A DNA stretch of 64,000 nucleotides from an uncultured bacterium (GTDB taxonomy: Bacteria > Babelota > Babeliae > Babelales > Vermiphilaceae): positions 384,001 to 448,000 of the forward strand of contig OY968764.1 of NCBI GenBank assembly GCA_963695335.1, written 5' to 3'. The translations under genes and the position numbers were made by a program. Below are positions 1 to 64,000 of the stretch, in pieces (positions within the stretch are counted from its first letter, which is position 1; every line of letters begins with the position of its first letter). The notes beneath the pieces were generated by a model. That model searched no databases and was not told where the DNA came from. It saw nothing but the letters and a program-made list of their open reading frames with translations.

Positions 1-2
1 AA

Positions 3-98
3 CGTACTATATCTTTACCATGCGCTGTTAATGAAGCAAAAGTAGCTACTGAACTGTCTGAAGGTGTTTTAACAATTACAATGCCAAAAGCAAAGTAA
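3..98 (+). CDS. 3' end of an Hsp20/alpha-crystallin-like protein (partial)
   Basis: Reads RTISLPCAVNEAKVATELSEGVLTITMPKAK*, a typical Hsp20 C-terminus (GVLTITxPK); similar to the end of the next ORF. Confidence 0.75.
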   Translation, partial: RTISLPCAVNEAKVATELSEGVLTITMPKAK

Positions 99-124
99 AA
101 AAAGCTTAAAAAAAGGAAAAGATA

Positions 125-685
125 ATGAAAAAGATAATAACATTGGTAATGCTGTTTACTTTATCAATATGCGCCATAGTTGATGCTAAAGTTGTGAATC
201 GACAACCACAAACCGTAACAACACAAGATATTGAAGAAACAGAGGAGATAGAGACATCAACTCAGCCACAAAGAATGAGACTGTTACCGGGAGCCCAAAG
301 AAGAACAGAAAGAAGAATGGAGCGTCGCAAAGGTGGGCAGCCGCAATGCCGTGGCGGTAATTGCGTTAGTATACAATCTTCATCGTCAAAATCGCACATA
401 ATATCTCATAATGGCGGTGGTGTATCTGTGAATATAACCAGTCCTGAGGTTTCTGAAACAAAAGATAAGGTTATAGTAACCATGCACATTGGTGGTCTTG
501 CTGCTGGAGATATTATGGCAGAAGTTGATGGAAATAATATTTATATTACTGGTGAGTATAACCGTTCAGGAACTCAAGTATCTATTAATGACTCTGCTTC
601 ATTGCCATGTGCGGTTGATGCAAAAAGAATGACTAAAAAAGTAACGAATAGTGTTTTGACTATCACATTGCCGAAAATGAAATAA
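125..685 (+). CDS. Signal-peptide protein with C-terminal Hsp20-like domain
   Basis: MKKIITLVMLF..VDA leader; IYITGE...SLPCAVD...SVLTITLPK. Confidence 0.7.
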   Translation: MKKIITLVMLFTLSICAIVDAKVVNRQPQTVTTQDIEETEEIETSTQPQRMRLLPGAQRRTERRMERRKGGQPQCRGGNCVSIQSSSSKSHIISHNGGGVSVNITSPEVSETKDKVIVTMHIGGLAAGDIMAEVDGNNIYITGEYNRSGTQVSINDSASLPCAVDAKRMTKKVTNSVLTITLPKMK

Positions 686-715
686 TAATCGTTTTTTAAA
701 AAAAGGAGTGTTTTT

Positions 716-1006
716 ATGAAAAGCATAAAAAATTTACTTGTTATGGGTGTAATTTTAGTAATCGCATTTGCATCAGTTCAAATGTCTGCAATGGAAGAAG
801 GTCGACGAGTAAATCCTAAACTTAGCGCAGCGAATAGAGAATTGCTTGAGATGCGTATTAAGAATATGGAAAAAACTATCAAGTCATCAAATCAGTTTAC
901 TCTTGAGGAAAAAGCAGATGAGATAAAGAGGCTTGAAAACGCCAAACATATGTATTATGGAAACTATCCTTATAGTAGGTTCGATATATTGCGTACCGAT
1001 TTATAA
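716..1006 (+). CDS. Small secreted protein, MKSxKNLL family (copy 1)
   Basis: Signal peptide, VNPxLS and YYGNxPY motifs shared with other copies; AAGGAG RBS. Confidence 0.8.
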   Translation: MKSIKNLLVMGVILVIAFASVQMSAMEEGRRVNPKLSAANRELLEMRIKNMEKTIKSSNQFTLEEKADEIKRLENAKHMYYGNYPYSRFDILRTDL

Positions 1007-1061
1007 GAATGCGATTGCAGTACCAAAATCAAGTAAAAAATATTGTTTAATATTTAAAAAA

Positions 1062-1092
1062 GTGCTCTGGGGCAATCCCGGGGCGTTTTTTT
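1062..1092 (+). terminator. Intrinsic terminator
   Basis: Imperfect GC hairpin with GCAA loop followed by T-run. Confidence 0.6.
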
Positions 1093-1180
1093 GTGTAAAC
1101 TCTTGTTTTTTAGGCTTTTTCTCTTGTATTATAAATTCAGACAGGAATAATTGTAGTTTTTAATAATTAAGGGGTGTTTT

Positions 1181-1468
1181 ATGAAAAGCATAAAAAATTT
1201 ACTTGTTATGAGTATAGCTTTAACAGTTATATTATGTACATCAGTGCAAACGATTGCGATGGTAAAAGAAGAGAATAAGCTTTTAAGTACAGCACAGAAA
1301 GAACAACTTAGGGATGCTCTTATATCGAAAGACGAGTTCTTAAGTTCAAGAAAAAGAAATCCAGTAATGGCGAAAAAAGTAGAAGCGCAAAAGAAAGCAA
1401 TAGAAAAAATACTTTATGGTGATCAACTTTATGATAAAGATGACATATTTGTTGCGATATATTTATAA
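1181..1468 (+). CDS. Small secreted protein, MKSxKNLL family (copy 2)
   Basis: Same leader; ILYGDQLY...AIY C-terminus. Confidence 0.8.
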   Translation: MKSIKNLLVMSIALTVILCTSVQTIAMVKEENKLLSTAQKEQLRDALISKDEFLSSRKRNPVMAKKVEAQKKAIEKILYGDQLYDKDDIFVAIYL

Positions 1469-1489
1469 TTTATAGCAAAAATAAATAAA

Positions 1490-1525
1490 AAAAGCGCTTT
1501 GAGTCAATCTCGAAGCGTTTTTTTT
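1490..1525. terminator. Intrinsic terminator
   Basis: aaaagcgctttgag-tcaat-ctcgaagcgtttttt hairpin with A/T flanks. Confidence 0.6.
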
Positions 1526-1612
1526 ATTTTAATTATTGCTATCTGTCTTTTGGTTTTTATAAAATAATATCAGACAGTAAATTTATTGATTGTTTAAAAA
1601 GGGGAGAGGGTA

Positions 1613-2881
1613 ATGGAGCGTTCAATAAAAAATTGGTTAAAGTATAGCCTGATAAGGCTATGTGTAATGTTGTTGATAGGTTTTGGAGTGGTTGAAGCTA
1701 AGCAGATGCAATCAGGAACAGCAAGATCAGTTGTAGGGATTCCTCAGGTAGCACCAAAACCTTCTGTAACTGTTCCAACGGTGCCAAAAGTGCCACAAGT
1801 TGCTCCAACAGTTTCGCAACAACAAAGAAAACAGGATAGATTTACACAGACGGAAGCTTTTTTGCAACTTACACGAGAGATAGATTTACTCAAAGATGAA
1901 TCAAGTTCTCGATATATCCCTTATCTTAATATTATTTCTGATTGCTTAGTAAAAGAACAAGAACTAAAAAATAGTCATTATGCATTTTATCATACTACTG
2001 ATAATGCATGGCGTCTTGCGCAAGATGTATATACACAGTTGTTTACTCGACAAAATGCATTAGGAAAAACAGTAGGGAAAAATTTTACCTTTTTAAGATT
2101 TGATGATTATCCAACGCAAAATGCAAAAGAGTTTTTGGTTGGTGAATTAAAGAAAAGTGGACTTATTAATGATACGGGAGAGTTGGCTGCAATTCTTTTA
2201 TCGGTAAACGTATCACTTTTTGGTAATACAGGTAGACCTACTTCATGTACATGGGATTATTTTTTAAAAGACATAGGGCATAGTCTTCCTGACCGTAAGG
2301 TGTACGAAAAAATGATGACTGATTTTGGATTAACTCATAAATATATTGATGAGCTGTTGGGGCTTGTAAAGTTGTATGATACAAAAGAAAATACTTTATT
2401 ACAGATATTTGTTCCTCAGAATAGAATTGATGACATTGGTTATTTGTCATGGTCAAAAGGTGTACCTTTACATGAAGGGTCTATTGATTGGATAAAGAAA
2501 TATATGAGAAAAAAATCATGGACGCATAAAGAAGGTAAACATGTTGCTGAGTGGGCGATGGAAGATTTGGCAAAACAGTTTAAAAAAGAGCAAGAAAGCA
2601 ACCCCTTATTTAAAGATCTTATAGAAAGTGTTCAAGCAGGTGATTTTAGTGTTGATGAGTATTTAAAGATTTATCGTAATAAGCCATGGGAATTACCAAC
2701 TATTAATAATGATCAGGTTCGTCTTATTTTTTCAGCAGATGGTTTATTGAATCCAGCATCAGACGTGCAATTTTATCGCCATTCAACAGCTTCAAAAGAT
2801 CGATTAAAAAAATATTATCAACGATTAAATGAGGTTATTGATAAAATAATCGCTGAAACAGAGGGGGAAGATAATGTGTAA
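1613..2881 (+). CDS. Secreted paralogue 1 of the FYH/LFGN/QxRL family (possible ADP-ribosyltransferase fold)
   Basis: Signal peptide, P/V-rich linker; YAFYHTT, LLSVNVSLFGN, LLQIFVP, QVRL shared with 2874 and 5956. Confidence 0.8.
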   Translation: MERSIKNWLKYSLIRLCVMLLIGFGVVEAKQMQSGTARSVVGIPQVAPKPSVTVPTVPKVPQVAPTVSQQQRKQDRFTQTEAFLQLTREIDLLKDESSSRYIPYLNIISDCLVKEQELKNSHYAFYHTTDNAWRLAQDVYTQLFTRQNALGKTVGKNFTFLRFDDYPTQNAKEFLVGELKKSGLINDTGELAAILLSVNVSLFGNTGRPTSCTWDYFLKDIGHSLPDRKVYEKMMTDFGLTHKYIDELLGLVKLYDTKENTLLQIFVPQNRIDDIGYLSWSKGVPLHEGSIDWIKKYMRKKSWTHKEGKHVAEWAMEDLAKQFKKEQESNPLFKDLIESVQAGDFSVDEYLKIYRNKPWELPTINNDQVRLIFSADGLLNPASDVQFYRHSTASKDRLKKYYQRLNEVIDKIIAETEGEDNV

Positions 2882-4241
2882 GTTAAATAAAAAGATGATA
2901 ATTTATAGAACTTTATTTGTTGTTTTTTCATTTGTTGCCATACAAACATTGCCAAAACAACTTAAAAATCCTGTTGTACAAAGAGCATTAGAGCAAGAGC
3001 GGGAAACAGTAGCTCAAAAATCAGGAGTTCAAGAAGTAAATTTGGGTGAACTTCAATCTCAAGTAAGTTCTGATTTATATACGCAAACACAAGCTCATTT
3101 ACAGTTGAATAAAGTAAGAGAACTTATTCAAGAGAAATATAAAAATGATGTGGTACCTTATTTTGATGTTATATCTCGAGTTATTACCAAAGAAGTGGAG
3201 TTTAAAAATAGTCATTGGGCATTTTATCATGGCACTTCTCAAAAATGGATGGTTTGGCAAGATGTTCTAACAAAGTTAACCAATCATTTTAAGCCATCAA
3301 ATGCAAAGGAAGGGCAATTTGTGTTTTTGAGAACTAAGGCACCTGAGGGCTTAAGTCACATTAAAGCAAAAGAGTTTTTGGTAAAAGAGTTAAGAGCGCA
3401 TGGCCTTATTGATGATCAAAATGAAGATCAAGGAATGCTATTGTCAACAAACTTAGCATTGTTTGGAAATGTTGGGTTTTTAAATGAAGCAACTTGGTCA
3501 TATTTTATACAAGAGCAGTCACATGCTGTATTGGATAGATCATTTTATGAATCCATAATGAATGAGTTTGGATTGTCTCATACATATATTGATGAGCTTA
3601 TGGGGCTGGTAAATATGCTACCTTCAAAACATGAGTCTTTGTTGCAGATTTTTATTCCTAAAAACATTGTAGATGACGTTGCATATTTAGCGTGGGTTAC
3701 TGGTATTCCTGCTCATGATGAAGTTATTGATTGGGTTCGTACCAATGTAAAGAAGAAAAAATATAAAGCTGAACCAGGTAAATCACCAAATATGATGGCA
3801 TTGGCTTCATTAAAAGGCAGATTTAAAAAAGAACAAGAAAATAATCCTTTATTTAAAGAAATGCTTGAAGCAATTGAAAAGGGTGATTACAGTATCAACG
3901 CTTATTTGAAAATTTATTGTAATAAACCAGAAGAGTTGCATGGTGCTAATTATGCTCAAGCGCGTCTTCTTTTAACCGATGATATTTTATTAAACCCAAG
4001 GTCTGGAGTTCTGATATTTAGACATACAGATGTTGATCATAGATCAATGGAAAAGTATGAAGAGCGTTTAGATCAGATTATACAGAAGATTCTTGCTGAA
4101 AACAGAGAAAAAATGATTCCATCTTTGCCTCAACCAAGAGCTAATATAAATCCAGCTCCTGTGGTTAAACCAGTTACACCAACAACAATGCCTCAACCAC
4201 GACAACCTGGGCAGAGACCGTTAAAGCCAATAATACGATAA
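2874..4241 (+). CDS. Secreted paralogue 2 of the same family
   Basis: WAFYHGTS, LLSTNLALFGN, LLQIFIP, QARL; Pro-rich tail; overlaps the upstream stop. Confidence 0.8.
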   Translation: MCKLNKKMIIYRTLFVVFSFVAIQTLPKQLKNPVVQRALEQERETVAQKSGVQEVNLGELQSQVSSDLYTQTQAHLQLNKVRELIQEKYKNDVVPYFDVISRVITKEVEFKNSHWAFYHGTSQKWMVWQDVLTKLTNHFKPSNAKEGQFVFLRTKAPEGLSHIKAKEFLVKELRAHGLIDDQNEDQGMLLSTNLALFGNVGFLNEATWSYFIQEQSHAVLDRSFYESIMNEFGLSHTYIDELMGLVNMLPSKHESLLQIFIPKNIVDDVAYLAWVTGIPAHDEVIDWVRTNVKKKKYKAEPGKSPNMMALASLKGRFKKEQENNPLFKEMLEAIEKGDYSINAYLKIYCNKPEELHGANYAQARLLLTDDILLNPRSGVLIFRHTDVDHRSMEKYEERLDQIIQKILAENREKMIPSLPQPRANINPAPVVKPVTPTTMPQPRQPGQRPLKPIIR

Positions 4242-4257
4242 ACAAACTTTGCTTTTT

Positions 4258-4289
4258 AAGAAGGACCTGAAGTTATTCAGGTCCTTCTT
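4258..4289. terminator. Bidirectional terminator
   Basis: aagaaggacctgaa/ttcaggtccttctt perfect inverted repeat between convergent genes. Confidence 0.7.
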
Positions 4290-4296
4290 GATTGGA

Positions 4297-5799
4297 TTAT
4301 TTGTTTAATGTTTTTTCAATGTTGTCAAATATTGGGTTAATGTGTTTAGTGACGATTTCTTTTATATAACCAGGATCAAAGTTTAAAGGATCAGCCTTAA
4401 TATTTGTTGTAAATATTTCTTTTAAATCATGTAATAGCTGTTTTCTATCTTGAGCCGGAAAGACCGAGATATACCCTTTAATAAATGGTGTAAGCGTTAT
4501 ATTAAGATAAGTTCCTGGTTTTACTCCTTTAATGATTTCTTTAAATTGATAGATTGTGTCATTGCTTGAGAATGGTGGGAATATAAGACGCATAAAATCA
4601 ATTTTTGGAACTTTTAATTGATTAAAGCAACGTACCATTGTTTCATTATCAATAAAGGTAAAGTGTCCGGTTTGTTCATCATAGAAAATGTTATGAACAT
4701 GTAAGTCTCCGTGCGCTACAGTTGTACCAAGAACTTTACCTGGTATTGGCTTCATAAAGCGTTTATGAAAATTACCAAGCTCAACCCCGAGGATATGGTA
4801 TGCTTTTTTGATTCTTTCAGCATTTTCTCTTGATTGGTTATCGCGAAATTCATTAAGGAGATCAAATAAGACAGCTCCTTTTGCTGCAGGCATGGTTGCA
4901 ATATAATGAACGTTCTGATGATGTGGATGATAAGAGAAATAGAAGAATGGTAGTGATATGGTTGGAAAATCTTTCACTACATTTGGCGCAATAAGATCTT
5001 GCATGCCAGGAAATTCTTCTATTTTTTTAAGATTAGTTGATTCGGTAAGGCCTTTTCGCGATTCTTTAACAATGTATAGAAGAGGTTGTGTTGAAGGTGT
5101 ACATGTTGAACTTACTAAAAAAAGTTGTACAGTGTTATATCCGCTTCCAGACCCAAGAGATTTAACATTAAGACACTGTTTGCTATAAAAATCTTTATTT
5201 TTTAGTTTACCTTCATTGTATGCTTCTGCTAGTATACTTGCCAATCCACCTTCAGTTAGGTTGCCATTAGATCTGAGCAGTGCAGGATTGACTCCCATTT
5301 TATGTACAACAGTAGTGTTGCTGTATAGCGTATCAAGAAAATCATTTGAAGACATATTTTGTGCATTGTATTTTCTTTTGACATTTGCGATAGATGTTGG
5401 AGAACATTGTTTTAATTTGTTGGTGCAATGATCAATAATTTGGTCTGCTGTTTGCTCTTCTCCAAATCGCCCTTCACCATATGTTAAACAACATTGGCAA
5501 GCTTCATCTGGATTATTGTTCCAATTATGTGTATTGCAATCATGCTGATTGTTAATAATTTTGACTGTTTTATTAATATCTAATATTTCAGGATCATTTT
5601 TTGTGTGACCTGTGCTTATTTTAGGATTTTGTATTGCTGGTTGAGATTGTACAGGTTGCACTGGTTGGATTGGATTAATTGGACGTATTCTTGTTGGAGT
5701 ATTTGTTGGTTTAGTGATTTGTTTACCAATTATAGGATTAGTAAGTGCCAACATTGCTGCGCATAGTTTAAGATAATGAGATTTGAGAATGTTTTTCAT
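4297..5799 (-). CDS. Secreted protein-kinase-like (PKL/APH-fold) protein
   Basis: LGSGSG loop, IVKE lysine, HGDLHVHNI catalytic loop, FIDNE metal site; signal peptide and Cys-rich N-domain. Confidence 0.8.
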   Translation of the reverse strand: MKNILKSHYLKLCAAMLALTNPIIGKQITKPTNTPTRIRPINPIQPVQPVQSQPAIQNPKISTGHTKNDPEILDINKTVKIINNQHDCNTHNWNNNPDEACQCCLTYGEGRFGEEQTADQIIDHCTNKLKQCSPTSIANVKRKYNAQNMSSNDFLDTLYSNTTVVHKMGVNPALLRSNGNLTEGGLASILAEAYNEGKLKNKDFYSKQCLNVKSLGSGSGYNTVQLFLVSSTCTPSTQPLLYIVKESRKGLTESTNLKKIEEFPGMQDLIAPNVVKDFPTISLPFFYFSYHPHHQNVHYIATMPAAKGAVLFDLLNEFRDNQSRENAERIKKAYHILGVELGNFHKRFMKPIPGKVLGTTVAHGDLHVHNIFYDEQTGHFTFIDNETMVRCFNQLKVPKIDFMRLIFPPFSSNDTIYQFKEIIKGVKPGTYLNITLTPFIKGYISVFPAQDRKQLLHDLKEIFTTNIKADPLNFDPGYIKEIVTKHINPIFDNIEKTLNK

Positions 5800-5955
5800 C
5801 AGAGCCCCTTTTTTTGAAAATGTGAATGATATTTGTTTTTTATTTTAATTGGAATTTGATTTCTATCACAAGGATATTTGTGATATTGCTTTTTGATTTG
5901 AATTTCAATTAGGATAGAAAGGAACGGATTGCATAAAAAGTGAGAGGATTAAAAG

Positions 5956-7305
5956 ATGAAGATAAATAAGCAGATTTTATATAAAAAAATAGCGCTTGTT
6001 GGAATCATTTTATCTTTTTTATCTATTGTTGAAACTGCTGTCTCAAAAACCGTATCTTCTAAAATTGCATCCGTAGTAACACCCTACTCCCCTGAAGCTT
6101 CGAAGGGCAAGCAACCAGTTGTTCCTGTTATTAAAGAAAACGTCATACAAGAAATTACCCACAAAAATGTTGTAGAAAAAACTTCTCAGAAATTTAATGG
6201 TAAATTATCACTTGAACAAATTCATACATTATCGCAGGGGCAAGATAGAGGTGAGATCACTCGATCATTAAAAATTACTCCAGTCACACAGATACAATCT
6301 GACAAATTTACCCAATCACAAGCGCATATGTCATTACCAGAAATAAAAAAATTGATTGATGCAAAATATAACATAAAACCATATCAAAAGATGATTGATG
6401 CAATTATAGGCCGGGAAGTTGAATTTAAAGATGGGTATTATGTTTTTTATCATGGCATGGATAATGAATGGCGTGTTCCCCAAGATTTATATACGCGGTT
6501 GTATGTCCATTTTAAAAAGTTGCCAGAAAATATTTTGCAGAACTTTATATTTTTACGATTTGGACTGCTATCTGCTCCCTCTAGTGTTCAAAGTTTTTTG
6601 GTGAGCAAACTGAAAGAAAATGGACTTATTAATGATCATGAATTGGGTGAATTTTTATATGCAGCTAATTTAGCATTATTTGGTAATGTGGGAACTGATC
6701 CTGAATGTACGTGGCAATATTTTATAAAGTCACGTGGGCACACATTTCCTGATCGTAAAACATATGAAAAAATTTTAGGTATATTTGGGTTGCCTTACAC
6801 TTATATTGATCAATTAATGGCATTAACTAAGTTATATCAAACAAAAGAACAGACAATTATTCAGATATTTGTGCCAAAAGATCGCGTTGATGAAATTGGT
6901 TATTTAGCATGGATTAGGGGTAATCCTGCGCACAAAAAAACTATAGATATGGTGTTGCGGAGTGTGAAAGATAAAAAATTTGAAAAATCTTCATTCGCTC
7001 TGGATTATTATACGGCACTGTTTAAACGGGAGCAGGAGAAAAACCCAATATTTAGTAATTTATTGCAACGAGTACAAGCTGGTGATTTTAGTTTAAGTTA
7101 TTTCTTGAAGTTTTACCGTAATTATCCTGAATTAATTGAGGATATTAATAGATATCAAGCGCGTCTTATTTTTACACCTGAAGTGTTGTTGAATCCGTTA
7201 TCTGGGGTGAAAATATTTAGGTATTCAATAGCAACTGCTCAGCAGTTGCAAGAATACCATAAGAAATTTGATGAAATATTTAAGAAAATTATTACGGCTA
7301 TTTAA
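5956..7305 (+). CDS. Secreted paralogue 3 of the FYH/LFGN/QxRL family
   Basis: YVFYHGM, AANLALFGN, IIQIFVP, QARL. Confidence 0.8.
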   Translation: MKINKQILYKKIALVGIILSFLSIVETAVSKTVSSKIASVVTPYSPEASKGKQPVVPVIKENVIQEITHKNVVEKTSQKFNGKLSLEQIHTLSQGQDRGEITRSLKITPVTQIQSDKFTQSQAHMSLPEIKKLIDAKYNIKPYQKMIDAIIGREVEFKDGYYVFYHGMDNEWRVPQDLYTRLYVHFKKLPENILQNFIFLRFGLLSAPSSVQSFLVSKLKENGLINDHELGEFLYAANLALFGNVGTDPECTWQYFIKSRGHTFPDRKTYEKILGIFGLPYTYIDQLMALTKLYQTKEQTIIQIFVPKDRVDEIGYLAWIRGNPAHKKTIDMVLRSVKDKKFEKSSFALDYYTALFKREQEKNPIFSNLLQRVQAGDFSLSYFLKFYRNYPELIEDINRYQARLIFTPEVLLNPLSGVKIFRYSIATAQQLQEYHKKFDEIFKKIITAI

Positions 7306-7426
7306 CAGCAACGGCGATATGTTTTTTCTTTATAAATTCTCAGAAAACCATTGACTATTTGTATTGGATTTTAATAGTCTGAAATATGAAAGTATATAAG
7401 TTTCTATAAAAAGGGGGAGTCGAATA

Positions 7427-8131
7427 ATGAAGATAAGCAAGAATAATGTGTTTATTGTGGGATTGTTAATAGTTGCTGGAAGCATGAATGCAATGGAAGT
7501 GTTTCCTTTCAGTAGCTTACCATATGATTTGCAAAAAGATATCAGGGTTGTGATACTTAAGAATGAAATAAACAATTTGCCAAAAACAGTTGATTCAGTT
7601 GTGATAATAGGAAAGAAAATTAATGACTTTTCTTTAGTAGATAAAGCTTTTAATCAAACGGTTAATGAACCAACATTCTGTCTTAAATTAATAAAAAACA
7701 TTGCGCGTGGTCTTGACCTTTCTGATACGAACGTAGCTGAAACTTTGAAAACAGCATGTGCTCAAAAACGTTTGAGACTTCAAAATCAATTAAAGGATTG
7801 TTTGTCTACAAAAAATGTTTCAATAAGTTTATTGAACAAGCTTTTGCAAGAAGGAGCTGATATAGAATGGACTTATGATGATGGTACATTGTTATGGATG
7901 GCAGTGCAGAATTATAATGAAAATGCACTTAAGGTTCTTGCTAGCCGTGCTAATGTAAATAGGCCTACAGGTAAGACGTTTCCTACTATATTGGATTATA
8001 TTGTAATGAATTTTGGTAAAGATTTAATTAAAATGTTCTTATCCGCGGGAGCTGATGTTAATAAGCTTGATCCTAATAATCGAAACAATGAAAAGCTTCA
8101 ACAAGCTTTAGCTGAAATGGGTAGAAGATAA
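7427..8131 (+). CDS. Secreted ankyrin-repeat protein with F-box-like N-terminus
   Basis: Signal ..NA|MEV; FSSLPYDLQKDI; LLQEGADI, TLLWMAV, LSAGADVN. Confidence 0.75.
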   Translation: MKISKNNVFIVGLLIVAGSMNAMEVFPFSSLPYDLQKDIRVVILKNEINNLPKTVDSVVIIGKKINDFSLVDKAFNQTVNEPTFCLKLIKNIARGLDLSDTNVAETLKTACAQKRLRLQNQLKDCLSTKNVSISLLNKLLQEGADIEWTYDDGTLLWMAVQNYNENALKVLASRANVNRPTGKTFPTILDYIVMNFGKDLIKMFLSAGADVNKLDPNNRNNEKLQQALAEMGRR

Positions 8132-8162
8132 AATTAGGTTGAACTATATACAAATAGTCCTT

Positions 8163-8633
8163 CTAGCAGCAATGCCGCTGGGGGGATTTTTTTTTATAGA
8201 TGCCGAGTGCTATTTCTTCTCTTTCTTCAATTTGTTGCAAGAACCTTTTGATGTAAAAAAGATGGCTATAAAATTGTGAAAAATCGGTTTGGAAATCAAT
8301 GTTGCCATTAAGCACGAGGACAGGAAGATGTTGGAGGGTTTCGGGATTGTTTTTGTTTTCGATAAATTGTTCATTTTTTTGCTGATAGACTTGTTCTATC
8401 TCTTCGAGTGTTAGATTCAATGAATGCATGCGCCTGAGTGCAATTTCTGGCATGACGCGCATATAAATAACCCCGTGTGGAGTATCATGTTCAGGGCTAC
8501 CATTGCACGCATGTGATGAATGAGTTGCAAGCCATTCTGGATAGAGCATTATATTGCAGGGAAGCGTTTCTTCATGCAATCGTGCTAAAAATGCAGATAT
8601 GTCTGAACCGATGGTTCCATCAAGAATAAGCAT
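8163..8633 (-). CDS. Degenerate deoxynucleoside-kinase-like protein
   Basis: LILDGTIGS (eroded P-loop), PHGVIYMRVMPEIALRRM, PVLVLNGN. Confidence 0.55.
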   Translation of the reverse strand: MLILDGTIGSDISAFLARLHEETLPCNIMLYPEWLATHSSHACNGSPEHDTPHGVIYMRVMPEIALRRMHSLNLTLEEIEQVYQQKNEQFIENKNNPETLQHLPVLVLNGNIDFQTDFSQFYSHLFYIKRFLQQIEEREEIALGIYKKKSPQRHCC

Positions 8634-8798
8634 GGTAACGCCCTTTAATTTACAAAAGTTTGTGTGCTTGTGAGATATGATACGTCTTATTATTTAATTA
8701 TCTGTTTTTTTACATAAATATCCAATTTTATTGCAATTATAATGATGTTTTCGTTATTTTAAGATTGATAATAAACCGTTTTTTAACAAGAAGGAGGT

Positions 8799-9224
8799 AT
8801 GATGAAAGTTTCTAAAGGGATGTTATTAATTGTTGCTTTATTTGCTATTGGATCAGTGCATCCAAGTGAAAAAAGAAGAAAATCAAGTTCAAAAGGGAAG
8901 GCGAGAGTAGCGACTTCAAAAGAAGCAGCAATGAAGAAATTTATAGAGGATGTTTGTATAGAGTATGGAGATGAAGCAATTTGTCGCAAAGGTTTTGTAA
9001 CAGATCGCAAAGGTCATGTAAAAGTGGTGAATTGTGCAGAGCTTGATGATATTGCAGAACAAATAGCACGTAAATATCCTCGTGATTATTACTCAACTCG
9101 TAAAATATTACATGGTCAAATAAGTAGACATTGGGATGCAGGAACTGCTGCCGATGTGCGAGCAATGCAAGAGTATGCAGATGCAAAACTTCGTGAATAT
9201 AGTATTGAATATTATAATAAATAA
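8799..9224 (+). CDS. Hypothetical secreted protein
   Basis: AGGAGGT RBS, signal peptide, basic stretch KRRKSSSKGK after it. Confidence 0.7.
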   Translation: MMKVSKGMLLIVALFAIGSVHPSEKRRKSSSKGKARVATSKEAAMKKFIEDVCIEYGDEAICRKGFVTDRKGHVKVVNCAELDDIAEQIARKYPRDYYSTRKILHGQISRHWDAGTAADVRAMQEYADAKLREYSIEYYNK

Positions 9225-9284
9225 TTTAATGCTCCTCCTATCATATTGCGATAGGGGGAATGTTATAGACTGTACCAATGCGTG

Positions 9285-10430
9285 TTATATAATAACACGT
9301 GTAAACGCTGGATTTATTCCTACCAAAATCTCTCGTACATTTTTGATATTACCAAGTTCTGCAAGGTCATGAGCGCCAATTTCTGAGTATGGACCCATAA
9401 GAATAACCTCATCGTCAGTATGTGCAGTAATATCTGTCACGTCAACAATTGTCATATTCATTGCCACTCGTCCAATGACTGGAGCCAAAGATCCGTTAAT
9501 AAGAACGGATGTTTTATTGGAAAACCGGAACTTATATCCATCATAATATCCAACTGGTAATAGTGCAATCCGGGTAGTTCTTTGTGTTTGGAATTCACCG
9601 GCATAGCTTACGTATGAGTTTGTAGGAATTGTTTTGATATGCGTTATGTGTGTTTTCCATGTCATAACTGGCTGCAGATGAGATTTTTCATATCCAAGGC
9701 CATAGAGGCCAACCCCTATCCGGAAAAAATTAAAATAATCTTTGTATTCTATGGTGGAAATTGCGGCAGTGTTGCTCATATGGATATAAGGGATGGTGAT
9801 ATTGTTGGGAAGTAAATTAGCAATAACATCATTAAATTGGGTATATTGTTGTGCGCTGAATTCTGGATTGCTATCAGAGGCCGAAAAGTGGCTGCAGATA
9901 CCAACAATATTAATGTAATCAAGACTTTGTACTTGTTTGATGAAAGGTATTGCATCATGCGTAAGAATACCCATGCGGGAAAGGCCGGTATCCACTTTTA
10001 TGTGTATGTTAAATTGATGTGAATATTTTTTGCCAACATCATTCAATTGTTGCGCATATTGAATATTATCAATCATGAATTGGATATTTTTCCCAATAGC
10101 ATTTTCAATGGGCACATCACTATACCCAAGAACCAAAATTGGCTTTGAGATATTTTGCAGGGCAATTGCTTCTGAAAGATGCATTACAAGCAACCAATCA
10201 ACATGTTGGTTGTGTTCAGCAAGGTAGGCAATTTGATGGAGCCCGTGACCGTAACCGTTGCCTTTCATGACGGCAGCAAGTTTATTGTGCGGCTTGATGA
10301 GGTTTTTATAGTAGGCGGCATTGTGGTTAAACGCGGATGCGCTGATTTCAAGGAAGGTTTGATGATTTTCGAGGGGATTTGTTACTTGTATGTTGTGGTT
10401 AGTTAAGTTTTGATTGTTGTTTAAAATCAC
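9285..10430 (-). CDS. alr: Alanine racemase
   Basis: AVMKGNGYGHG PLP-lysine motif, HIKVDTGLSRMG, GYYDG, GRVAMN. Confidence 0.95.
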   Translation of the reverse strand: MILNNNQNLTNHNIQVTNPLENHQTFLEISASAFNHNAAYYKNLIKPHNKLAAVMKGNGYGHGLHQIAYLAEHNQHVDWLLVMHLSEAIALQNISKPILVLGYSDVPIENAIGKNIQFMIDNIQYAQQLNDVGKKYSHQFNIHIKVDTGLSRMGILTHDAIPFIKQVQSLDYINIVGICSHFSASDSNPEFSAQQYTQFNDVIANLLPNNITIPYIHMSNTAAISTIEYKDYFNFFRIGVGLYGLGYEKSHLQPVMTWKTHITHIKTIPTNSYVSYAGEFQTQRTTRIALLPVGYYDGYKFRFSNKTSVLINGSLAPVIGRVAMNMTIVDVTDITAHTDDEVILMGPYSEIGAHDLAELGNIKNVREILVGINPAFTRVII

Positions 10431-10503
10431 TGTTTTTCCATTTTTTTGGGTATCTTTATAGGCAAAATACGCTATTTATAGTATATTATTAAGAGAAATA
10501 AAT

Positions 10504-10686
10504 ATGAAAATAAATATTAAAATAAAAAATTTTGAGCTAAAAAGTTTCAAAGCTCTTATGGAAAAGCGTCTTACAAGAGAAGAGATTCAGATGATTAAAG
10601 AGCAAACAGCTCTTGAATTTAAGGCGCTTGAATCGTTACAAGATGATATTGTGAACAAAATAGCTCATTTAGAGCATCATATTTAG
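10504..10686 (+). CDS. Small hypothetical protein, possibly a truncated antitoxin/regulator
   Basis: 60-aa helical ORF just upstream of rlmB. Confidence 0.4.
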   Translation: MKINIKIKNFELKSFKALMEKRLTREEIQMIKEQTALEFKALESLQDDIVNKIAHLEHHI

Positions 10687-10697
10687 GGACATTTCTC

Positions 10698-11438
10698 ATG
10701 ATCAAAAAGAAAGATAAAGAAACAAAAGGCGAACTTATATTTGGGATTCATCCTGTTGTAGAGCTGTTGAAAGCTAAAAGACGTAAGCTTATCTCATTAT
10801 ACACTACCAAGCCAACTCCCCACTCTTTTGATGAAATTCAAAAAGTGTGGCCAAAGTACCCAGTGCCAATACAGTATGTTGCGCGTGAAGTGCTTGACCG
10901 TATGGTGGGTACAACTGATCATCAAGGAGTTGTTGCATGGACGCATCCATTCCCATATCGTAAAGTGTTTTTTGATTCTAAAAAACATAAGTTTTTGGTT
11001 ATGATTGATGGCGTTCAAGATCCTCGTAATTTGGGGGCTATTTTACGTTCTGCGTATTGTACCGGTGTTGATGGCGCTATTATGATTAAACGTGGTGGTG
11101 CTCAATTAACTGGGGTTGCTATTAAATCAGCTGCAGGATTGAGTGAACATCTTGAAATTTATGCAGCGCAATCGGCGGCATCTGCAATTTTAGATTTAAA
11201 AAATGCAGGATATAATATTTATTTAACAATGTTTGATGGTGAAAATGCTGCAACGTGTAAATATCAATCACCAATGTGTGTTGTGATTGGTGGTGAAGGA
11301 ACTGGTATCTCTAAATCAATTTTATCATCTGGTACACATATCACCTTGCCACAAAAAACAAGTGATATTTCTTATAACGCCTCTGTTGCTGCTGGTATTG
11401 TGCTTTTCTTGGTTTCGACACAGCAAAAGAAGATTTAG
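10698..11438 (+). CDS. rlmB: 23S rRNA 2'-O-methyltransferase, TrmH/RlmB family
   Basis: IFGIHPV, HQGVVA, QDPRNLGAILRSA, GGEGTG, SYNASVAAGI. Confidence 0.9.
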   Translation: MIKKKDKETKGELIFGIHPVVELLKAKRRKLISLYTTKPTPHSFDEIQKVWPKYPVPIQYVAREVLDRMVGTTDHQGVVAWTHPFPYRKVFFDSKKHKFLVMIDGVQDPRNLGAILRSAYCTGVDGAIMIKRGGAQLTGVAIKSAAGLSEHLEIYAAQSAASAILDLKNAGYNIYLTMFDGENAATCKYQSPMCVVIGGEGTGISKSILSSGTHITLPQKTSDISYNASVAAGIVLFLVSTQQKKI

Positions 11439-11478
11439 AGCATAAGTTATTATATTCACCCGATGCAATTCTTTTCCC

Positions 11479-11517
11479 GCGCTTGTCCTGAGCCTGTCGA
11501 AGGATATCTTTGAGCGC
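11479..11517. repeat. Palindromic element, family A
   Basis: gcgcttgtcctgagcctgtcgaaggatatctttgagcgc; near-identical to 26527. Confidence 0.85.
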
Positions 11518-11585
11518 ATTTTCTTTAAGATAAAAAGAAATCCCCGGCGTAAACCGGGGATTAAAAACTTATTTTTATTCCCTTT

Positions 11586-13490
11586 TTAAGCGACAACCGT
11601 TAATAAATCATATCCCACAACTTTTTGCCCATCAGGATTGATAATTTTTATTTTTTTCGTACCCAGCGAAGCATGCTTCGTTGAAACTTTAACTTTAATC
11701 ATTGTCGGATCCATATATTTCACTTTTTCAACCTTAACATCGCCTGATATTTTTACTTGTAACCGGCAATCAAAATCTTTTCCAGGATCAAAAAAACCAG
11801 AACCATCATGAGATTTGCCACAAATAGTTAATGTCACGGAAGATTTGCCTTGTTTAATTTCAGCCGGAGTAACGGAAATTGGTTCTGCCGGAGCCGGTGC
11901 GCGTAATTGTGCCACTTGTACACCCCACTGATCAGTATCAACAGCATATTCTTGAATAGTCCATATCGTCATATCATCACACGGATCTACGCTTGTATAT
12001 GAATAATCACCCCAACGCAATGGGTTAGCTTGATCTTGTTCTGGATTGTATGTTGCATGAGTATTAGTATAAATTATTGGTTTTTGTAATGTTCCTTGAG
12101 GGTCATCCTTAAAACGGCGTGCAATTGCACAATTAACGAACTTATGTTCTCCAGCAGTGCTGCATCCTAGAGCCATAGTACCTTGTCCTGATATATTGAG
12201 TGATGGCATCCAAAAATAACGTGCATTAGTTCCATTTTTTTTGGTTTTATCAAATAATGTACCATGTTGTATTAATGTTGGCTGTTCATGCTTGATATTA
12301 ATTTCATACCATCGCGCTCCATCACGTGTTACTGACATTGGTGTGCAACATTTGCCTTGATTATCAATACCTACATTATGCGCGGTCCATAAGCGTCCAT
12401 CTCTTATCTGTGCCATTATAAGACGGTCACCAACAGCAGTATCAATATTTTTTTCTGCTCCCTGAGAAGGAACCGGAAGTGACTGACAGATTTGAGGAGC
12501 TTTTATTAAAAAAGGACCTTCTGCGGTTGGGGATTCACTACCTGGGTTTAATATGTTCCATAATGCCAAATGATTTGTGCTAAAACTATCTACTCCTATA
12601 AAATGTCCAACCGTAGCATCTTTATCAAAATTATCAACTCCTTGTAGAACAAATGGAGTTGATGGAGGTGAAGCAGGACTAATAAAAAAATTAAATTCAG
12701 TAAAAATAAGTTCGTTTTCTTCTATCAATGCTTTTTTATTAACAACATAAAAAGGTTGTTGTATTGGCGATACTCCTGTAGAAAGAATTAATAGACCACT
12801 TATATAAAGTGCTTGAGTATCTATGCCGAGTGTTGGGTAATCAAGAGCAAATCCTTCACCAACTTCAAAAAAATTAAAACTCCATTCGGTGAAATAACTA
12901 ATTTCTTTGGTATTACTTACTGCAAACATAACTCGATTATTTGAAGGGAATCTAGTAATTTTTTGATTTGGAGCATTGTCATCATCATCTTCTTCTTCAT
13001 CTCCTATTGTAACCATAATAATAAACCAACGTTCTGAAAAACGATCATAGCGAATCCGTATATCACTTGTAGGATTTCCATTTCTTTCTTGTACAAAAAA
13101 ATCATTTGTTGTTGCATCAAGAATTAAATCAGGCATACCAGTTTTTTTATTAAAAGAACGGATGCGGTTATTGATTGCTACAATAAATTGTGTTGGTCCT
13201 ACTGCTCCCATAGTATCTGGTGGAATTATACCACTGGTAAATGCATAATCTACTTGTTCTATTCGTGCACCGAGAAAATTCAAACCAATTTCATTATGTT
13301 TTTTATTACCACCTCTTGTTAAAGATTCATCAAGAGCTTTTCTTTTTTTTGATGTAGCCATTATTTCTGCCGTTGTGCGTGTCCCAGCTTTAATTCCTCT
13401 TCTTTGAATTCCAGGATGTCCCTGATCGGCAAGGCTTTGCATATGCATAATTACACTTGCTGTGGCCATGAGATAAAGTAATTGTTTCAT
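11586..13490 (-). CDS. Large secreted protein with C-terminal Ig/IPT-like domain
   Basis: Signal peptide; PPDTMGAVGP, LDYPTLG, RWGDYS motifs; SVTPAEIKQG...IINPDGQ tail. Confidence 0.7.
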   Translation of the reverse strand: MKQLLYLMATASVIMHMQSLADQGHPGIQRRGIKAGTRTTAEIMATSKKRKALDESLTRGGNKKHNEIGLNFLGARIEQVDYAFTSGIIPPDTMGAVGPTQFIVAINNRIRSFNKKTGMPDLILDATTNDFFVQERNGNPTSDIRIRYDRFSERWFIIMVTIGDEEEDDDDNAPNQKITRFPSNNRVMFAVSNTKEISYFTEWSFNFFEVGEGFALDYPTLGIDTQALYISGLLILSTGVSPIQQPFYVVNKKALIEENELIFTEFNFFISPASPPSTPFVLQGVDNFDKDATVGHFIGVDSFSTNHLALWNILNPGSESPTAEGPFLIKAPQICQSLPVPSQGAEKNIDTAVGDRLIMAQIRDGRLWTAHNVGIDNQGKCCTPMSVTRDGARWYEINIKHEQPTLIQHGTLFDKTKKNGTNARYFWMPSLNISGQGTMALGCSTAGEHKFVNCAIARRFKDDPQGTLQKPIIYTNTHATYNPEQDQANPLRWGDYSYTSVDPCDDMTIWTIQEYAVDTDQWGVQVAQLRAPAPAEPISVTPAEIKQGKSSVTLTICGKSHDGSGFFDPGKDFDCRLQVKISGDVKVEKVKYMDPTMIKVKVSTKHASLGTKKIKIINPDGQKVVGYDLLTVVA

Positions 13491-13648
13491 TGCTTGCTGT
13501 TCCTTTTAAAAATTATTTTTTTTACAATGTATTCAAAAGATAAAAAATAAATTTTCCCTTGGTCAACAATAATAAAAAGCTGGTCTTTTTCTTTTGTGTT
13601 GACTATTTCCCCTATAAAAGAGTAAGAAGAAAATAAGAAATAGGGGGA

Positions 13649-14443
13649 ATGAATATGAAAAAAAAATTACTGATTGTTACAGCAGCAATTATAACACCGG
13701 TCATTTTTGTTGGGCTGAGAAGAAATTCAGCTCCTCTTTTTTCTGTTGAAAAATATCAATGTGTTCAAGATGCAGCTCTTTCTGATGATTACTTTTCTTC
13801 TATTAATAATGCGCTCGCTGATTTGTGTGATAAACATTGTGCAGCGCATGTTATTATTGATCAATTGAAGCAGCAATTTCCTGTGATTAATAAAATAACT
13901 ATTGCGTACAGACCTACAGCTACCCACGTTACATTATCGGTACATGAACCTGTGTGTTGTTTGAATAACTCTATTATTCTCACAACACAAAAAGAGTTGT
14001 TTCCTAAGCATGTTTTTGCTGAGGATGCACTTACTGATATTCTGAATATTACGTGTCATTTGCCATGCGATGCTTCTTCTACCGCTCAAACCCTTCGATA
14101 CACCCCTACGGGGCACTCCCAGACTTCGCACAAGGCTTCGTCGGGCACGGCAGGGCGAGCGGATGTAAGTAGTTTGGTTACAAATTTATTGCAAAAATTA
14201 CCTTGTAACATGAGCGAAAGTTATAACATTGAGCTCATGGCAGAGCACTGTGTGCGTTTTACAGATAAACAACAGCCACAATTTGTTATCGTCTCATCTC
14301 TTGCTCAAGAAAAATTGGCGCAGTTATGTACTCAATGTAAAGAAGTTAAACGCACTATTACTGAAAAAAATGGATTTGATAAAGGAATTAAGTGGGTAGC
14401 GGATACGCGATTTGCTCATTATATTGTTGCTTATAAAGCCTAA
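13649..14443 (+). CDS. ftsQ: Divergent FtsQ-like cell-division protein with in-frame repeat insertion
   Basis: Directly upstream of ftsA-ftsZ; N-terminal TM; POTRA-like FPVINKITIAYRP..HVTLSVHEP; DTRF near C-terminus (cf. DLRF). Confidence 0.6.
   Translation: MNMKKKLLIVTAAIITPVIFVGLRRNSAPLFSVEKYQCVQDAALSDDYFSSINNALADLCDKHCAAHVIIDQLKQQFPVINKITIAYRPTATHVTLSVHEPVCCLNNSIILTTQKELFPKHVFAEDALTDILNITCHLPCDASSTAQTLRYTPTGHSQTSHKASSGTAGRADVSSLVTNLLQKLPCNMSESYNIELMAEHCVRFTDKQQPQFVIVSSLAQEKLAQLCTQCKEVKRTITEKNGFDKGIKWVADTRFAHYIVAYKA
14082..14163. repeat. Family A element with nested family B element, in frame in ftsQ
   Basis: Matches the 20166-20213 copy apart from a 1-nt indel and a 33-nt insert at 14119-14151. 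Confidence 0.85.
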
Positions 14444-14457
14444 AAAAGGGGGATATT

Positions 14458-15690
14458 ATGGCACGACTTATTAAAGATCAAATCATCGCATCGATTGATA
14501 TCGGGACAACTAAAATTTGTGTTTTAATAGCACGAAAAATTGGAGATCAATTGGAAATTATTGGAATTGGTAAATCTCCATCGCATGGTTTAAAAAAAGG
14601 AGTGGTTGTTGATGTTGCAAAAACAATTAATTCAATAAACCTTGCAGTAAAAGAAGCAGAAATGATGGCAGGTATTCCAATAGAAGGTGCGTATATCGGA
14701 ATTTCTGGTGGGCATGTGAGCGCTGTCAATTCAGAGGGTGTGGTGCCCATAAAACATGGACAAATTAAACAAGCTGATGTTGATATGGTGCTTGAAGCTG
14801 CAAAGGCAATTGCAATTCCAGAAGGACGGCAGATTTTACACATTTTACCGCAATATTTTACGATTAATGGCATTGATCGCGTACAAGATCCGATTGGTAT
14901 GCATGGAGTGCGTCTTGAAGTGCAAGCTCATATTATTATGGGATCGGTTTCATCGGTACAAAATTTAGTAAATTGTTGCCAAAGTGCTGGTGTAAACGTT
15001 AATGATATTATATTAGAACAACTTGCATCTGCTGATGCCGTGCTGAGTGAAGATGAGCGTGAATTGGGTGTTGGTGTGATTGATATTGGTGGTGGTACAT
15101 CAGATGTGGCGTTTTATAAAAATGGTTCTGTGCGACACACTATGGTTTTGCCGGTGGCCGGTAATCACGTGACCAATGATATAGCGATCGGGTTACGGAT
15201 TATGAAAAGTGAAGCAGAGAGAATAAAAAAACGTTACGGCTTTGCAATAGGTAATCTGGTGGAAACGGAAGAATTGTTAGAAGTAGAATTGATGCAAGGC
15301 GAAGATTTACAGGTGGTGCGATTATCGGATCTTGTTCTGATTATTGAATCACGTATGCGTGAGTTATTTACGCTCGTAAATGAAGATATTAAGAGAAATC
15401 ATTTAGAGCAGTTTATGACGAATGGGATTGTGTTGACAGGTGGTGGTGCATTGCTTACTGGTGCACGAGAATTAGCCGAAGAAATTTTTGATTGCCCAGT
15501 GCGTATTGGAAAACCACGTGTGTTATTTGATTTAGTAGAAACATTACAAAGTCCATTGTATGCAACAGGGTATGGGTTATTGGTTTATGTGATGCAGAAT
15601 GAAAAAAGAATTAAAATGCATTTGGCAGAGGAGCCATTGACGCGACGTGTTTTTGAACGAATGAAATCTTGGGTTTCGGACTTTTTTTAA
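14458..15690 (+). CDS. ftsA: Cell division protein FtsA
   Basis: IDIGTTKI, GLKKGVVVD, DIGGGTSD, VLTGGGA. Confidence 0.97.
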   Translation: MARLIKDQIIASIDIGTTKICVLIARKIGDQLEIIGIGKSPSHGLKKGVVVDVAKTINSINLAVKEAEMMAGIPIEGAYIGISGGHVSAVNSEGVVPIKHGQIKQADVDMVLEAAKAIAIPEGRQILHILPQYFTINGIDRVQDPIGMHGVRLEVQAHIIMGSVSSVQNLVNCCQSAGVNVNDIILEQLASADAVLSEDERELGVGVIDIGGGTSDVAFYKNGSVRHTMVLPVAGNHVTNDIAIGLRIMKSEAERIKKRYGFAIGNLVETEELLEVELMQGEDLQVVRLSDLVLIIESRMRELFTLVNEDIKRNHLEQFMTNGIVLTGGGALLTGARELAEEIFDCPVRIGKPRVLFDLVETLQSPLYATGYGLLVYVMQNEKRIKMHLAEEPLTRRVFERMKSWVSDFF

Positions 15691-15745
15691 GAATCCTAAT
15701 ATAAAATAAATATAGGTTAGTACGTTTAAAAAAAAGGAGAACACG

Positions 15746-17074
15746 ATGATAGATTTTGAACAAGAAGCGTTGCATCGTCAGAAATCAATGGTTTCAATTA
15801 AAGTGATTGGTGTTGGTGGCGCCGGGGGGAATGCTGTTAACAGCATCATAGAATCAGGCTGTCAGGGAATTGGATTTATTGTTGCAAATACAGATGCGCA
15901 AGCTTTGGAGTTTTCAAAAGCGCAACACAAAATTCAAATCGGTGTTAAGTCCACAAAAGGGTTAGGGGCGGGGGCGAATCCAGAAACTGGAAAACGTGCT
16001 GCAGAAGAAGACCTTGATAAAGTGATGGATGCTCTTGATGGAGCAGACATCGTTTTTGTTGTTGCAGGAATGGGTGGTGGAACTGGATCAGGTGCAACAC
16101 CAGTCATTGCCAAAGCATTACGTGATAAAGGCGTTTTATCAATAGCAATAGTCATTCGACCATTTATGATAGAAGGTAAGCGCCGTGCAGCAACAGCAGA
16201 AGAAGCAATTCAAAAACTGAAACAAGATGTGGATGCATTGATTATTGTACCAAATGAAAAGTTGCTCGAAGTTGTTGATGAGCAAGTTTCTATGAAAGAT
16301 GCATTTGCAATGATCAATGATGGTATTTTAAGCCAATCAGTGCGCGGATTATCTGATATTATTACACGTCCAGGGCACATCAATGTTGATTACGCTGATA
16401 TTCGCACCATTATGAAAGATCGTGGTCTTGCTGTTATGGGAACTGGTAAAGCATCAGGAAAAGGGCGTGCGCACAGTGCTGCTGTCAAAGCAATATCATC
16501 TCCATTGTTAGAAAACATGAGTGTTGTTGGTGCACGTGGCGTGCTTTGCAATATTACCGGTGGTAAAGATTTGGGTCTTCGTGAAATTAGTGAAGCTGCA
16601 TCTGTGGTATATGAACAAGCTCATGAAGATGCAAATATTATCATCGGTTCGGTCATTGATGAAAATTTAAAAGATGAAGTTATTGTAACAATTATTGCAA
16701 CTGACTTTGAAAGACAAGATGCGCAACATGTACAAGAAGTAAAAGAAGAACCTGTGATTGAATTTGTTGCACAACACGAAGAAGTTGCGCATGTTTGCCT
16801 GTCCGCCGTAGCCTCGGCGAAGGAGGATGCTGCGCCGGTGATAGAAGAACCAATTATTGAACCTCTTCCATTGCAAATGGATATGGACCTGTCCGCCCCT
16901 TCGACAGAGCTCAGGATAAACTCCACCTTGGCGAAGGAGGAGGCAAAAGAAGAAGATATGCAAGATTTTATGAAAAAAAGTCATGCAGATTTTTTTGAAC
17001 AAGCCGACAACACATTTGGCGGTGCAGTAGATTCCAAAGACTTGGATGTACCGACGTTTATGCGTCAAAAATAG
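15746..17074 (+). CDS. ftsZ: Cell division protein FtsZ
   Basis: GVGGAGGNAVN, AGMGGGTGSG, C-terminal LDVPTFMR. Confidence 0.98.
   Translation: MIDFEQEALHRQKSMVSIKVIGVGGAGGNAVNSIIESGCQGIGFIVANTDAQALEFSKAQHKIQIGVKSTKGLGAGANPETGKRAAEEDLDKVMDALDGADIVFVVAGMGGGTGSGATPVIAKALRDKGVLSIAIVIRPFMIEGKRRAATAEEAIQKLKQDVDALIIVPNEKLLEVVDEQVSMKDAFAMINDGILSQSVRGLSDIITRPGHINVDYADIRTIMKDRGLAVMGTGKASGKGRAHSAAVKAISSPLLENMSVVGARGVLCNITGGKDLGLREISEAASVVYEQAHEDANIIIGSVIDENLKDEVIVTIIATDFERQDAQHVQEVKEEPVIEFVAQHEEVAHVCLSAVASAKEDAAPVIEEPIIEPLPLQMDMDLSAPSTELRINSTLAKEEAKEEDMQDFMKKSHADFFEQADNTFGGAVDSKDLDVPTFMRQK
16798..16827. repeat. Family B element in the FtsZ linker (LSAVASAKED)
   Basis: cctgtccgccgtagcctcggcgaaggagga. 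Confidence 0.85.
16888..16941. repeat. Family B element with nested family A element in the FtsZ linker
   Basis: cctgtccgcc[ccttcgacagagctcaggataaactcca]ccttggcgaaggagga. Confidence 0.85.
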
Positions 17075-17083
17075 AAGTGTGGA

Positions 17084-17122
17084 AAAAATAGCGCTTACAA
17101 TTTTTTAGTAAGCGCTATTTTT
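17084..17122. terminator. Bidirectional terminator
   Basis: aaaaatagcgcttac...gtaagcgctattttt. Confidence 0.7.
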
Positions 17123-17162
17123 GAATGTCTTAGAGATAATTATTGAAATATTTTTTATCAAG

Positions 17163-17453
17163 TTATTCATATATTGCGGCATGAATTTCTTGTATAGTAT
17201 ATGGTCGATTTCCATAAAGTATTTGTTTACATGCTTTCAGTTGTGCTTGTGTTTCTTTTATACTTTCTAAAGAATTGTGTTTTGGATCTAAATAAGCACC
17301 TTCCGTATATCTGATAGCTTCCTTAAGTTCGTTTTTGTCTTCCTGACTTAAGTAAGGATTTTCTCTTCTTTCCATTGCAGTCACTTGAATTGATGCAAAC
17401 GACGTTATTGTCAGGACTATGCCTGTAATGAGTAAGTTTTTTGTACTTTTCAT
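17163..17453 (-). CDS. Small secreted protein, MKSxKNLL family (copy 3)
   Basis: Near-identical to 17879-18169. Confidence 0.85.
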   Translation of the reverse strand: MKSTKNLLITGIVLTITSFASIQVTAMERRENPYLSQEDKNELKEAIRYTEGAYLDPKHNSLESIKETQAQLKACKQILYGNRPYTIQEIHAAIYE

Positions 17454-17463
17454 GAAAATTCCT

Positions 17464-17805
17464 TTAAATACTTGGGTAAATTATATTTGATATTTCATTA
17501 TCGGTATAAGCTCTGTTGCCATAATATATTTCTTTTATGCGTTCAACGCGTTGTTTTTCTGATTGTATTTTTTGATTAAACACTACTTTGTTTCGTAAAG
17601 ATTCTGAAGCTGCTCCTTGCCCTTGGCTGAATAGTTGTATTCCTTGTGCTGCAGCTGCGACAGCGAGTTCAAGATCATGTTTTTGCTTATTGCTTAGGTA
17701 AGGATTTACCGATTTATTCAGTTCCATTGCAGATATTTGAACCGATGCAAATAACGTGATTGCAAGAGCTACGCCTGTAATAAGTAAGTTTTTTGTATTT
17801 TTCAT
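17464..17805 (-). CDS. Small secreted protein, MKSxKNLL family (copy 4)
   Basis: Start moved to MKNTKNLL at 17805 with AAGGAG RBS; VNPYLS, YYGNRAY. Confidence 0.85.
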   Translation of the reverse strand: MKNTKNLLITGVALAITLFASVQISAMELNKSVNPYLSNKQKHDLELAVAAAAQGIQLFSQGQGAASESLRNKVVFNQKIQSEKQRVERIKEIYYGNRAYTDNEISNIIYPSI

Positions 17806-17878
17806 AAAAACACTCCTTTTTTTAACAAGTGTTATTTTTAATGCCTTAGAGATAATTATTGAAATATTTTTTATCAAG

Positions 17879-18169
17879 TTATTCATATATTGCGGCATGA
17901 ATCTCTTGTATAGTATATGGTCGATTTCCATAAAGTATTTGTTTACATGCTTTAAGTTGTGCTTGTGTTTCTTTTATACTTTCTAAAGAATTGTGTTTTG
18001 GATCTAAATAAGCACCTTCCGTATATCTGATAGCTTCCTTAAGTTCGTTTTTGTTTTCCTGACTTAAGTAAGGATTTTCTCTTCTTGCCATTGCAGTTAC
18101 CTGAACTGACGAAAATAATGTGATTGCCAGGGCTATGCCTGTAATAAGTAAGTTTTTTGTGTTTTTCAT
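17879..18169 (-). CDS. Small secreted protein, MKSxKNLL family (copy 5)
   Basis: ENPYLS, LYGNRPY; AAGGAG RBS. Confidence 0.85.
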   Translation of the reverse strand: MKNTKNLLITGIALAITLFSSVQVTAMARRENPYLSQENKNELKEAIRYTEGAYLDPKHNSLESIKETQAQLKACKQILYGNRPYTIQEIHAAIYE

Positions 18170-18503
18170 GAAACACTCCTTTTTTTGAGATTAATACGAT
18201 ATCTATCACTTATAACTTTACCTTATCTGAATTCAGTTTGTAAATAATTTTAATAAAGTAGCGTTAAAAAGGGTGTTTTCTTGTTCCTTATGACTTTTTT
18301 GGTTTGTAATGATTGTAAAATTGCGAATCCAATTCGCAAATTTACAAAAAGGTGCCAAAATGAGCTACTAGAGTATAAAACTGAATTTGTAAACGACTGT
18401 TTTGGGGTGGAAGGCGGCGGGGGAGTTGATTAAGGAATTGGAAAATAAGTGATTTTAATAAAATAGCGCTTACTGAAAGTTGTAAGCGCTATTGATTTTT
18501 CAG

Positions 18504-18803
18504 TTATTGATAAAAAGCGGCATACCGTACGTCAGCTTCGTCATAAGCTTCATTGCCGTAATACATTTTTTCAAAACGTTTAAGTTTTTGTTGTGCTTCT
18601 TTGAGTTCTTCGGGTGTGTAAACAAATCCGGATTTTGGATCTAGCTGTTGTGTTTGGGCCCCAATATGTCGTTCAAGTGCTCTTTTTGCACCCGGAGTTA
18701 AATTAGGATTTACTCTTGATGCCATTGCAGTCACTTGAACTGATGCAAACAATGCAGTCGCCAGGACTATGCCTGTAATGAGTAAGTTTTTGGTGTTTTT
18801 CAT
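18504..18803 (-). CDS. Small secreted protein, MKSxKNLL family (copy 6)
   Basis: VNPNLT, YYGNEAY; upstream region duplicated with copy 5. Confidence 0.85.
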   Translation of the reverse strand: MKNTKNLLITGIVLATALFASVQVTAMASRVNPNLTPGAKRALERHIGAQTQQLDPKSGFVYTPEELKEAQQKLKRFEKMYYGNEAYDEADVRYAAFYQ

Positions 18804-19038
18804 GAAACACTCCTTTTTTTGAGAATAATACGATATCTATCACTTATCAGTTTACCCCCACCAATTTCAAGTTGTCAATAATGTGATGGTAAAAAGAGCT
18901 CATAAAATGGGAATGTTTGTTGCAGATGGGTGTATTTTATTCTATTTGTCATGATCAAATTAGGGGCTTTTTACGGCGATTAAGGGTTGTGGTATGCTTA
19001 CTTATGTAAGAACTTGGCCTTATACGAAAGAGATTATT

Positions 19039-20160
19039 ATGATGAAAAGACAAAAAAGTACACTGCTAGCGGGACTTATGATTGCATCGCTGATGTGCAG
19101 TAATGCAACGGTAAAAGCTGGCAATTCTGATGGTTTTGTGACCGGGATGTGCGCCGTGGGTGCAGCGGTTGCTGGGATTGTAGGGGCTGTGGCATTGGCT
19201 GATTGGTGTTTTTCTGAGACTGATGAGCAGATGATTGAGCGTATCGATGCTCAATGCCGTGAAATTATTGCAAGGTATCAAGAAGATATACAGTATATGA
19301 ATCGCTTGATGAGAACATATGATATTTCTGAATCAGCTTTGCATGAATTTGCTACGTATGTGTGGAATAAGAATGTAACGCAACGTGATTATCGTTCAGC
19401 TATTTGGAAGGCAAAAGATAGTTTGCATACATCTGTTCAAACGTTGCGTAAACGAGTGAATAAGCTTGCGAGTAAGCATTTGAATTACGATGATCAACAA
19501 ATTTTACGCAGAATGCGTCAATTATTAAATAATGCAGAAGAGCTGTTAACGCGTATGAGCCGTTTTACAGATATTTTAGAATCTCACAAAACGTATTTTG
19601 ATCTGTATGATGTTATTGATGTTGTACGTTCAAAATATTTCCAAGAGATTAGCATCCTTGAATCACGATCATTTACAACAGAGACTGAAATTAAACGTTC
19701 TATTTTAAATCGTGATCATGGTCAGTATGCATTCCGTACATTTGTGATTAAGATTAAGTCTGATATTAGTGATTTAGAATCAAAAGTACGTTCACTTAAA
19801 CATGGGTATGATGCTAAAAGGCAATATGCACAGATGTTAGTGAATTATCTTATGACGGTAAAAAGCATCGTGGTAAACGATCCTCGTTATCAACAAGAAT
19901 TGTATGAATGGGAACAAGCAGAATTGCAACGTCAGCGCATAGAGATTGAAAAAGCACGTGCAAGGGCGGAACAAGACCGTGCATGGGCCGAGCGTAATCG
20001 TGCGTGGGCTGAACAAAAAAAAGCTGATGCAATGCGTGAGCAAAATAGAATTGCTGCAGAACGTAACAGAATAGAAAGAGATAGATTATGGCAAGAGCGT
20101 CAGCAACATCAGTGTAATGATAACATTGATGTGAATGTGAATATTGAATTTGTTATATAA
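19039..20160 (+). CDS. Hypothetical exported/membrane coiled-coil protein
   Basis: Signal peptide, Gly/Ala hydrophobic helix, RAWAE heptad repeats near C-terminus. Confidence 0.75.
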   Translation: MMKRQKSTLLAGLMIASLMCSNATVKAGNSDGFVTGMCAVGAAVAGIVGAVALADWCFSETDEQMIERIDAQCREIIARYQEDIQYMNRLMRTYDISESALHEFATYVWNKNVTQRDYRSAIWKAKDSLHTSVQTLRKRVNKLASKHLNYDDQQILRRMRQLLNNAEELLTRMSRFTDILESHKTYFDLYDVIDVVRSKYFQEISILESRSFTTETEIKRSILNRDHGQYAFRTFVIKIKSDISDLESKVRSLKHGYDAKRQYAQMLVNYLMTVKSIVVNDPRYQQELYEWEQAELQRQRIEIEKARARAEQDRAWAERNRAWAEQKKADAMREQNRIAAERNRIERDRLWQERQQHQCNDNIDVNVNIEFVI

Positions 20161-20165
20161 TTATG

Positions 20166-20300
20166 CGCTCAAACCCTTCGATACACCCCTAACGGGGCAC
20201 TCAGGGCGAGCGGAGTAAGAAGTTACAAGTATTTTATTTTTCTCTTCCGCTCATCCTGAGTGTTTTTTGTCTTCAAAAAATGTATCGAAGGATCGGAGCG
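20166..20300. repeat. Inverted pair of family A elements (REPIN-like)
   Basis: cccttcgataca..cactcagggcgagcgga facing tccgctcatcctgagtg..tgtatcgaagga. Confidence 0.85.
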
Positions 20301-20381
20301 AGCGGGGGGATGGATGCAGATGATTAGTGGAGGACCGAATGATCGGTCCTCTTTTTTTTGATAATACTTTGCTTCTTTCAT

Positions 20382-20414
20382 ACCCAAATATTCACTACGT
20401 TTCTATTGGGGCCC
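20382..20414. repeat. Family C hairpin (degenerate)
   Basis: acccaaata..ctattggggccc, similar to 25536. Confidence 0.55.
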
Positions 20415-20506
20415 ATGTAAGAAAGATTAAAATTAATATGCAAATTTACGCTTCTTTGGTACCTTTATCTGCATATTATGTTTAACATCGTTAGAAGGAG
20501 CAAGGT

Positions 20507-21292
20507 ATGAGTATCAATAAAGTAATGGTATATGTTTTTTGTGTAGTGATGAGTGCAACGGTCTCTGCAATGGAATTGGAAAAATCACAAGATGCAAAAA
20601 GAACACGACCAAAAGATATTCTAAATAGACCTGTAGAAAGTTCGTCCCCTTCATATAGTTTTTCTTTTTCATTGCCAACATTCGCAACCGTTGGTAATGG
20701 TGTGAATTCATTAGTCACCACCATTAACAACTATTGGTACGATGAAGAAGCTTTTAAAAAGTTGGGTTGGCCTACGCATGATAAAATAGCGCAACAAGAA
20801 TTGGCAAATACCCTTGTAATTTATAAGAGAATTAATAGCTATTTTCAAACACGTGAACTGTATGATGATTTAACAGAAGACCGTAGAGCAATTGGTAGAA
20901 GATATGGATATTGTCAACGCGTGTTAGAAGCTTTGCCTCAAATTGCTAAAAGATCTGAAGCTCTTGAATTGGCAACATTCTGCTTAAAGCATCATGGTGA
21001 AGCTATGAATAATTTTGTTAAAAGTGAGTTTTTATTATTTGTAGCGGTGGAAACAAACAAATCAACACAAGAAGTACAAAAAGCTGATTCAGAAGTAGCA
21101 CAATTAAAAATAGTTCCTGAGGGTAATGAACTTTTGAATAATTTGTTTTTACAAACAGCTCGAGAAACATTAAAAAAAGAAGAAGAAGAAAAAAAGCGCA
21201 AAGAGAAAGAAGAACAAGAGAGACTAGAAAAAGAAGAGAAAAAGCGAAAAGAAAAAAAAGAAGAAAGTAAAAAAAATAATGGTAACAAATGA
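20507..21292 (+). CDS. Hypothetical secreted protein with K/E-rich tail
   Basis: Signal ..VSA|MELEK; AGGAG RBS. Confidence 0.75.
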   Translation: MSINKVMVYVFCVVMSATVSAMELEKSQDAKRTRPKDILNRPVESSSPSYSFSFSLPTFATVGNGVNSLVTTINNYWYDEEAFKKLGWPTHDKIAQQELANTLVIYKRINSYFQTRELYDDLTEDRRAIGRRYGYCQRVLEALPQIAKRSEALELATFCLKHHGEAMNNFVKSEFLLFVAVETNKSTQEVQKADSEVAQLKIVPEGNELLNNLFLQTARETLKKEEEEKKRKEKEEQERLEKEEKKRKEKKEESKKNNGNK

Positions 21293-22815
21293 AGCATCCA
21301 GTAGCACTTATCATTCTTGATGGTTTTGGGTACTCACCAAATACAAAATTTAATGCTATTGCTCAGGCGGACATGCCACATTTTAATCAGTGGTGGCAGC
21401 ACTATCCACATGCGCTTTTAAAAGCAGCAGGAACAGCAGTCGGTTTGCCTGATAATTGGATTGGTAATTCTGAAGTTGGGCATTTGACAATTGGTGCGGG
21501 ACGTATTATCAAGCAGCCAATGACTGTGTGGATGGAACGTATTATTAATGGTTCTTTTGCACACAACAAAACGTTGCTTACAGGTTTTGAAAAATTAAAA
21601 AAAGTTGGCGGCACGTTGCATATTATCGGATTACTTTCTGATGCTGGTGTGCATGCACATGAAGCGCAAATCTATGCATCAATTGCAGCAGCGGTTGATG
21701 CAGGTGTAAAACAAATTGTTGTGCATCCTATTTTGGACGGACGTGATGTTGCACCGCGATCAGCCTATACATATTTAGAACAGTTAACGCGGTTTGTTAA
21801 ACATTGTAATTACAATGGTAACAAGCCGCGTGTTATTATTGGTTCAATTCAGGGCCGTTTTTATGCAATGGACCGTGATAATAATTGGGATCGTGTAGAA
21901 AAAAGTTATCGCATACTCACAGAGCTTCAAAAAGATCCTTATGAGCCATGGGAAAAACTGCTTGAACACAATTACATGCACAATATTACTGATGAATTTA
22001 TTCCACCAACGCAACTTGATGCTGCAGGAGAAATACATAATGGTGATGGTATTTTATTTTGTAATGTTCGTCCTGATCGCGCGCGTGAATTGACAATGGC
22101 ATTTGTGCAAAAAGATTTCACTGCATTTGTGCGTAAACCACTCAATCTTACTTTTTTTATGACGCCTGTTGCATATGATACACATCTTTCAACAATGATA
22201 TTATTCCCAAGAGAACCTGTGCACAATACATTAAAAGATATTCTTGCACAGCATAATAAAACAATTTTTTCTATTGCTGAGACAGAAAAATATGCTCATG
22301 TTACGTATTTTTTTAGAGGGGAAAATGAGGAACCTGTTGCAACAGAAACGCGAGAGATGATTCCATCTATTGTTGCGAAAAATTATATTGATTATCCAAA
22401 AATGTCAGCGGAATTAATCACCGATTCGGTGATTAATTCCCTTAAAAATGATGCAAAGGATTTTTATTTAATTAATTATGCCAATGCAGATATGGTTGGC
22501 CATTCTGGTGATTTTGATGCAACGGTCAAAGCCATTGAGTGTTTAGATACACAGTTGCAAAGGCTGTATGAAGTTGTTGTGCAAAAAATGGGTGGAACAT
22601 TGTATATCACCGCAGATCATGGCAAAGCAGAACAGATGTGGGATGACAATTTACAGCAACCTTGCACTGCGCATACCAATAATCCTGTTCCATTTCTTAT
22701 GATAAATAACGCATCAAATAACTCTGACCAATTACCGCTTAATGAGCTCTCTGATATTGCACCATTTATTTTGCAAAATATGGGTTTGCAGGTGCCAGTT
22801 GAGATGAAAAAATAA
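21289..22815 (+). CDS. gpmI: 2,3-bisphosphoglycerate-independent phosphoglycerate mutase
   Basis: LIILDGFG, GNSEVGH, AETEKYAHVT, DMVGHSG, TADHG. Confidence 0.97.
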   Translation: MKHPVALIILDGFGYSPNTKFNAIAQADMPHFNQWWQHYPHALLKAAGTAVGLPDNWIGNSEVGHLTIGAGRIIKQPMTVWMERIINGSFAHNKTLLTGFEKLKKVGGTLHIIGLLSDAGVHAHEAQIYASIAAAVDAGVKQIVVHPILDGRDVAPRSAYTYLEQLTRFVKHCNYNGNKPRVIIGSIQGRFYAMDRDNNWDRVEKSYRILTELQKDPYEPWEKLLEHNYMHNITDEFIPPTQLDAAGEIHNGDGILFCNVRPDRARELTMAFVQKDFTAFVRKPLNLTFFMTPVAYDTHLSTMILFPREPVHNTLKDILAQHNKTIFSIAETEKYAHVTYFFRGENEEPVATETREMIPSIVAKNYIDYPKMSAELITDSVINSLKNDAKDFYLINYANADMVGHSGDFDATVKAIECLDTQLQRLYEVVVQKMGGTLYITADHGKAEQMWDDNLQQPCTAHTNNPVPFLMINNASNNSDQLPLNELSDIAPFILQNMGLQVPVEMKK

Positions 22816-22845
22816 GATTAAGCTTTAAGAAAGATTCCAAAATGG

Positions 22846-22876
22846 CCTGCCCGCCGTAGCTTTATGCGAAGGAGGG
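22846..22876. repeat. Family B element supplying the GNAT gene stop codon
   Basis: cctgcccgccgtagctttatgcgaaggaggg. Confidence 0.8.
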
Positions 22877-23428
22877 CCAGTATTCAAAGAACACATAACC
22901 ATTGTCATCAAACTTCTCTTTAAACCCAAGTTCTTTATAAACTTTCTGTGCAGGAAAATTACTGACGCGTGTCCATAATGCAATGTGCGTTGCACCCAGA
23001 TTAAACATCTGTTTCATTGCGTATTCTGCTAACAATTTACCATATCCTTTACCACGGAACTCATGCGTAACTGCCAAGAAAAGTATTCTACCTTCTTGTG
23101 CGTTTTCCATAAAATATGCAGTGAAACCGGCCAACTTGTTGTCTTGATAAAGAACTTTAATATGCAGTGATCCAAAATGCATAGGATTAGCATCAGGTGT
23201 GCGGTGTTTGATCATAAATGCAGGGGACGATTCTTCACTTGCAAGTAACCAGTACCAATTTTGATGGAAGATATCCATAATTGCTTGTGTGTCACGTGTG
23301 ACATTAAAATCGTAGATTGGGCCTTGAGTAGTTTGTTGGTGTTGTTGGTGAATATAAAGGCTAATTCCGCTACATGTTGCAGCGATGATGCTTATTGATA
23401 AAATTATTTTTTTTGTACGGGTTGTCAT
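22862..23428 (-). CDS. GNAT N-acetyltransferase with N-terminal hydrophobic segment
   Basis: LAVTHEFRGKGYGK motif A; NFPAQKVYKELGF. Confidence 0.9.
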   Translation of the reverse strand: MTTRTKKIILSISIIAATCSGISLYIHQQHQQTTQGPIYDFNVTRDTQAIMDIFHQNWYWLLASEESSPAFMIKHRTPDANPMHFGSLHIKVLYQDNKLAGFTAYFMENAQEGRILFLAVTHEFRGKGYGKLLAEYAMKQMFNLGATHIALWTRVSNFPAQKVYKELGFKEKFDDNGYVFFEYWPSFA

Positions 23429-23455
23429 ATTTTTTTATTTGTTTTGTGTTCGTTT

Positions 23456-23535
23456 CCTTCGACAGGCTCAGGACGAACGGGGAAAATAATTCTTTTTTAT
23501 TCCGTTCGTGTTGAGCTTGTCGAAACATACGAACG
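23456..23535. repeat. Inverted pair of family A elements overlapping the truA 3' end
   Basis: ccttcgacaggctcaggacgaacgg ... ccgttcgtgttgagcttgtcgaa. Confidence 0.85.
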
Positions 23536-24276
23536 TGAATACCTAATTTTATATAACATTAACCCTTGCGCAGGTGCATTGGGTAATGTATGCCGCGGAT
23601 TACGCGCATTCATAATATCTTGTAATGATTGTAAAGTATGCCCGTTTTTGCAAGCAACCGCTAGAGCTGCCCCAACAATTCTTCTAATCATATGACGTAA
23701 AAATTTTTGCCCTTTAACTGTGATGCGGTACGCTTTATAACGTGGCAGATAATTTAATGTGATGCTATCAATGATGCGAATTGTGTTTTCTCGTTTATCT
23801 TCACTGCTTTTGAATGCACAAAAATCATGCGTACCCACAAAAACTTGTAATGCGTTTTTTAAGATATCAAAATCTATTTTATAGGGATAAAAATAACCGT
23901 ATCGTTGTGTAAACGGTAGCGGGCGTTCAGTAAAAAAGTGATAGTGATATGTTTTTTGTTCAACATTACAAAATGGGTTAAAAGAATCATCAATCAGTTC
24001 CAAAGAACGGATTGTAATATCAGCAGGAAGTGCATTATTCCACGCCCACATCATGCGTTCTGGTGTCAGATTTAAATCTGTCTTGATGCGTGCAACTTGC
24101 CCCAGCGCATGCACTCCTGCATCGGTACGTGATGTGCCAAGTACTTTGATCTCTGTTTTAAAGACGCGTTTAAAAGTTTTATTGAGAGTTGCAGCAATGG
24201 AAGGTTTTTCTGGCAGCGCTTGCCAGCCGAAATAATCTGTACCATCATATGCAATAATTAATTTATAGGTTCTCAT
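23497..24276 (-). CDS. truA: tRNA pseudouridine(38-40) synthase
   Basis: AYDGTDYFGWQ, SRTDAGVHA, GTHDF, FLRHMIR, APAQGL; start set at MRTYKL. Confidence 0.95.
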   Translation of the reverse strand: MRTYKLIIAYDGTDYFGWQALPEKPSIAATLNKTFKRVFKTEIKVLGTSRTDAGVHALGQVARIKTDLNLTPERMMWAWNNALPADITIRSLELIDDSFNPFCNVEQKTYHYHFFTERPLPFTQRYGYFYPYKIDFDILKNALQVFVGTHDFCAFKSSEDKRENTIRIIDSITLNYLPRYKAYRITVKGQKFLRHMIRRIVGAALAVACKNGHTLQSLQDIMNARNPRHTLPNAPAQGLMLYKIRYSRSYVSTSSTRTE

Positions 24277-24371
24277 ATTTTCAGAATAACATAAAAAAAT
24301 AGGTATGCACAAAAAAAAGCCCTGAATTTCAGGGCTTTTTTATAGTAATTTTGAAAAGATTTATATTTTTC

Positions 24372-24914
24372 TTATTGTTTAGCAAAAAGTCTTTGCATTA
24401 AAGTTTTTTTGTCTACTTTTTGTGTAAGGTCATTTATTTGTTGCTGCATTTTGTCGAGAGTTATCAATGTTTGCATGTTTGTAGGAAAAGTTTTATCAAA
24501 TATTTTTGAATTGATATGCAGATCTAATGTCTGTAAAATCATGTCTAAAATGACTATAGAGACTACACCGAGCAAAACTGCTTTAACGATATCTTCTCTG
24601 AATTTAAGTGAATCTAGCTCTTGTTTCATCATATAAAGGAGCTGATCAATATTATCTTGTTTGATGATATTGGCTAACTCAATAATAGTATAATTGTTTG
24701 TCGTATATGTGTGATAGATTTTCTTTTCAAGCCAGCGTCCAAGACTCAGTGGCCAGTTATTATATTCTACCGTGTCATTATAGTGATTTTTTGCAAATGC
24801 TGAAATCAGTAGCACTTCATCTTTAAGCCCTACAACATCGTATGCAGACGCATTAAAAGAACCAAGGCTTAAGCCGATTGTAGCGATTTGAAACAGTTTT
24901 CTAGCGATAGTCAT
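24372..24914 (-). CDS. Hypothetical exported protein with TM helix
   Basis: MTIARKL leader, internal hydrophobic helix. Confidence 0.7.
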   Translation of the reverse strand: MTIARKLFQIATIGLSLGSFNASAYDVVGLKDEVLLISAFAKNHYNDTVEYNNWPLSLGRWLEKKIYHTYTTNNYTIIELANIIKQDNIDQLLYMMKQELDSLKFREDIVKAVLLGVVSIVILDMILQTLDLHINSKIFDKTFPTNMQTLITLDKMQQQINDLTQKVDKKTLMQRLFAKQ

Positions 24915-25086
24915 TGTGAACCCCTAAACAGATTTGATATATTCTATTATCTTTACTTCGTTTATAAATATATCAAATATATTTCAAAATGTAAATGGGG
25001 GGGGTAAGGCAAAGTAGCGATTGGATCATGAGATTAAAAAAAAGGCCTCGGAATTTCCAAGGCCTTTTGTAATTTATAAAGAGATT

Positions 25087-25518
25087 TTATTGTTGTGCAG
25101 TTGGCGTCGACCATGGGTGCATAAAATAGAAATAAGATGCGATACTCGCGACGATTACAAACGCTGCTGCAGCTTTCATCCTAGTACTTATGCTTGAAAA
25201 GTAACCCGTATTGTTTTCTTTTGGAGTAATTTCTTGTATGTATATTTGTTTGATAGCTTTTGTTTTTTCTGGGAGACTTAGTTTAGGCGATTCAGTTATA
25301 GAGCTCAATAGATCAGTTACATCTGTGCTATGTTTATCGGGTTTGCTAAATATTTTTCTGATCCATGTAGCAATGTTTTTTGGTTCAGATTCTTCTGTTT
25401 CTATTCTATCTAAAGAATTAGCAAACTCTAAGAGTTGTTGAGGTTCAGATGCGCAGAGTTGTGTATCACTTCCGAATATTAGCGCTGTCATTAAAAGTAA
25501 CTTTTTTACGATAGTCAT
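25087..25518 (-). CDS. Hypothetical exported protein with C-terminal TM helix
   Basis: MTIVKKL leader related to the neighbour. Confidence 0.7.
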   Translation of the reverse strand: MTIVKKLLLMTALIFGSDTQLCASEPQQLLEFANSLDRIETEESEPKNIATWIRKIFSKPDKHSTDVTDLLSSITESPKLSLPEKTKAIKQIYIQEITPKENNTGYFSSISTRMKAAAAFVIVASIASYFYFMHPWSTPTAQQ

Positions 25519-25535
25519 AATATCCCCTTATTTCT

Positions 25536-25569
25536 ACCCCAATATCACTTCGTTTTTATTGGGGGCCCC
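25536..25569. repeat. Family C hairpin
   Basis: accccaatatcacttcgtttttattgggggcccc. Confidence 0.6.
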
Positions 25570-25692
25570 TATTAAAAAGAATTAAAGATTACTATTTATT
25601 GTAAGTTTATCTGTTTGGGGTTTAATAAAGCAATAAAAAAGGGTAGTCTTTTTGGACTACCCTTATAAACATCATAAACAAAAGAGCGAAGT

Positions 25693-25977
25693 TTAAAACG
25701 CAGGACCTGAATACGGCAATAATGCCATAACACGTGATTTCTTGATTTCTCCAGAAACATCACGTTGGTGACGTGCGCAGATTCCTGAAATACGTGAAGG
25801 TAAAATTTTACCACGTTCAGTCAAAAACCCTTTAAGGAATGTTGAGTTTTTGTAATCAAGATCATGCACTTGTTTTTTATCAACACAGAAACGGCATGAT
25901 TTTGGACGGTTGCTACCACGGCGTGAACGTTTTTTCACCAAGCGTGCGCTGATTTTTAATTTAATTTTTTTAGTCAT
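25693..25977 (-). CDS. rpsR: 30S ribosomal protein S18
   Basis: [25 protein letters not shown]. Confidence 0.97.
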
Positions 25978-26008
25978 ATTAATTCCTTAAAATTTCAAAT
26001 GGGGAGAT

Positions 26009-26446
26009 TTACTCTTCATCAACATCATCTCTGTCTTCAGCAGAGAAGTAATTAGACACTTTTTCTTTTGCAAAAGTTTCAGCTTCACGAGCTGGCGCTT
26101 CTTCAAGAGAGCGTGGTCTTTGATACGTAAGAGGTTGTTTTGGATCAAGAACCGATATCATGTCTCGCATAACAATAGTGTTAAATCTTACTTTGAACAA
26201 TGTTTTTAAGTCATTGATAAGAGTTGATTTTTCTGGAGCTTCAAAACGAGTAAGGAAGAAAACACCGTACTCATTTTTGTTAACGTCGTGGGATAATTTG
26301 TATTTTCCCCAACGCTCAAAAGAAATGATAGACCCTGAACCCGCTTTGACTGCTTTGTCTAACGTGGTTTCAATATTTTTTGCTTCGTCGCCGGTAATTT
26401 CCGGAACGGTGAGCATTAACGCTTCGTATTTGCGTAACGTTGCCAT
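26009..26446 (-). CDS. rpsF: 30S ribosomal protein S6
   Basis: RKYEALML, WGKYKLSHDVNK, acidic tail; upstream of rpsR. Confidence 0.9.
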   Translation of the reverse strand: MATLRKYEALMLTVPEITGDEAKNIETTLDKAVKAGSGSIISFERWGKYKLSHDVNKNEYGVFFLTRFEAPEKSTLINDLKTLFKVRFNTIVMRDMISVLDPKQPLTYQRPRSLEEAPAREAETFAKEKVSNYFSAEDRDDVDEE

Positions 26447-26526
26447 GAATGAACCTTTATGATTTGGAAGTTATTATTATAACTATAAAGCTGCTTATGT
26501 GCGCTTTACTGAGGTTTGATACTCTT

Positions 26527-26598
26527 GCGCTCGTCCTGAGCCTGTCGAAGGATATCTTTGAGCGCGCTTTAATCCTTCAACAAGTTCAGGATGAGCGC
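26527..26598. repeat. Inverted pair of family A elements
   Basis: gcgctcgtcctgagcctgtcgaagga ... tccttcaacaagttcaggatgagcgc. Confidence 0.85.
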
Positions 26599-26699
26599 TA
26601 TGGGATATTTACAAAGACAAGAATCAATAGAGGGTATTCGTATAAACCCCTTCATATAAAACAGAATAGCAGAAACCCTGGGAAATACCAGTCTTTCTC

Positions 26700-26734
26700 A
26701 GCCCCAATCTACAAAAATTACGATTGGGGACCCC
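26700..26734. repeat. Family C hairpin
   Basis: agccccaatc..gattggggacccc. Confidence 0.65.
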
Positions 26735-26807
26735 ATTATAAGAAAAAAGAGCAGAAGCTCTCCATTTTGGGGAGAAATTCTGCTCCTGATTATAATTTTG
26801 CGGGTTA

Positions 26808-27485
26808 TTATGCAAATTTTTGGCTGCGTTGAATAACACGACCAATTATTCTGAAATGATCTTTACCACGAACCAACGCTATAGGAGGTTGTTTGTGGTT
26901 AACAGATTCAAGAACAATAAAGTCTTCAGTATACGTAACTTGCATAATTGCTTTGATTGGAGTATCGTTGCCAAATTCAACAGCAGCGATATCACCTGAA
27001 CGTGTCCATACTTCTGGGGAAACGATTAAATAATCACCTTTAACAAATGTTGGTGCCATTGCGTTGTTTTCAACACAAAGAGCAAACATTGCATTGTCAG
27101 CTGAATTGAATACTGGAACAAAAACATCTTTGTAACCAGTAGTAACTTGCATTAATTGATTGTTGTAAGGGGATGGATTTGATGGAATTTCTCCAACAAC
27201 AGGAACAACTTTAACTTGTAATTCAAGGTCAGATTGTTCAGGCATGCTGACATTTTTATCAATGTCATCAGTGCGTTGACGGTGTTCTGCAAATAGATCG
27301 ATTGGGCTAATTTCAAAAGCTTGAGATAATTTTCTTAAAGAATCTTCATTCCAACGGCGAGTACCGTTTTTGATATGGGTTAGATAACTTTCAGACATAC
27401 CAGTTTTTTCTGCTAAAATCTTAGTTGTCCAACCTTTTTCTCTGAGAAGTTCTTTGACTCGTAATTGAGTTGAAACTGAAACCAT
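26808..27485 (-). CDS. XRE-HTH plus S24-like (LexA/CI-type) regulator
   Basis: LAEKTGMSESYLTHIKNG HTH; FALCVENNAMAP..GDYLIV, LESVN, IIGRVI. Confidence 0.85.
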   Translation of the reverse strand: MVSVSTQLRVKELLREKGWTTKILAEKTGMSESYLTHIKNGTRRWNEDSLRKLSQAFEISPIDLFAEHRQRTDDIDKNVSMPEQSDLELQVKVVPVVGEIPSNPSPYNNQLMQVTTGYKDVFVPVFNSADNAMFALCVENNAMAPTFVKGDYLIVSPEVWTRSGDIAAVEFGNDTPIKAIMQVTYTEDFIVLESVNHKQPPIALVRGKDHFRIIGRVIQRSQKFA

Positions 27486-27573
27486 TGCTTTATATCTCCT
27501 TAGAATGTGGCTATACTTACAGTAAATATTTGAAACTCTGTATTATTTCTAATTGTACGCATCTTGACGTCCT

Positions 27574-28311
27574 TTGTCAAATGGAAATGAAAAATCTATG
27601 GTCAAAATTAGACAAACAGGCAAGATAAAAAAAAACTCGTATGAAGCGGCTGCATGGAGCCAAAACGCAGTTGTTGTGGGCATTGATGAGGTTGGTAGAG
27701 GTTGTATCGCAGGCCCTGTGGTTGCTGCAGCGGCAATCTTACCCCTTAGCAAGGCGCATCGTAAGCTTAAAGACTCAAAAATCATGACTCAGCAAGAACG
27801 GGAAGATGCTTTTCGGTGGATTGCAAAACATTGTGCGTATGGCGTGGGGGTTGTGCATCATCGTATTATTGATCAGCGCAATATTTATCATGCAACGCTT
27901 ATTGCCATGAAAAAAGCACTGGTTAATCTTCTTGCAGTGTCATCTCAGCGGCCAACAGCTATTTTGACTGATGCTATGCCACTCGATTTAGCCGATACCC
28001 ATTTTGATGATATTCCTGTCTATTATTTCCCTAAAGGTGAATCCAAATCAAGTTCTATTGCTGCTGCATCTATTGTTGCAAAGGTTACCAGAGACGCCAT
28101 GATGGGCATATATGATAAGGTAATCCCTGGTTATCAATGGGTTGATAATAAAGGATATAGAACGCCTGTACATAAGCGTGCGGTCAAAGAGGGACAGCAT
28201 TCCATTATTCATAGGTTGCGGTATTTGGAGAATATAGAGAATAGGGAAGAAGTAGTAGAAGCGCAGTTATTAATAGGTGGTAGTGATGAACAAGGGCAGC
28301 TGTTTTGCTGA
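27574..28311 (+). CDS. rnhB: Ribonuclease HII
   Basis: GIDEVGRG..AGPV, DSK, SIAAASIVAKVTRD, NKGY; exact start uncertain. Confidence 0.95.
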   Translation: MSNGNEKSMVKIRQTGKIKKNSYEAAAWSQNAVVVGIDEVGRGCIAGPVVAAAAILPLSKAHRKLKDSKIMTQQEREDAFRWIAKHCAYGVGVVHHRIIDQRNIYHATLIAMKKALVNLLAVSSQRPTAILTDAMPLDLADTHFDDIPVYYFPKGESKSSSIAAASIVAKVTRDAMMGIYDKVIPGYQWVDNKGYRTPVHKRAVKEGQHSIIHRLRYLENIENREEVVEAQLLIGGSDEQGQLFC

Positions 28312-28900
28312 AGTAATTGAAAGCTCTTTAACCGGTTGGTTAGCGCAAAGCTGGGCATGGGATACGTTCCCAGAATTTGGCTCATTTGTAGCAATTGAAG
28401 GTAAAAAACGTACTGTGTTTGGAATTGTGCACCAAGTGCAAACTGGTTCCATGGATTCAGTGCGATATCCATTTCCCTATCAAAAAACAGAAGAAGAGCT
28501 GCTCAAAGAGCAACCGCAAATATTTGAATTTCTTAAAACAACCTTTTCATGTATCACCGTTGGGTATCAAGAAAAAAAATCAATATCATATCTTATCGCA
28601 CCAGAACCACCTAAAATTCATGCCTTTGTTGCACATCCCAGTACCGAATTAAGTAAAAACTTCTTTGCAAGCACTCGCTACATGCATCTTCTTTTTACGC
28701 ATTCTGCACAAATTTTTAATATGGATGAGTTGATGCTTGCATTATTAAAGCAACATATTGAGCTTAAGATCTTGACTCAAGATAAAATCAATTCGTTTAT
28801 GCAAACCTATTCGCTACTCACCGGCAATGATTATCGGCGTATTAAACTATTCTTACAACGAGCTGAGCATATGCTTGGCAATAATCAATTAGAATTCTAG
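28286..28900 (+). CDS. HAS-barrel-domain protein
   Basis: AEVIESS..LAQ, PEFGSFV, EQPQIFEFL, PEPPKIH pattern recalled from HerA-associated HAS-barrel proteins. Confidence 0.65.
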   Translation: MNKGSCFAEVIESSLTGWLAQSWAWDTFPEFGSFVAIEGKKRTVFGIVHQVQTGSMDSVRYPFPYQKTEEELLKEQPQIFEFLKTTFSCITVGYQEKKSISYLIAPEPPKIHAFVAHPSTELSKNFFASTRYMHLLFTHSAQIFNMDELMLALLKQHIELKILTQDKINSFMQTYSLLTGNDYRRIKLFLQRAEHMLGNNQLEF

Positions 28901-28974
28901 CGCACTTGATGTGCGTGCAGTTGCGTAGTAAAATAGAAAAATTATCTTATAGTTTTTAATTTCGTAGGATCGTA

Positions 28975-29772
28975 ATGAAAAGTTCTCATCAGATTATTTT
29001 TTTATTGAGTTATTGTATGTTTGGTACCGTTATTGCAATGGAAAAAGAATCCATCCAAAAGTTGAGTACAAAAGATACACGGTTTGTTGATGTTGTTAAT
29101 TATAAAGTTGTTGATAAGTTTGTGGATGGATATCCTATTCATTACGATAGTAAGTACGAGGTTCAGAAATATCACAAAGATACTATTTCTTTTGCTTTTC
29201 CTGTTAAATCCCTTGGTTTATTGCCCATCGAGTATTATGGTGAAAAAAGATTTTTTAATATATTGCCTGATTACTTTACAGGACCTTTAGGTAATCGAGG
29301 AGATATATTTACTGTTGCTGATCCTGCAATCAGACAGGCAGCTGTTGTTGGTGGAACTGTGCAATATCATGATAACACAATAGGTCGCATATATCTGTAT
29401 TTGGGATTTAATGTGAGTAATTTTAGATCTCTGCATAAAGGGCGTGAGAAAATTTATCCGGCAACAGTTATGGCTTTGCAGCTTATCAAAGAAGAGACAG
29501 AATATACACCTCGGTTGTCAAAATGGCATGCATTCGACGGTGTGATGCCTTTTGATGATACAGATATGATAGAAGAAGTTAAAAAACAACGTCCTGAAAC
29601 AAAAATCTCTGATTGGGATGATATTTTAGTGCGTTCTCTTATGAAAAAGTTACTTGGTAGAAATTTTCGTGATTTTAATTTTGAAGCGCGAATTTTTACA
29701 GAAAGTTATTGGAATAAAAGAGAAAAGGCGTTCAAAGAGATCATGAATAGTTCTGAAGAGAGTAAAAAATAG
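28975..29772 (+). CDS. Hypothetical secreted protein
   Basis: Signal ..VIA|MEK. Confidence 0.7.
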   Translation: MKSSHQIIFLLSYCMFGTVIAMEKESIQKLSTKDTRFVDVVNYKVVDKFVDGYPIHYDSKYEVQKYHKDTISFAFPVKSLGLLPIEYYGEKRFFNILPDYFTGPLGNRGDIFTVADPAIRQAAVVGGTVQYHDNTIGRIYLYLGFNVSNFRSLHKGREKIYPATVMALQLIKEETEYTPRLSKWHAFDGVMPFDDTDMIEEVKKQRPETKISDWDDILVRSLMKKLLGRNFRDFNFEARIFTESYWNKREKAFKEIMNSSEESKK

Positions 29773-29800
29773 TTATATATAAAGTTGCAACAGGATTTAC

Positions 29801-30691
29801 ATGTTTAGTTTTATAAAAAATAAACTTCAAAAAATATTTAGCACAGTCACATCAAAGTTAGGTTCGTTTTTTAGTAGAACTACCATTGATGAAGCGGCTC
29901 TCAAAGAGTTAGAAATTTTACTCATTTCCAGCGATGTTGGTGTGAGCACCACACGTTCTATTATTGTAGCACTGCGCAAACAGATTGGCACAGGAATTAT
30001 TGATGGCGCACAATTAAAAAAATACATGCACGTTATTCTTTTGGACATTTTGACGCAACATAAAGCACCTGATTTGAGTGATCATAAGGTGTTTCTTTTT
30101 GTTGGAATTAATGGTAGTGGAAAAACAACAAGCATTGGCAAATTAGCGCATCAATATAAACAACAAGGCAAAAAAGTACTGTTAGTTGCAGCAGATACAT
30201 TCCGTGCAGCAGCTCCAGAGCAACTGAATCAATGGGCGTTGCAAGTGGGCGTTGATATTTTGATTGGCAAAGAAGGTCAAGATCCAGCATCGCTTGTGTT
30301 CCAGGGTTGTGAAAAATTTAAACATGATCATTACGACATTCTTATTATTGATACTGCGGGGCGCTTGCAGACAAAAATCAATTTGATGCATGAACTTGCA
30401 AAAATTAAGCGTTGTGTGCAAAAACAACTTGCAGATCAATCCGTTGTTACGTTACTGACAATTGATGCAATGCTTGGGCAAAACTCATTTGAACAGGCAA
30501 AATTGTTTAAAGAAAGCACTGATGTTTCAGGTATTATTTTAACCAAAATGGATGGTACTGGAAAAGGTGGTATTGTATTTGCAATTGCTCAAGAATTGAT
30601 TATTCCTGTTGTTTTTTTAACATTTGGCGAACAGTCTGATCAGATTAAGAAATTTGATGCGCAAGAGTATGTTACTGATTTATTAGGCTAA
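29801..30691 (+). CDS. ftsY: SRP receptor FtsY
   Basis: GINGSGKTT, DTFRAAA, DTAGR, TKMDGTGKGG. Confidence 0.97.
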   Translation: MFSFIKNKLQKIFSTVTSKLGSFFSRTTIDEAALKELEILLISSDVGVSTTRSIIVALRKQIGTGIIDGAQLKKYMHVILLDILTQHKAPDLSDHKVFLFVGINGSGKTTSIGKLAHQYKQQGKKVLLVAADTFRAAAPEQLNQWALQVGVDILIGKEGQDPASLVFQGCEKFKHDHYDILIIDTAGRLQTKINLMHELAKIKRCVQKQLADQSVVTLLTIDAMLGQNSFEQAKLFKESTDVSGIILTKMDGTGKGGIVFAIAQELIIPVVFLTFGEQSDQIKKFDAQEYVTDLLG

Positions 30692-30725
30692 AGAAAATCC
30701 CCAGATTTTTCTGGGGATTTTAATT

Positions 30726-31733
30726 TTATTTAACTGGTACAATATATTTTTTCATTTCTGCTGGAATCACAATATTCAACGCTTGCGCAGTCTGCATGTT
30801 CACAAATATAGCAGCCCTGTCCTTCGACCTGTCCGAAAAAGCCTTGGCGAAGTAGGAACCTAAAATAGGCAATTCATACGGTTTTTTGTGATCAATTAAA
30901 AGTTGCATAGCAATATGTGCTGCATCAACACCTGCTTGATGATAATCAACACCACGAGCCATTAATGGGCCGTATTGCACAAGCATATTATCACTTACAA
31001 TAAAAGGTTTTTGTGCTTTGCGTGCTAAGTCAGCAATCAGTGCAACGCTGTTTGCGATGGTGTTATCAGTTGGCGCAAGTAATGCGTCTACTTTACGCAA
31101 TGCGCTGATCGTTGCAGGTTCGATATCTGATTCAGATGCAACGCCGATTGTTACTGGAGTATAACCTGCACGTTCTAATTCTGTAACCATTATTTTTGAT
31201 GTAGCAACTGCATTGGTTTCAGCGGTGTTAAAAATAATTCCAACAGTTTGTATGTTGGGCAGCAGTTGTTGCATTGCTTCTATTTCAGCACGAACATTAA
31301 TCATATCACTTACGCCACAAATGTTTGATGCATCAAAACTGATCCCCAACTCTGGTGCAATAGTCACAGCTGCAATAATAATTGGTTTTGTGTTTTCAAC
31401 AGATGCCATTGCTTGCGCTGCAGGAGTTGCAATTGCATAGATTGCATCAATATCTTGGCGTGCATGGAACTGTTGTGCGATGGCATAGAGGGTATTAATA
31501 GAACCTTCACCGTTGCGGATGGTAAAACCAATATCGGCACCCAATTTTTTTTGTAGGCTGGTGATAAAACCATCTCGGGCAGCATCAAGTGCTGGGTGAG
31601 AAGCGGTTTGGATGATGCCGATAGTCCATGTATAGTTTTTTTCAGAACGATTGACTGTTTTTTTGATAATAATGGCACTGAACACAAAGGTTGCGATAAG
31701 GCAAATAGTTATGATTGCGCGATTGTTTTCCAC
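30726..31733 (-). CDS. ABC transporter substrate-binding protein with in-frame repeat insertion
   Basis: HPALDAARDGF, IATPAAQ, GVSD, PTDNT, GVDY. Confidence 0.88.
   Translation of the reverse strand: MENNRAIITICLIATFVFSAIIIKKTVNRSEKNYTWTIGIIQTASHPALDAARDGFITSLQKKLGADIGFTIRNGEGSINTLYAIAQQFHARQDIDAIYAIATPAAQAMASVENTKPIIIAAVTIAPELGISFDASNICGVSDMINVRAEIEAMQQLLPNIQTVGIIFNTAETNAVATSKIMVTELERAGYTPVTIGVASESDIEPATISALRKVDALLAPTDNTIANSVALIADLARKAQKPFIVSDNMLVQYGPLMARGVDYHQAGVDAAHIAMQLLIDHKKPYELPILGSYFAKAFSDRSKDRAAIFVNMQTAQALNIVIPAEMKKYIVPVK
30815..30857. repeat. Family B element(s) in frame in the ABC binding protein
   Basis: ccctgtccttcga-cctgtccgaaaaagccttggcgaagtagga (SYFAKAFSDRSKDR). Confidence 0.8.
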
Positions 31734-31828
31734 AAAATATCCTTTAAAATCTGAGATTTTCTATTGTTTACTATACCATACTATTTCATATATTTCATGT
31801 GCATGATAAATATGCTAGACTGGTAGGC

Positions 31829-32755
31829 ATGAATACAAAGTATGATGTGATGCATTACATTAATGATATTCGGCATAAAATTGCTCCTGCGTATGATGGG
31901 GATGAGATACTCAGTCAGCAGTATGCATGGTGGATATTGCAAGCTATTTGCAGCATGACAAAAACTGAGCTTATTATGAACGATACGGTCATGTTGAGTC
32001 CTGAACAACAAGAGCAATTGGATGATTGGATACATCAGCTTGTATATGATCACATGCCACTGCAATATTTAATTGGTTCTGTACCATTTGCCGATTGTGA
32101 TATTTTAGTACAACCTCCAACTCTTATCCCTCGCCCCGAAACAGAAGAATGGTGTTTACATATCATTGAACATCTTAAGTTATTGAATAATAAAAAAATT
32201 AAAATTTTAGATATGGCGACTGGTTCTGGTTGTATTGCAATTGCACTTGCACACCATTTGCCGCTTGCAGAAATTATTGCAACTGACATTGCTGATAGCG
32301 CACTAGCGCTTATAGAACAAAACATTGAACATAATAAAATTATGAACGTCACATGCATCAAATCAGATCTTTTTGCAGCAATTCCATGCGGCGCAATGTT
32401 TGATATGATTGTTTCTAATCCTCCGTATATTACACTTGCAGAATTTGCAGATCTTGAAGAATCAGTTACGCGTTGGGAAGATCATAATGCACTGATGGCG
32501 GATGATGATGGATTAGCGATTATTAAACAAATTATTGCGCAAGCACCACAATTTATACAAGTTAATAAAGAGATGGAAAATAAGAAGATTCCTCAAGTGG
32601 TTATTGAAATTGGGTATGCACAAGGTGCTGCTGTTGAAAATCTCATGAAAAGCGCTGGTTATAATGATGTTCTTGTGCATAAAGATTTAGAAGGTAAAGA
32701 TCGCTTTGTTACTGGGAGAGTGGACAATGTGGCCAATGCCCGCAATTGCACATAA
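31829..32755 (+). CDS. prmC: Release factor glutamine methyltransferase
   Basis: PLQYLIG, LIPRPETE, DMATGSGCI, VSNPPYI, EIGYAQ. Confidence 0.95.
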   Translation: MNTKYDVMHYINDIRHKIAPAYDGDEILSQQYAWWILQAICSMTKTELIMNDTVMLSPEQQEQLDDWIHQLVYDHMPLQYLIGSVPFADCDILVQPPTLIPRPETEEWCLHIIEHLKLLNNKKIKILDMATGSGCIAIALAHHLPLAEIIATDIADSALALIEQNIEHNKIMNVTCIKSDLFAAIPCGAMFDMIVSNPPYITLAEFADLEESVTRWEDHNALMADDDGLAIIKQIIAQAPQFIQVNKEMENKKIPQVVIEIGYAQGAAVENLMKSAGYNDVLVHKDLEGKDRFVTGRVDNVANARNCT

Positions 32756-33422
32756 ATTTGTTGCTATTATTTTTACTGAAGATAGTTTGAGTTGCTGTTG
32801 GTTGGAAAAAGCAGAACGCGGTACAGCCCCCTTGGTTGTATGTGCATACAAATCTTATCCACTTGATAATCTTGAACTTACACATCTCACGCTGTTCAAT
32901 CCCACAATTATCAAAAAACATATCAGATCTTTTTTGTGCGAACATAACTTGCAAGATGCTTTTATTGCGTTTGCTTTGCATGGTGCAGCAGTGCATGAAA
33001 CATTTGTAACAATGCCAACATCAACACCACACCGTACTGATTTTAAGATGCAAGACAGTGCACATGCGTTGTGGGAATACCGATATCTGTATCCCAATGA
33101 TGATGGGCAGTTTGTGTTTTATGTTTATAGCGTGCCACGTTATATTGTGTTGCAATATAAACTGCTTGCAGTTGCTGCGCAATGTAATGTAATCACCATG
33201 ACAACGCAAACAATGGCGTTGTTATCTGCGTATGAGCATATGTTTGGTAGCGCTTTTAGACGCACTCAACTTGGAGTGGATATGATGCGGTGCAACAATA
33301 ACATTGGTGATCTTATTACCGTTGATGCATTACGACGCATGGTGGATATTGGGACATTAGATATCTCAGATCGCTTGCATTATGTTGCTGCGGCAGGATT
33401 ATTTTGTTCTGAGAGAGTATAA
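32727..33422 (+). CDS. Hypothetical protein, possibly a degenerate PilM-like protein
   Basis: Precedes a PilN-like gene; ends YVAAAGL. Confidence 0.45.
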   Translation: MWPMPAIAHKFVAIIFTEDSLSCCWLEKAERGTAPLVVCAYKSYPLDNLELTHLTLFNPTIIKKHIRSFLCEHNLQDAFIAFALHGAAVHETFVTMPTSTPHRTDFKMQDSAHALWEYRYLYPNDDGQFVFYVYSVPRYIVLQYKLLAVAAQCNVITMTTQTMALLSAYEHMFGSAFRRTQLGVDMMRCNNNIGDLITVDALRRMVDIGTLDISDRLHYVAAAGLFCSERV

Positions 33423-33434
33423 GCGTTATTTTTT

Positions 33435-33571
33435 TCCGCTCGTCTAACCCCATCTTCAGTTTCTTTCGATGGGGACCCCAATTCAGCCCCATTTCCATTA
33501 TATTCCAATGGGGACCCCAATTGGAGTAAGACGTAAATTGGGAATAAAAAATTGGGGCAAAAGGATGCGGA
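33435..33571. repeat. Family C twin hairpin nested in another C element, inside an A-like remnant
   Basis: tccgctcgtc[taaccccatc..ggggacccc..[agccccat..ggggacccc..]..attgggg]caaaaggatgcgga. Confidence 0.8.
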
Positions 33572-33611
33572 TTAATAAAAATATTAAATTAAAAAAATCT
33601 TTTTTATGTTG

Positions 33612-33666
33612 CACCCTTCGATACATTTTACTACGTTTCACTACGTAAAACACTCAGGGCGAGCGG
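33612..33666. repeat. Family A element
   Basis: cacccttcgataca..cactcagggcgagcgg. Confidence 0.85.
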
Positions 33667-33702
33667 TAAGGAATGTGAAATTAAAAATAAAAGGCTCAAG
33701 CT

Positions 33703-34233
33703 ATGAAAAAAGTTAATTTTATTACACCATTGTCACCAGAAAAACAGTATGCAATACAGCGCTGGTTTTTAATGACATTTTTTTTGGGAATGTGTGTTTT
33801 GTTGGTGAGTGCATATTTTGTTGTTCCGCAACTGTTGACATATATTGCATTGCATAAAGAAGTAGCTGAATTACGAATATTAACAAAAGATTATGATACA
33901 CAGGTTAAAGAAAAAGATGTGCTCAAAACAGAACATGATCAGATGCGTATTCGTACAAAAAAAATAGAACATTATAATGATGCACCAAAAAATCCCCATG
34001 CTTATATTGCAGCAATTACACAAGCGTGTGGTGATGGCGCAATTTTAGAAGCGATTAAAATTATTAAAAAAGATTATGATATTACATTGTTGTGCCCAAC
34101 ATCAGAACATGCAACAGTGTTTATTAAAAGATTGTCAGCATCAGAGTTGTTTATGAATGTTAAACTTGTTTCATTGCAACAAGATACACAAACAAAACAG
34201 CTGCGATGTGTTGTAAAAGGTAAACTTAGATAA
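33703..34233 (+). CDS. PilN-like protein
   Basis: KVNFI start, TM helix, coiled coil, FIKRLSASELFMNVKL. Confidence 0.65.
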   Translation: MKKVNFITPLSPEKQYAIQRWFLMTFFLGMCVLLVSAYFVVPQLLTYIALHKEVAELRILTKDYDTQVKEKDVLKTEHDQMRIRTKKIEHYNDAPKNPHAYIAAITQACGDGAILEAIKIIKKDYDITLLCPTSEHATVFIKRLSASELFMNVKLVSLQQDTQTKQLRCVVKGKLR

Positions 34234-35203
34234 TTCCAAAGAGTTTACCGAGCGTATATACGCTTGCACAGACAGTTACTAGAGAAGGGATCACGTATGG
34301 CATATTTTTTTCTTTCTTTAATACAACGTTAAGACGATCGAACCATTCTTGTTGTATTTTCGGTTGATATTCTTTAAGTTCCTCTAAAGTCAGACTTTTT
34401 TCTAGATAATTAGTTGGCAACAGATAATGTAATTTTAAAATAGTGTTAATCACTGTTATATCATTGATGTTTTTTTGATTTACGAGATACACATTCGGAT
34501 TTTGTTTTGTGACAGTTAAAAATGCATAGAGTGCCTGTGCATCCTTACAAGATAATTTGGTATTATGTAAAATAATAATTGGTAAATCATTGGGTAAATC
34601 ATTAATATTGTCGATTGGCTGTTCGCCAGTAGGTGAGTAGTGCCAAAAATGCGTTCGGACAAGCTGAGGAAGAAGATAATAACCTGCAGATGTGAAACGG
34701 CAACAGTTTCCAACGGCATATGAAATGGGATCATCAGATAAAGAATGGCTTGTATCGTCTACAAAAGTATTTTCAATAAAACTATTGCCGGTGAGTATGA
34801 TGCTTTCTAAAATAAGAGCTTTAATGTTTTTGGGGTTTTTGGCGGTATAATTTATGGCTGTTGCACTGCCCTGAAATGATCCATAGATAATAAGTGGATC
34901 AGTATCACGTAATGTTTTATTTTTTTTGCACCAGTTTATCTTTTTTTCAAGATGTTCTTGGCATTTATTTTGACCAAAATCAGATAATTTTTCAGGTGTT
35001 TCTATATAATGCATTGATGTCTGATTTTTTGCAAAGTAAGGCAAAATAGTTTCTATATAAGATAAAGTACCTTTTTTATTGAGATTGTTGCATCCATCGT
35101 ATTCAGGGATAACTAAAATGTGAGGTTTTTGTTCTTTTTCCATAGTGAGTGTGGTATTGCATGCTACGATGGTAAGAGTGAGTATGTGAGTTATTTTCTT
35201 CAT
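34226..35203 (-). CDS. Secreted alpha/beta hydrolase paralogue, probably inactive
   Basis: GSFQG in place of GSSQG; His-containing segment missing relative to neighbour. Confidence 0.75.
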   Translation of the reverse strand: MKKITHILTLTIVACNTTLTMEKEQKPHILVIPEYDGCNNLNKKGTLSYIETILPYFAKNQTSMHYIETPEKLSDFGQNKCQEHLEKKINWCKKNKTLRDTDPLIIYGSFQGSATAINYTAKNPKNIKALILESIILTGNSFIENTFVDDTSHSLSDDPISYAVGNCCRFTSAGYYLLPQLVRTHFWHYSPTGEQPIDNINDLPNDLPIIILHNTKLSCKDAQALYAFLTVTKQNPNVYLVNQKNINDITVINTILKLHYLLPTNYLEKSLTLEELKEYQPKIQQEWFDRLNVVLKKEKNMPYVIPSLVTVCASVYTLGKLFGII

Positions 35204-35217
35204 TACGTGCCTTATTT

Positions 35218-36183
35218 TTACATTCCCAGCCATTTGCCCAGCGCGTATAATCCCAAACTTGAGCCTACTACTTTTGTTGAGGTATCAAGGCATTCAAGAT
35301 TTTGTTCTTTAGTAAATACAGCGTTAAAGTGATCAAGCCATTCTTGTTGCACTTCAGGTTGATATTGTTGTAAGTCAATTACTTCCTGATGATAATCGCA
35401 TGACAATACATTATGTAATTTTAAAATGGTGTTGATAGCACTGATTTCTTCGATGTTGTATGCTTGCAATAAGTTGATGTGTGCACCATTTTCAGTTTTA
35501 TAAGTAAAAAGATACACATTTTTATTCTTTTTTATTTGAGTTAAGTATGCATATAATGCTTGTGCATCTTTAAAATTCAGTTGAAAATCTTGATCATCAT
35601 GCAAAATGATAATTGGTAAATCAGTAGGTAATTTATCAATGTTATTAATGGGTTGTTCACCTGTGGGAGCATAAGATGGATATGCAACTTTTGCTGTATA
35701 AGGCAATGTATAATAACTACTTTCTGGTAGATCACATTCTTTTGGCATCATCACGTTATCAACAGTATGAAATATAGCACTGTTACCGGTGAGTAGAACA
35801 CTTTCTAAAATAAGACATTTAATATTTTCAGGATTTTTAGCAGTAAAATTTATGGTTGTTGCAGTACCTTGCGATGATCCATGAATAATAAGAGCATCGT
35901 TATCATGTAAAATATTCTTTTGTTTCAGCTCGTTGATTTTCTCTTTAAGATAGTTTTGGCATTTACTTTGTCCAAAGTCAGGGGATTTTAATGGTGTTTC
36001 CACATTATGCGCTTGTTGTGGATATTTTTTAAAATACGGTAAAACGGTTTTGACATTTTGACCACCCATGCCATTTTGTCCTGGAACAATCAAAATATGT
36101 GTTTTTTGTTCTGATTCCATGGTGAATATGTTGTGATTGCAAAGTGTGATTGCGAGAAGAAATGAATGTACTGTTTTTTTCAT
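35218..36183 (-). CDS. Secreted alpha/beta hydrolase
   Basis: VPGQNG, HGSSQG elbow, LILES, HDDQD, GAHINL. Confidence 0.8.
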   Translation of the reverse strand: MKKTVHSFLLAITLCNHNIFTMESEQKTHILIVPGQNGMGGQNVKTVLPYFKKYPQQAHNVETPLKSPDFGQSKCQNYLKEKINELKQKNILHDNDALIIHGSSQGTATTINFTAKNPENIKCLILESVLLTGNSAIFHTVDNVMMPKECDLPESSYYTLPYTAKVAYPSYAPTGEQPINNIDKLPTDLPIIILHDDQDFQLNFKDAQALYAYLTQIKKNKNVYLFTYKTENGAHINLLQAYNIEEISAINTILKLHNVLSCDYHQEVIDLQQYQPEVQQEWLDHFNAVFTKEQNLECLDTSTKVVGSSLGLYALGKWLGM

Positions 36184-36280
36184 ATTATGCCTTTTTGATA
36201 AAGATATAAATTTTATACGCAATGATATAATATAATCACGGTTAATAATAGCGAGTTATATTTTTTAATAAAAGGAGAAG

Positions 36281-36727
36281 ATGATGAAGTTGAATGTTTT
36301 AGCAATATTGGCGGTTGCAGGTGCAACTGGTTCTTTGATGAGTATGGATCAAAAAAATGAATTCAGTGAATCTCGTTTAAATTTTTACCTTGGTCACAAT
36401 TGGCGTATTAGATCATATTCAGCTCAAAATATGGAATTTGGGATGCCACCATCTGAATTTGTGGGTAAAAAAATCACAGAAACTATTCCTTTAAGTGAAC
36501 ATGATAAAAATGCGGTGACAAGAGGAGTTGAAAAAGCTACTGAACAACAAATAACAGTAACTGTTCCATACACTTTTGATAAGAAAGAATATTTTGCAAC
36601 TATTACTCCTTTGATTAAGATGAAAAAAGATAAGCAAAGAAACAGTTTTTTTGTAAAGATTACAGATAGTACTATGGAATGGAACATGCCGGAAGATACA
36701 CTTTTCACAAAAGAAGCAAAAAAATAA
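36281..36727 (+). CDS. Secreted PAS-fold-like protein
   Basis: Signal peptide; FGMPPSEFVGKKITETIP resembles a PAS core. Confidence 0.55.
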   Translation: MMKLNVLAILAVAGATGSLMSMDQKNEFSESRLNFYLGHNWRIRSYSAQNMEFGMPPSEFVGKKITETIPLSEHDKNAVTRGVEKATEQQITVTVPYTFDKKEYFATITPLIKMKKDKQRNSFFVKITDSTMEWNMPEDTLFTKEAKK

Positions 36728-36821
36728 TTATTTTGTAAACAATTTATAGTTTTTTTGCGCTGCACAATTATCTTATTTTGGGGTAACCTATAAAATAAAA
36801 AACATTTTATAGGTTACCCCC

Positions 36822-39614
36822 ATGAATTTTGATCCTAAAAAAACATTATTTCTTATCGACGGCTCTTCATTTTTATACCGTGCATACTACGGCCTTAAGC
36901 CATTGCATTCACCATCAGGTGTGGCAGTGCAAGCGGTGTTTAGTTTTTGCCGCATGATGAAAAAACTTATTGATACATATAAACCAGAATATGTTGCGCT
37001 CGTATGGGATAGTAAAGGTAAAACAACACGTCATACAATTTTTCCAGAATACAAAGCAACGCGTCAAGCACCACCAAGTGATATATTTGAGCAAAAAGAG
37101 TTAATTATTCAGTTTGCTCAATCTATTGGTATGCCGCAAGTACAGCAAACTGGAATTGAAGCTGATGATTTGATGTTTTCTTTAGCAAAAGACTGGGTCA
37201 GCACATCAGCTGCCCTTCGACAAGCTTCCGACTTCGCCGAGGCTTCTTCGGACGTACAGGGCGAGCGGGAGGCGGATAAGACAGTTGTGTTTGTAACCCT
37301 TGATAAAGATATGGGTCAAGCATTAACACTTGGGCAACAAATATATTTACTCGATGCATTTAAAGATCAGTTCACTGACGCTGCAGCAATGCAAATAAAA
37401 ATGGAAATTCCAGTAGAAAAAATGCCATTTTATTTTGCACTGCTTGGTGATGCTTCAGATAATATTCCGGGTGTAAAAGGGATTGGCAAAAAAACAGCGG
37501 TAGATTTGGTCAATCAGTTTGATTCACTCGAAGATATGTATGATAGACTTAATGAAATAAAAAAGGCTGGTGTAAAAACTGCATTATTAGAACAAAGAGA
37601 TAATGCGTTTTTGAGTTTCCAGCTTTTTCTGTTGCAATACACAGCACTGAACATGAGTTCAGAACAATTACTGTTTAATGCACAGAATTGGAAGCATGCA
37701 CGTCCACTGTTTGAAGAGCTTGGTTTTAAATCATTGCTCGTTACAGCGGGGGAAACAAAAGAAGAACGTGCAAAAGATGTGCAAGCTAAAATTGAATATT
37801 GGAAGAAATACAATTTTATTAATGTGACTACCGCGCAGCAATTGCATGATATGTGTGAGTATCTTAAAAAAGAAGGCGCATTTGCGCTCGACACAGAAAC
37901 TACTGGTTTATCGCCATTAGAAGTTGATTTAGTGGGAATTTCATTTTCATGTGATAAAGGAGTTGCATATTACGTTCCATGTGGTCATAAAACGGGCGAA
38001 CAACAACTTTCTTGTGATGAAATTATTGCAATATTGCGACCAATTTTAGAAAGTTCACAGTATAAAAAATATTTGCACAACGCAAAGTACGATATGTTAG
38101 TGCTCAGCAGTCATGGTATTGAATTAGCTGGTGTTGCACTTGATACACTTGTGGGCGCAAACTTAATTATTAAAGAATGGCAGAGCGCTGGTTTAAAAAA
38201 ACTGTCGCATGCGTTTTTTAATGAAGAGATGTTAACGTTTGAAGATGTAGTAAAGACGGGAAAATACAAAGACTTCTCTTTTGTACCAGTTGAACTAGCT
38301 GGGCTCTATTCATGCGCGGATTCGTATCAAACATATCGCCTTGTTGCGATCATCAAAGAAGCGTTTGAACAAGATAAAAAATTGTATGATTTGTATACAA
38401 ACATTGAACACCCATTGATTGAAGTTTTGTATGAGATGGAAAAAGAGGGTGTCAATTTAGATACGCATTTATTGCGTGAGCTGAATATAAAAGTTACGGC
38501 AGATTTGGCGGTGATTGATGCAGAAATTGCGCATGTTGTGGGTAAAGAAAAAATTAATCTTAATTCGCCAGCGCAAATGGAACATCTTTTGTTTGATGTG
38601 CTGCAGTTGCCACCACAAAAAAAGAGCCCAACGGGTAAATTTTCAACTGATGCAGAAGTGCTTAAAGCGTTAGCAACAATGCACCCGATTCCTGCATTGA
38701 TTATTAAATATCGTGAGTTGGCAAAACTGAAAAATACTTATATCGATGCCTTACCAACATACGTAAATAAAAAAACAGATCGTGTGCATACAACATTCAG
38801 TCAAACATCCGTTGCAACAGGGCGGCTTGCAAGCTCCAATCCTAATTTACAAAATATTCCTGCAGATGCATCTGGATACGGTATAGAAGTACGTGCAGCA
38901 TTCAAAGCGGGTGCAGGGCGTTTATTTATTTCTGCTGACTATTCGCAAATTGAGTTGCGCGTGCTTGCGTATTTGTCACAAGACAAAAATTTAATGAATG
39001 CATTTTTACGTGGGCATGATATTCACACCGAAACTGCTGCGCGTTTATTTGATGTTGAGTTGGCAGCGGTAACGCATGAACAAAGACAACTTGGTAAACG
39101 TATTAATTTTAGTGTTTTGTATGGAATGACACCGTACGGATTATCAAAAGATTTGGGTATTCCGTTCAAGCAAGCAAAGCAATATATTGAGCGTTATTTT
39201 CAGCAATATCCTGATGTTTCCACATGGATGGAATCTATTATAGAATTTGCGAAAAAACATGGATACGTGGAAACGTATTGGGGACGCAGACGGTATATTC
39301 CTGCTATTTATGAAAAAAATCGCACCATGTATGAAGAAGCATGCCGTGTAGCAATTAATACAGTTGCACAAGGAACTGCAGCAGAGATTATGAAATTGGG
39401 TATGTTGGCCGTCCGCAAAGAGTTGCAAACGCGTTTTAAAGATAGTTGCATTGTTTTACAAATTCATGATGAATTGATTGTGTCTGCGCCTGAGCAAGAT
39501 GCATTAGCAGTTGAGATGTTGGTTAAACGAGTGTTGGAATCTGTCGTAAAGTGGGATATCCCTCTTGATGTGAGCACGCGCAGTGGTGCTGATTGGAAAG
39601 AGATTACAAAATAA
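36822..39614 (+). CDS. polA: DNA polymerase I with in-frame repeat insertion
   Basis: IDGSSFLYRAY, GDASDNIPGV, DTETTGL, TGRLASSNPNLQNIP, ADYSQIELR, QIHDEL. Confidence 0.98.
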   Translation: MNFDPKKTLFLIDGSSFLYRAYYGLKPLHSPSGVAVQAVFSFCRMMKKLIDTYKPEYVALVWDSKGKTTRHTIFPEYKATRQAPPSDIFEQKELIIQFAQSIGMPQVQQTGIEADDLMFSLAKDWVSTSAALRQASDFAEASSDVQGEREADKTVVFVTLDKDMGQALTLGQQIYLLDAFKDQFTDAAAMQIKMEIPVEKMPFYFALLGDASDNIPGVKGIGKKTAVDLVNQFDSLEDMYDRLNEIKKAGVKTALLEQRDNAFLSFQLFLLQYTALNMSSEQLLFNAQNWKHARPLFEELGFKSLLVTAGETKEERAKDVQAKIEYWKKYNFINVTTAQQLHDMCEYLKKEGAFALDTETTGLSPLEVDLVGISFSCDKGVAYYVPCGHKTGEQQLSCDEIIAILRPILESSQYKKYLHNAKYDMLVLSSHGIELAGVALDTLVGANLIIKEWQSAGLKKLSHAFFNEEMLTFEDVVKTGKYKDFSFVPVELAGLYSCADSYQTYRLVAIIKEAFEQDKKLYDLYTNIEHPLIEVLYEMEKEGVNLDTHLLRELNIKVTADLAVIDAEIAHVVGKEKINLNSPAQMEHLLFDVLQLPPQKKSPTGKFSTDAEVLKALATMHPIPALIIKYRELAKLKNTYIDALPTYVNKKTDRVHTTFSQTSVATGRLASSNPNLQNIPADASGYGIEVRAAFKAGAGRLFISADYSQIELRVLAYLSQDKNLMNAFLRGHDIHTETAARLFDVELAAVTHEQRQLGKRINFSVLYGMTPYGLSKDLGIPFKQAKQYIERYFQQYPDVSTWMESIIEFAKKHGYVETYWGRRRYIPAIYEKNRTMYEEACRVAINTVAQGTAAEIMKLGMLAVRKELQTRFKDSCIVLQIHDELIVSAPEQDALAVEMLVKRVLESVVKWDIPLDVSTRSGADWKEITK
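37213..37268. repeat. Family A element with nested 30-nt family B element, in frame in polA
   Basis: cccttcgacaagct[tccgacttcgccgaggcttcttcggacgta]cagggcgagcgg. Confidence 0.88.
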
Positions 39615-39640
39615 AAAGAGCCCCAGAAATGGGGCTCATA
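39585..39640 (+). repeat. 56-bp direct repeat, copy 1 (polA 3' end plus terminator)
   Basis: Identical to 40406-40461. Confidence 0.92.
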
Positions 39641-39642
39641 AT

Positions 39643-39972
39643 TTAGCATTTTTTAGTTGTTTTTTTATGTTGTAGAGAAATTTTAAGTGAATATCCTAAT
39701 GCATGAGCAACTTTAGCAAGTTTAGATATAGATGTATTTGCATATCCACCATTTTCCATGCGAGCAACAGAAGGTTGCTTAACTTTTAGTTTTTTCGCTA
39801 AATCTTCTTGTGATATGTTTGATGATTTACGAGCTTTAATAAACTCCATCATAAGTTCAAATTCAGGGCGCAATGCTTCATATTCCGCTCGTACCTTTGC
39901 ATTTTTTAACACTTCTTCTCTAAATGTTTTATAATCTGGCAGTGTTTTAAGGGTTGGTCGTTTTTTATTCAT
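39643..39972 (-). CDS. XRE-HTH antitoxin (HigA-like)
   Basis: ISQEDLAKKLKVKQPSVARMENG; overlaps the toxin stop. Confidence 0.88.
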   Translation of the reverse strand: MNKKRPTLKTLPDYKTFREEVLKNAKVRAEYEALRPEFELMMEFIKARKSSNISQEDLAKKLKVKQPSVARMENGGYANTSISKLAKVAHALGYSLKISLQHKKTTKKC

Positions 39973-40297
39973 ATTCTTTTACCTCTTCCATACGCTTTAA
40001 CGCTAAATTCATTTCTTTTGATGGCGTTTTTTCTGTTTTTTTTATGAAGCCATTAAGAATTATAATCATTTTTTCTTTAATTAGGCAAAATAAAGCTCGT
40101 CCTATGCCCTCACTACCTTTAGCTCTCATTTCAAATAAGCCTTGTCCTAGCGCTTTGATATGCGGCATACCAATTTTATCTAGACCTCGTTGCTCTATGA
40201 CATTAATTATCCAAAGTAATTTTGCAAGTATTCCCTCTGGCCATTCTTTGATACTATTTTCAACCTTTTTATTATAGAATTTTATTTTCCAAGCCAT
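39965..40297 (-). CDS. RelE/HigB-family toxin
   Basis: MPHIKALGQGLFEMR, GFIKKTEKTP. Confidence 0.9.
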   Translation of the reverse strand: MAWKIKFYNKKVENSIKEWPEGILAKLLWIINVIEQRGLDKIGMPHIKALGQGLFEMRAKGSEGIGRALFCLIKEKMIIILNGFIKKTEKTPSKEMNLALKRMEEVKEYE

Positions 40298-40405
40298 GAA
40301 CTCTCACTCTTTAAAAATATTCTTTATATGTTTTAATATAACATATTTTTTATATTTTGTGCAATGAGGATGTCAAGAGTTTTTTTAATGTTACAATATG
40401 TGGGG

Positions 40406-40461
40406 GGTGCTGATTGGAAAGAGATTACAAAATAAAAAGAGCCCCAGAAATGGGGCTCATA
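40406..40461 (+). repeat. 56-bp direct repeat, copy 2
   Basis: Identical to 39585-39640. Confidence 0.92.
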
Positions 40462-40476
40462 TTTTTGCATATTTTT

Positions 40477-41067
40477 TTATGCGTGTTCTAATTCTGCTAT
40501 TTTAGCATCTATTTTTTTTGACAGTTTATATAGCCGTTCTATTCCAGAATATGCAAGAAATGGAACCAGTTTATCTTGTTTGCTTAAGTTCGTTAGACAA
40601 TTTATTGTCAAATCATCATTAGGATTATTGCGACGATATTGCTCATAATGTTTTATAGTAATTGATTGGATAAGCATCGCTTCTTTTTCATCATTTTCCG
40701 TGGTATATGAAAAATTTGTTGCTACAAGTTTATCATATTTTGTTGCTAAATCATCCTCTACATCCATTATTGTTTTCATTTCATTACAGAGCAGGTTTAC
40801 TGTAACATTCAAGTCGCCAAAGATTTTCTTTTTTAGCGAATGACCAAGTTGTTGGTCAATATCCTGAATCATGTTTAAAAGAAAAAAATATTGTTTTTTA
40901 CCGAACAAGTTATACTCGTCTATAGACCGCTCCATTGCGTCGAGTCTTAATAGTTCTATATCTTTTTTTACTGTTTTCAAATGCGCCAATAATTCTGCAT
41001 TGCTGGGTTTTGCAGCAGTAAAAAATGAAGTGAATGCTAAAAGAGTGGTAAGTAATTGTTTTTTCAT
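40477..41067 (-). CDS. Hypothetical secreted protein (MKKQLLT paralogue)
   Basis: Shares ELLAHLKT, IDQQL, CNEMKTI, LSKKID with 41081. Confidence 0.8.
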   Translation of the reverse strand: MKKQLLTTLLAFTSFFTAAKPSNAELLAHLKTVKKDIELLRLDAMERSIDEYNLFGKKQYFFLLNMIQDIDQQLGHSLKKKIFGDLNVTVNLLCNEMKTIMDVEDDLATKYDKLVATNFSYTTENDEKEAMLIQSITIKHYEQYRRNNPNDDLTINCLTNLSKQDKLVPFLAYSGIERLYKLSKKIDAKIAELEHA

Positions 41068-41080
41068 AATTTATCCTAAT

Positions 41081-41683
41081 TTATGCTTTTTGTAGTTCTT
41101 TGATTTTGGTATCTATTTTTTTTGAAAGTTCATTAAAAAATTCTATTCCCATGTTGACAAAGAATGGTGCTAAAGCATCTGAATCACACAAATCCATAAA
41201 ATGCATTTCCATAAGGTCATTATGAGGATTTTCTATGCAATATTTTTTATGATGCTGGGCAAAGATTGATGCAATGATCGTGAATTCTTTTTCATTATCA
41301 TTTGTAAAACCTAAAAAGCCTGAATCAAGTAAGAGTTCAGCGTTATCGTTGACTATGTCATTTATGTCATCTATTGTTTTCATCTCATTGCATATCAATT
41401 CAATAGCGTTGTTTGATAATTCACCAAGGAGTTTATTTTGTAGTGAATGATTAAGTTGTTGGTCAATTTCATTCATCATGTCTAAGAAAAAGAGATAGTC
41501 TTTGCCGAATGCACATTTTTTTTGCATTTCCTTTGCAGCAATTTTTAATCCTTGAGACATATGTTCAGCATCTTTTTTTGTTGTTTTTAAATGTGCTAAC
41601 AATTCAGTTTTGCTTACTTCTTCATTTGAGAACGCAAAAAATGGAGTGAGTGCTACAAGAGCAGTAAGTAATTGTTTTTTCAT
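41081..41683 (-). CDS. Hypothetical secreted protein (MKKQLLT paralogue)
   Basis: Tandem paralogue of 40477. Confidence 0.8.
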   Translation of the reverse strand: MKKQLLTALVALTPFFAFSNEEVSKTELLAHLKTTKKDAEHMSQGLKIAAKEMQKKCAFGKDYLFFLDMMNEIDQQLNHSLQNKLLGELSNNAIELICNEMKTIDDINDIVNDNAELLLDSGFLGFTNDNEKEFTIIASIFAQHHKKYCIENPHNDLMEMHFMDLCDSDALAPFFVNMGIEFFNELSKKIDTKIKELQKA

Positions 41684-41782
41684 AAAATCCCCCTAAGAAT
41701 TAATGATCTATGCTTTTAGTATCGCATAATTATTACAAACCGTCAATTGGGTGGGGGTAAGAGGGGGTAAAAAAAGGGGTTG

Positions 41783-42289
41783 TTATTTTTTACGCTGATA
41801 GGTGCCAATGAGGGTAGTTTGTGCTAGAATATGGCCTTTCATAGCATCGATAATCTGTTCTTTGGTAGAGCCAGTAGGCAAATCAAGGAAATTATCGAGT
41901 GCATAGAGAGTAAAGCGGTAATGATGGGTGCCACTCGGTGGACATGGGCCTCCCCATGCACGTTTGCCATCAAAATCAGTGGCGCCTTGAATAAAAGGAC
42001 CTGAAGACGTATTTTCAGCTAAACTTTGTGTGGTATTGGGGATATTAAAGACTATCCAATGCGTCCATACTTTGCTGGGAGCATCTGGGTCATCAACAAT
42101 AAGTGCAAAGCTGTTGGTGGTTTGCGGTGCGTCTGACCATTCTAGCGCAGGGGAAATATTAGCCCCATCGCAGGTATATTGTGACGGAATTGACCCGTTA
42201 TGAGAAAAGGATGGGCTGGTGAGTTTCATTGGGTTCCCTTTGAGTGATAGAGAGAAGATAACTGTTAGAAACAATAGTTTTTTGAACAT
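41783..42289 (-). CDS. YbhB/YbcL family PEBP (Raf-kinase-inhibitor-like) protein
   Basis: DPDAP, HWIVFNIP, GPCPPSGTHHY. Confidence 0.92.
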   Translation of the reverse strand: MFKKLLFLTVIFSLSLKGNPMKLTSPSFSHNGSIPSQYTCDGANISPALEWSDAPQTTNSFALIVDDPDAPSKVWTHWIVFNIPNTTQSLAENTSSGPFIQGATDFDGKRAWGGPCPPSGTHHYRFTLYALDNFLDLPTGSTKEQIIDAMKGHILAQTTLIGTYQRKK

Positions 42290-42360
42290 AAAATAACCCC
42301 CTGTTATGTTTTTTAACAAAATAACAGGGGGATTGTTGTAATTTCAAGGGAAGAGTTGTG

Positions 42361-42948
42361 TTACATCACTGATTGGCCGATGTATTCTTGCGATTGGCCA
42401 ACTTCCTGACCAGCAGGCGCTGCAGGAGCTGATTGGTTACCTTTAACTTGTGCACTGATTTCTTTAACTTTATCAGCCAATTTTTGTCCCAAAAGAACTA
42501 AGTAAGCTTTGTTTGCCATTGCTTTATACAGTTTGGCTCCATATTCACTCATTTTGAGGTTAGGGAATAAGTCTGATAAGTTATTATCTACTTTTATATT
42601 TTTGAATGAACCGTTTTTATTTACAATTTCATCATATTGCATAGATACAATAGCATCCATATTTGTTGTAAAATCGGTGCTCATAATAAGTTTTTCAAGA
42701 ACCGGTTTGATAGCATTGTATAAAGTTGAAGAAGCCTTTTCTGCCATTTTTATATGAATACGTTCTGCATTCCATGCACGTTTAATAGCATTCATTTGTG
42801 TATTAATGTGATTGAGTTGGACTGTAAGAGTAGCAATATCAGCTGCCTGCCCTTCGAAGCCTTGGCGAAGTAGGGTGGGAGCCATTGCCATTATTGTTTG
42901 AGCTGTGGCAAGCAGCGTTACTATGCAAAAAGATAATTTTTTAATCAT
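42361..42948 (-). CDS. Hypothetical secreted protein with in-frame repeat insertion
   Basis: Signal peptide then LLRQGFEGQA encoded by a family B element. Confidence 0.75.
   Translation of the reverse strand: MIKKLSFCIVTLLATAQTIMAMAPTLLRQGFEGQAADIATLTVQLNHINTQMNAIKRAWNAERIHIKMAEKASSTLYNAIKPVLEKLIMSTDFTTNMDAIVSMQYDEIVNKNGSFKNIKVDNNLSDLFPNLKMSEYGAKLYKAMANKAYLVLLGQKLADKVKEISAQVKGNQSAPAAPAGQEVGQSQEYIGQSVM
42846..42875. repeat. Family B element in frame
   Basis: cctgcccttcgaagccttggcgaagtaggg. Confidence 0.85.
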
Positions 42949-43026
42949 GACACATCCTCAATTAATGGTTTATTTCTTACTTTAAAAGTAACAGAATCGA
43001 TTTCAGTTTGTCAATAAAGGGTTGCG

Positions 43027-43620
43027 TTAGTTATGATGGTTGGCTTCTAGTGCTGCGAGTTCTACGTAAAGTTCTTGTGTTTTATGGTCAAGTTTTTCAA
43101 GAAGTAGTTTGTAACCAAGGCGTTGAGTGGTTCTGAGATAGTAGAGATTAAAGAGTAATTCGAAATCTTCCCATGATTTTAGGGGTTCACTTTCAAGAGC
43201 ATTGTCGATGAGTTGTTTTAGAGGTTTTGGTCTTGTGGAATATGCTTCTATTGTATATGCAATATTATTATAGTTTATCTGTTTATCAATGATACTCGTG
43301 AGTTGTACATCAGTTACATGGTCAAGCATTAATGTAAACTCATTGAGGGTTGTGATTGAGTTGACGATAGCTTTGATTGTTTTACTTAGTCTTTTGTATT
43401 GATAATATTCTACCAAGTGACCAATGAATTCGTGTTTTATGTGTGTTTTTATGTCTTTATTAATAGAAGAGATCATTTCTCTATCTGCGATAATGTCCTT
43501 TTTTGCCTGAGCAATATGAGCAAGGTTGCTTTTAATAATGTTAATTTTATCAACTGAAGCGGTTATTGATATAAAAGATAATGCGGTCAGGGTGGTCAAT
43601 AAGTACATATTTTTGAGCAT
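43027..43620 (-). CDS. Hypothetical secreted helical protein
   Basis: Signal peptide; similar size and layout to neighbours. Confidence 0.7.
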   Translation of the reverse strand: MLKNMYLLTTLTALSFISITASVDKINIIKSNLAHIAQAKKDIIADREMISSINKDIKTHIKHEFIGHLVEYYQYKRLSKTIKAIVNSITTLNEFTLMLDHVTDVQLTSIIDKQINYNNIAYTIEAYSTRPKPLKQLIDNALESEPLKSWEDFELLFNLYYLRTTQRLGYKLLLEKLDHKTQELYVELAALEANHHN

Positions 43621-43862
43621 AACATTCTCTAAAAGGGCCTAAATAAATAATAAAAGATATCTTATTTCCAGTGTGCCAGATAACCCATAGTAGGTCAAAA
43701 CAGGGGTAACATAAGGCTTTAGTTAGCATAGCTAGCGGCAGGCTGGAGTTGACATTTAGCCAAATATAGGACATTATTTTTATATATATCTTATCCCATT
43801 CTTTAATGGGAGTCTCGATAAGAAAATAATAGTAAGTTTCATTTTTTTTAAGGACGAATCCA

Positions 43863-44117
43863 ATGGCAACCAGTAAATCCGGTGGAAGTACCCAGAATAA
43901 TAGAGAAAGTCATAGTAAGCGGTTAGGCTGTAAAATATTTGATGGACACAAAGTTTTTGGTGGTGAAATCATCGTCCGTCAACGTGGCACTCATATTCAC
44001 CCAGGTAAACAAGTTCGTCGCGGTGGTGATGATACATTGTTTGTTACAGCTCCTGGCGTAATCAAATTCCATTTTGGCCCTAAAGGTCGTAAATACGTTT
44101 CTGTTATCAGCCAATAA
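43863..44117 (+). CDS. rpmA: 50S ribosomal protein L27
   Basis: SKRLG, IIVRQRGT, DDTLF. Confidence 0.97.
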   Translation: MATSKSGGSTQNNRESHSKRLGCKIFDGHKVFGGEIIVRQRGTHIHPGKQVRRGGDDTLFVTAPGVIKFHFGPKGRKYVSVISQ

Positions 44118-44119
44118 GT

Positions 44120-44191
44120 TTAACCCCATCTTCTTAGCCCCATTTTCAGACAAGTCTTTCAATGGGGACACTTAAGAACAAGATAATTGGG
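44120..44191. repeat. Nested family C elements
   Basis: ttaaccccatcttc[ttagccccatt..aatgggga]..attggg. Confidence 0.65.
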
Positions 44192-44215
44192 TAAAACAAA
44201 GTAGTGGTGAGGTTT

Positions 44216-44267
44216 ACCCTACGTCCTTCGACAGGCTCAGGATGAGCGGAAGATAGCGTAGTAGGGT
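44216..44267. repeat. Family A element nested in a B-like element
   Basis: accctacg[tccttcgacaggctcaggatgagcgga]..gcgtagtagggt. Confidence 0.8.
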
Positions 44268-44324
44268 TGAGAAAAATAAAAAAAGGTATCTTAAATAGTG
44301 TGCTGTTAAAAGAATGGGTAGCTG

Positions 44325-45221
44325 ATGGTTATTAATTTTTTGAAATATCGTAAAGCAACAGCTTTATCTTCTCTCGCATTAATTGCTGCATTTATTGGTG
44401 TGGCGGTTTATCGGCAACAAACACGTGGATCAGTATACAATTATAGCGTTGATTTTACTGGAGGAACTCAGATTTTGCTTGGTTTTGAGCAAGAAGTTGA
44501 TGGTTCTTACATAAAACAGATTATTGTTGATAATGGTTGGCCAAGTGCAAATACGCGTGAATTTGGTAAAACAGAAGTTCTAGTGCGTGTTAAAGAGTTT
44601 GAAGCGGATATGGTTGGTCTTGGTGAACGCATGAAAGATGTGATACAGCAAGCAATGCCAGAAAACAGAGTTGAAATTCTACAAACAGAAAGCGTTGGAG
44701 CTGGGGTTGGTGCAGATTTGCGTGGTAAATCGGCGTATGCAATGGCAGTGGCGCTGATTTTAATGTTGCTGTATATTGCGATGCGTTTCTGGTCAATAGC
44801 TTTTGCTTCAGGTGCTATTTTGGCACTTATCCATGATGCGCTTGTGATGTTAGCGATATTTTTGTTTTTAGATCGCGAAATATCAATTAACTTTATTGCA
44901 GCGGTATTAACAGTTCTTGGTTATTCAATTAATGATACAATTGTAATCTTTTCTCAGATTCGTGAATTTATGAAAAAGAGAAAAGGTGTACCGTTAGATC
45001 AAATTGTTAATGATAGCCTTAATTACACGCTCAGAAGAACAATGCTCACCAGTATTTCAACAGGTTTGCCGGTTTTGGTGATGTTGTTTTTTGGTGGTGA
45101 AGCATTACAAGATTTCTCACTCGCGTTATTGATTGGAATAATTTTTGGTACATATTCATCAATTTATATTGCAAGTCCTATTATGATGTTGATGCAGCCA
45201 AAAGAACATGCTGCGCATTAA
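44325..45221 (+). CDS. secF: Protein translocase subunit SecF
   Basis: VDFTGGT, HD, GYSINDTIV, GTYSSIYIASP. Confidence 0.95.
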   Translation: MVINFLKYRKATALSSLALIAAFIGVAVYRQQTRGSVYNYSVDFTGGTQILLGFEQEVDGSYIKQIIVDNGWPSANTREFGKTEVLVRVKEFEADMVGLGERMKDVIQQAMPENRVEILQTESVGAGVGADLRGKSAYAMAVALILMLLYIAMRFWSIAFASGAILALIHDALVMLAIFLFLDREISINFIAAVLTVLGYSINDTIVIFSQIREFMKKRKGVPLDQIVNDSLNYTLRRTMLTSISTGLPVLVMLFFGGEALQDFSLALLIGIIFGTYSSIYIASPIMMLMQPKEHAAH

Positions 45222-45330
45222 AAAAGCTTTTTCTTTTTTATTTTTTTTGAAATATATTGACGGCTTATTTAAAAAATATGATCATTTTGGTATACAATAA
45301 ACTATGTATACCAAAATGATTCCTTTTTTG

Positions 45331-45363
45331 CCTGGCCTTCGTAGCTCGCTAGAGCGTAGTAGG
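45331..45363. repeat. Family B element
   Basis: cctggccttcgtagctcgctagagcgtagtagg. Confidence 0.8.
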
Positions 45364-45484
45364 CATACGTAACATTAATTTACATATCTCATATTAGTAC
45401 ATCATTTTTTTTAATCTTATTTTCACAAATTCAAGGAATATTACATGACGTACAACGTCAGAGTATCTTTTACAGGAGGTCTGG

Positions 45485-47206
45485 ATGAAAACTCGTGATA
45501 TTAAAACAGCTGATTCTGCGCAAATAGAAGAGTCGCAAACAGCACAAACCGTGGAATCTTCTCAGGCTACTCCACAACCAACTCGTACACGTGCTCCAAG
45601 AGCACCTAAAAAAGATAAAGTGGTAGAAACAGCTACACATACGGTGTCTGAAGAGCCACAAAAGTCAGTAACATCCGACTATGCTTCGTCCTCCGCTAAA
45701 AGCTACGGAGAACACAGCAAGGCTTCCTCTGTTGCTGAAGCTATGAAGGACAGGTCGTCGGACAGGTCAGAATCAACAAGGCCTGCAGCGCAAGAGCATT
45801 ATTTTGAGCGCGATGCAATGCCGCAAGATCGTAGAAATGGAAATGGGCAGTATGTCCAACCTCGTGAAGTACGCGAAGAATATAATCGTCCAACGCAACA
45901 ATATTCTCAGCAAGGTTCATACGATCGTTCAGGATACACACGTCGACCATTAGAAGATTTATCATTGTCAGAACTCGTTCAATATGCTCGCCGTTATGGT
46001 ATCATGGGCGCGGCAATTACTAAAAAAGATGAGTTGCTCAAAAAAGTTCGTTACGCTGAAGAACATCCAAATGCTGAAATGGCAGTCGAGGGGGTTTTAG
46101 AAAAATTACCTGATGGATTTGGATTCTTGCGTTCAGCATTATATGATTACGTTTCAGGGCCAGATGATATTTATGTTTCTCCATCACAAATTAGACGTTT
46201 TGGTTTGCGTACGGGAGACACTATCAAGGGTGAAATAAGAAAACCAAAAGAAGGTGAAAAATATTTTGCGCTATTAAAAGTATCGCAAGTAAATTACGCT
46301 GAACCTCTTTCTATGATTGATAGACCTCATTTTGACAGCTTGAGTCCGCAGCATCCTATTTCAAAATTCAATCTTGAATTTGATCCAACAGCACTTTCTA
46401 CCCGTATTCTTGATGTATTCACACCGATTGGTAAAGGTCAGCGTGGTTTGATTGTAGCTCCTCCTAAAGTTGGTAAAACGTTGTTGCTTAAAGAAATTGC
46501 GCGAGCAATTATTAGCAATCATCCTGAAGCACATCTTATGGTACTTTGCGTGGATGAACGTCCTGAAGAAGTTGCTGATATGCGCCGTACGCTTAAAGGC
46601 ACCACAGCAGAAGTTATCAGTTCTACATTTGATGAACCTGCAGAGCGTCATGTTCAAGTGGCGGAAATTGTTTTGGAAAAAGCAAAACGTTTAGTTGAAT
46701 GTAACAAAGATGTGGTTATTATTCTTGATTCTATCACTCGTCTTGCGCGTGCATATAATACCGTTGCTCCTGCATCAGGAAAAGTACTGACTGGTGGTAT
46801 TGATGCATACGCACTGCAACATCCAAAACGATTTTTTGGTGCAGCACGTGCCACTGAAGAAGCTGGTTCATTAACTATTTTAGCTTCTGCATTGGTAGAA
46901 ACAGGTTCGCGTATGGATGAAGTTATTTTTGAAGAGTTTAAAGGTACGGGTAACATGGAAATGAATATGACGCGTAAACTTTCACACCGTCGTATTTTCC
47001 CAGCCTTTGATCTGTTAACTTCTGGAACTCGTCGTGATGACTTATTACTTTCTGAAGAAGAACTTAATAAAGTTTGGATTCTGCAGAAATTACTTTCTAC
47101 GATGAATACTATAGAAGGTATGGAATTCTTGATTGATAAAATGAAGAAGACCAAAACCAATGCTGAATTTTTTGAATCGATCAATAAACGAACCGCTGAA
47201 ATGTAA
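45485..47206 (+). CDS. rho: Transcription termination factor Rho with long N-terminal extension
   Basis: [55 protein letters not shown]. Confidence 0.98.
45674..45766. repeat. Family B element carrying two nested B-like elements, in frame in rho
   Basis: tccgactatgct[..gctaaaagctacggagaacacag]caaggct[tcctctgttgctgaagctatgaaggacagg]tcgtcggacagg; 93 nt. Confidence 0.75.
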
Positions 47207-47228
47207 AAAACGCTATTTTATGATGGTG

Positions 47229-47260
47229 AAAGGACTCGGGAAACCGGGCCTTTTTTTTTT
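47229..47260 (+). terminator. Intrinsic terminator after rho
   Basis: GC hairpin with GAAA loop followed by 10 T. Confidence 0.75.
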
Positions 47261-47405
47261 ATGAAATCCCCAAAAGCACACTCCTATGTTTTCATTTTGA
47301 AATATAAACACATTGTTTTTTGATAAAAAAATAAATTTTGATATTGTTATAAATATGATAAGAATGTGTTGTTTGGGTTATCAAAGGTGATAGGTGGGGG
47401 ATTTC

Positions 47406-49871
47406 ATGGATTATAAAAGACTTATTTTGCCAATATTGGTTCTGTTCGGTGGAACGTCAATATCGTTGGCTATGAAGCAAATAGTGCCTGCAAACAAAAA
47501 AGAACGAGCAAAGAGAGATCAGTCTGTTAAGAAATTCAATAACACTAATAATCAACGGCAAGTTGTCCGGCAACCAAAACAATTGGTAAAATCTGAAATT
47601 AAAAAAAAACCAATAAGTGCTCAACCGATAACTACTACATATGATCTTTTTAGGGCATGTAAAACAGTAAGAAAAGACCTTGATGAAGGGGTAGAGATCA
47701 ATCTTGTTGAAAAAGAAGATATAAATGGGAGAGAGGTTTATTCCTATGACGGGAAAACTGCATTGCATCATGCTGCACAAAATGGTCTTATCAATATGGT
47801 AAAGGCATTGGTTAAAGCTGGTGCTGATGTAAATGCTCAAGATAGCGAAGAAGATTCTTTTTATAATGTAACGAGTAAGCGTACAGCTTTGCAGTATGCC
47901 GTGCAGAATGGCCATATGGAAGTGGTAAAATTTTTAATTGACCATGATGATATTAAAATAGATATGACAGATGGTTATGGTAATGGTTTATTGCACCATG
48001 CGGTTGGTTCATTTCGTGATAATTCAGAAATGGTACGGTTTGTTATTGCAAAATATCCCACGAGTGTAAACGCTAAAAATAATTATTTGGAGACCCCGCT
48101 GCATTATGATGTATCACTGCCATATGCAAATAAAGGAATAACAACTAGTATTTTGCTGGAAAATGGCGCTGATGTAAACGCTAAAAATGCTAAAGGTCGC
48201 ACATCAATAGAATTTCCTCGTGCATCTAAAGAGGTGAGGAAACTTTTGGTTAAAAATGGCGCTGATCCAGATACAATTGTTTATAATAGTAGCGGTTGGA
48301 CGCCTTTGTTTTTTGCAATAGAAGGCAAAGATATGGAATTTATAGAGCTATTGGTGAACAAAGGGGCTAATGTTCATGCCAAAGATGATCTAGGTAATAC
48401 CGTATTGCGTTATGCAGCTTGTTCTGATTCGGCAATATTAAAATTTTTGCTTGAAAACACGGATATTAAAAAAGATATAAATGTTAAAGATGGGATACAA
48501 GGGACTCCTTTGTATGATGTGTGTAGTAGCGGTAATTATGAAAATGCAAAAATTTTAATTGAACATGGTGCTGATGTTAATGCTAAAGATGGGCGTCAAT
48601 TTATATCACAAGGAATATCGAGGGAAGCGTTTGCTAAAATGTTTTATCATGATCCCAATGCAAAAAAACCTGAAATCGAGTATTTTATGGCTTCTGCTTC
48701 TATACATTCAGTCCCAGAAGAAGGTTTTTCTCCTTTACATATAGCTAGTTTACAAGGCCATGACAAAATAGTTGATTTGCTTATTGCAAATAAGGCTATC
48801 ATCGTAGATATTAAAACTAATAAACATGTGACTCCTTTGCATGCAGCTGCTTTTAATGGACATGCTAACATTGTTGAAAAATTATATATGGCAGGTGCCT
48901 GTACTGATGCTGAGACAACAGCGGATGATTTTTTTGAAGAAATTAATCATGTTACAGATAAAGTAACTCCTTTGTTTACTGCAATTGGACAGGGGAAAAC
49001 TGAGACGGTAAAAAAACTTGCTCCTTGGTCAAAAGTGAATCATCAGATTGGATCCTTTAAGGTTACTCCTTTACATTTGGCATCTTTATTGGGGCATTCT
49101 GATATGGTAAAAATTCTTATAGATAATGGTGCAGATCCTAAGTTGCTTATTTGGGGAAAACATACTGCAGCCGATGTTGCTAATTATTATGGCAAAAAAG
49201 ATATTGCAGGTTTCCTTACTGAGAAGATGGATTACTTGAGGCAAAAGTTCACATTTTCATTGAGTAAGGAAAACCAAAAACAAATTCCTATACAAATTAT
49301 GGGAAATGATGGAATTTTGCAGGGGCCAATAATCATTCAGCAAAAAGCTAATATAAAAGCGGATATGCTTTTTGTTGATAAGACTATTGTGCCTTTTGGT
49401 GTATATTATCGTGGTATTGATAGGCAGATTAAGTCTATTCCTAATAATACAAAAAGTAGAAATGGTTTATCGATGGTGAGTAATCATTTATCACAATTAA
49501 ATTATTGTGGTTGTCCTAAAAAAAATAGTATTGATCCTTTGCATAATTTTTCTGAAAATATAGAGAAAGAATTTGGTAATTTAGCGTATGTTTTTATTGA
49601 AAATGAAAATCCTAATTTTACTGATGAGGACAAAAAGCTGACACTCTGTATTTCTATGCCAGAAGACATTGAGAAATTAAAAAATAAAAAAAATAATTCC
49701 GACATAGTAATAAACCGGCTGGGAGCCTATGAATTTGTTGTAAGAAAAAACTTGTATGAGGCAAAAGGTGTCTGCTCCCATCGATTTCTTAATCCAAAAG
49801 GAACAGTTGGTGCGCAAGCTTTTGGTGCTGAATATCGTAAAAAAGAGCAAAAGAAATTAACTTATTCTTAA
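47406..49871 (+). CDS. Secreted multi-ankyrin-repeat protein with unknown C-terminal domain
   Basis: Many TPLH/TALH..GADVN repeats; signal ..SLA|MKQ. Confidence 0.92.
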   Translation: MDYKRLILPILVLFGGTSISLAMKQIVPANKKERAKRDQSVKKFNNTNNQRQVVRQPKQLVKSEIKKKPISAQPITTTYDLFRACKTVRKDLDEGVEINLVEKEDINGREVYSYDGKTALHHAAQNGLINMVKALVKAGADVNAQDSEEDSFYNVTSKRTALQYAVQNGHMEVVKFLIDHDDIKIDMTDGYGNGLLHHAVGSFRDNSEMVRFVIAKYPTSVNAKNNYLETPLHYDVSLPYANKGITTSILLENGADVNAKNAKGRTSIEFPRASKEVRKLLVKNGADPDTIVYNSSGWTPLFFAIEGKDMEFIELLVNKGANVHAKDDLGNTVLRYAACSDSAILKFLLENTDIKKDINVKDGIQGTPLYDVCSSGNYENAKILIEHGADVNAKDGRQFISQGISREAFAKMFYHDPNAKKPEIEYFMASASIHSVPEEGFSPLHIASLQGHDKIVDLLIANKAIIVDIKTNKHVTPLHAAAFNGHANIVEKLYMAGACTDAETTADDFFEEINHVTDKVTPLFTAIGQGKTETVKKLAPWSKVNHQIGSFKVTPLHLASLLGHSDMVKILIDNGADPKLLIWGKHTAADVANYYGKKDIAGFLTEKMDYLRQKFTFSLSKENQKQIPIQIMGNDGILQGPIIIQQKANIKADMLFVDKTIVPFGVYYRGIDRQIKSIPNNTKSRNGLSMVSNHLSQLNYCGCPKKNSIDPLHNFSENIEKEFGNLAYVFIENENPNFTDEDKKLTLCISMPEDIEKLKNKKNNSDIVINRLGAYEFVVRKNLYEAKGVCSHRFLNPKGTVGAQAFGAEYRKKEQKKLTYS

Positions 49872-50033
49872 AAAGTTTAAAAATTAAGAAGGCCCCAAAT
49901 TTGGGGCCTTTTTGTTTGAGCTATTTTTTTACCTATTTTGTTGACCAGAAATAGTTTTTTATTTGTTCGAGATAGTTTCCTTTTACAGGGTAAGCTTTTT
50001 GTACATCTTGCTCTCGTTTTGTGTCTATACCTA

Positions 50034-50883
50034 GGTTCTGTTGAGTTTTCATCGTAACCATATGCAAGTTCCCACAAAAGAAAGAAAAGATAAAAAATTT
50101 CGTGCCGATTTATCAAAACGAGCAAACACTCTTCTAAAGTGTTTTATCTTTGAAAACAAGCATTCAATCGCATGTCTCTCTTTATATAGATGTTCATCAT
50201 ATTGATATTGTTCTTTACGATTGGATCTTGGAGGAATAACGGGAACACAATTTTTTTCTATTAATTTCGAACGTAATTCAGTGGAATCATATCCTTTATC
50301 CGCTATTACATATGATTCAGAAATATCTTTTAATAAAATATCAGCCTGAGTAATATCATTACGCTGACCAGGAGTAATAACAAATCTTAAAGGATTGCCT
50401 AAAGCATCTACTGTTGCATGTATCTTACTTGTAAAACCACCTTTACTTCTTCCCAGTCCTTCATTTTTAAATTGATCATATCCAGCAGAACAGGCATGTG
50501 CGCGGACTATCGTGGCATCAATCATTACATATTCCATATCGGGATCCTCTGCACAAAAACTGAGTAATTTTTCCCAAATATGTTTTTTTGACCAAGCATT
50601 AAATCTGCTGAACACACTATTCCAATTTCCATATTTTTCCGGCAACTCTCTCCATTGTGCTCCTGTTCTTGCCATCCAAAATGTCCCTTCTATAAACTTT
50701 TTACAGTCCTTTTCTTCTTTTATATAAATGTTTTTTTGCTGTTTTAAAAAATTAAAAATTTTGCTCCAGGCCATTTCGCTGATATACTCTTTTTTCATGA
50801 TAGCACCGTTTTAGTGATTTGGTTTTTGCTTTTTCGGTGTTATCATACTTCAAAACTTATCTTTTCAAAAACTCAACAGAACC
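50034..50883 (-). mobile_element. IS5-family insertion sequence, 850 bp
   Basis: 16-bp perfect terminal IRs GGTTCTGTTGAGTTTT; TA duplicated on both sides. Confidence 0.93.
50049..50798 (-). CDS. IS5-family DDE transposase (single ORF)
   Basis: RTGAQWRELP, IDATIVRAH, GRSKGG, ADKGYD, YKERHAIE. Confidence 0.95.
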   Translation of the reverse strand: MKKEYISEMAWSKIFNFLKQQKNIYIKEEKDCKKFIEGTFWMARTGAQWRELPEKYGNWNSVFSRFNAWSKKHIWEKLLSFCAEDPDMEYVMIDATIVRAHACSAGYDQFKNEGLGRSKGGFTSKIHATVDALGNPLRFVITPGQRNDITQADILLKDISESYVIADKGYDSTELRSKLIEKNCVPVIPPRSNRKEQYQYDEHLYKERHAIECLFSKIKHFRRVFARFDKSARNFLSFLSFVGTCIWLR

Positions 50884-52484
50884 TAAAGATTCTTCATAAG
50901 CTTTTTGTAATTCTTGCTGATGTTGAATATTCTTTTCTTCGTTTTGTTCTGCTGCTTTGTGTGCTAATTGTTGTTCTTGTTTTTGCCGTAAAGCTTGTAT
51001 TTCACGTTTTTCTTGTTTTCGTTTTTTAGCCTCTTCTTCTAATTCCCTTCGAGCTATTGTTAGTTCTTTTTGAGTCTTTTCTTCTAATTCTTTTTGAGTT
51101 TTTTGTTGCCGTTCTTCCTGGAGAGCTTCATCTCTCAGTTTTGGCTCTCCCATTTTTTTAATTTCTTGAGTGACTTGTTGTTTGTTTTGCCGTTGTTCTT
51201 TTTCAAATGCTATACCTGTTTGGGGGTTGTAGGAGGTGAATGCGCCATTTTTGCCAACAACAACAAGTTCATGTGGAGATTTAAAGTAGAAAGCATTATC
51301 AACGGTGAATGTTGTCAGAGAAGATGAAAGTTTTTCCAAATTAACGAGTGAATAGATTATATTTTGTCCGGTAAAAAATTCACGCGGTGCACCAAGTTCT
51401 ACTAAACGGGTCTCTTTATCATCAGGGCTAAAGCAGTAGGTAACAACATTTGTGGCTATGTTATCGAGTTTTTTTCCGGTTGTTGTATTAATAAGATACA
51501 TTGCATTTTTTTCTTTGAAAACAACAAGGTAATTTTTTAATGGGCTCAGGATATATGCCATAACATGTGTTTCTGTTATTTTTTTCCCATGAGCTAGCAT
51601 TATAGAGAGTTCTTTGGTTGCATCATAGTATGTAATTTTTTTTGAAACAGTGAGGTCGTTATTGATTGTTTCAGTAATATTGGGAGTTGATGAGAACCAT
51701 CTGTTTCTTTGTACGGTAATTTGCCGTAGGGTGTCATTATCATATTGTACAACAAGATTATCTTCGCTTGAGTAATCGATTGTTTGTACATTTTCAAATG
51801 TTTTAAGAACTGATTTTGACGAAATATCAAACAGTTCGTACCGAGTAGTATCATTCTGAGGTCTTGCGCCAAGAGGCAACGCTCCCTCGTTAGTATGAGT
51901 TGTATCTAAATGTCTTCTGGCAATGATGAGTGTTGTTTCATCTGGGCTAAATTCATAGGTGATTAAATCACCATCAAAAGAGCCAACTTCCGTGAGACTT
52001 TGTAGATCTATTATTTTTGTAACATGAGTGATAGTCGGTATTTTTTCCCCTATAGGACGTTTTAACAGACTGCTCAGTAAGTACGTGATTGTTTTTTCAG
52101 AGAGACCTTGTGATGGAGATGCTGTGTTTGTGATTACTTGCACCATGAGATATTTTTTTTGAGGACTAAAATTATAGAAGCTCACTTGTGTTGGAGATAT
52201 GGGAGTTGTTTTGAGTGTGTCGTTTTCAACAAAGTTAAGGATCATTCTTTTTTGGTCGGGTTCATAAAAAATGACTGGAATTTGTTGTGCTTCTTCTGAT
52301 TTTAGTTCTGTTTGTTTATGTATTTGTGGTGTTTTCATCTGTTGGAGATACTTTGCCGTGTACTGTTTGCCCTGTTGTGTCATGCGCATACACAAGAGAT
52401 TTGTACTCACGAGTGCACATACGAGTGTTATTTTTATACATTTCATATTATTCCCCTATTTTTTTTAATATATTTTTACATTTT

Positions 52485-54206
52485 TCAAAGTGGAACGGGT
52501 TCAATTTCTTGCATATTTTCCCATACATCAGTGATACTCGCCCATACGCTTGACCAGCGTGAGCTGACTGCAGAACCAAGAGCATCTTTCCCTTTTTGTA
52601 GCGATGCATAAAATCCGCCAGATTTTCCAGCTTCATTAACGATAAGATTAGTTGCCTCTGTGGCGATAGCTTGTAATACACCCGTGATAACAGCTTGCGG
52701 TGTTGTGGCAATATTCACTCCCGTTGAAGCAACCATTTGTTGGCTTAATGGAATGGTACTGATGCTCACCAGTGCACCAGGAGTGATATTATTAGTGAGT
52801 GCAGCCACATTTGCAACCATTCCTTGCGCCATACCAGTAAGAACTGCATTACTTATTGATTCAGTAAAAGTGGTGTTGGCATACCCAAGTCCTGCTGCCC
52901 ATAAAAGTCCGCCAAGTGTTGCAGATTGGAAGAAGATCCAACCTACTTCTGCAAGTGCTAACGCAAATTTTTGATTGTTGATTACCGTTTTAACTTTTGG
53001 CAGAGCGAGTGCAACAAACATGTTGCTTGTTGATGGTGTTTTTTTACCAAGTAAAATCTGTTTAAGATTTATGTTTTTGATTGCTTGGGCAATTTCACCA
53101 TTTTCTGCGAGCATTGTGTTCATCACTGCAGACGCTTCATTCATAATTAAAGAATCAATAACACCTCTGAATAACGGAATTTTAAATTGATATGTTTTAT
53201 TTTGTACCGATGGTGCAAGAATAGCTTGGAATAAAATGTTTGTTTCTGCTGTGGTTGCTATAGATTGTATCGTTGTATTACTTGTTAGTAATGTATTTGA
53301 TTTTTCTATTAAAGCTGCTGATGCATAGGTTAAAAAGGTAATGAGTAATGCATCGGTATCTAATGTTGCAAGATTACCGGTCGCCATTTTAGTATATTGA
53401 GCAGCAAATACACCGAGCGCACCAGTAACACCCATATTTGTTGCTTGTATAGCAAGTTTGACTATTTCTGCACCATGTCCTTGCCAACTTCCTTTAATAC
53501 TTTGTTCAATGAGATTTTTTAATGATGGCGTTGCGGGAGTAAGGAGTTTTGTCTGTTTTTCTTGCCATTGTGGCCAATCTGTTGAAGGTAATTGTGCAAT
53601 TGCCATGTCTAACTCTTTAACATGTTGCACTAACTGAGTAAGCTGTTTATTTGCCATTGCTGCATTTTCTTTTTCTATGGTAGGAGAATTAATTTCTTCA
53701 ATTTTTTCTTTTGTTTTTTTGGGTTCATTTTTTGCTTTTAATAGCTGTTGAAGATTTGGTTTGTCTTTTGTCTTACCTTTTATAGCTTCAGCAGGAGAAG
53801 GTTTTTTCAGCATTGCAAGATCTTGGGCTACTATAGCAAGCGCTTTCTCTGCATTTTGTGGTTGTGTTTTAACAGCTATCTTTTGCAATGGCTTGGTTCC
53901 AACTTGAAGGGTTGAAATGTCATCTGTTTTATTTTTTGTAGCGGGAGTTGTGTTTGGAATGATGAGTGAATTATCAGAAACTGCGGGTTTTGGCCAAATA
54001 AGAGATTTGAGGTAGTTGATGTAGTTAATGCCAGAAGTATATGTTGAGTGCAGACGCATGGTTATATAGACTAACATGTTTGCAAGATTGGCTTTGATGT
54101 ATTGCGCGGTGCTTTGTGCTTCTTCTGGTTGTGTATCATCTGGTAGCACGGTTGTTGTTGCGAGTAATGCTATGGACGTGAAAAGAAATAGTTTTTTTAT
54201 AATCAT
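52485..54206 (-). CDS. Hypothetical secreted protein with hydrophobic Ala/Gly-rich C-terminal half
   Basis: Signal peptide; GGGGAG RBS; several apolar helices. Confidence 0.75.
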   Translation of the reverse strand: MIIKKLFLFTSIALLATTTVLPDDTQPEEAQSTAQYIKANLANMLVYITMRLHSTYTSGINYINYLKSLIWPKPAVSDNSLIIPNTTPATKNKTDDISTLQVGTKPLQKIAVKTQPQNAEKALAIVAQDLAMLKKPSPAEAIKGKTKDKPNLQQLLKAKNEPKKTKEKIEEINSPTIEKENAAMANKQLTQLVQHVKELDMAIAQLPSTDWPQWQEKQTKLLTPATPSLKNLIEQSIKGSWQGHGAEIVKLAIQATNMGVTGALGVFAAQYTKMATGNLATLDTDALLITFLTYASAALIEKSNTLLTSNTTIQSIATTAETNILFQAILAPSVQNKTYQFKIPLFRGVIDSLIMNEASAVMNTMLAENGEIAQAIKNINLKQILLGKKTPSTSNMFVALALPKVKTVINNQKFALALAEVGWIFFQSATLGGLLWAAGLGYANTTFTESISNAVLTGMAQGMVANVAALTNNITPGALVSISTIPLSQQMVASTGVNIATTPQAVITGVLQAIATEATNLIVNEAGKSGGFYASLQKGKDALGSAVSSRWSSVWASITDVWENMQEIEPVPL

Positions 54207-54332
54207 CGCAGCTCCCCCTTTTTAATAATTATGATTTTAAAATAATATTTTTCATTTGAAATTGTAAAGGGTTGGTTGAGAATTGGTTTGTTTCCGTAAA
54301 AGGATTTTTTTGGTATTGTATGGTTCTCTCCT

Positions 54333-54469
54333 GCGCTCGTCCTGAGCCTGTTTAACCCCATCTTCAGTTCCTTCAGACGGGGACCCCGGTTTGGAGTGAA
54401 ACGAAAACTGGGGCAAAAGGATATCTTTGAGCGCTCGAGGATACCCTTCAACAAGTTCAGGGCGAGCGC
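54333..54469. repeat. Family A inverted pair, first copy split by a family C twin hairpin
   Basis: gcgctcgtcctgagcctgt[ttaacccc..ggggacccc..actgggg]caaaaggatatctttgagcgc; compare intact 26527. Confidence 0.88.
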
Positions 54470-54553
54470 GGGGAATATATTGATGATTGGGTCATTTAAA
54501 TAATTTGTGCTATATAACATATGTAACTAAAATTTTAAAGAAAGGACTCTTAT

Positions 54554-55354
54554 ATGAATATTGCAAAACGCATGGCGTTTATTACGTGTAGCTTAATGAT
54601 GAGTGTGATGATGCACGGAATGGAATTAGAAAAATCGAATGAACCATTTATTTCTCAAGATCGTATTTTTGTGTGGACTGGTTATAATCCTCAATATCAT
54701 GTAGTAACCGTGCTTGGTAACTATTCTGAACATGATATTTTACAAAAAAATGATCAACCTCACAAAATTTATAGAGCTCAGTTGGTCATTCAAAAAAATA
54801 AAGAAGGTGAAGAGGGTAAGAAGTATTTTGTAAAGACTACTCAAGAATATATTTGCAATGGAACAGAAGCTAAGTTTAAAAATCTTACAAAATTAGAAAG
54901 AATTGAAGTGCCAACTTTTTGGTCTCAAGAACAGTGTGATGGAATACGGTATAAATTGAATAGCTGTTTAGATAGAAAAAAGGCAGTTTTAGCGATTGAT
55001 AATGATGGTAATGAGTATTTTATTACGCATGTATGGGATGAAAATCGTGATAATTCAAAAAAGGTACGTGTATACAATACCGAAAAACATCGAGCTGAGT
55101 TGATTCCTGTATTAAACAAAAAGAAGATGTTGTTAGAAATACAAAATTTAAAACAAGACGTTGCAGAATTTAAAAAGATTGCAGTACAGATACAAATAGC
55201 AAAAGATAGGTTCAATGCTGAGAAATTGCCAGAGAGACTTAATCGTAGTCGTAATAATGACTATTTTGGACTTGTAATGAGTTGTGCTACTTACGGAGGT
55301 TTAATTGTACTTGGAATTCTTCTTGCAGCGCTTATTCCCCAATATCAAGGTTGA
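54554..55354 (+). CDS. Hypothetical secreted protein with C-terminal TM helix
   Basis: Signal ..MHG|MELEK; hydrophobic tail. Confidence 0.75.
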   Translation: MNIAKRMAFITCSLMMSVMMHGMELEKSNEPFISQDRIFVWTGYNPQYHVVTVLGNYSEHDILQKNDQPHKIYRAQLVIQKNKEGEEGKKYFVKTTQEYICNGTEAKFKNLTKLERIEVPTFWSQEQCDGIRYKLNSCLDRKKAVLAIDNDGNEYFITHVWDENRDNSKKVRVYNTEKHRAELIPVLNKKKMLLEIQNLKQDVAEFKKIAVQIQIAKDRFNAEKLPERLNRSRNNDYFGLVMSCATYGGLIVLGILLAALIPQYQG

Positions 55355-56396
55355 AATCTGAAAAACGGCCCTGTTGCGCTTTATAATTACCGACAAAAGC
55401 AATCATAGCAGCATTATCCGTGCAATATTTGCGTGAAGGGTGGAAGAATGGAATGTTGTGTGTAGTGGAGAATGTTTTAAGGCGTTCAGTGATATATGCA
55501 TTACATGCAACACCACCAACAAACGTAATCGCTTGTACGTGCGGATGCGCTGCTAACGCCAATTCTAATTTTTGTTCAAAAATATCTGCCATGCACACAA
55601 GAAGTGAGCTGGCAACTTCTTTTATAAATTGTTCATCATCAGAACGTAGGAATTTTTTTGCGGAAAGATCGTATGCATTTTGTTTTACAAGATCATAAAG
55701 CACTGCAGTTTTAAGTCCGGAAAAACTGAAATCTAATGTTTTTTGTTTGCTGCGTGGGTAGTGGAAAAAATCTTGGAAATTAACTTCACGCGCAAGTTTT
55801 TCAATCACTGGTCCGCCTGGATATGGTAAATTCATCAGTTTTGCAATTTTATCAAACGCTTCACCTGCCGCATCATCTTGCGTTTCTCCAAGCACTTCAT
55901 AATCACCAAAATCTTTTATTAAATAAAGCGATGTATGTCCACCCGATGCGGTGAGGCATAGATGAGGAAATGGAACATTGTGTTCTATTGAAGCAGAAAA
56001 TGCATGCCCTTCTAAGTGGTTAATTCCTATGAGTTTCTTTTTCTCCCTACTACGCTCTCCGAGCTTCGAAGGGCAGGTCTTGGCGTACGCAATTGCTTTT
56101 GCAAAACAGATACCAACAAGTAATGATCCAGGAAGGCCTGGTTTGTTGGTAACGGCAATCACATCAATATCATCAAGTGACATGTTTGCTTGTTCAAGTG
56201 CTGCTGCAACTATGGGATTAATTTTTTCCAGTTGTGAGCGTGATGCAAGTTCAGGGATAACACCACCAAATTTTTTGTGTAGTTCAATTTGTGAGTATAA
56301 AGCGCTGGAAAGTAAACCTTGTGTGCTGTGGTATACTGCAGCTGCTGTTTCATCACATGAAGTTTCTATGCCGAGGGTGATAAATGGGTGTTTCAT
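55332..56396 (-). CDS. tsaD: tRNA N6-adenosine threonylcarbamoyltransferase with in-frame repeat insertion
   Basis: LGIETSCDET, NHLEGH, SGGHT, DDAAGEAFDK, FSFSGLKT, TDNAAMIA; start set at MKHPF. Confidence 0.97.
   Translation of the reverse strand: MKHPFITLGIETSCDETAAAVYHSTQGLLSSALYSQIELHKKFGGVIPELASRSQLEKINPIVAAALEQANMSLDDIDVIAVTNKPGLPGSLLVGICFAKAIAYAKTCPSKLGERSREKKKLIGINHLEGHAFSASIEHNVPFPHLCLTASGGHTSLYLIKDFGDYEVLGETQDDAAGEAFDKIAKLMNLPYPGGPVIEKLAREVNFQDFFHYPRSKQKTLDFSFSGLKTAVLYDLVKQNAYDLSAKKFLRSDDEQFIKEVASSLLVCMADIFEQKLELALAAHPHVQAITFVGGVACNAYITERLKTFSTTHNIPFFHPSRKYCTDNAAMIAFVGNYKAQQGRFSDFNLDIGE
56045..56077. repeat. Family B element in frame in tsaD (TCPSKLGERSR)
   Basis: Reverse complement cctgcccttcgaagctcggagagcgtagtaggg. 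Confidence 0.88.
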
Positions 56397-56420
56397 TTTC
56401 TTAATAATTCGTTCTTTTTT

Positions 56421-56560
56421 TCCGCTCGCCCTGAGTGTTTTTGTCTTCAAAAACGTATCGAAGGGTATGCGGAAATTTAGTAATTTTAAGATTTTTTTAT
56501 TTTGCACCCTTCGATACATTTTACTACGCTAAAGCTTCGCAAAACACTCAGGGCGAGCGG
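56421..56560. repeat. Inverted pair of family A elements
   Basis: tccgctcgccctgagtg..gtatcgaagggt ... cacccttcgataca..cactcagggcgagcgg. Confidence 0.88.
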
Positions 56561-56585
56561 GTTGTATATTCAAATTTCTTTTAAC

Positions 56586-56624
56586 GGGGGTCCCCAATTG
56601 GAACATAGTGTAGATTGGGGTTAA
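56586..56624. repeat. Family C hairpin (reverse orientation)
   Basis: ggggtccccaattg..gattggggttaa. Confidence 0.7.
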
Positions 56625-56625
56625 G

Positions 56626-57306
56626 TTATGTTATGGTATCCATGATAAGAATGCGTTTTTTATCCGCCACCGTTTGTATTTGGCGTTTAATGGGTGCATG
56701 AATAATTTTTGAATCAAGCGCAGTTAATTCTAACTTAATTAAAGCCTCTGCAAAACTTTCTTCTGATGCCCGTTCATTTGCATTATTAACATACAATGTT
56801 GGAAGTTCTACTGCAGAACCACCTCTAAATTCACTAATCCAATCTGCATAGCATTCAATGATAATTGCTCGATCAGGAATTTGTCCTGTTGCAGGTAATG
56901 CTTCTTCTTTTATCTCCCATGCATCGTCAATAAGATCAAGAACATAATATTTATACGAAGATTGCGGATCTATTTTGAGGTAATCAAATGTATTGATAAT
57001 TTCAGTTTTGTCAGGATATTGTTTAAGTTGACATTCAATTCTGTCTGCAGTAACAAGAACTTCAAAATGAGTTTGATGCGTTGCTTTAGGAATTTCAAAT
57101 GTTATCTTGGGTAGTGATGTTTCATGAGAAGCTGTCGTTATTTGAGTTCCGCCGCAGTTCATATTGAGTGGCACAAATGTTGAATTTTTACTGAATTGCA
57201 CCGTGCCGCCAATAAGTGATGGAGCAGCAAGAAGATGAGACTGTAAGGAAAGCGTAGCAAAAGTAAGTAATAATACCTTGTAGGACGTTGTTTTGATTTT
57301 TTTCAT
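56626..57306 (-). CDS. Hypothetical secreted protein
   Basis: Start set at MKKIKT; signal peptide ..HLLA. Confidence 0.7.
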   Translation of the reverse strand: MKKIKTTSYKVLLLTFATLSLQSHLLAAPSLIGGTVQFSKNSTFVPLNMNCGGTQITTASHETSLPKITFEIPKATHQTHFEVLVTADRIECQLKQYPDKTEIINTFDYLKIDPQSSYKYYVLDLIDDAWEIKEEALPATGQIPDRAIIIECYADWISEFRGGSAVELPTLYVNNANERASEESFAEALIKLELTALDSKIIHAPIKRQIQTVADKKRILIMDTIT

Positions 57307-57396
57307 TTTAGCCTGCTTCTTTATAGGTTTAAAGAATGTCCTTATGATTAATATACCTAGAGTAACTGAAAGATTTTTTAATTTCAAAGGATTTGT

Positions 57397-57864
57397 ATGC
57401 TGCGTAAACGAATGCGTGCTTTAGCTAAACGATTATTGTTGCAAGAGCGATCACCTCATAAGTTAGCATTAACCTGTTCTTTGGGTGCATTTATTGCTAT
57501 TTCACCGCTTATTGGTGGACATACATTGATGACGTTTATATTGGGTTGGTTAATGCGGTTAAGTATTCCTGCAGTTTTTACTGTATCATTTTTTATTAAT
57601 AATCCATGGACGGTGATTCCTATTTATTCCTTTGATCATATATTTGGTAAGTGGCTGTTTGGGTTGTTGAATATAGATCACACCAGTTGGGAACCAACAT
57701 GGTTAGAGTCTTGTTATTTATTTTTAAAACAACATACTGGTATTAGTGGGATATCTGTTTCTGCACTTTTGGTTGGGGGGCATGTGCTTGCTTTGACTGC
57801 CGGTGTTGTAGCGTATATGCCTATGAAGAAAATTTTTCAACGTATCTGTTCAAAAAAACATTAA
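57397..57864 (+). CDS. DUF2062-family membrane protein
   Basis: SPHKLAL..LGAFIAISP..GGHT, NNPWT. Confidence 0.85.
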   Translation: MLRKRMRALAKRLLLQERSPHKLALTCSLGAFIAISPLIGGHTLMTFILGWLMRLSIPAVFTVSFFINNPWTVIPIYSFDHIFGKWLFGLLNIDHTSWEPTWLESCYLFLKQHTGISGISVSALLVGGHVLALTAGVVAYMPMKKIFQRICSKKH

Positions 57865-57872
57865 ATAGATGT

Positions 57873-58325
57873 ATGAAGATATTAGCACAAAATAAAAAAG
57901 CATTTCATGATTACGATATTTCTGAAAAAATAGAAGTTGGTATTGTGTTAACTGGTGATGAAGTTAAATCATTACGTGCAGGTAATGTATCCTTGGTAGG
58001 CGCATTTGCCGCAATCCGCAATGGTGAAATGTCACTCGTTAACTGTCGCATTGCGCCGTATGATAAGGCGTATCAAAAAGATGAAGAGGCTGCAACACGT
58101 AGCCGTATTCTTTTACTCCATAAACGTCAAATTCTCAAACTTATTGGTGAGATCGCCCAAAAGGGTGTTACGGTAATCCCTTTGATGTTTTACCTCAATG
58201 ATAAAAGTAAAATTAAGGTGCAGCTGGGTGTTGGCAAACATAAAAAAGCACCGAGTAAGAAAAAAGAGCTCAAAGAGCGAGATATTAAGCGGGAAACGAG
58301 TAGGGCGATGAAAGAAAGCCGCTAA
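57873..58325 (+). CDS. smpB: SsrA-binding protein
   Basis: NKKAFHDY, GIVLTGDEVKSLR, LLLHKRQI. Confidence 0.97.
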   Translation: MKILAQNKKAFHDYDISEKIEVGIVLTGDEVKSLRAGNVSLVGAFAAIRNGEMSLVNCRIAPYDKAYQKDEEAATRSRILLLHKRQILKLIGEIAQKGVTVIPLMFYLNDKSKIKVQLGVGKHKKAPSKKKELKERDIKRETSRAMKESR

Positions 58326-58441
58326 TTCCATGTATCTTCATGGCTAACTCTTTTTGCATCTTGAGTGTCGCGTGATTCAGCGATGAGCGATAATATCAAA
58401 TCTTCTAATTCTTCTAAATATTCTTTGTTTTCTGTAGACAT
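58322..58441 (-). CDS. 39-aa ORF, possible antitoxin remnant
   Basis: MSTENKEYLEELEDLILSLIAESRDTQDAKRVSHEDTWN*, AGGA upstream; below the ORF-track cutoff. Confidence 0.45.
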   Translation of the reverse strand: MSTENKEYLEELEDLILSLIAESRDTQDAKRVSHEDTWN

Positions 58442-58566
58442 ATACATCCTTTGTATGCATAAAAATATACGATTAGCATGATGTTTTTGGGTAGGCAAGT
58501 CAAGGGGTCAGGGTATTGAGCAGGAATAGGCCGAAAGGCGAAGAAAGCCACTAAAAATGGACCCTT

Positions 58567-58595
58567 TTGCGATTGTTTCTAAGGTTTGGTAAACT
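58567..58595 (+). promoter_or_regulatory. Sigma70-like promoter
   Basis: TTGCGA-17-TAAACT with TG extended -10; related copy at 59849. Confidence 0.6.
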
Positions 58596-58649
58596 TATTA
58601 GTGATAGATATTTATATGATCTTAACTGCCTATAGGGGGAATTATAGGG

Positions 58650-59684
58650 ATGTTATTAAAAAAGTTCTTTGTTATTGTAATCTTGAGTATGGCAGGGTTT
58701 GCTTGTAATCTCACTGCAATGCAAGGATTAATAGCGAATTTTTATCATAATCTTACGTTGAAGAAAAAAAAGCCAGATTATAGTATCAATTTGATGTGGA
58801 TTAATGAAAATCTTAAGAAAGATCAAGAATATATTCATCCATCAAATGATGAGTTTGCATCAACTATTTGTAAATGGGCAGCTCTTAATAAAGATGGTGT
58901 AGTGAATGTTTGGTATGATGAAGAAATGACGACCACTGATGCGATAAAAAATACCCATAAAGCCATTATAAGAGAATGTTCACAATATTCGTATAAAGCT
59001 CTGGTGCGATTAAAAAATGTGAGAAAGTTATCTGAAGTCAAAGAGCATCCCAAAGCCTTTTCTGATAAAATGCCTGTATATTTTCGTGCGGATCTTTTAC
59101 GTTCCACCGCGGGATTTAATCATATATCGAGAAATAAAATTAATTATTTTGTGTATAGTGATTTAGATGCAGAACCTATAACAGAAAAACAGCTTTTTGA
59201 TGAAAAAACTAAAGAAGATCTTAAGCGATATGGTATGGTTTTGACTAGGCCTTCTGAATTTCCTGGCTATTCAGGTTTTGAAAATAGTTTTCAAATTATG
59301 AGTAATCATAAATCAAATCTTTTACAGGCAAAAAAAACTGCACTGATAGATCTTAATATTAAACGAGCTTATGATGTACAAGATAAAAATTTGTCAGGAG
59401 TCAAATCGCTTGAGCAAGCTGTATATCGTAGTTATAACGATATGTTTAAATATTTTTATCATCTTGAAGGATGTGGTGAATTTAAGGTACGTTCTTCTGA
59501 AAAAACGTTAGAACGTTACGATAAAGATAAACATGGATTAGAGCCTTTTGAGAGGCATATGTTTTTTTTTCCACGTGATAATTGTTGTAATGGAAAAGAT
59601 TTTAGACATGGTGGTTTTATTCCTACAAAAGAAGTCAATGTGCCTTTATCTGTTCATTTTGGTCCTGGTTCTCATAAAAGTTGA
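58650..59684 (+). CDS. Secreted DxD (GT-A) glycosyltransferase, effector/toxin-like
   Basis: INLMWIN, NVWYD, RADLLR, VYSDLD, FENSF; signal ..LTA|MQ. Confidence 0.7.
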   Translation: MLLKKFFVIVILSMAGFACNLTAMQGLIANFYHNLTLKKKKPDYSINLMWINENLKKDQEYIHPSNDEFASTICKWAALNKDGVVNVWYDEEMTTTDAIKNTHKAIIRECSQYSYKALVRLKNVRKLSEVKEHPKAFSDKMPVYFRADLLRSTAGFNHISRNKINYFVYSDLDAEPITEKQLFDEKTKEDLKRYGMVLTRPSEFPGYSGFENSFQIMSNHKSNLLQAKKTALIDLNIKRAYDVQDKNLSGVKSLEQAVYRSYNDMFKYFYHLEGCGEFKVRSSEKTLERYDKDKHGLEPFERHMFFFPRDNCCNGKDFRHGGFIPTKEVNVPLSVHFGPGSHKS

Positions 59685-59771
59685 GTTTAGAAATATAAAA
59701 AATGTGGCTATCTTTGAAAAATAGGATGGCCGCATCTTTTTTTGGTAGGCAAATCAAGTTCTTTTTTTGTT

Positions 59772-59842
59772 GGCGACAGCCAGAAGACCGTGTCCTTCCG
59801 AAGCCTTGGCGAAGGAGGAAGCCCGATAAGGGCGAAGACTGG
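59772..59842. repeat. B-like element with nested family B element
   Basis: ggcgacagccagaaga[ccgtgtccttccgaagccttggcgaaggagga]agcccgataagggcgaagactgg; outer part is an inverted match to 61159-61195. Confidence 0.8.
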
Positions 59843-59848
59843 GCCCTT

Positions 59849-59877
59849 TTGCGGTTATTTTCAAGGTCTGGTAAACT
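59849..59877 (+). promoter_or_regulatory. Sigma70-like promoter
   Basis: TTGCGG-17-TAAACT with TG extended -10. Confidence 0.6.
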
Positions 59878-59917
59878 TATAATAAGTGATAAATATGACC
59901 TATTTTAGGGGGGAATT

Positions 59918-60286
59918 ATGAAAAAAGTATTAGTTTCATTATTGATGATATCTGGGACAGAAGTATTGTGTGTACCTTCATCTGGTTTAGGCACTCCTGG
60001 GGGGAAGCCTTCTGATTATCTACGAATGTTGCCTGAGAATTCACAAATTAGGCAAAGATGTATTGGAAATGGCACTTCTTTGAAAAAAGAGAATAAAGAA
60101 GCTTGTGATATTATGAGAAGTTATTTAGCTATAAATTCTGGATATGAATCTGGATGGTTTTCTGAGATTGATAGCAAAAAAGTACATGAGGCTTGGGATA
60201 TTTTAGTAGATGCTGAGAATAAAGATAATGAAGAAAAAAATGTTAAATTAGCAGTACAAAAACTTATCAATAGAATGGTGGTTTAG
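59918..60286 (+). CDS. Hypothetical secreted protein
   Basis: MKKVLVS leader. Confidence 0.7.
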   Translation: MKKVLVSLLMISGTEVLCVPSSGLGTPGGKPSDYLRMLPENSQIRQRCIGNGTSLKKENKEACDIMRSYLAINSGYESGWFSEIDSKKVHEAWDILVDAENKDNEEKNVKLAVQKLINRMVV

Positions 60287-60294
60287 GCGAAATC

Positions 60295-60774
60295 ATGAAA
60301 AAAGTATTAGTTTTATTATCGATAGCTTTTGTTACTCAAGGATCATTGCTGGCGAGTGAGCAATCTGTTTATAAGAATTTGAGTAATATGCATTTTAGAT
60401 ATTCTCGCATTGAGCAAGAATGTGCTGATGTACATAGCAGATGGTTTAAGGGTGAAATTAAAAAAATTTGTGATAGATTCGATAACCATCTTGAAAATGG
60501 CAAAATAGATGGTAATGAATTTGAAAAATTTGATATCAAAGACCTTAAACGAGAAGTTTCATCGCCAGAATGGCAAGAAGCTCAAGTAAAAAAGATTGCT
60601 GATTTTAGATCAGAAACGTATAATGTATGCATATCAGAAATACATACAATGTTTCCTGATATGCCTGAAGATGTAAGAAAGGATCACTGTCAAATAATGG
60701 CTCTCAATGCATATTCGTTTTATGCCAATAATTTTTATGTATTTGAATCAGCTATTCGTGATAGTGTAAAATAA
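60295..60774 (+). CDS. Hypothetical secreted protein
   Basis: MKKVLVL leader. Confidence 0.7.
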   Translation: MKKVLVLLSIAFVTQGSLLASEQSVYKNLSNMHFRYSRIEQECADVHSRWFKGEIKKICDRFDNHLENGKIDGNEFEKFDIKDLKREVSSPEWQEAQVKKIADFRSETYNVCISEIHTMFPDMPEDVRKDHCQIMALNAYSFYANNFYVFESAIRDSVK

Positions 60775-60796
60775 AAATTTTATTCTTTGAAAATTC

Positions 60797-61161
60797 GGGG
60801 GCGTACTGGCTTCGACGTGTTGTTAGTCGCCTTGAGAGCATGCCGAGCGTTGATTGAGTGCTCGTTAAACAATTGATCGAAAAACAAATGCAAATCAATT
60901 TGATTTTGCTCCAGCTGTTGCTTAGGCAATAAGGTGGCTTATTGGATTAACGTGTCTGTCAGTTGAACCAATTCGTATAATAAAAAGATAGAACTTCCGG
61001 GCGAGATTGAACTGTTTAGTAGCCCGAGCACGTACCACAAGTAGTCTCATATAATCTGCTGTGTCTTTGAGGTGTTATATGAGTATATTCAGAGAATAAG
61101 CATGTAGCGCTTGGGGTTATTTGTAATGCGGACATGGGTTCGATTCCCATCGCCTCCACCA
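60797..61161 (+). ncRNA. ssrA: tmRNA; tag peptide ANQFDFAPAVA (60890-60925)
   Basis: 5' GGGGGCG..GCTTCGAC, 3' GGTTCGATTCCC..CGCCTCCACCA; Ala acceptor stem with G.U pair; 365 nt; near smpB. Confidence 0.95.
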
Positions 61162-61411
61162 GTCTTCGCCCTTACAGGCTTCGTCTGGCTGCGCCGCAAA
61201 AGAAAGAGTTAGCAAATATAAAAAGTTTGATAGCAGAAGGCGAAGACTGTCCGACGTAGCTTTAGCGTAGACGGACGGCTTGGTACGGTTTGCCCTTCGT
61301 AGCTCGTTAGAGCGTAGTAGGGCCAGCTTTTTAAAGGTTGGGCTAAGAATTAAAATTAAAGATCGATACTCAAAGCGAAGGCTGTCCGCCAAAGCCTTGG
61401 CGACGGCGGGC
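61159..61411. repeat. Cluster of four family B/B-like elements after ssrA
   Basis: Approximately 61159-61195, 61247-61275, 61290-61322, 61382-61410. Confidence 0.8.
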
Positions 61412-61713
61412 GATAAAATAAAAAGTCATTATATAAAAGAGGTTTGGAATTTTTCCAAACCTCTTCTTGTTTGCGAAAATAAAATCAATTCTTTTAACCT
61501 CCTTCTTCTTTATGTTATCGATTGTATTGATGATAATTCTTGCCCGCAACCTGCCCTGTTCTATAAGGGAAAAGATAAATTTAAAAATTACTTTTAGAGG
61601 ATATCTTGGTATACTGTAGCTGTAAACTTTCTATAAGCTATTTTTGTATAAGTTTAACTTATTTTTATTGTCTTAGTAGCAAACCCTATTATTTTCAAGA
61701 ACAGACCAAGAAC

Positions 61714-62529
61714 ATGCAAATAAAAGTACATATTTTAAAGTCATTTACTAATGATAGTACCCAGGGAAATCCTGTAGGAATTGTATTTGATGCTGATAAT
61801 TTAACGGCTGAACAGATGATGAGCATTGTTCAAAAAACTGATTACTCAGAATGTGCTTTTGTTCAAAAATCAGATATTGCCACAGTCAAAGTAAGATTTT
61901 TTAGCCCAAAAAAAGAAATGAATCTTTGTGGGCACGCTACCATAGCATTATTTCATTTGTTAGTAGACCGCGATCGATCTATAAAAACCTTAACACAAGA
62001 AACGCTAGCAGGTATCTTATCCGTCTCAGAAAAAGATGATGGTATGATAGAAATGGAACAAGCAAATCCGATATTTTATCAACAAGAATATGATATTAAT
62101 GACATCGCTCAACTTCTTGGTATTGCTTCTGAATTAATAATTAATATTCCTATACGTGTTTCTACGGGAACCCCAAAATTGTTGGTAGAGTTAAAGGATA
62201 TAGCAACACTATGGGATTTGAAGCCAAATTTTGAATTAATAAAAGAGCTGGTACCGACAGGTATATATGCTTTTGTAAAAATAAATAATCATTTTTATGA
62301 TGCCCGACAATTTAATCCTTCAACTGGTGTAAATGAAGATCCTGTTACAGGAATAGCTGCAGGTGCGCTTGGAGCATATCTTAAAAAGTACCATTTGGTT
62401 GAGATGCCTATTGTTGTTGAACAGGGGCACATGCTTGGTAAAATAGGACAAATTTACGTTGATACCTATAATGGTATTAAGGTCGGCGGATATGCCGTAG
62501 AAGCCGGACAATTTATTTTGGATATATGA
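61714..62529 (+). CDS. PhzF-family isomerase
   Basis: QGNPVGIV, SECAFV, LCGHATI, EDPVTGIAAG; start set at MQIKVH. Confidence 0.93.
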   Translation: MQIKVHILKSFTNDSTQGNPVGIVFDADNLTAEQMMSIVQKTDYSECAFVQKSDIATVKVRFFSPKKEMNLCGHATIALFHLLVDRDRSIKTLTQETLAGILSVSEKDDGMIEMEQANPIFYQQEYDINDIAQLLGIASELIINIPIRVSTGTPKLLVELKDIATLWDLKPNFELIKELVPTGIYAFVKINNHFYDARQFNPSTGVNEDPVTGIAAGALGAYLKKYHLVEMPIVVEQGHMLGKIGQIYVDTYNGIKVGGYAVEAGQFILDI

Positions 62530-62558
62530 AAAAGGCCCGGAAATTTCCGGGCCATAAT

Positions 62559-63662
62559 TTATTCTTTGTCTAATGCGAAATAGCAGCGTTGTAACCATCT
62601 CCAGTTATCATAATCAATTTTAAATCCACATCGGCCGTGCATAACTTCCCAATTATTAAATAAAAGTAATGTGCCTTTTTTTAGATTGAAGTTAGTAAAA
62701 CACTGTTCTTTAAAGTCTTCACTTAATAGCATGTTTTTAATGAATTCCGATACAAATAAAGTATCTTCATCACAGCCTTCAGTTCTATTGTTTGTGGTAT
62801 TGAATTTGAATTTGCGCTCTCCTGTTTCAGATAGAGTGAGGATAGGCGCTAGAATTGATGTTTGATTTTTGCCAAATGTTGGACCTGTTTTTTGAATATA
62901 GTTTTTAGCCATTTGTTCTAAAAACCATTCATAACTTTTTTCTTCAGGCAAATGATTTTTTAAGTAATTCAGGATATCATCAAGCAAAATCACACTTGTA
63001 TCTACCTTTATATCTCCTCTTAATCCAATTAAAGAAAAGAATTTAAGAGCCGGCTCCTGGTAAACATTTTCAGTATGAGGACTAAAAGCAAGTGCCGATC
63101 CATAACTAGAAATCTCATTTTTGCTCTTTTCATCATCTCTGGGGATAATTTGATGTATGTAGGTACCATCTTTTTCGTTTTCATCAAAATCAGGATGTGC
63201 GCCAAGAAGGCTGCATAGACCTAGCAAACAAATCTCACTCACAAATCCCTTACCATTCACAGCATCTTCAAATTTGCTTGGTGGACAATCACCGTTACGC
63301 GGTGTCTGGGGAATGTATTTGTCTACAGGAAAATTATGAACTACCAAAACTGCAGGATTATTGTCGTTTTTCATTTGCAGTATGATATCAATTAAATCCT
63401 GAGGAAGATGATGTAATAAAATGTCTCTAGCAGGATTTTTATAATATTCCCAATTTTCATATGGATTTATATTAGCATCTTGAAGTGCTTGATTAATGAC
63501 TTCAGATACGGATGCATCAAGAGTGTATTCTACAATTGTTTGTGTTTTAATTTTGCGTACAACTATTTTTCCATCATTGCTTGATCTAAGTTCTTCAGTA
63601 TTTGTAAAAAGCACTGAAAAGCTGAACGAAAACAATAATAATATCGACGTAAATATATTCAT
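62559..63662 (-). CDS. TauD/TfdA (clavaminate-synthase-like) Fe/2OG dioxygenase with signal peptide
   Basis: HTE iron motif, FNNWEVMHGR, RWLQR. Confidence 0.85.
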   Translation of the reverse strand: MNIFTSILLLFSFSFSVLFTNTEELRSSNDGKIVVRKIKTQTIVEYTLDASVSEVINQALQDANINPYENWEYYKNPARDILLHHLPQDLIDIILQMKNDNNPAVLVVHNFPVDKYIPQTPRNGDCPPSKFEDAVNGKGFVSEICLLGLCSLLGAHPDFDENEKDGTYIHQIIPRDDEKSKNEISSYGSALAFSPHTENVYQEPALKFFSLIGLRGDIKVDTSVILLDDILNYLKNHLPEEKSYEWFLEQMAKNYIQKTGPTFGKNQTSILAPILTLSETGERKFKFNTTNNRTEGCDEDTLFVSEFIKNMLLSEDFKEQCFTNFNLKKGTLLLFNNWEVMHGRCGFKIDYDNWRWLQRCYFALDKE

Positions 63663-63702
63663 AAAGTTCCTATAAAAATTAAAGTAATCAGAGGTGATTT
63701 AA

Positions 63703-64000
63703 TTAAGAACGCAACATGACCCAGTCTATTGCGGTTAAGCCGTTATTGTCTTTGAGGCTTTTATTAGGATGAAATTCATTGATAACATTTAGCATTTTCA
63801 TGCCGTTTGTGGCATCATCGCATTTCGCAGCAACGATTAAGGCCGTTTCTCCCTGTTGACCGCGAATATTGATATCGCTCCCATTTTTAATGAGAAAACG
63901 CACCATTTCAGGATTCAGTTTTTTTACGGCATACACAAGAGCAGGATCCGATAAAGAGGGATTAAAAGCATCAACATTTGCACCAGAATTTAGTGACTCT
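63703..64000 (-). CDS. 3' part of an ankyrin-repeat protein (runs off the window)
   Basis: FLIKNGSDIN, GETALIVAA, GLTAID. Confidence 0.8.
   Translation of the reverse strand, partial: ESLNSGANVDAFNPSLSDPALVYAVKKLNPEMVRFLIKNGSDINIRGQQGETALIVAAKCDDATNGMKMLNVINEFHPNKSLKDNNGLTAIDWVMLRS

Follow-up and report, generated by a model that had tools for sequence, protein, structure and literature searches.

Hairpin repeats nested at fixed bonds in a small bacterial genome, with two GIY-YIG nuclease families as candidate partners

Approximately 30-base hairpins of three kinds (A, B and C), hundreds in total, are dispersed in one small bacterial genome (G000), where they sit inside each other at fixed insertion bonds. 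Genes for small GIY-YIG nucleases accompany two of these kinds, A being paired with a family designated T1 and B with a second family, T2. On balance we favour the explanation that A and B are gene-less partners of these nuclease families, whose predicted nicking, followed by host repair, would spread them.

Results

Repeat families and their nesting in the window

Profile searching at a cut-off of at least 12 bits, at which the reversed-genome control gave one match, located ~317 A, ~131 B and ~88 C merged loci genome-wide, with 14 A, 15 B and 8 C of these in the window (the whole 64-kb stretch of DNA analysed). Two earlier definitions of B were dropped, one having given 23 control matches and the other having had one seed. 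The families carry different terminal tags (A, CGYTCR; B, NCCTG-like; C, GGGGW), C being a head-to-head pair of ~34-base monomers with GGGGWCCCC common to both, and certain short words (CCCTTCGA; GCGAAG) are common to families. Pairs of A occur with tags out (65) or tags in (40); stems are compensatory in 214 of 275 A and the element TGA...GAA is invariant, while a folding program gave A a weak fold, different from sheared G.A pairing. The flanks of A are ragged, no target-site duplication was found (the 65 A dimers resembled shuffled controls), and a search for outward inverted extension around gene-less A dimers found none. At the Rfam gathering score the tmRNA was the sole match in the window, and A, B and C matched no RNA family.

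All nests cited in the initial annotation were re-read and are real, their positions agreeing to within 5 bases. B sits cleanly inside A at 14090..14162 (minus strand; guest 14118-14150; bond NNNTG|AG) and at 37213..37268 (minus strand; guest 37227-37256). The first composite lies in frame in the gene that precedes ftsA (at the ftsQ position and without a Pfam match), the orthologue of which in the sister species G005 is without both A and B, and the empty form of its host, of the same subtype, is found at 20173-20213 as one of two intact head-to-head A copies (20173..20293, unstranded); the second is in frame in polA and is missing in 10 of 10 aligned relatives. The reciprocal arrangement, A inside B, occurs in frame in ftsZ at 16887..16941 (plus strand; guest 16898-16925; 4 host bases lost) and at 44212..44266 (plus strand; guest 44224-44254; 7 host bases lost), and ftsZ also holds an intact B in frame in its C-terminal linker (16797..16827, plus strand). 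B hosts with B guests were observed at 59772..59842 (plus strand; guest 59787-59818) and at 45674..45767 (minus strand), where two guests lie at the loop (45686-45717) and at CG|A (45725-45755), the whole being in frame in the N-terminal extension of rho and absent in G005. A further B guest, absent from the initial annotation, lies past the left arm of a B host (CG|) at 30827..30857 (plus strand) in an ABC substrate-binding gene and is spanned by one contig piece with zero differences.

Insertions of C were seen in an A dimer at 54333..54469 (unstranded), the first arm of which holds a C dimer (54352-54416) with loss of CG and the empty form of which is the intact, tags-outward A dimer at 26527..26598 (unstranded), and in a triple nest at 33436..33564 (plus strand), where the loop of a C arm has given way to a C dimer (33484-33549) and the outer C in turn stands in place of the middle of an A. 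A free B at 6082..6112 (minus strand) adds 30 bases in frame to a gene whose G005 orthologue is empty. The remaining dispersed copies, spread over 11480..61403 (unstranded), are at 11480, 23455, 23502, 33613, 56422 and 56506 (A), at 22845, 42845 and 56045 (B) and at 20382, 25536, 26701, 44135 and 56587 (C monomers). In-gene copies are in frame in core genes (ftsZ, polA, rho), and insertions in genes survive only in frame. The window holds no GIY-YIG or Y1 gene, in agreement with the earlier statement that no cognate enzyme is encoded there.

Frequency, junctions and order of nesting

Nesting is real, and tested genome-wide against random insertion it exceeded chance: A hosts 26 of the 69 non-coding B (3.7 expected; p 7e-16) and 23 of the 53 C loci (2.9 expected; p 8e-16), both p-values being overstated because some composites are copies of each other. 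This excess bears out the proposal that older copies act as landing pads. The accompanying suggestion, that hairpin DNA in general is the target, failed, since lone B copies (those outside A or B hosts and away from tRNA ends) fall in predicted hairpins no more often than random points do, with 8/36 against 263/1500 for non-coding positions (the 36 including one mis-cut flank, second members of tRNA-end B pairs and guests in C) and 6/33 against 268/1500 for coding ones.

B enters A cleanly, at a single bond and in a single orientation (11 observed vs 0.06 expected); 18 B occupy this bond, in one orientation and in 17 host/guest combinations. Among 261 genomes of the phylum, 23 from 7 families show this junction too (control, 2 matches), and the bond is occupied with differing hosts and guests across 18 genera. 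B also enters A at a second site (16 cases), which, like the loop sites in B, is not a G|A step. The base following the guest is A in 27 of 32 cases at site 1 of A and in B, and in 11 of 56 for free B. B inserts cleanly into repeat hosts, and host bases are deleted by A-in-B and C insertions; three of the four A-in-B cases have one junction, that of 44212..44266, at a short word common to families. These shared words, and the in-frame survival of in-gene insertions, are what would be expected if no enzyme picked the site and nests arose when replication slipped or switched template from one GC-rich hairpin to another, the genome being AT-rich, with selection most tolerant of insertions at places that already carry one; such an origin is nevertheless very improbable, as tolerance cannot give one bond and one orientation at the frequency observed, and the clade-specific pairing of gene and repeat described below would be left unexplained.

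The insertions are sequential, host first and guest second, as shown by the sister species, where at one locus the corresponding A is empty and at another the corresponding B holds a different guest: the host B of the 44212 locus is shared with G005 but contains a B guest there in place of the A guest. Among 54 comparable G005 loci there was only one clean empty-host pair, and none carried the same composite at the orthologous locus. No joints were found in the sequencing runs listed, which comprise four low-share DNA runs from one study and no RNA run and speak neither for nor against current mobility. Some composites look to have been copied whole as units, seven C-in-A inserts (that at 54352 among them) being near-identical and seven B-in-A composites carrying one shared leader.

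These two sets of seven could be taken to mean that each type of nest had one or a few accidental origins and spread afterwards as a fixed composite, or by homing-like gene conversion from filled to empty copies, the common junction reflecting descent rather than repeated targeting. A CCGTG-type tag carried by 15 of the 18 guests at site 1 and by 7 of 73 B elsewhere, chimeric host stems (left and right stems mismatched in 4/17 B-filled A vs 5/179 intact A; p 0.004) and the duplication of nested guests in both arms of T1 units (below) agree with such a history. We nonetheless regard it as unlikely in view of the 17 combinations among 18 cases, the use of the same bond by different hosts and guests in 18 genera, the one host B with different guests in two species and the 0 of 54 orthologous composites, and because the host offers only 11-14 bases per side for recombination. 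The possibility raised beforehand, that the composites are one fixed element, holds in part, for the two sets of seven.

Nuclease genes beside A and B

T1 is a UPF0213-like single-domain GIY-YIG protein of 95 aa and T2 an Slx1-like one of ~80 aa; we take cd10456 and cd10449 to be the associated CDD labels. In G000, T1 is encoded at C1:565521-565808 (minus strand) and T2 at C1:205103-205345. The best sequence and fold match of T1 was UPF0213 (1zg2, E 6e-15) and the best fold matches of T2 were eukaryotic Slx1/HIGLE (TM 0.73-0.74), with Tyr, Gly, Arg, His and Glu at the usual catalytic positions invariant in both alignments. Each forms one clade (100/97), apart from the sole Ssn-type protein included, that of locus L031 (a long branch), to which T1 and T2 are 37% and 33% identical. 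Both have a patchy distribution and are multi-copy, sometimes broken and repeat-flanked.

T1 is bracketed by inverted A copies, and T2 lies behind a B pair at tRNA 3' ends. An upstream A together with a reversed downstream A was found at 23 of 34 T1 loci and at 0 of 17 T2 loci, and the A subtype, judged by eye, tracks the T1 subclade. In T1 units the arms match almost exactly for as much as 185 bases, a stretch that takes in nested guests and outer flank. T1 was also found at three loci in viral contigs, one with A-like flanks (by eye), and on plasmid records, where, among the 4 of 24 matches read, two had inverted A-like flanks and the other two (B. subtilis yazA and one broken gene) had no A-like flanks. 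At 70 loci of metagenomic T2 relatives B was upstream in 45 and downstream in 8, with A in 1, and a tRNA 3' end lay upstream in 40 (control, 5). In 38 of these 40 tRNA-end loci B begins at CCA, and in 26 the 10 bases from the CA of CCA are perfectly complemented downstream, before the gene (4/1456 in a swapped-pair control), the complement forming the head of the second B in the rows displayed.

The window contains a gene-less relic of such a T2 unit at 61159..61412 (plus strand), at the end of the tmRNA (60797..61161, plus strand), whose CCA end is the target of the B-pair unit. The relic consists of a reversed B starting from CCA (61159-61195), a forward B (61240-61275) and two more B; in G005 the tmRNA is followed by a B pair and a T2 gene with its frame broken at the start, then by the same terminator as that of the tmRNA in the window. 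The search for a nuclease gene flanked by the elements, as the initial annotation had recommended, yielded T1 with A and T2 with B. C is a third hairpin of the same build with no partner found: genes beside 56 C loci of G000, viewed by eye, gave none; DUF559 was absent in 5 of 5 genomes; ORFs near C monomers at 146 loci formed no recurrent family; and 72 of 119 C-neighbouring ORFs scanned against Pfam (E<=1e-6) included no nuclease or transposase family.

Abundance across genomes

Among 80 genomes of the family, the median A count was 60 with T1 and 1 without T1. Over 46 genera, A abundance correlated with T1 (rho 0.61) and less with T2 (0.14), while B correlated with T2 (0.53) and with T1 (0.35). 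Against a role for the nucleases, B thus tracks T1 too, T2-only genomes are mostly B-poor (median 2), 13-34 A occur in 5 of the 21 genomes that lack both genes, and the A pattern matches at most three times in 3 of the 5 T1-only genomes.

Both enzyme types named at the outset were followed: the GIY-YIG candidate stood for A and B, and a RAYT or IS200-type mobiliser is largely refuted, there being no RAYT and no greater repeat content in genomes with Y1. The idea that an HUH transposase of RAYT or IS200/IS605 type moves the repeats in trans, with the GIY-YIG genes as passengers, can point to three identical Y1 transposase genes in G000 and to clean insertions like those of peel-and-paste. The Y1 gene is, however, an IS200/IS605 equivalog (148 bits) well under the RAYT cut-off (29.6 of 80), and the copy read has its own end hairpins; within 450 bases of it the sole family member is one B ~315 bases downstream, in frame in the neighbouring gene, the G005 orthologue of which is without B. 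At least 20 A occurred in 7/24 genomes with Y1 vs 23/56 without, and at least 5 B in 7/24 vs 30/56. We regard this explanation as very improbable.

Discussion

From the gene-repeat pairing and the fixed insertion bonds shown above we infer a route of cutting and copying. T1 and T2 would bind A and B hairpins in single-stranded DNA and nick within them or next to them, and host repair would then fill the site with a hairpin copied from another locus, the template being free or already composite. Repeats already in place would serve as landing pads because they are substrates of the nucleases and not because any hairpin suffices. The main hot spots would be a pair of G|A steps located opposite one another in the A and B stems, probably as stacked (sheared) G.A pairs, with B entering at the 5' G|A step and the fixed end of C joining at the 3' step. 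The near-identical T1 arms and the mismatched stems of B-filled A are signs of copying, and a precedent exists in SsnA, which cuts single-stranded DNA beside its own hairpin (PMC11893778). The SsnA cut falls outside the hairpin and not in the stem, which tells against the nuclease reading, as do the second B site in A, the B loop sites and free B, all of which lie off the G|A rule. Moreover, clean, strand-specific insertion of B is more typical of HUH transposases than of break repair.

That cleanness and strand specificity, with no duplication, could instead suggest that the nucleases join DNA or direct its joining, with the 5-10 bases at the B foot serving T2 as a guide, by base pairing, for the precise pasting of B. 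IS200/IS605 transposases use a short base-pairing guide at the hairpin foot, and the 10-base complement at T2 loci would suit such a role. We consider this improbable: GIY-YIG enzymes are hydrolytic and form no covalent intermediate, nested B tags match their targets no further than TG (several follow CG), and the complement might instead act as a switch at the RNA level or stem from an inverted duplication.

Returning to nicking and repair, a wider version may be put forward tentatively, as conjecture: single-domain GIY-YIG nucleases of 80-95 aa may mobilise a number of hairpin families that are widespread in bacteria, one repeat to each clade, cutting stems at stacked G.A pairs so that the families become parasites of each other at fixed bonds; the T2 unit would be an autonomous element of ~450 bases that enters the CCA end of tRNA and tmRNA genes, with the co-varying 10-base complement as its guide. 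If true, this would be a class of mobile DNA without transposase, integrase or reverse transcriptase. More immediately, the analysis offers two further nuclease-repeat pairs with exact predicted cut bonds, read from the nested junctions; cuts would be expected at NNNTG|AG, TCG|AA or CG|AAG, or 4-5 bases 5' of the B stem. Were these pairs to cut as predicted, site-specific single-strand nucleases would extend beyond Ssn, and the small peptide inserts in FtsZ, PolA and Rho would be explained. CGTC repeats apparently lack a dedicated transposase (PMC3733652), and PMC11893778 demonstrates cutting and not movement; the nuclease-adjoining A and B point to a testable route of spread without a transposase, and the spread of non-RAYT REP- or RPE-like repeats becomes open to test by means of 80-95 aa proteins together with short oligonucleotides.

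Comparison with known systems

A literature search, with subscription journals mostly outside it, found only PMC11893778 and PMC3733652 to be close. The Ssn nucleases (cd10448) with NTS/SRM hairpins (Chenal et al. 2025, PMC11893778) resemble T1 with A in having a ~95 aa single-domain GIY-YIG gene between inverted tag-plus-hairpin repeats with tags outward, a layout likened there to an insertion sequence, and hundreds of gene-less copies; T1 and T2 are likewise single-domain proteins under 150 aa with catalytic residues intact. The published SRM pattern, however, had 0 matches on either strand of G000, the A tag is CGYTCR and not HGTC, T1 (UPF0213-like fold) and T2 (Slx1-like fold) fall in clades of their own in a tree whose single Ssn-type protein is a long branch, and inverted repeats stand on both sides of T1 only, T2 lying outside its repeat pair with the B pair upstream only. 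Nesting at fixed bonds is a feature of the present system, and the passages of PMC11893778 consulted describe neither such nesting nor mobility. Housekeeping UPF0213/YazA differs as well, B. subtilis yazA being in an operon without flanking repeats whereas T1 and T2 are repeat-flanked.

B inserts cleanly and on a specific strand, duplicates no target bases and has a short tag at the foot of its hairpin, features that recall IS200/IS605 peel-and-paste (mentioned in PMC11893778), but the candidate partner here is a GIY-YIG hydrolase and not an HUH Y1 enzyme, and A and C insertions are ragged, with deletions. Unlike MITEs of DDE transposases, A dimers have no target-site duplication and B inserts clean. 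Rickettsia palindromic elements, as cited in PMC3733652, similarly insert in frame in core genes of a small AT-rich genome (here ftsZ, polA and rho); the comparison is by description and not by sequence, and the present repeats differ in having candidate enzymes and fixed nesting sites.

CGTC- and GTAG-tagged REPs, with REPINs/BIMEs and RAYT (Di Nocera et al. 2013, PMC3733652), are similarly tagged hairpins of 20-40 bases in high copy, with dimers and with in-frame copies in replication and repair genes including polA. A, B and C have no GTAG or CGTC tag, and no RAYT gene is flanked by the repeats. A few REP families sit within other palindromes, and for two of the three palindromes so targeted no empty copy was found (PMC3733652), whereas here hosts and guests are both free, abundant families and the nesting is reciprocal.

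Structure and nesting of the repeat families

The genome, a single contig of 1,366,684 bases (G+C 35.7%) in which the window spans C1:384001-448000, contained merged profile loci for A (317), B (131) and C (88), while the reversed genome, used as a control for the profile search, gave one match. Family A consists of the tag CGYTCR and a hairpin in which the three outer pairs are complementary in 214/275 copies, with ten compensatory types (the TGA...GAA core is fixed by the search pattern itself); B has a 4–5 base tag, mostly ending in TG, and a hairpin of 26–28 bases; and C comprises two monomers of ~34 bases placed head to head, with GGGGWCCCC common to both. Copies were found in frame within ftsZ, polA, rho and the gene preceding ftsA, the polA insert being absent from all ten relatives. 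Genome-wide, 40 of the 51 B copies within genes were antisense to the gene (p 6e-5; window copies at 6082, 14118, 30827, 37227, 42845 and 45686 are cited for this bias), which could come from strand-specific insertion or from selection acting on termination or on the peptide encoded. A long-loop subtype of A (window 33613-33666 and 56506-56560) has an inner hairpin, which scores as B in four copies genome-wide, and is perhaps an old B-in-A composite turned subfamily. A fourth repeat type, non-coding and longer (several hundred bases), lies at C1:189500-190050, 1099590-1099990 and 1190100-1190200; it contains several hairpins, and diverged C monomers mark its ends.

All nests named in the initial annotation were re-found within 5 bases of its coordinates. 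From 134 B matches, 14 were dropped (4 A inner loops, 7 that were host halves or incomplete copies, and 3 that scored weakly or were atypical), and the 120 kept were placed in A site 1 (18), A site 2 (16), B (13) or elsewhere (73). Nesting was well above random expectation, the comparison that the annotation had proposed: 26/69 non-coding B copies lay inside A (3.7 expected), 8 and 10 of the 51 coding copies lay inside A and B, respectively (expected <0.1 each), and 23/53 C loci lay inside A as judged from both sides (2.9 expected), with a one-side match at 11 more, although these statistics are inflated because some composites are copies. A was found inside B in four cases. The suggestion that hairpin DNA in general is the target was not borne out: for B copies outside A hosts, B hosts and tRNA ends, flanks folding across the junction once B was removed were no commoner than at random points (8/36 vs 263/1500 for non-coding flanks; 6/33 vs 268/1500 for coding flanks).

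Junctions and independence of insertions

Nesting of these mobile hairpins is real and rule-governed. Insertion of B into A site 1 is clean, at the bond NNNTG|AG and in a single orientation, with 17 host/guest combinations in 18 cases, and this junction recurs in 23/261 genomes from 18 genera and 7 families (control, 2 matches). The second B site in A is TG|TYGAA; within B hosts, insertion falls at CG|AAG or in the loop. When C enters A, one of its ends is fixed at TCG|AA, and the deletion at the opposite end varies. A C guest in a C host takes the place of the loop, with the junction following TT on both strands. A guests had removed 4–7 host bases in both window cases; free A units have ragged flanks, at which no target duplication was found. 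The commonest insertion sites are two G|A steps facing one another in each stem, which would form stacked G.A pairs. Passive template switching, set beside these fixed bonds, seems very unlikely.

Comparison with the sister species (~82% identity in polA) was possible at 54 of the 79 composite loci; none had the same composite there, and 45 had no pattern match for any family. At C1:1353617 the sister species has the same A but no B, and at window 44212 it has, by eye, the same B host with another guest. Such empty or differently filled hosts uphold the independent insertions proposed in the annotation and tell against the spread of a few composites by descent or conversion; seven C inserts nearly identical to one another, the CCGTG-type tag of 15/18 site-1 guests vs 7/73 other B copies, and chimeric host stems in 4/17 filled vs 5/179 intact A copies point the other way. 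Composites arose both by independent insertion and as fixed or copied units, and we regard descent or conversion as the whole explanation as a minority possibility.

GIY-YIG partner genes

Three stand-alone GIY-YIG genes are present in the genome in addition to UvrC. The 62 GIY-YIG loci collected (best-ranking phylum matches, plus complete lists for ten same-genus genomes) yielded 52 intact ORFs: 34 T1 (UPF0213-like clade, 95 aa), 17 T2 (Slx1-like clade, ~80 aa) and a single Ssn-type ORF, which has a CGTC/TGTC repeat. The predicted structures were confident (pLDDT 90.7 for T1 and 91.7 for T2), the models' nearest folds being UPF0213 and HIGLE/Slx1, respectively.

T1 was bracketed by A and reversed A in 23/34 loci with the profile trained on this genome, and A variants were seen by eye at several others. 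The arms are near-identical over 93–185 bases, nested guests included (L071, L081, L037, L020, L047), and at L081 near-identity extends into ~70 bases of unique outer flank; outward arm extension was not found at gene-less A dimers. The T1/A layout also occurs in Sphingomonas and Methylobacterium records, and was not found at B. subtilis yazA.

In the T2 layout, a tRNA or tmRNA end is followed in turn by a reversed B that starts at CCA, a spacer, a forward B and the gene. Among 80 metagenome loci (L426-L505), 70 had sufficient upstream DNA: B lay upstream in 45 and downstream in 8, A was present in one, and a tRNA end lay upstream in 40 (control 5), with B starting at CCA in 38 of these. The first 10 bases from the CA of CCA had a perfect downstream complement in 26/40 loci vs 4/1456 swaps, and in the loci displayed the second B carries this co-varying complement at its head (L426-L505; window 61159-61250). 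It could be a guide, an RNA switch or an inverted duplication; the first would suit enzyme-directed, guided pasting, which we consider improbable. CCA-starting B follows 16/35 tRNA/tmRNA ends in this genome and 6/32 in the sister species. The window tmRNA, the sole Rfam match there, has a B pair without a gene, and the sister species has a different B pair with a T2 gene, followed by the same terminator. A C monomer lies a few bases past the tRNA CCA at C1:19073, 471388 and 1319973, apparently inside B remains.

Across 80 genomes, among which kin are not independent, A abundance follows T1 and B follows T2, B also following T1; the only same-genus genome without a stand-alone GIY-YIG gene had one A, no B and no C-dimer match. 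The GIY-YIG candidate of the initial annotation is supported for A and B. Its RAYT/IS200-type candidate does not fit: the IS200/IS605 TnpA (three equal-scoring copies at C1:369218, 574578 and 1166633, which suggests recent activity) is not a RAYT, and Y1 genes follow neither A nor B across genomes, leaving mobilisation by HUH transposases the least probable reading.

The C dimer pattern occurred in this genome, 8/10 same-genus genomes and 1/250 others, and near-identical dimers in Babeliales, TM6 and Dependentiae records. Among the matches listed, chance matches included, monomers of C build (GGGGTCCCC, stem-loop, GGGGT) are widespread, in Acidobacteria and further phyla as well as in phage contigs (L119, L120, L135, L180, L183, L185, L219-L368), at least nine in one 134-kb contig; several sit, by eye, inside CGTC-type or other hairpin repeats. 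No C partner was found among genes inspected by eye beside 56 C loci of the genome or ORFs near monomers at 146 loci.

As the annotation had stated, the window holds no cognate enzyme gene (65 ORFs searched against Pfam, no GIY-YIG or Y1). An IS5-like DDE transposase (50049-50798; DDE_Tnp_1 and DUF4096) has no visible link to A, B or C. A toxin-antitoxin-like pair, Gp49-like (DUF891) and HTH (39643-40297), lies directly 3' of polA, with whose end its own end has 30 bases in common. A 634-aa gene (11586-13490) without Pfam matches is missing from the sister-species alignment and has two tandem homologues in comparison genome G008.

Proposed mechanism and relation to known systems

The genes pair with their repeats, insertion bonds are fixed, and hosts were in place before their guests. 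We favour, with somewhat better than even confidence, nick and copy as the best reading: the nucleases would cut their own and related hairpins while the DNA is single-stranded, and repair would then copy in a donor, either a free hairpin or a whole composite. Binding, cutting and copying are proposed here by analogy with SsnA and from the copying signatures.

The accessible portions of the literature, including PMC11893778, PMC3733652 and PMC3184786, gave no description of T1/A, of T2/B at tRNA ends or of fixed-bond nesting. The nested A/B/C system would work like the GIY-YIG nuclease and tagged hairpins of Ssn/SRM (PMC11893778), but its repeats do not match the SRM motif and by that motif it is not a member. 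The nested hairpins with their GIY-YIG partners are a variant beside the known Ssn/SRM system, outside it by motif.

Follow-up and report, generated by a model that had tools for sequence, protein, structure and literature searches.

Two families of short hairpin elements inserted in frame in core genes of a Vermiphilaceae bacterium and their association with small GIY-YIG genes

In-frame inserts in core genes

The window analyzed here is a stretch of 64,000 nt from an uncultured Vermiphilaceae bacterium (GenBank assembly GCA_963695335.1, contig OY968764.1, positions 384,001–448,000). An initial annotation described eight palindromic, GC-rich mini-elements of 30–93 nt in frame in seven of its genes. 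The eight inserts are real: all seven quoted peptides were located in the genes and frames assigned to them, and the inserts, which measure 81, 30, 54, 42, 55(–57), 30, 93 and 33 nt, have a GC content of 54–70%, compared with 36% in the window. The list was not complete, as a ninth in-frame insert had been overlooked. The inserts, assigned to families A and B as defined in the next section, are the following:

6082–6111, minus strand: ninth insert, family-A unit of 30 nt, in frame in ORF 5956–7305 (plus strand)
14082–14162, minus strand: FtsQ-like insert, 81 nt, collapsed B dimer enclosing a family-A hairpin (14119–14150)
16798–16827, plus strand: FtsZ insert 1, single family-A unit of 30 nt (leader CCTG and 26-nt hairpin)
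16888–16941, plus strand: FtsZ insert 2, 54 nt, reversed family-B piece inside a family-A shell
30816–30857, plus strand: ABC substrate-binding protein insert, 42 nt, partial A-in-A nest near the C-terminus of 30726–31733 (minus strand)
37214–37268, minus strand: PolA insert, 55(–57) nt, 30-nt family-A unit (37227–37256) nested in a family-B unit
42846–42875, plus strand: secreted-protein insert, single family-A unit of 30 nt, in ORF 42361–42948 (minus strand)
45674–45766, minus strand: Rho insert, 93 nt, three family-A units, nested or tandem
56045–56077, minus strand: TsaD insert, 33 nt, family-A unit with a 7-nt loop (likely tsaD start at 56396)

The FtsQ-like insert lies in frame in gene 13649–14443 (plus strand), the product of which has ∼29 residues more than its empty orthologues. 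This gene had been named ftsQ, which is supported by its position before ftsA–ftsZ and by Atlas neighbors with POTRA_1/FtsQ_DivIB_C, but not by any Pfam or NCBIfam hit. Both FtsZ inserts are located in the C-terminal linker, the first adding the peptide LSAVASAKED; a near-identical copy of the peptide of the second occurs at an unrelated PolA site of homolog P0170. In PolA, the insert falls in the 5′ nuclease domain, in the loop following the EADD helix, and in the secreted protein the peptide LLRQGFEGQA directly follows the hydrophobic N-terminus. The Rho insert is part of the variable N-terminal extension of the protein (45485–47206, plus strand). In a structure model of TsaD, the insert forms a coil between helix 82–98 and strand 114–119, with a pLDDT of ∼53 versus a mean of 87 for the protein.

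Alignment with orthologs had been proposed beforehand as the check on the inserts, and at all eight sites listed initially the element-free orthologs are shorter, with no filler of equivalent length. The FtsZ homolog P0128 is without both inserts (9 and 18 aa shorter), and the Rho homolog P0132 is without 33 aa at the insert. For PolA, none of 10 relatives carries an insert at the site, and empty sites were found in 7 of 7 relatives for the ABC binding protein (a net difference of 11 aa), in 5 of 7 for TsaD and in 6 of 7 for the FtsQ-like protein, the seventh having a different element at the same site. The secreted-protein site is empty in genome G008 and contains an apparent decayed remnant in G005; the ninth site is empty in G005, which has its own insert further along. 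Relatives also bear their own copies at other sites.

Two families of hairpin elements

The elements had been attributed to one family, but two families and their composites were found. The unit of family A comprises 30 nt, with an unpaired 4-nt leader, C(C/G/T)TG, followed by a 26-nt imperfect covarying hairpin that contains a GTAG motif. Family B consists of a 7-nt leader (CGYTCR) and a 21-nt hairpin with a 5-nt loop and an invariant tandem GA mismatch that breaks the stem; CGTC is present only in some variants, where it overlaps the stem. The two families nest within each other, giving elements of 30–99 nt. Covariation in the stems of both exceeds that of all shuffles and ends at the stem foot, whereas thermodynamic folding of single units was no better than that of shuffles in 11 of 11 stretches (z from −1.8 to +0.7). 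The structure of single units, which are imperfect hairpins, is based on covariation. Copies are also found between the genes of the window, where the tmRNA gene was the sole match of an Rfam scan:

11476–11520, plus strand: family-B arm
26527–26598: short B inverted dimer with central AGCGC, the gene-less form of the B cassette
44217–44266: B-in-A composite
54333–54470: family-B dimer with an extra hairpin in the left loop
56422–56561: B-type dimer located before the likely start of tsaD
60797–61161, plus strand: tmRNA gene with a CCA end that doubles as the opening three bases of a family-A stem
61159–61410: four family-A hairpins behind the tmRNA gene, with no nuclease gene at the locus
near 20165–20310, 22846–22876, 23455–23525, 33436–33666, 45331–45364 and 59790–59820: more intergenic copies

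At the same site behind the tmRNA gene, G005 carries A arms together with an Slx1-like GIY-YIG gene (locus L198). The short B dimers correspond to cassettes after loss of the gene: 49 of 49 from three genomes retain the central AGCGC-type motif that terminates the cassette arms.

Pairing of the hairpin families with GIY-YIG genes

Thirty GIY-YIG loci were found, of which five UvrC-like ones were left out of the pairing set. Family A is located within 300 nt upstream of all eight Slx1-like genes, with no element downstream, and family B is found upstream of 16 of the 17 UPF0213-like genes by pattern (the 17th by arm alignment) and, in inverted orientation, downstream of 16 of the 17. The encoded proteins are single-domain and 80–98 aa long (∼80 aa for the Slx1-like group, whose genes often lie behind tRNA or tmRNA genes, and ∼95 aa for the UPF0213-like group); PF01541 scored above the cut-off in the four scanned, and an NCBIfam search left them unnamed. 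The groups form separate clades (100/100, 17-row tree), and their nearest PDB structures are Slx1 (E = 1e-7) and UPF0213 (E = 4e-13), respectively. The B cassettes, which are ∼400 bp long, occupy different loci in different genomes (from none to several per genome), and for four of the five examined the site is empty in both other genomes.

Across 31 genomes, A and the Slx1-like gene were both present in 14, with the gene only in 2, the repeat only in 4 and neither in 11 (Fisher p = 0.001), and for B and the UPF0213-like gene the corresponding numbers were 10, 1, 7 and 13 (Fisher p = 0.007), with kin genomes in both tests not being independent. One genome that is 95% complete (G001) has neither nuclease genes nor repeats, and another (G023) has both nuclease genes and neither strict repeat pattern. 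Of 45 loci of distant Slx1-like homologs, two were dropped because their flanks were too short; among the remaining 43, only 13 have a strict A hairpin upstream in the cassette orientation (0.05 expected). A plasmid search with the A cassette gave no match.

The tiny GIY-YIG nuclease genes likely spread the hairpins. Alternatively, the nucleases might cut or bind hairpins without spreading them, as cargo or as domesticated host factors, as has been suggested for SsnA in Neisseria transformation, with the hairpins multiplying by host recombination, gene conversion or another enzyme. We consider this unlikely, although it has observations in its favor. In the genomes with the repeat only, the matching gene was not found in the assembly, and the arms within one cassette are near-identical with common nested inserts (locus L204, 69 of 73), which shows conversion between copies. 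For the related Ssn-type family, PMC11893778 reports cutting and an effect on transformation and presents mobility only as a hypothesis. Against this alternative, the B cassettes sit at positions that are specific to a lineage and vacant in its relatives, each hairpin family is paired with its own nuclease clade, and none of the other enzyme families tested tracks the repeats.

Junctions and proposed mechanism

Insertions of family A often repeat the final 1–3 bases of the target at their far end. The final base of the element is identical to that of the target in 59 of 108 junctions (38 expected, p = 5e-4), and at tRNA genes the repeated bases are TGG, the complement of CCA. Of 35 tRNA/tmRNA genes, 16 have family A at their CCA end, and the old CCA is still present beside the leader in 24 of 29 tRNA copies. 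Within A and B hairpins, A enters at a fixed point before AGC/AAC. Many junctions have no direct repeat, for example FtsZ site 1. A hairpin-forming target for solo insertions was not supported (p = 0.17, 54 sites; no stem enrichment at +1 to +6, 93 sites), so the geometry of nested and tRNA sites, in which the element lies one base 5′ of a stem, is not general.

If the nucleases do spread the hairpins, each would bind its cognate hairpin as single-stranded DNA and nick the hairpin or the target. Joining would be left to host repair, since a lone GIY-YIG domain is not known to have joining activity; repair could copy the hairpin in via the 1–3-nt microhomology, by a template switch or a circle-like integration. 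The A cassette has no arm 3′ of its gene, which makes self-movement of this cassette difficult to explain.

Genome-wide distribution and frame selection

The genome contains 339 element clusters, in comparison with 2 in a codon-shuffled copy, and copies are far denser between genes than inside them, in line with the initial observation that the elements also occur intergenically. Crudely called ORFs contained 82 clusters, of which 22 probably lie 5′ of the true start and were excluded, 7 were without an ortholog and 2 were C-terminal. At least 51 clusters, in 39 genes, are internal and in frame, versus one frame break. Five more candidates for disrupted genes comprised three in-frame cases in genes missed by the caller, one ambiguous junction and one true break. 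This agrees with the proposal of lineage-specific non-autonomous elements that persist in tolerant regions and are selected for frame. Family-A loop classes with a length of 3n account for 77 of 93 copies in genes and 102 of 168 between them (p = 2.6e-4); frame-keeping is partly built in, the commonest A unit being 30 nt long. The flanks of the inserts are enriched in P, K, Q, S and T. No consistent replication-strand bias was detected (72 leading versus 48 lagging in G000, 56 versus 53 in G008).

The inserts would be translated into peptides of ∼10–33 aa in loops, which are probably tolerated as passengers and are not adaptations. The initial annotation suggested that new protein loops are being created, but the inserts extend loops and linkers already present and are not the same in close relatives, so there is no sign of new functional loops. 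It is improbable that the genic copies are retained as useful, either because they give FtsZ, PolA, TsaD and Rho new interaction loops or because they form mRNA hairpins that tune expression. The same loops have been hit repeatedly, which would fit usefulness: one TsaD site is inserted in 13 of 123 homologs, PolA has inserts at four sites in 10 of 120, and the FtsZ linker carries them in several genomes. Nevertheless, at shared sites the peptides vary in family, frame, orientation and length, most close relatives have no insert, and the higher intergenic density also speaks against it. As had been noted from the start, different frames are used: the 93 genic family-A copies are spread over six frames (52/14/10/8/5/4). 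One antisense frame is favored, with 52 copies versus 20.5 expected among open frames, which could be taken as a sign of utility, but this bias may stem from a target preference for G before the leader.

On balance, the genic inserts probably represent copies, devoid of any gene, of two selfish hairpin families; two small GIY-YIG nucleases with genes at other loci of this genome likely spread these families, and selection likely retains the frame-preserving copies in loops and linkers. We propose only tentatively that two unrelated single-domain GIY-YIG nucleases mobilize what would be among the smallest autonomous bacterial elements (∼400 bp), and that the 30-nt non-autonomous hairpins integrate in a minicircle-like manner via 1–3 nt of homology, restore tRNA CCA ends, stack and keep adding 10-residue modules to several per cent of the proteome.

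Comparison with known repeat systems

A close counterpart is the Ssn-type GIY-YIG family, which cleaves single-stranded DNA adjacent to its cognate hairpin (NTS/SRM; Chenal et al. 2025, PMC11893778). As described there, a single-domain GIY-YIG gene is flanked by its own hairpin, which is present in hundreds of copies. Family B shares the repeat–gene–repeat layout; family A has the upstream repeat only. The systems differ in that the nearest structures here are Slx1 and UPF0213, family A targets tRNA CCA ends, and empty sites of cassettes are demonstrated here. The SRM pattern had no match in G000, G005 (12 largest contigs) or G008. The term 'in-frame' does not occur in the main text of PMC11893778, and Babela massiliensis, listed with neither SRM nor ssnA, is the only Babelota entry in 12 of its 14 supplementary files.

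The initial annotation drew a parallel with Rickettsia palindromic elements (RPEs), which holds for behavior and not for membership. As described in PMC10969869, RPEs are likewise palindromic repeats found both intergenically and in frame in unrelated genes of a small-genome bacterium, but they are ∼150 bp long with a conserved peptide; by that description they are set apart from the elements here, which are 30–99 nt long, use six frames, are mutually nested and have two small GIY-YIG genes as partners. Similarity to MITEs is limited to the B dimers, which are non-coding inverted-repeat derivatives of a longer gene-bearing cassette. The partner gene encodes only a GIY-YIG nuclease and not a DDE transposase, and the A units are single hairpins without terminal inverted repeats and with a direct repeat of at most 1–3 nt.

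REP sequences (GTAG and CGTC types, RAYT REPtrons) resemble the present elements as 20–40-nt hairpins with an unpaired tag, often in inverted dimers, and with intragenic copies, including in DNA polymerase I (Di Nocera et al. 2013, PMC3733652). The text of that paper reports a transposase to be absent for CGTC repeats and gives them an unpaired terminal CGTC tag, an 8–9-bp stem, a 4–5-nt loop and a CCA tail; compared with this text description, family B has a loop of 5 nt, a CGYTCR leader and a stem broken by tandem GA, and the present elements may yet be identical with one of the families in that paper. Family A differs from GTAG REPs in having no terminal GTAG tag (the motif lies within the stem), and no Y1 (RAYT) gene is flanked by A or B. 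An unpaired leader at the hairpin foot and the lack of a long target duplication are features of the IS200/IS605 family. Family A shares both, and G000 has three identical Y1 genes, so that peel-and-paste movement of the hairpins in trans by a Y1 transposase or RAYT, as with GTAG REPs, was considered. This is largely refuted and very improbable: Y1 genes were found in only 7 of the 31 genomes and not in G006, G008 and G009, which are rich in repeats and assembled in one or two contigs, their association with the repeats is not significant (p = 0.19 and 0.41), and each of the three IS200 copies terminates in ends of its own, with neither A nor B at its boundaries.

Assembly or sequencing artifacts can be practically dismissed: 45 frameshift-like breaks in G000 relative to G005 proteins indicate that the assembly may have indel errors, but the TsaD insert recurs in a separate record (P0001, 95% identical), Logan assemblies contain FtsZ, ABC, secreted and FtsQ-like proteins identical to those here (possibly from the same reads), and relatives have copies of their own elsewhere.

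No literature description of families A and B, or of such repeats in Babelota, was found in the text of the openly accessible papers searched. On the spread of transposase-less REP- and RPE-like hairpins, PMC11893778 offers mobility only as a hypothesis. With two defined enzyme–hairpin pairs, empty sites, units of exact length and rules for the junctions, the present genome makes this question testable with two short proteins and 30–40-nt oligonucleotides. If the nucleases recognize GA-mismatch hairpins, the set of sequence-specific single-strand DNA cutters would be wider. The insertions also amount to a naturally occurring linker scan across core proteins (TsaD, PolA, FtsZ, FtsQ and Rho), and they explain recurrent peptides, such as SFAKASED and LLRQGFEGQA, that can mislead annotation.

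In-frame inserts and their empty orthologous sites

The source genome, G000, is a single contig of 1.37 Mb with a GC content of 35.7%, and the window is G000:C1:384001–448000. The closest named homologues of its PolA, and likewise several of the closest nuclease loci, are labeled Candidatus Babeliales or Dependentiae, and from these labels the organism likely belongs to Babelota. In the window, ftsA, ftsZ, polA, rho, and tsaD have NCBIfam matches above cut-off, and the ABC binding protein is named by Pfam. The ORF called ftsQ matched no Pfam or NCBIfam family, and its name is supported by its position and its Atlas neighbors. All seven peptides that the initial annotation quoted as products of in-frame palindromic elements translate where it placed them; its eighth insert was located in the FtsQ-like ORF, and a ninth in-frame copy was found that it had not listed. 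These and other features of the window are as follows:

681–796, 1146–1222, and 17100–18900: short paralogous ORFs in tandem, with near-identical leaders and signal-peptide-like starts
1613–7305: three paralogous ORFs of 420–455 aa with common C-terminal motifs, one of which bears the ninth insert and, when scanned, gave no family match
6082–6111: ninth in-frame copy
14082–14162: insert in the FtsQ-like ORF
47394–49871 (+): large ankyrin-repeat-type protein, with several ankyrin models matched below cut-off
50049–50798 (−): IS5-like DDE transposase gene, with several near-identical copies elsewhere in G000

Same-genus orthologues are shorter at every site. The site is empty in 10/10 of them for PolA, 7/7 for the ABC protein, 6/7 for the FtsQ-like protein, and 5/7 for TsaD. 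Close homologues have clean gaps of 9 and 18 residues in FtsZ (compared with protein P0128) and of 33 residues in Rho (compared with P0132). In the secreted protein, G008, one of the two main relatives compared, has an empty site, and the other, G005, holds a probable remnant of an element. The TsaD insert is also present in a separate record (P0001), and identical FtsZ, ABC, secreted, and FtsQ-like proteins were found in Logan assemblies (which may derive from the same reads); both observations weaken the reading of the inserts as artefacts.

Two hairpin families and their composites

The elements had been taken for a single family, but de novo word counts resolved two. Family A consists of a 26-nt hairpin preceded by 4 nt of leader with the consensus C(C/G/T)TG. 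With only the inner core used as the anchor for 110 distinct copies, the outer five pairs are Watson–Crick in 55, 85, 89, 96, and 88% of them; every one of these values exceeds the highest found in 500 shuffles (which, here and for family B, ignore kinship among copies), and the sixth position is at chance. Family B consists of the leader CGYTCR and a 21-nt hairpin in which a tandem GA/GA mismatch is invariant; we take this mismatch to form sheared pairs. Its variable pairs are complementary in 97–99% of 356 distinct copies, compared with 50–77% in shuffles. Single units fold no better than shuffled sequence, so the hairpin structure rests on covariation.

The families are nested in each other. 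A inserts into A at CGW^AGC and into B at CCTG^ARC, and entry of B into A is also seen; the inserts in PolA, the FtsQ-like protein, the ABC protein, and Rho, and the second one in FtsZ, are composites of this kind. The PolA of another genome (P0170) contains a peptide resembling that of the second FtsZ insert, which suggests that composites may move as units. A third hairpin motif, of the AACCCCATCTTCAG...GGGGACCCC type, occupies the loop of B arms, in some cases as tandem copies (window 33436–33520 and 54350–54420, with many further copies in the genome). A longer structured repeat of ∼250–270 nt is joined to B arms at G000:C1:116250–116790, 120030–120290, and 189740–190060, and forms a large inverted pair at one place.

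Insertion junctions

A hairpins start exactly at the CCA end of tRNA or tmRNA genes (16/35 in G000, 12/36 in G008, and 7/33 in G005). The old CCA is still found beside the leader in 24 of 29 tRNA-type A copies, indicating that the unit was inserted after the discriminator base and before CCA, and brought a new CCA with it. Of 36 units that end in TGG, 29 adjoin annotated tRNA ends. At the other junctions (n = 108), the final base of the target is identical to that of the element in 59 (38 expected), and the final two bases agree in 31 (19 expected). Solo genic targets have G at −1 in 56% of cases, compared with 17% of controls, and showed no excess of hairpins.

In the region that covers window 61159–64000 and continues to G000:C1:454900, the 3′ end of the tmRNA recurs, together with its A hairpins, about 9.6 kb downstream. 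The repeats bracket genes that mostly have no G005 match (a PhzF-like gene, a dioxygenase-like ORF, and an IS copy), and the stretch looks like an island inserted at the tmRNA. At G000:C1:163668, 499974, and 894801, tRNA-type A hairpins occur where ARAGORN calls nothing; these may represent the ends of unannotated RNA genes or fragments of tRNAs.

Partner GIY-YIG genes

In addition to UvrC, G000 encodes three small GIY-YIG proteins, one from a gene between inverted B arms and two from genes downstream of A hairpins, one of the latter standing behind tRNA-Arg. The genus search returned 30 loci, comprising 5 UvrC-like, 8 Slx1-like, and 17 UPF0213-like genes. All 8 Slx1-like genes have A upstream and nothing downstream. 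Of the 17 UPF0213-like genes, all have upstream B (detected by pattern in 16 and by alignment in 1), and 16 have inverted B downstream. The two groups split at 100/100 in a tree of 17 loci. Among distant Slx1-like loci, a strict A hairpin lies upstream in the same orientation in 13/43, and a tRNA or tmRNA lies within about 700 nt in 26/43. Of the five B cassettes compared, four occupy positions that are empty in the other two genomes, and 49/49 short B dimers retain the central motif with which the cassette arms terminate, as expected if the gene had been deleted between the arms.

Across the 31 genomes, the presence of genes and repeats follows this pairing, with exceptions. We favor, with moderate confidence, the explanation that the nucleases spread the repeats; that they are passengers and not agents of the spread is unlikely.

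In four loci (L190, L196, L201, and L204), both arms of a single B cassette share nested inserts that are near-identical over as much as about 100 nt, a pattern suggestive of copying from one arm to the other. In L193 and L211, the nuclease reading frame stops only inside the right B arm. At G008:C1:230500–232000, a membrane-protein ORF lies between B arms adjoining a B nuclease cassette, and the site is empty in G000 and G005; B arms may thus carry cargo genes.

Genome census and frame-keeping

The finding is real and broader than the window. Pattern searches, which miss some copies including two of the nine inserts of the window, located 339 element clusters in G000, 260 in G008, and 85 in the part of G005 covered, compared with 2, 3, and 4 in the respective shuffled controls. 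Coding DNA makes up 84% of the genome and holds less than a quarter of the clusters. In G000, 82 clusters lie inside 1144 crudely called ORFs; 51 of them, spread over 39 genes, are internal and flanked on either side by orthologous sequence (34 with a shorter element-free orthologue, 7 with element-bearing orthologues, and 10 with no length gap). Three further clusters are in frame in genes missed by the ORF caller. One cluster coincides with a frame break; the gene concerned (G000:C1:1141700–1144130), which by a motif resembles PEP synthase, is broken elsewhere too and lies in three pieces, one break being the site of an A unit.

In the three genomes, loop classes that give a length of 3n account for 77/93 A copies in genes and 102/168 outside (p = 2.6e-4). 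One B base was lost in 3/3 genic and 0/5 intergenic A-in-B composites with a 5-nt leader (p = 0.018; judged by eye, the complex ftsQ case being excluded). Frame-keeping is therefore partly built in, the unit being 30 nt long, and partly selected. One antisense frame is favored among genic A copies (52/93, with 20.5 expected), which could be explained by peptide tolerance or target preference.

Location of the inserts in proteins

The residues that flank inserts show an excess of P, K, Q, S, and T and a shortage of C, G, Y, and W. In TsaD, the insert is placed after the last conserved helix that precedes the HLEGH motif and before the next strand, and in the structural model it is a coil with a pLDDT of about 53 (mean 87); in PolA, the insert comes after the EADD helix in the 5′ nuclease domain. 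The same loops are used repeatedly. In TsaD, 13/123 sequences carry A- or B-type peptides in one and the same loop, in varying frames and orientations and scattered across a 95-tip clade, and only one insert lies outside it. Element-type peptides occur in 10/120 PolA sequences at four sites, and in several relatives the FtsZ linker bears separate inserts of its own. These results bear out the view that tolerant regions take the inserts. Since the peptides differ at a shared site, tolerance fits them better than function. Adaptive retention, a question apart from the mode of spread, is improbable.

Relation to known systems and proposed mechanism

In-frame palindromes are known from Rickettsia palindromic elements (RPEs; PMC10969869), intragenic REPs are known, including in DNA polymerase I (PMC3733652), and Ssn/SRM systems are GIY-YIG genes flanked by their own hairpins (PMC11893778). 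The parallel drawn earlier with RPEs applies to the mode of action, in frame within genes, but the A and B elements have neither the size nor the conserved peptide given for RPEs in that account. They likewise act as Ssn/SRM repeats do but depart from the SRM pattern, and they carry neither the GTAG tag nor the RAYT link of REPs. Literature searches returned no description of family A or B.

Beside the observed anatomy, nuclease–repeat pairing, empty sites, junction statistics, and frame bias, a mechanism can be proposed for spread by the nucleases. By analogy with SsnA, each nuclease would bind its own hairpin in single-stranded DNA. It would then nick the hairpin or the target, as SsnA does beside its NTS repeat (PMC11893778); Slx1 is described as a branch-point nuclease (PMC6902002). 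Host repair would finally copy the unit in through 1–3-nt microhomology, and this copying step is the weakest link. The nuclease–hairpin mechanism is open to experimental test. Movement of the repeats by a Y1 enzyme is very improbable, as Y1 transposases occur in 7/31 genomes and do not track the repeats. G000 itself contains three identical IS200-type Y1 genes with their own ends, at G000:C1:369218, 574578, and 1166633.
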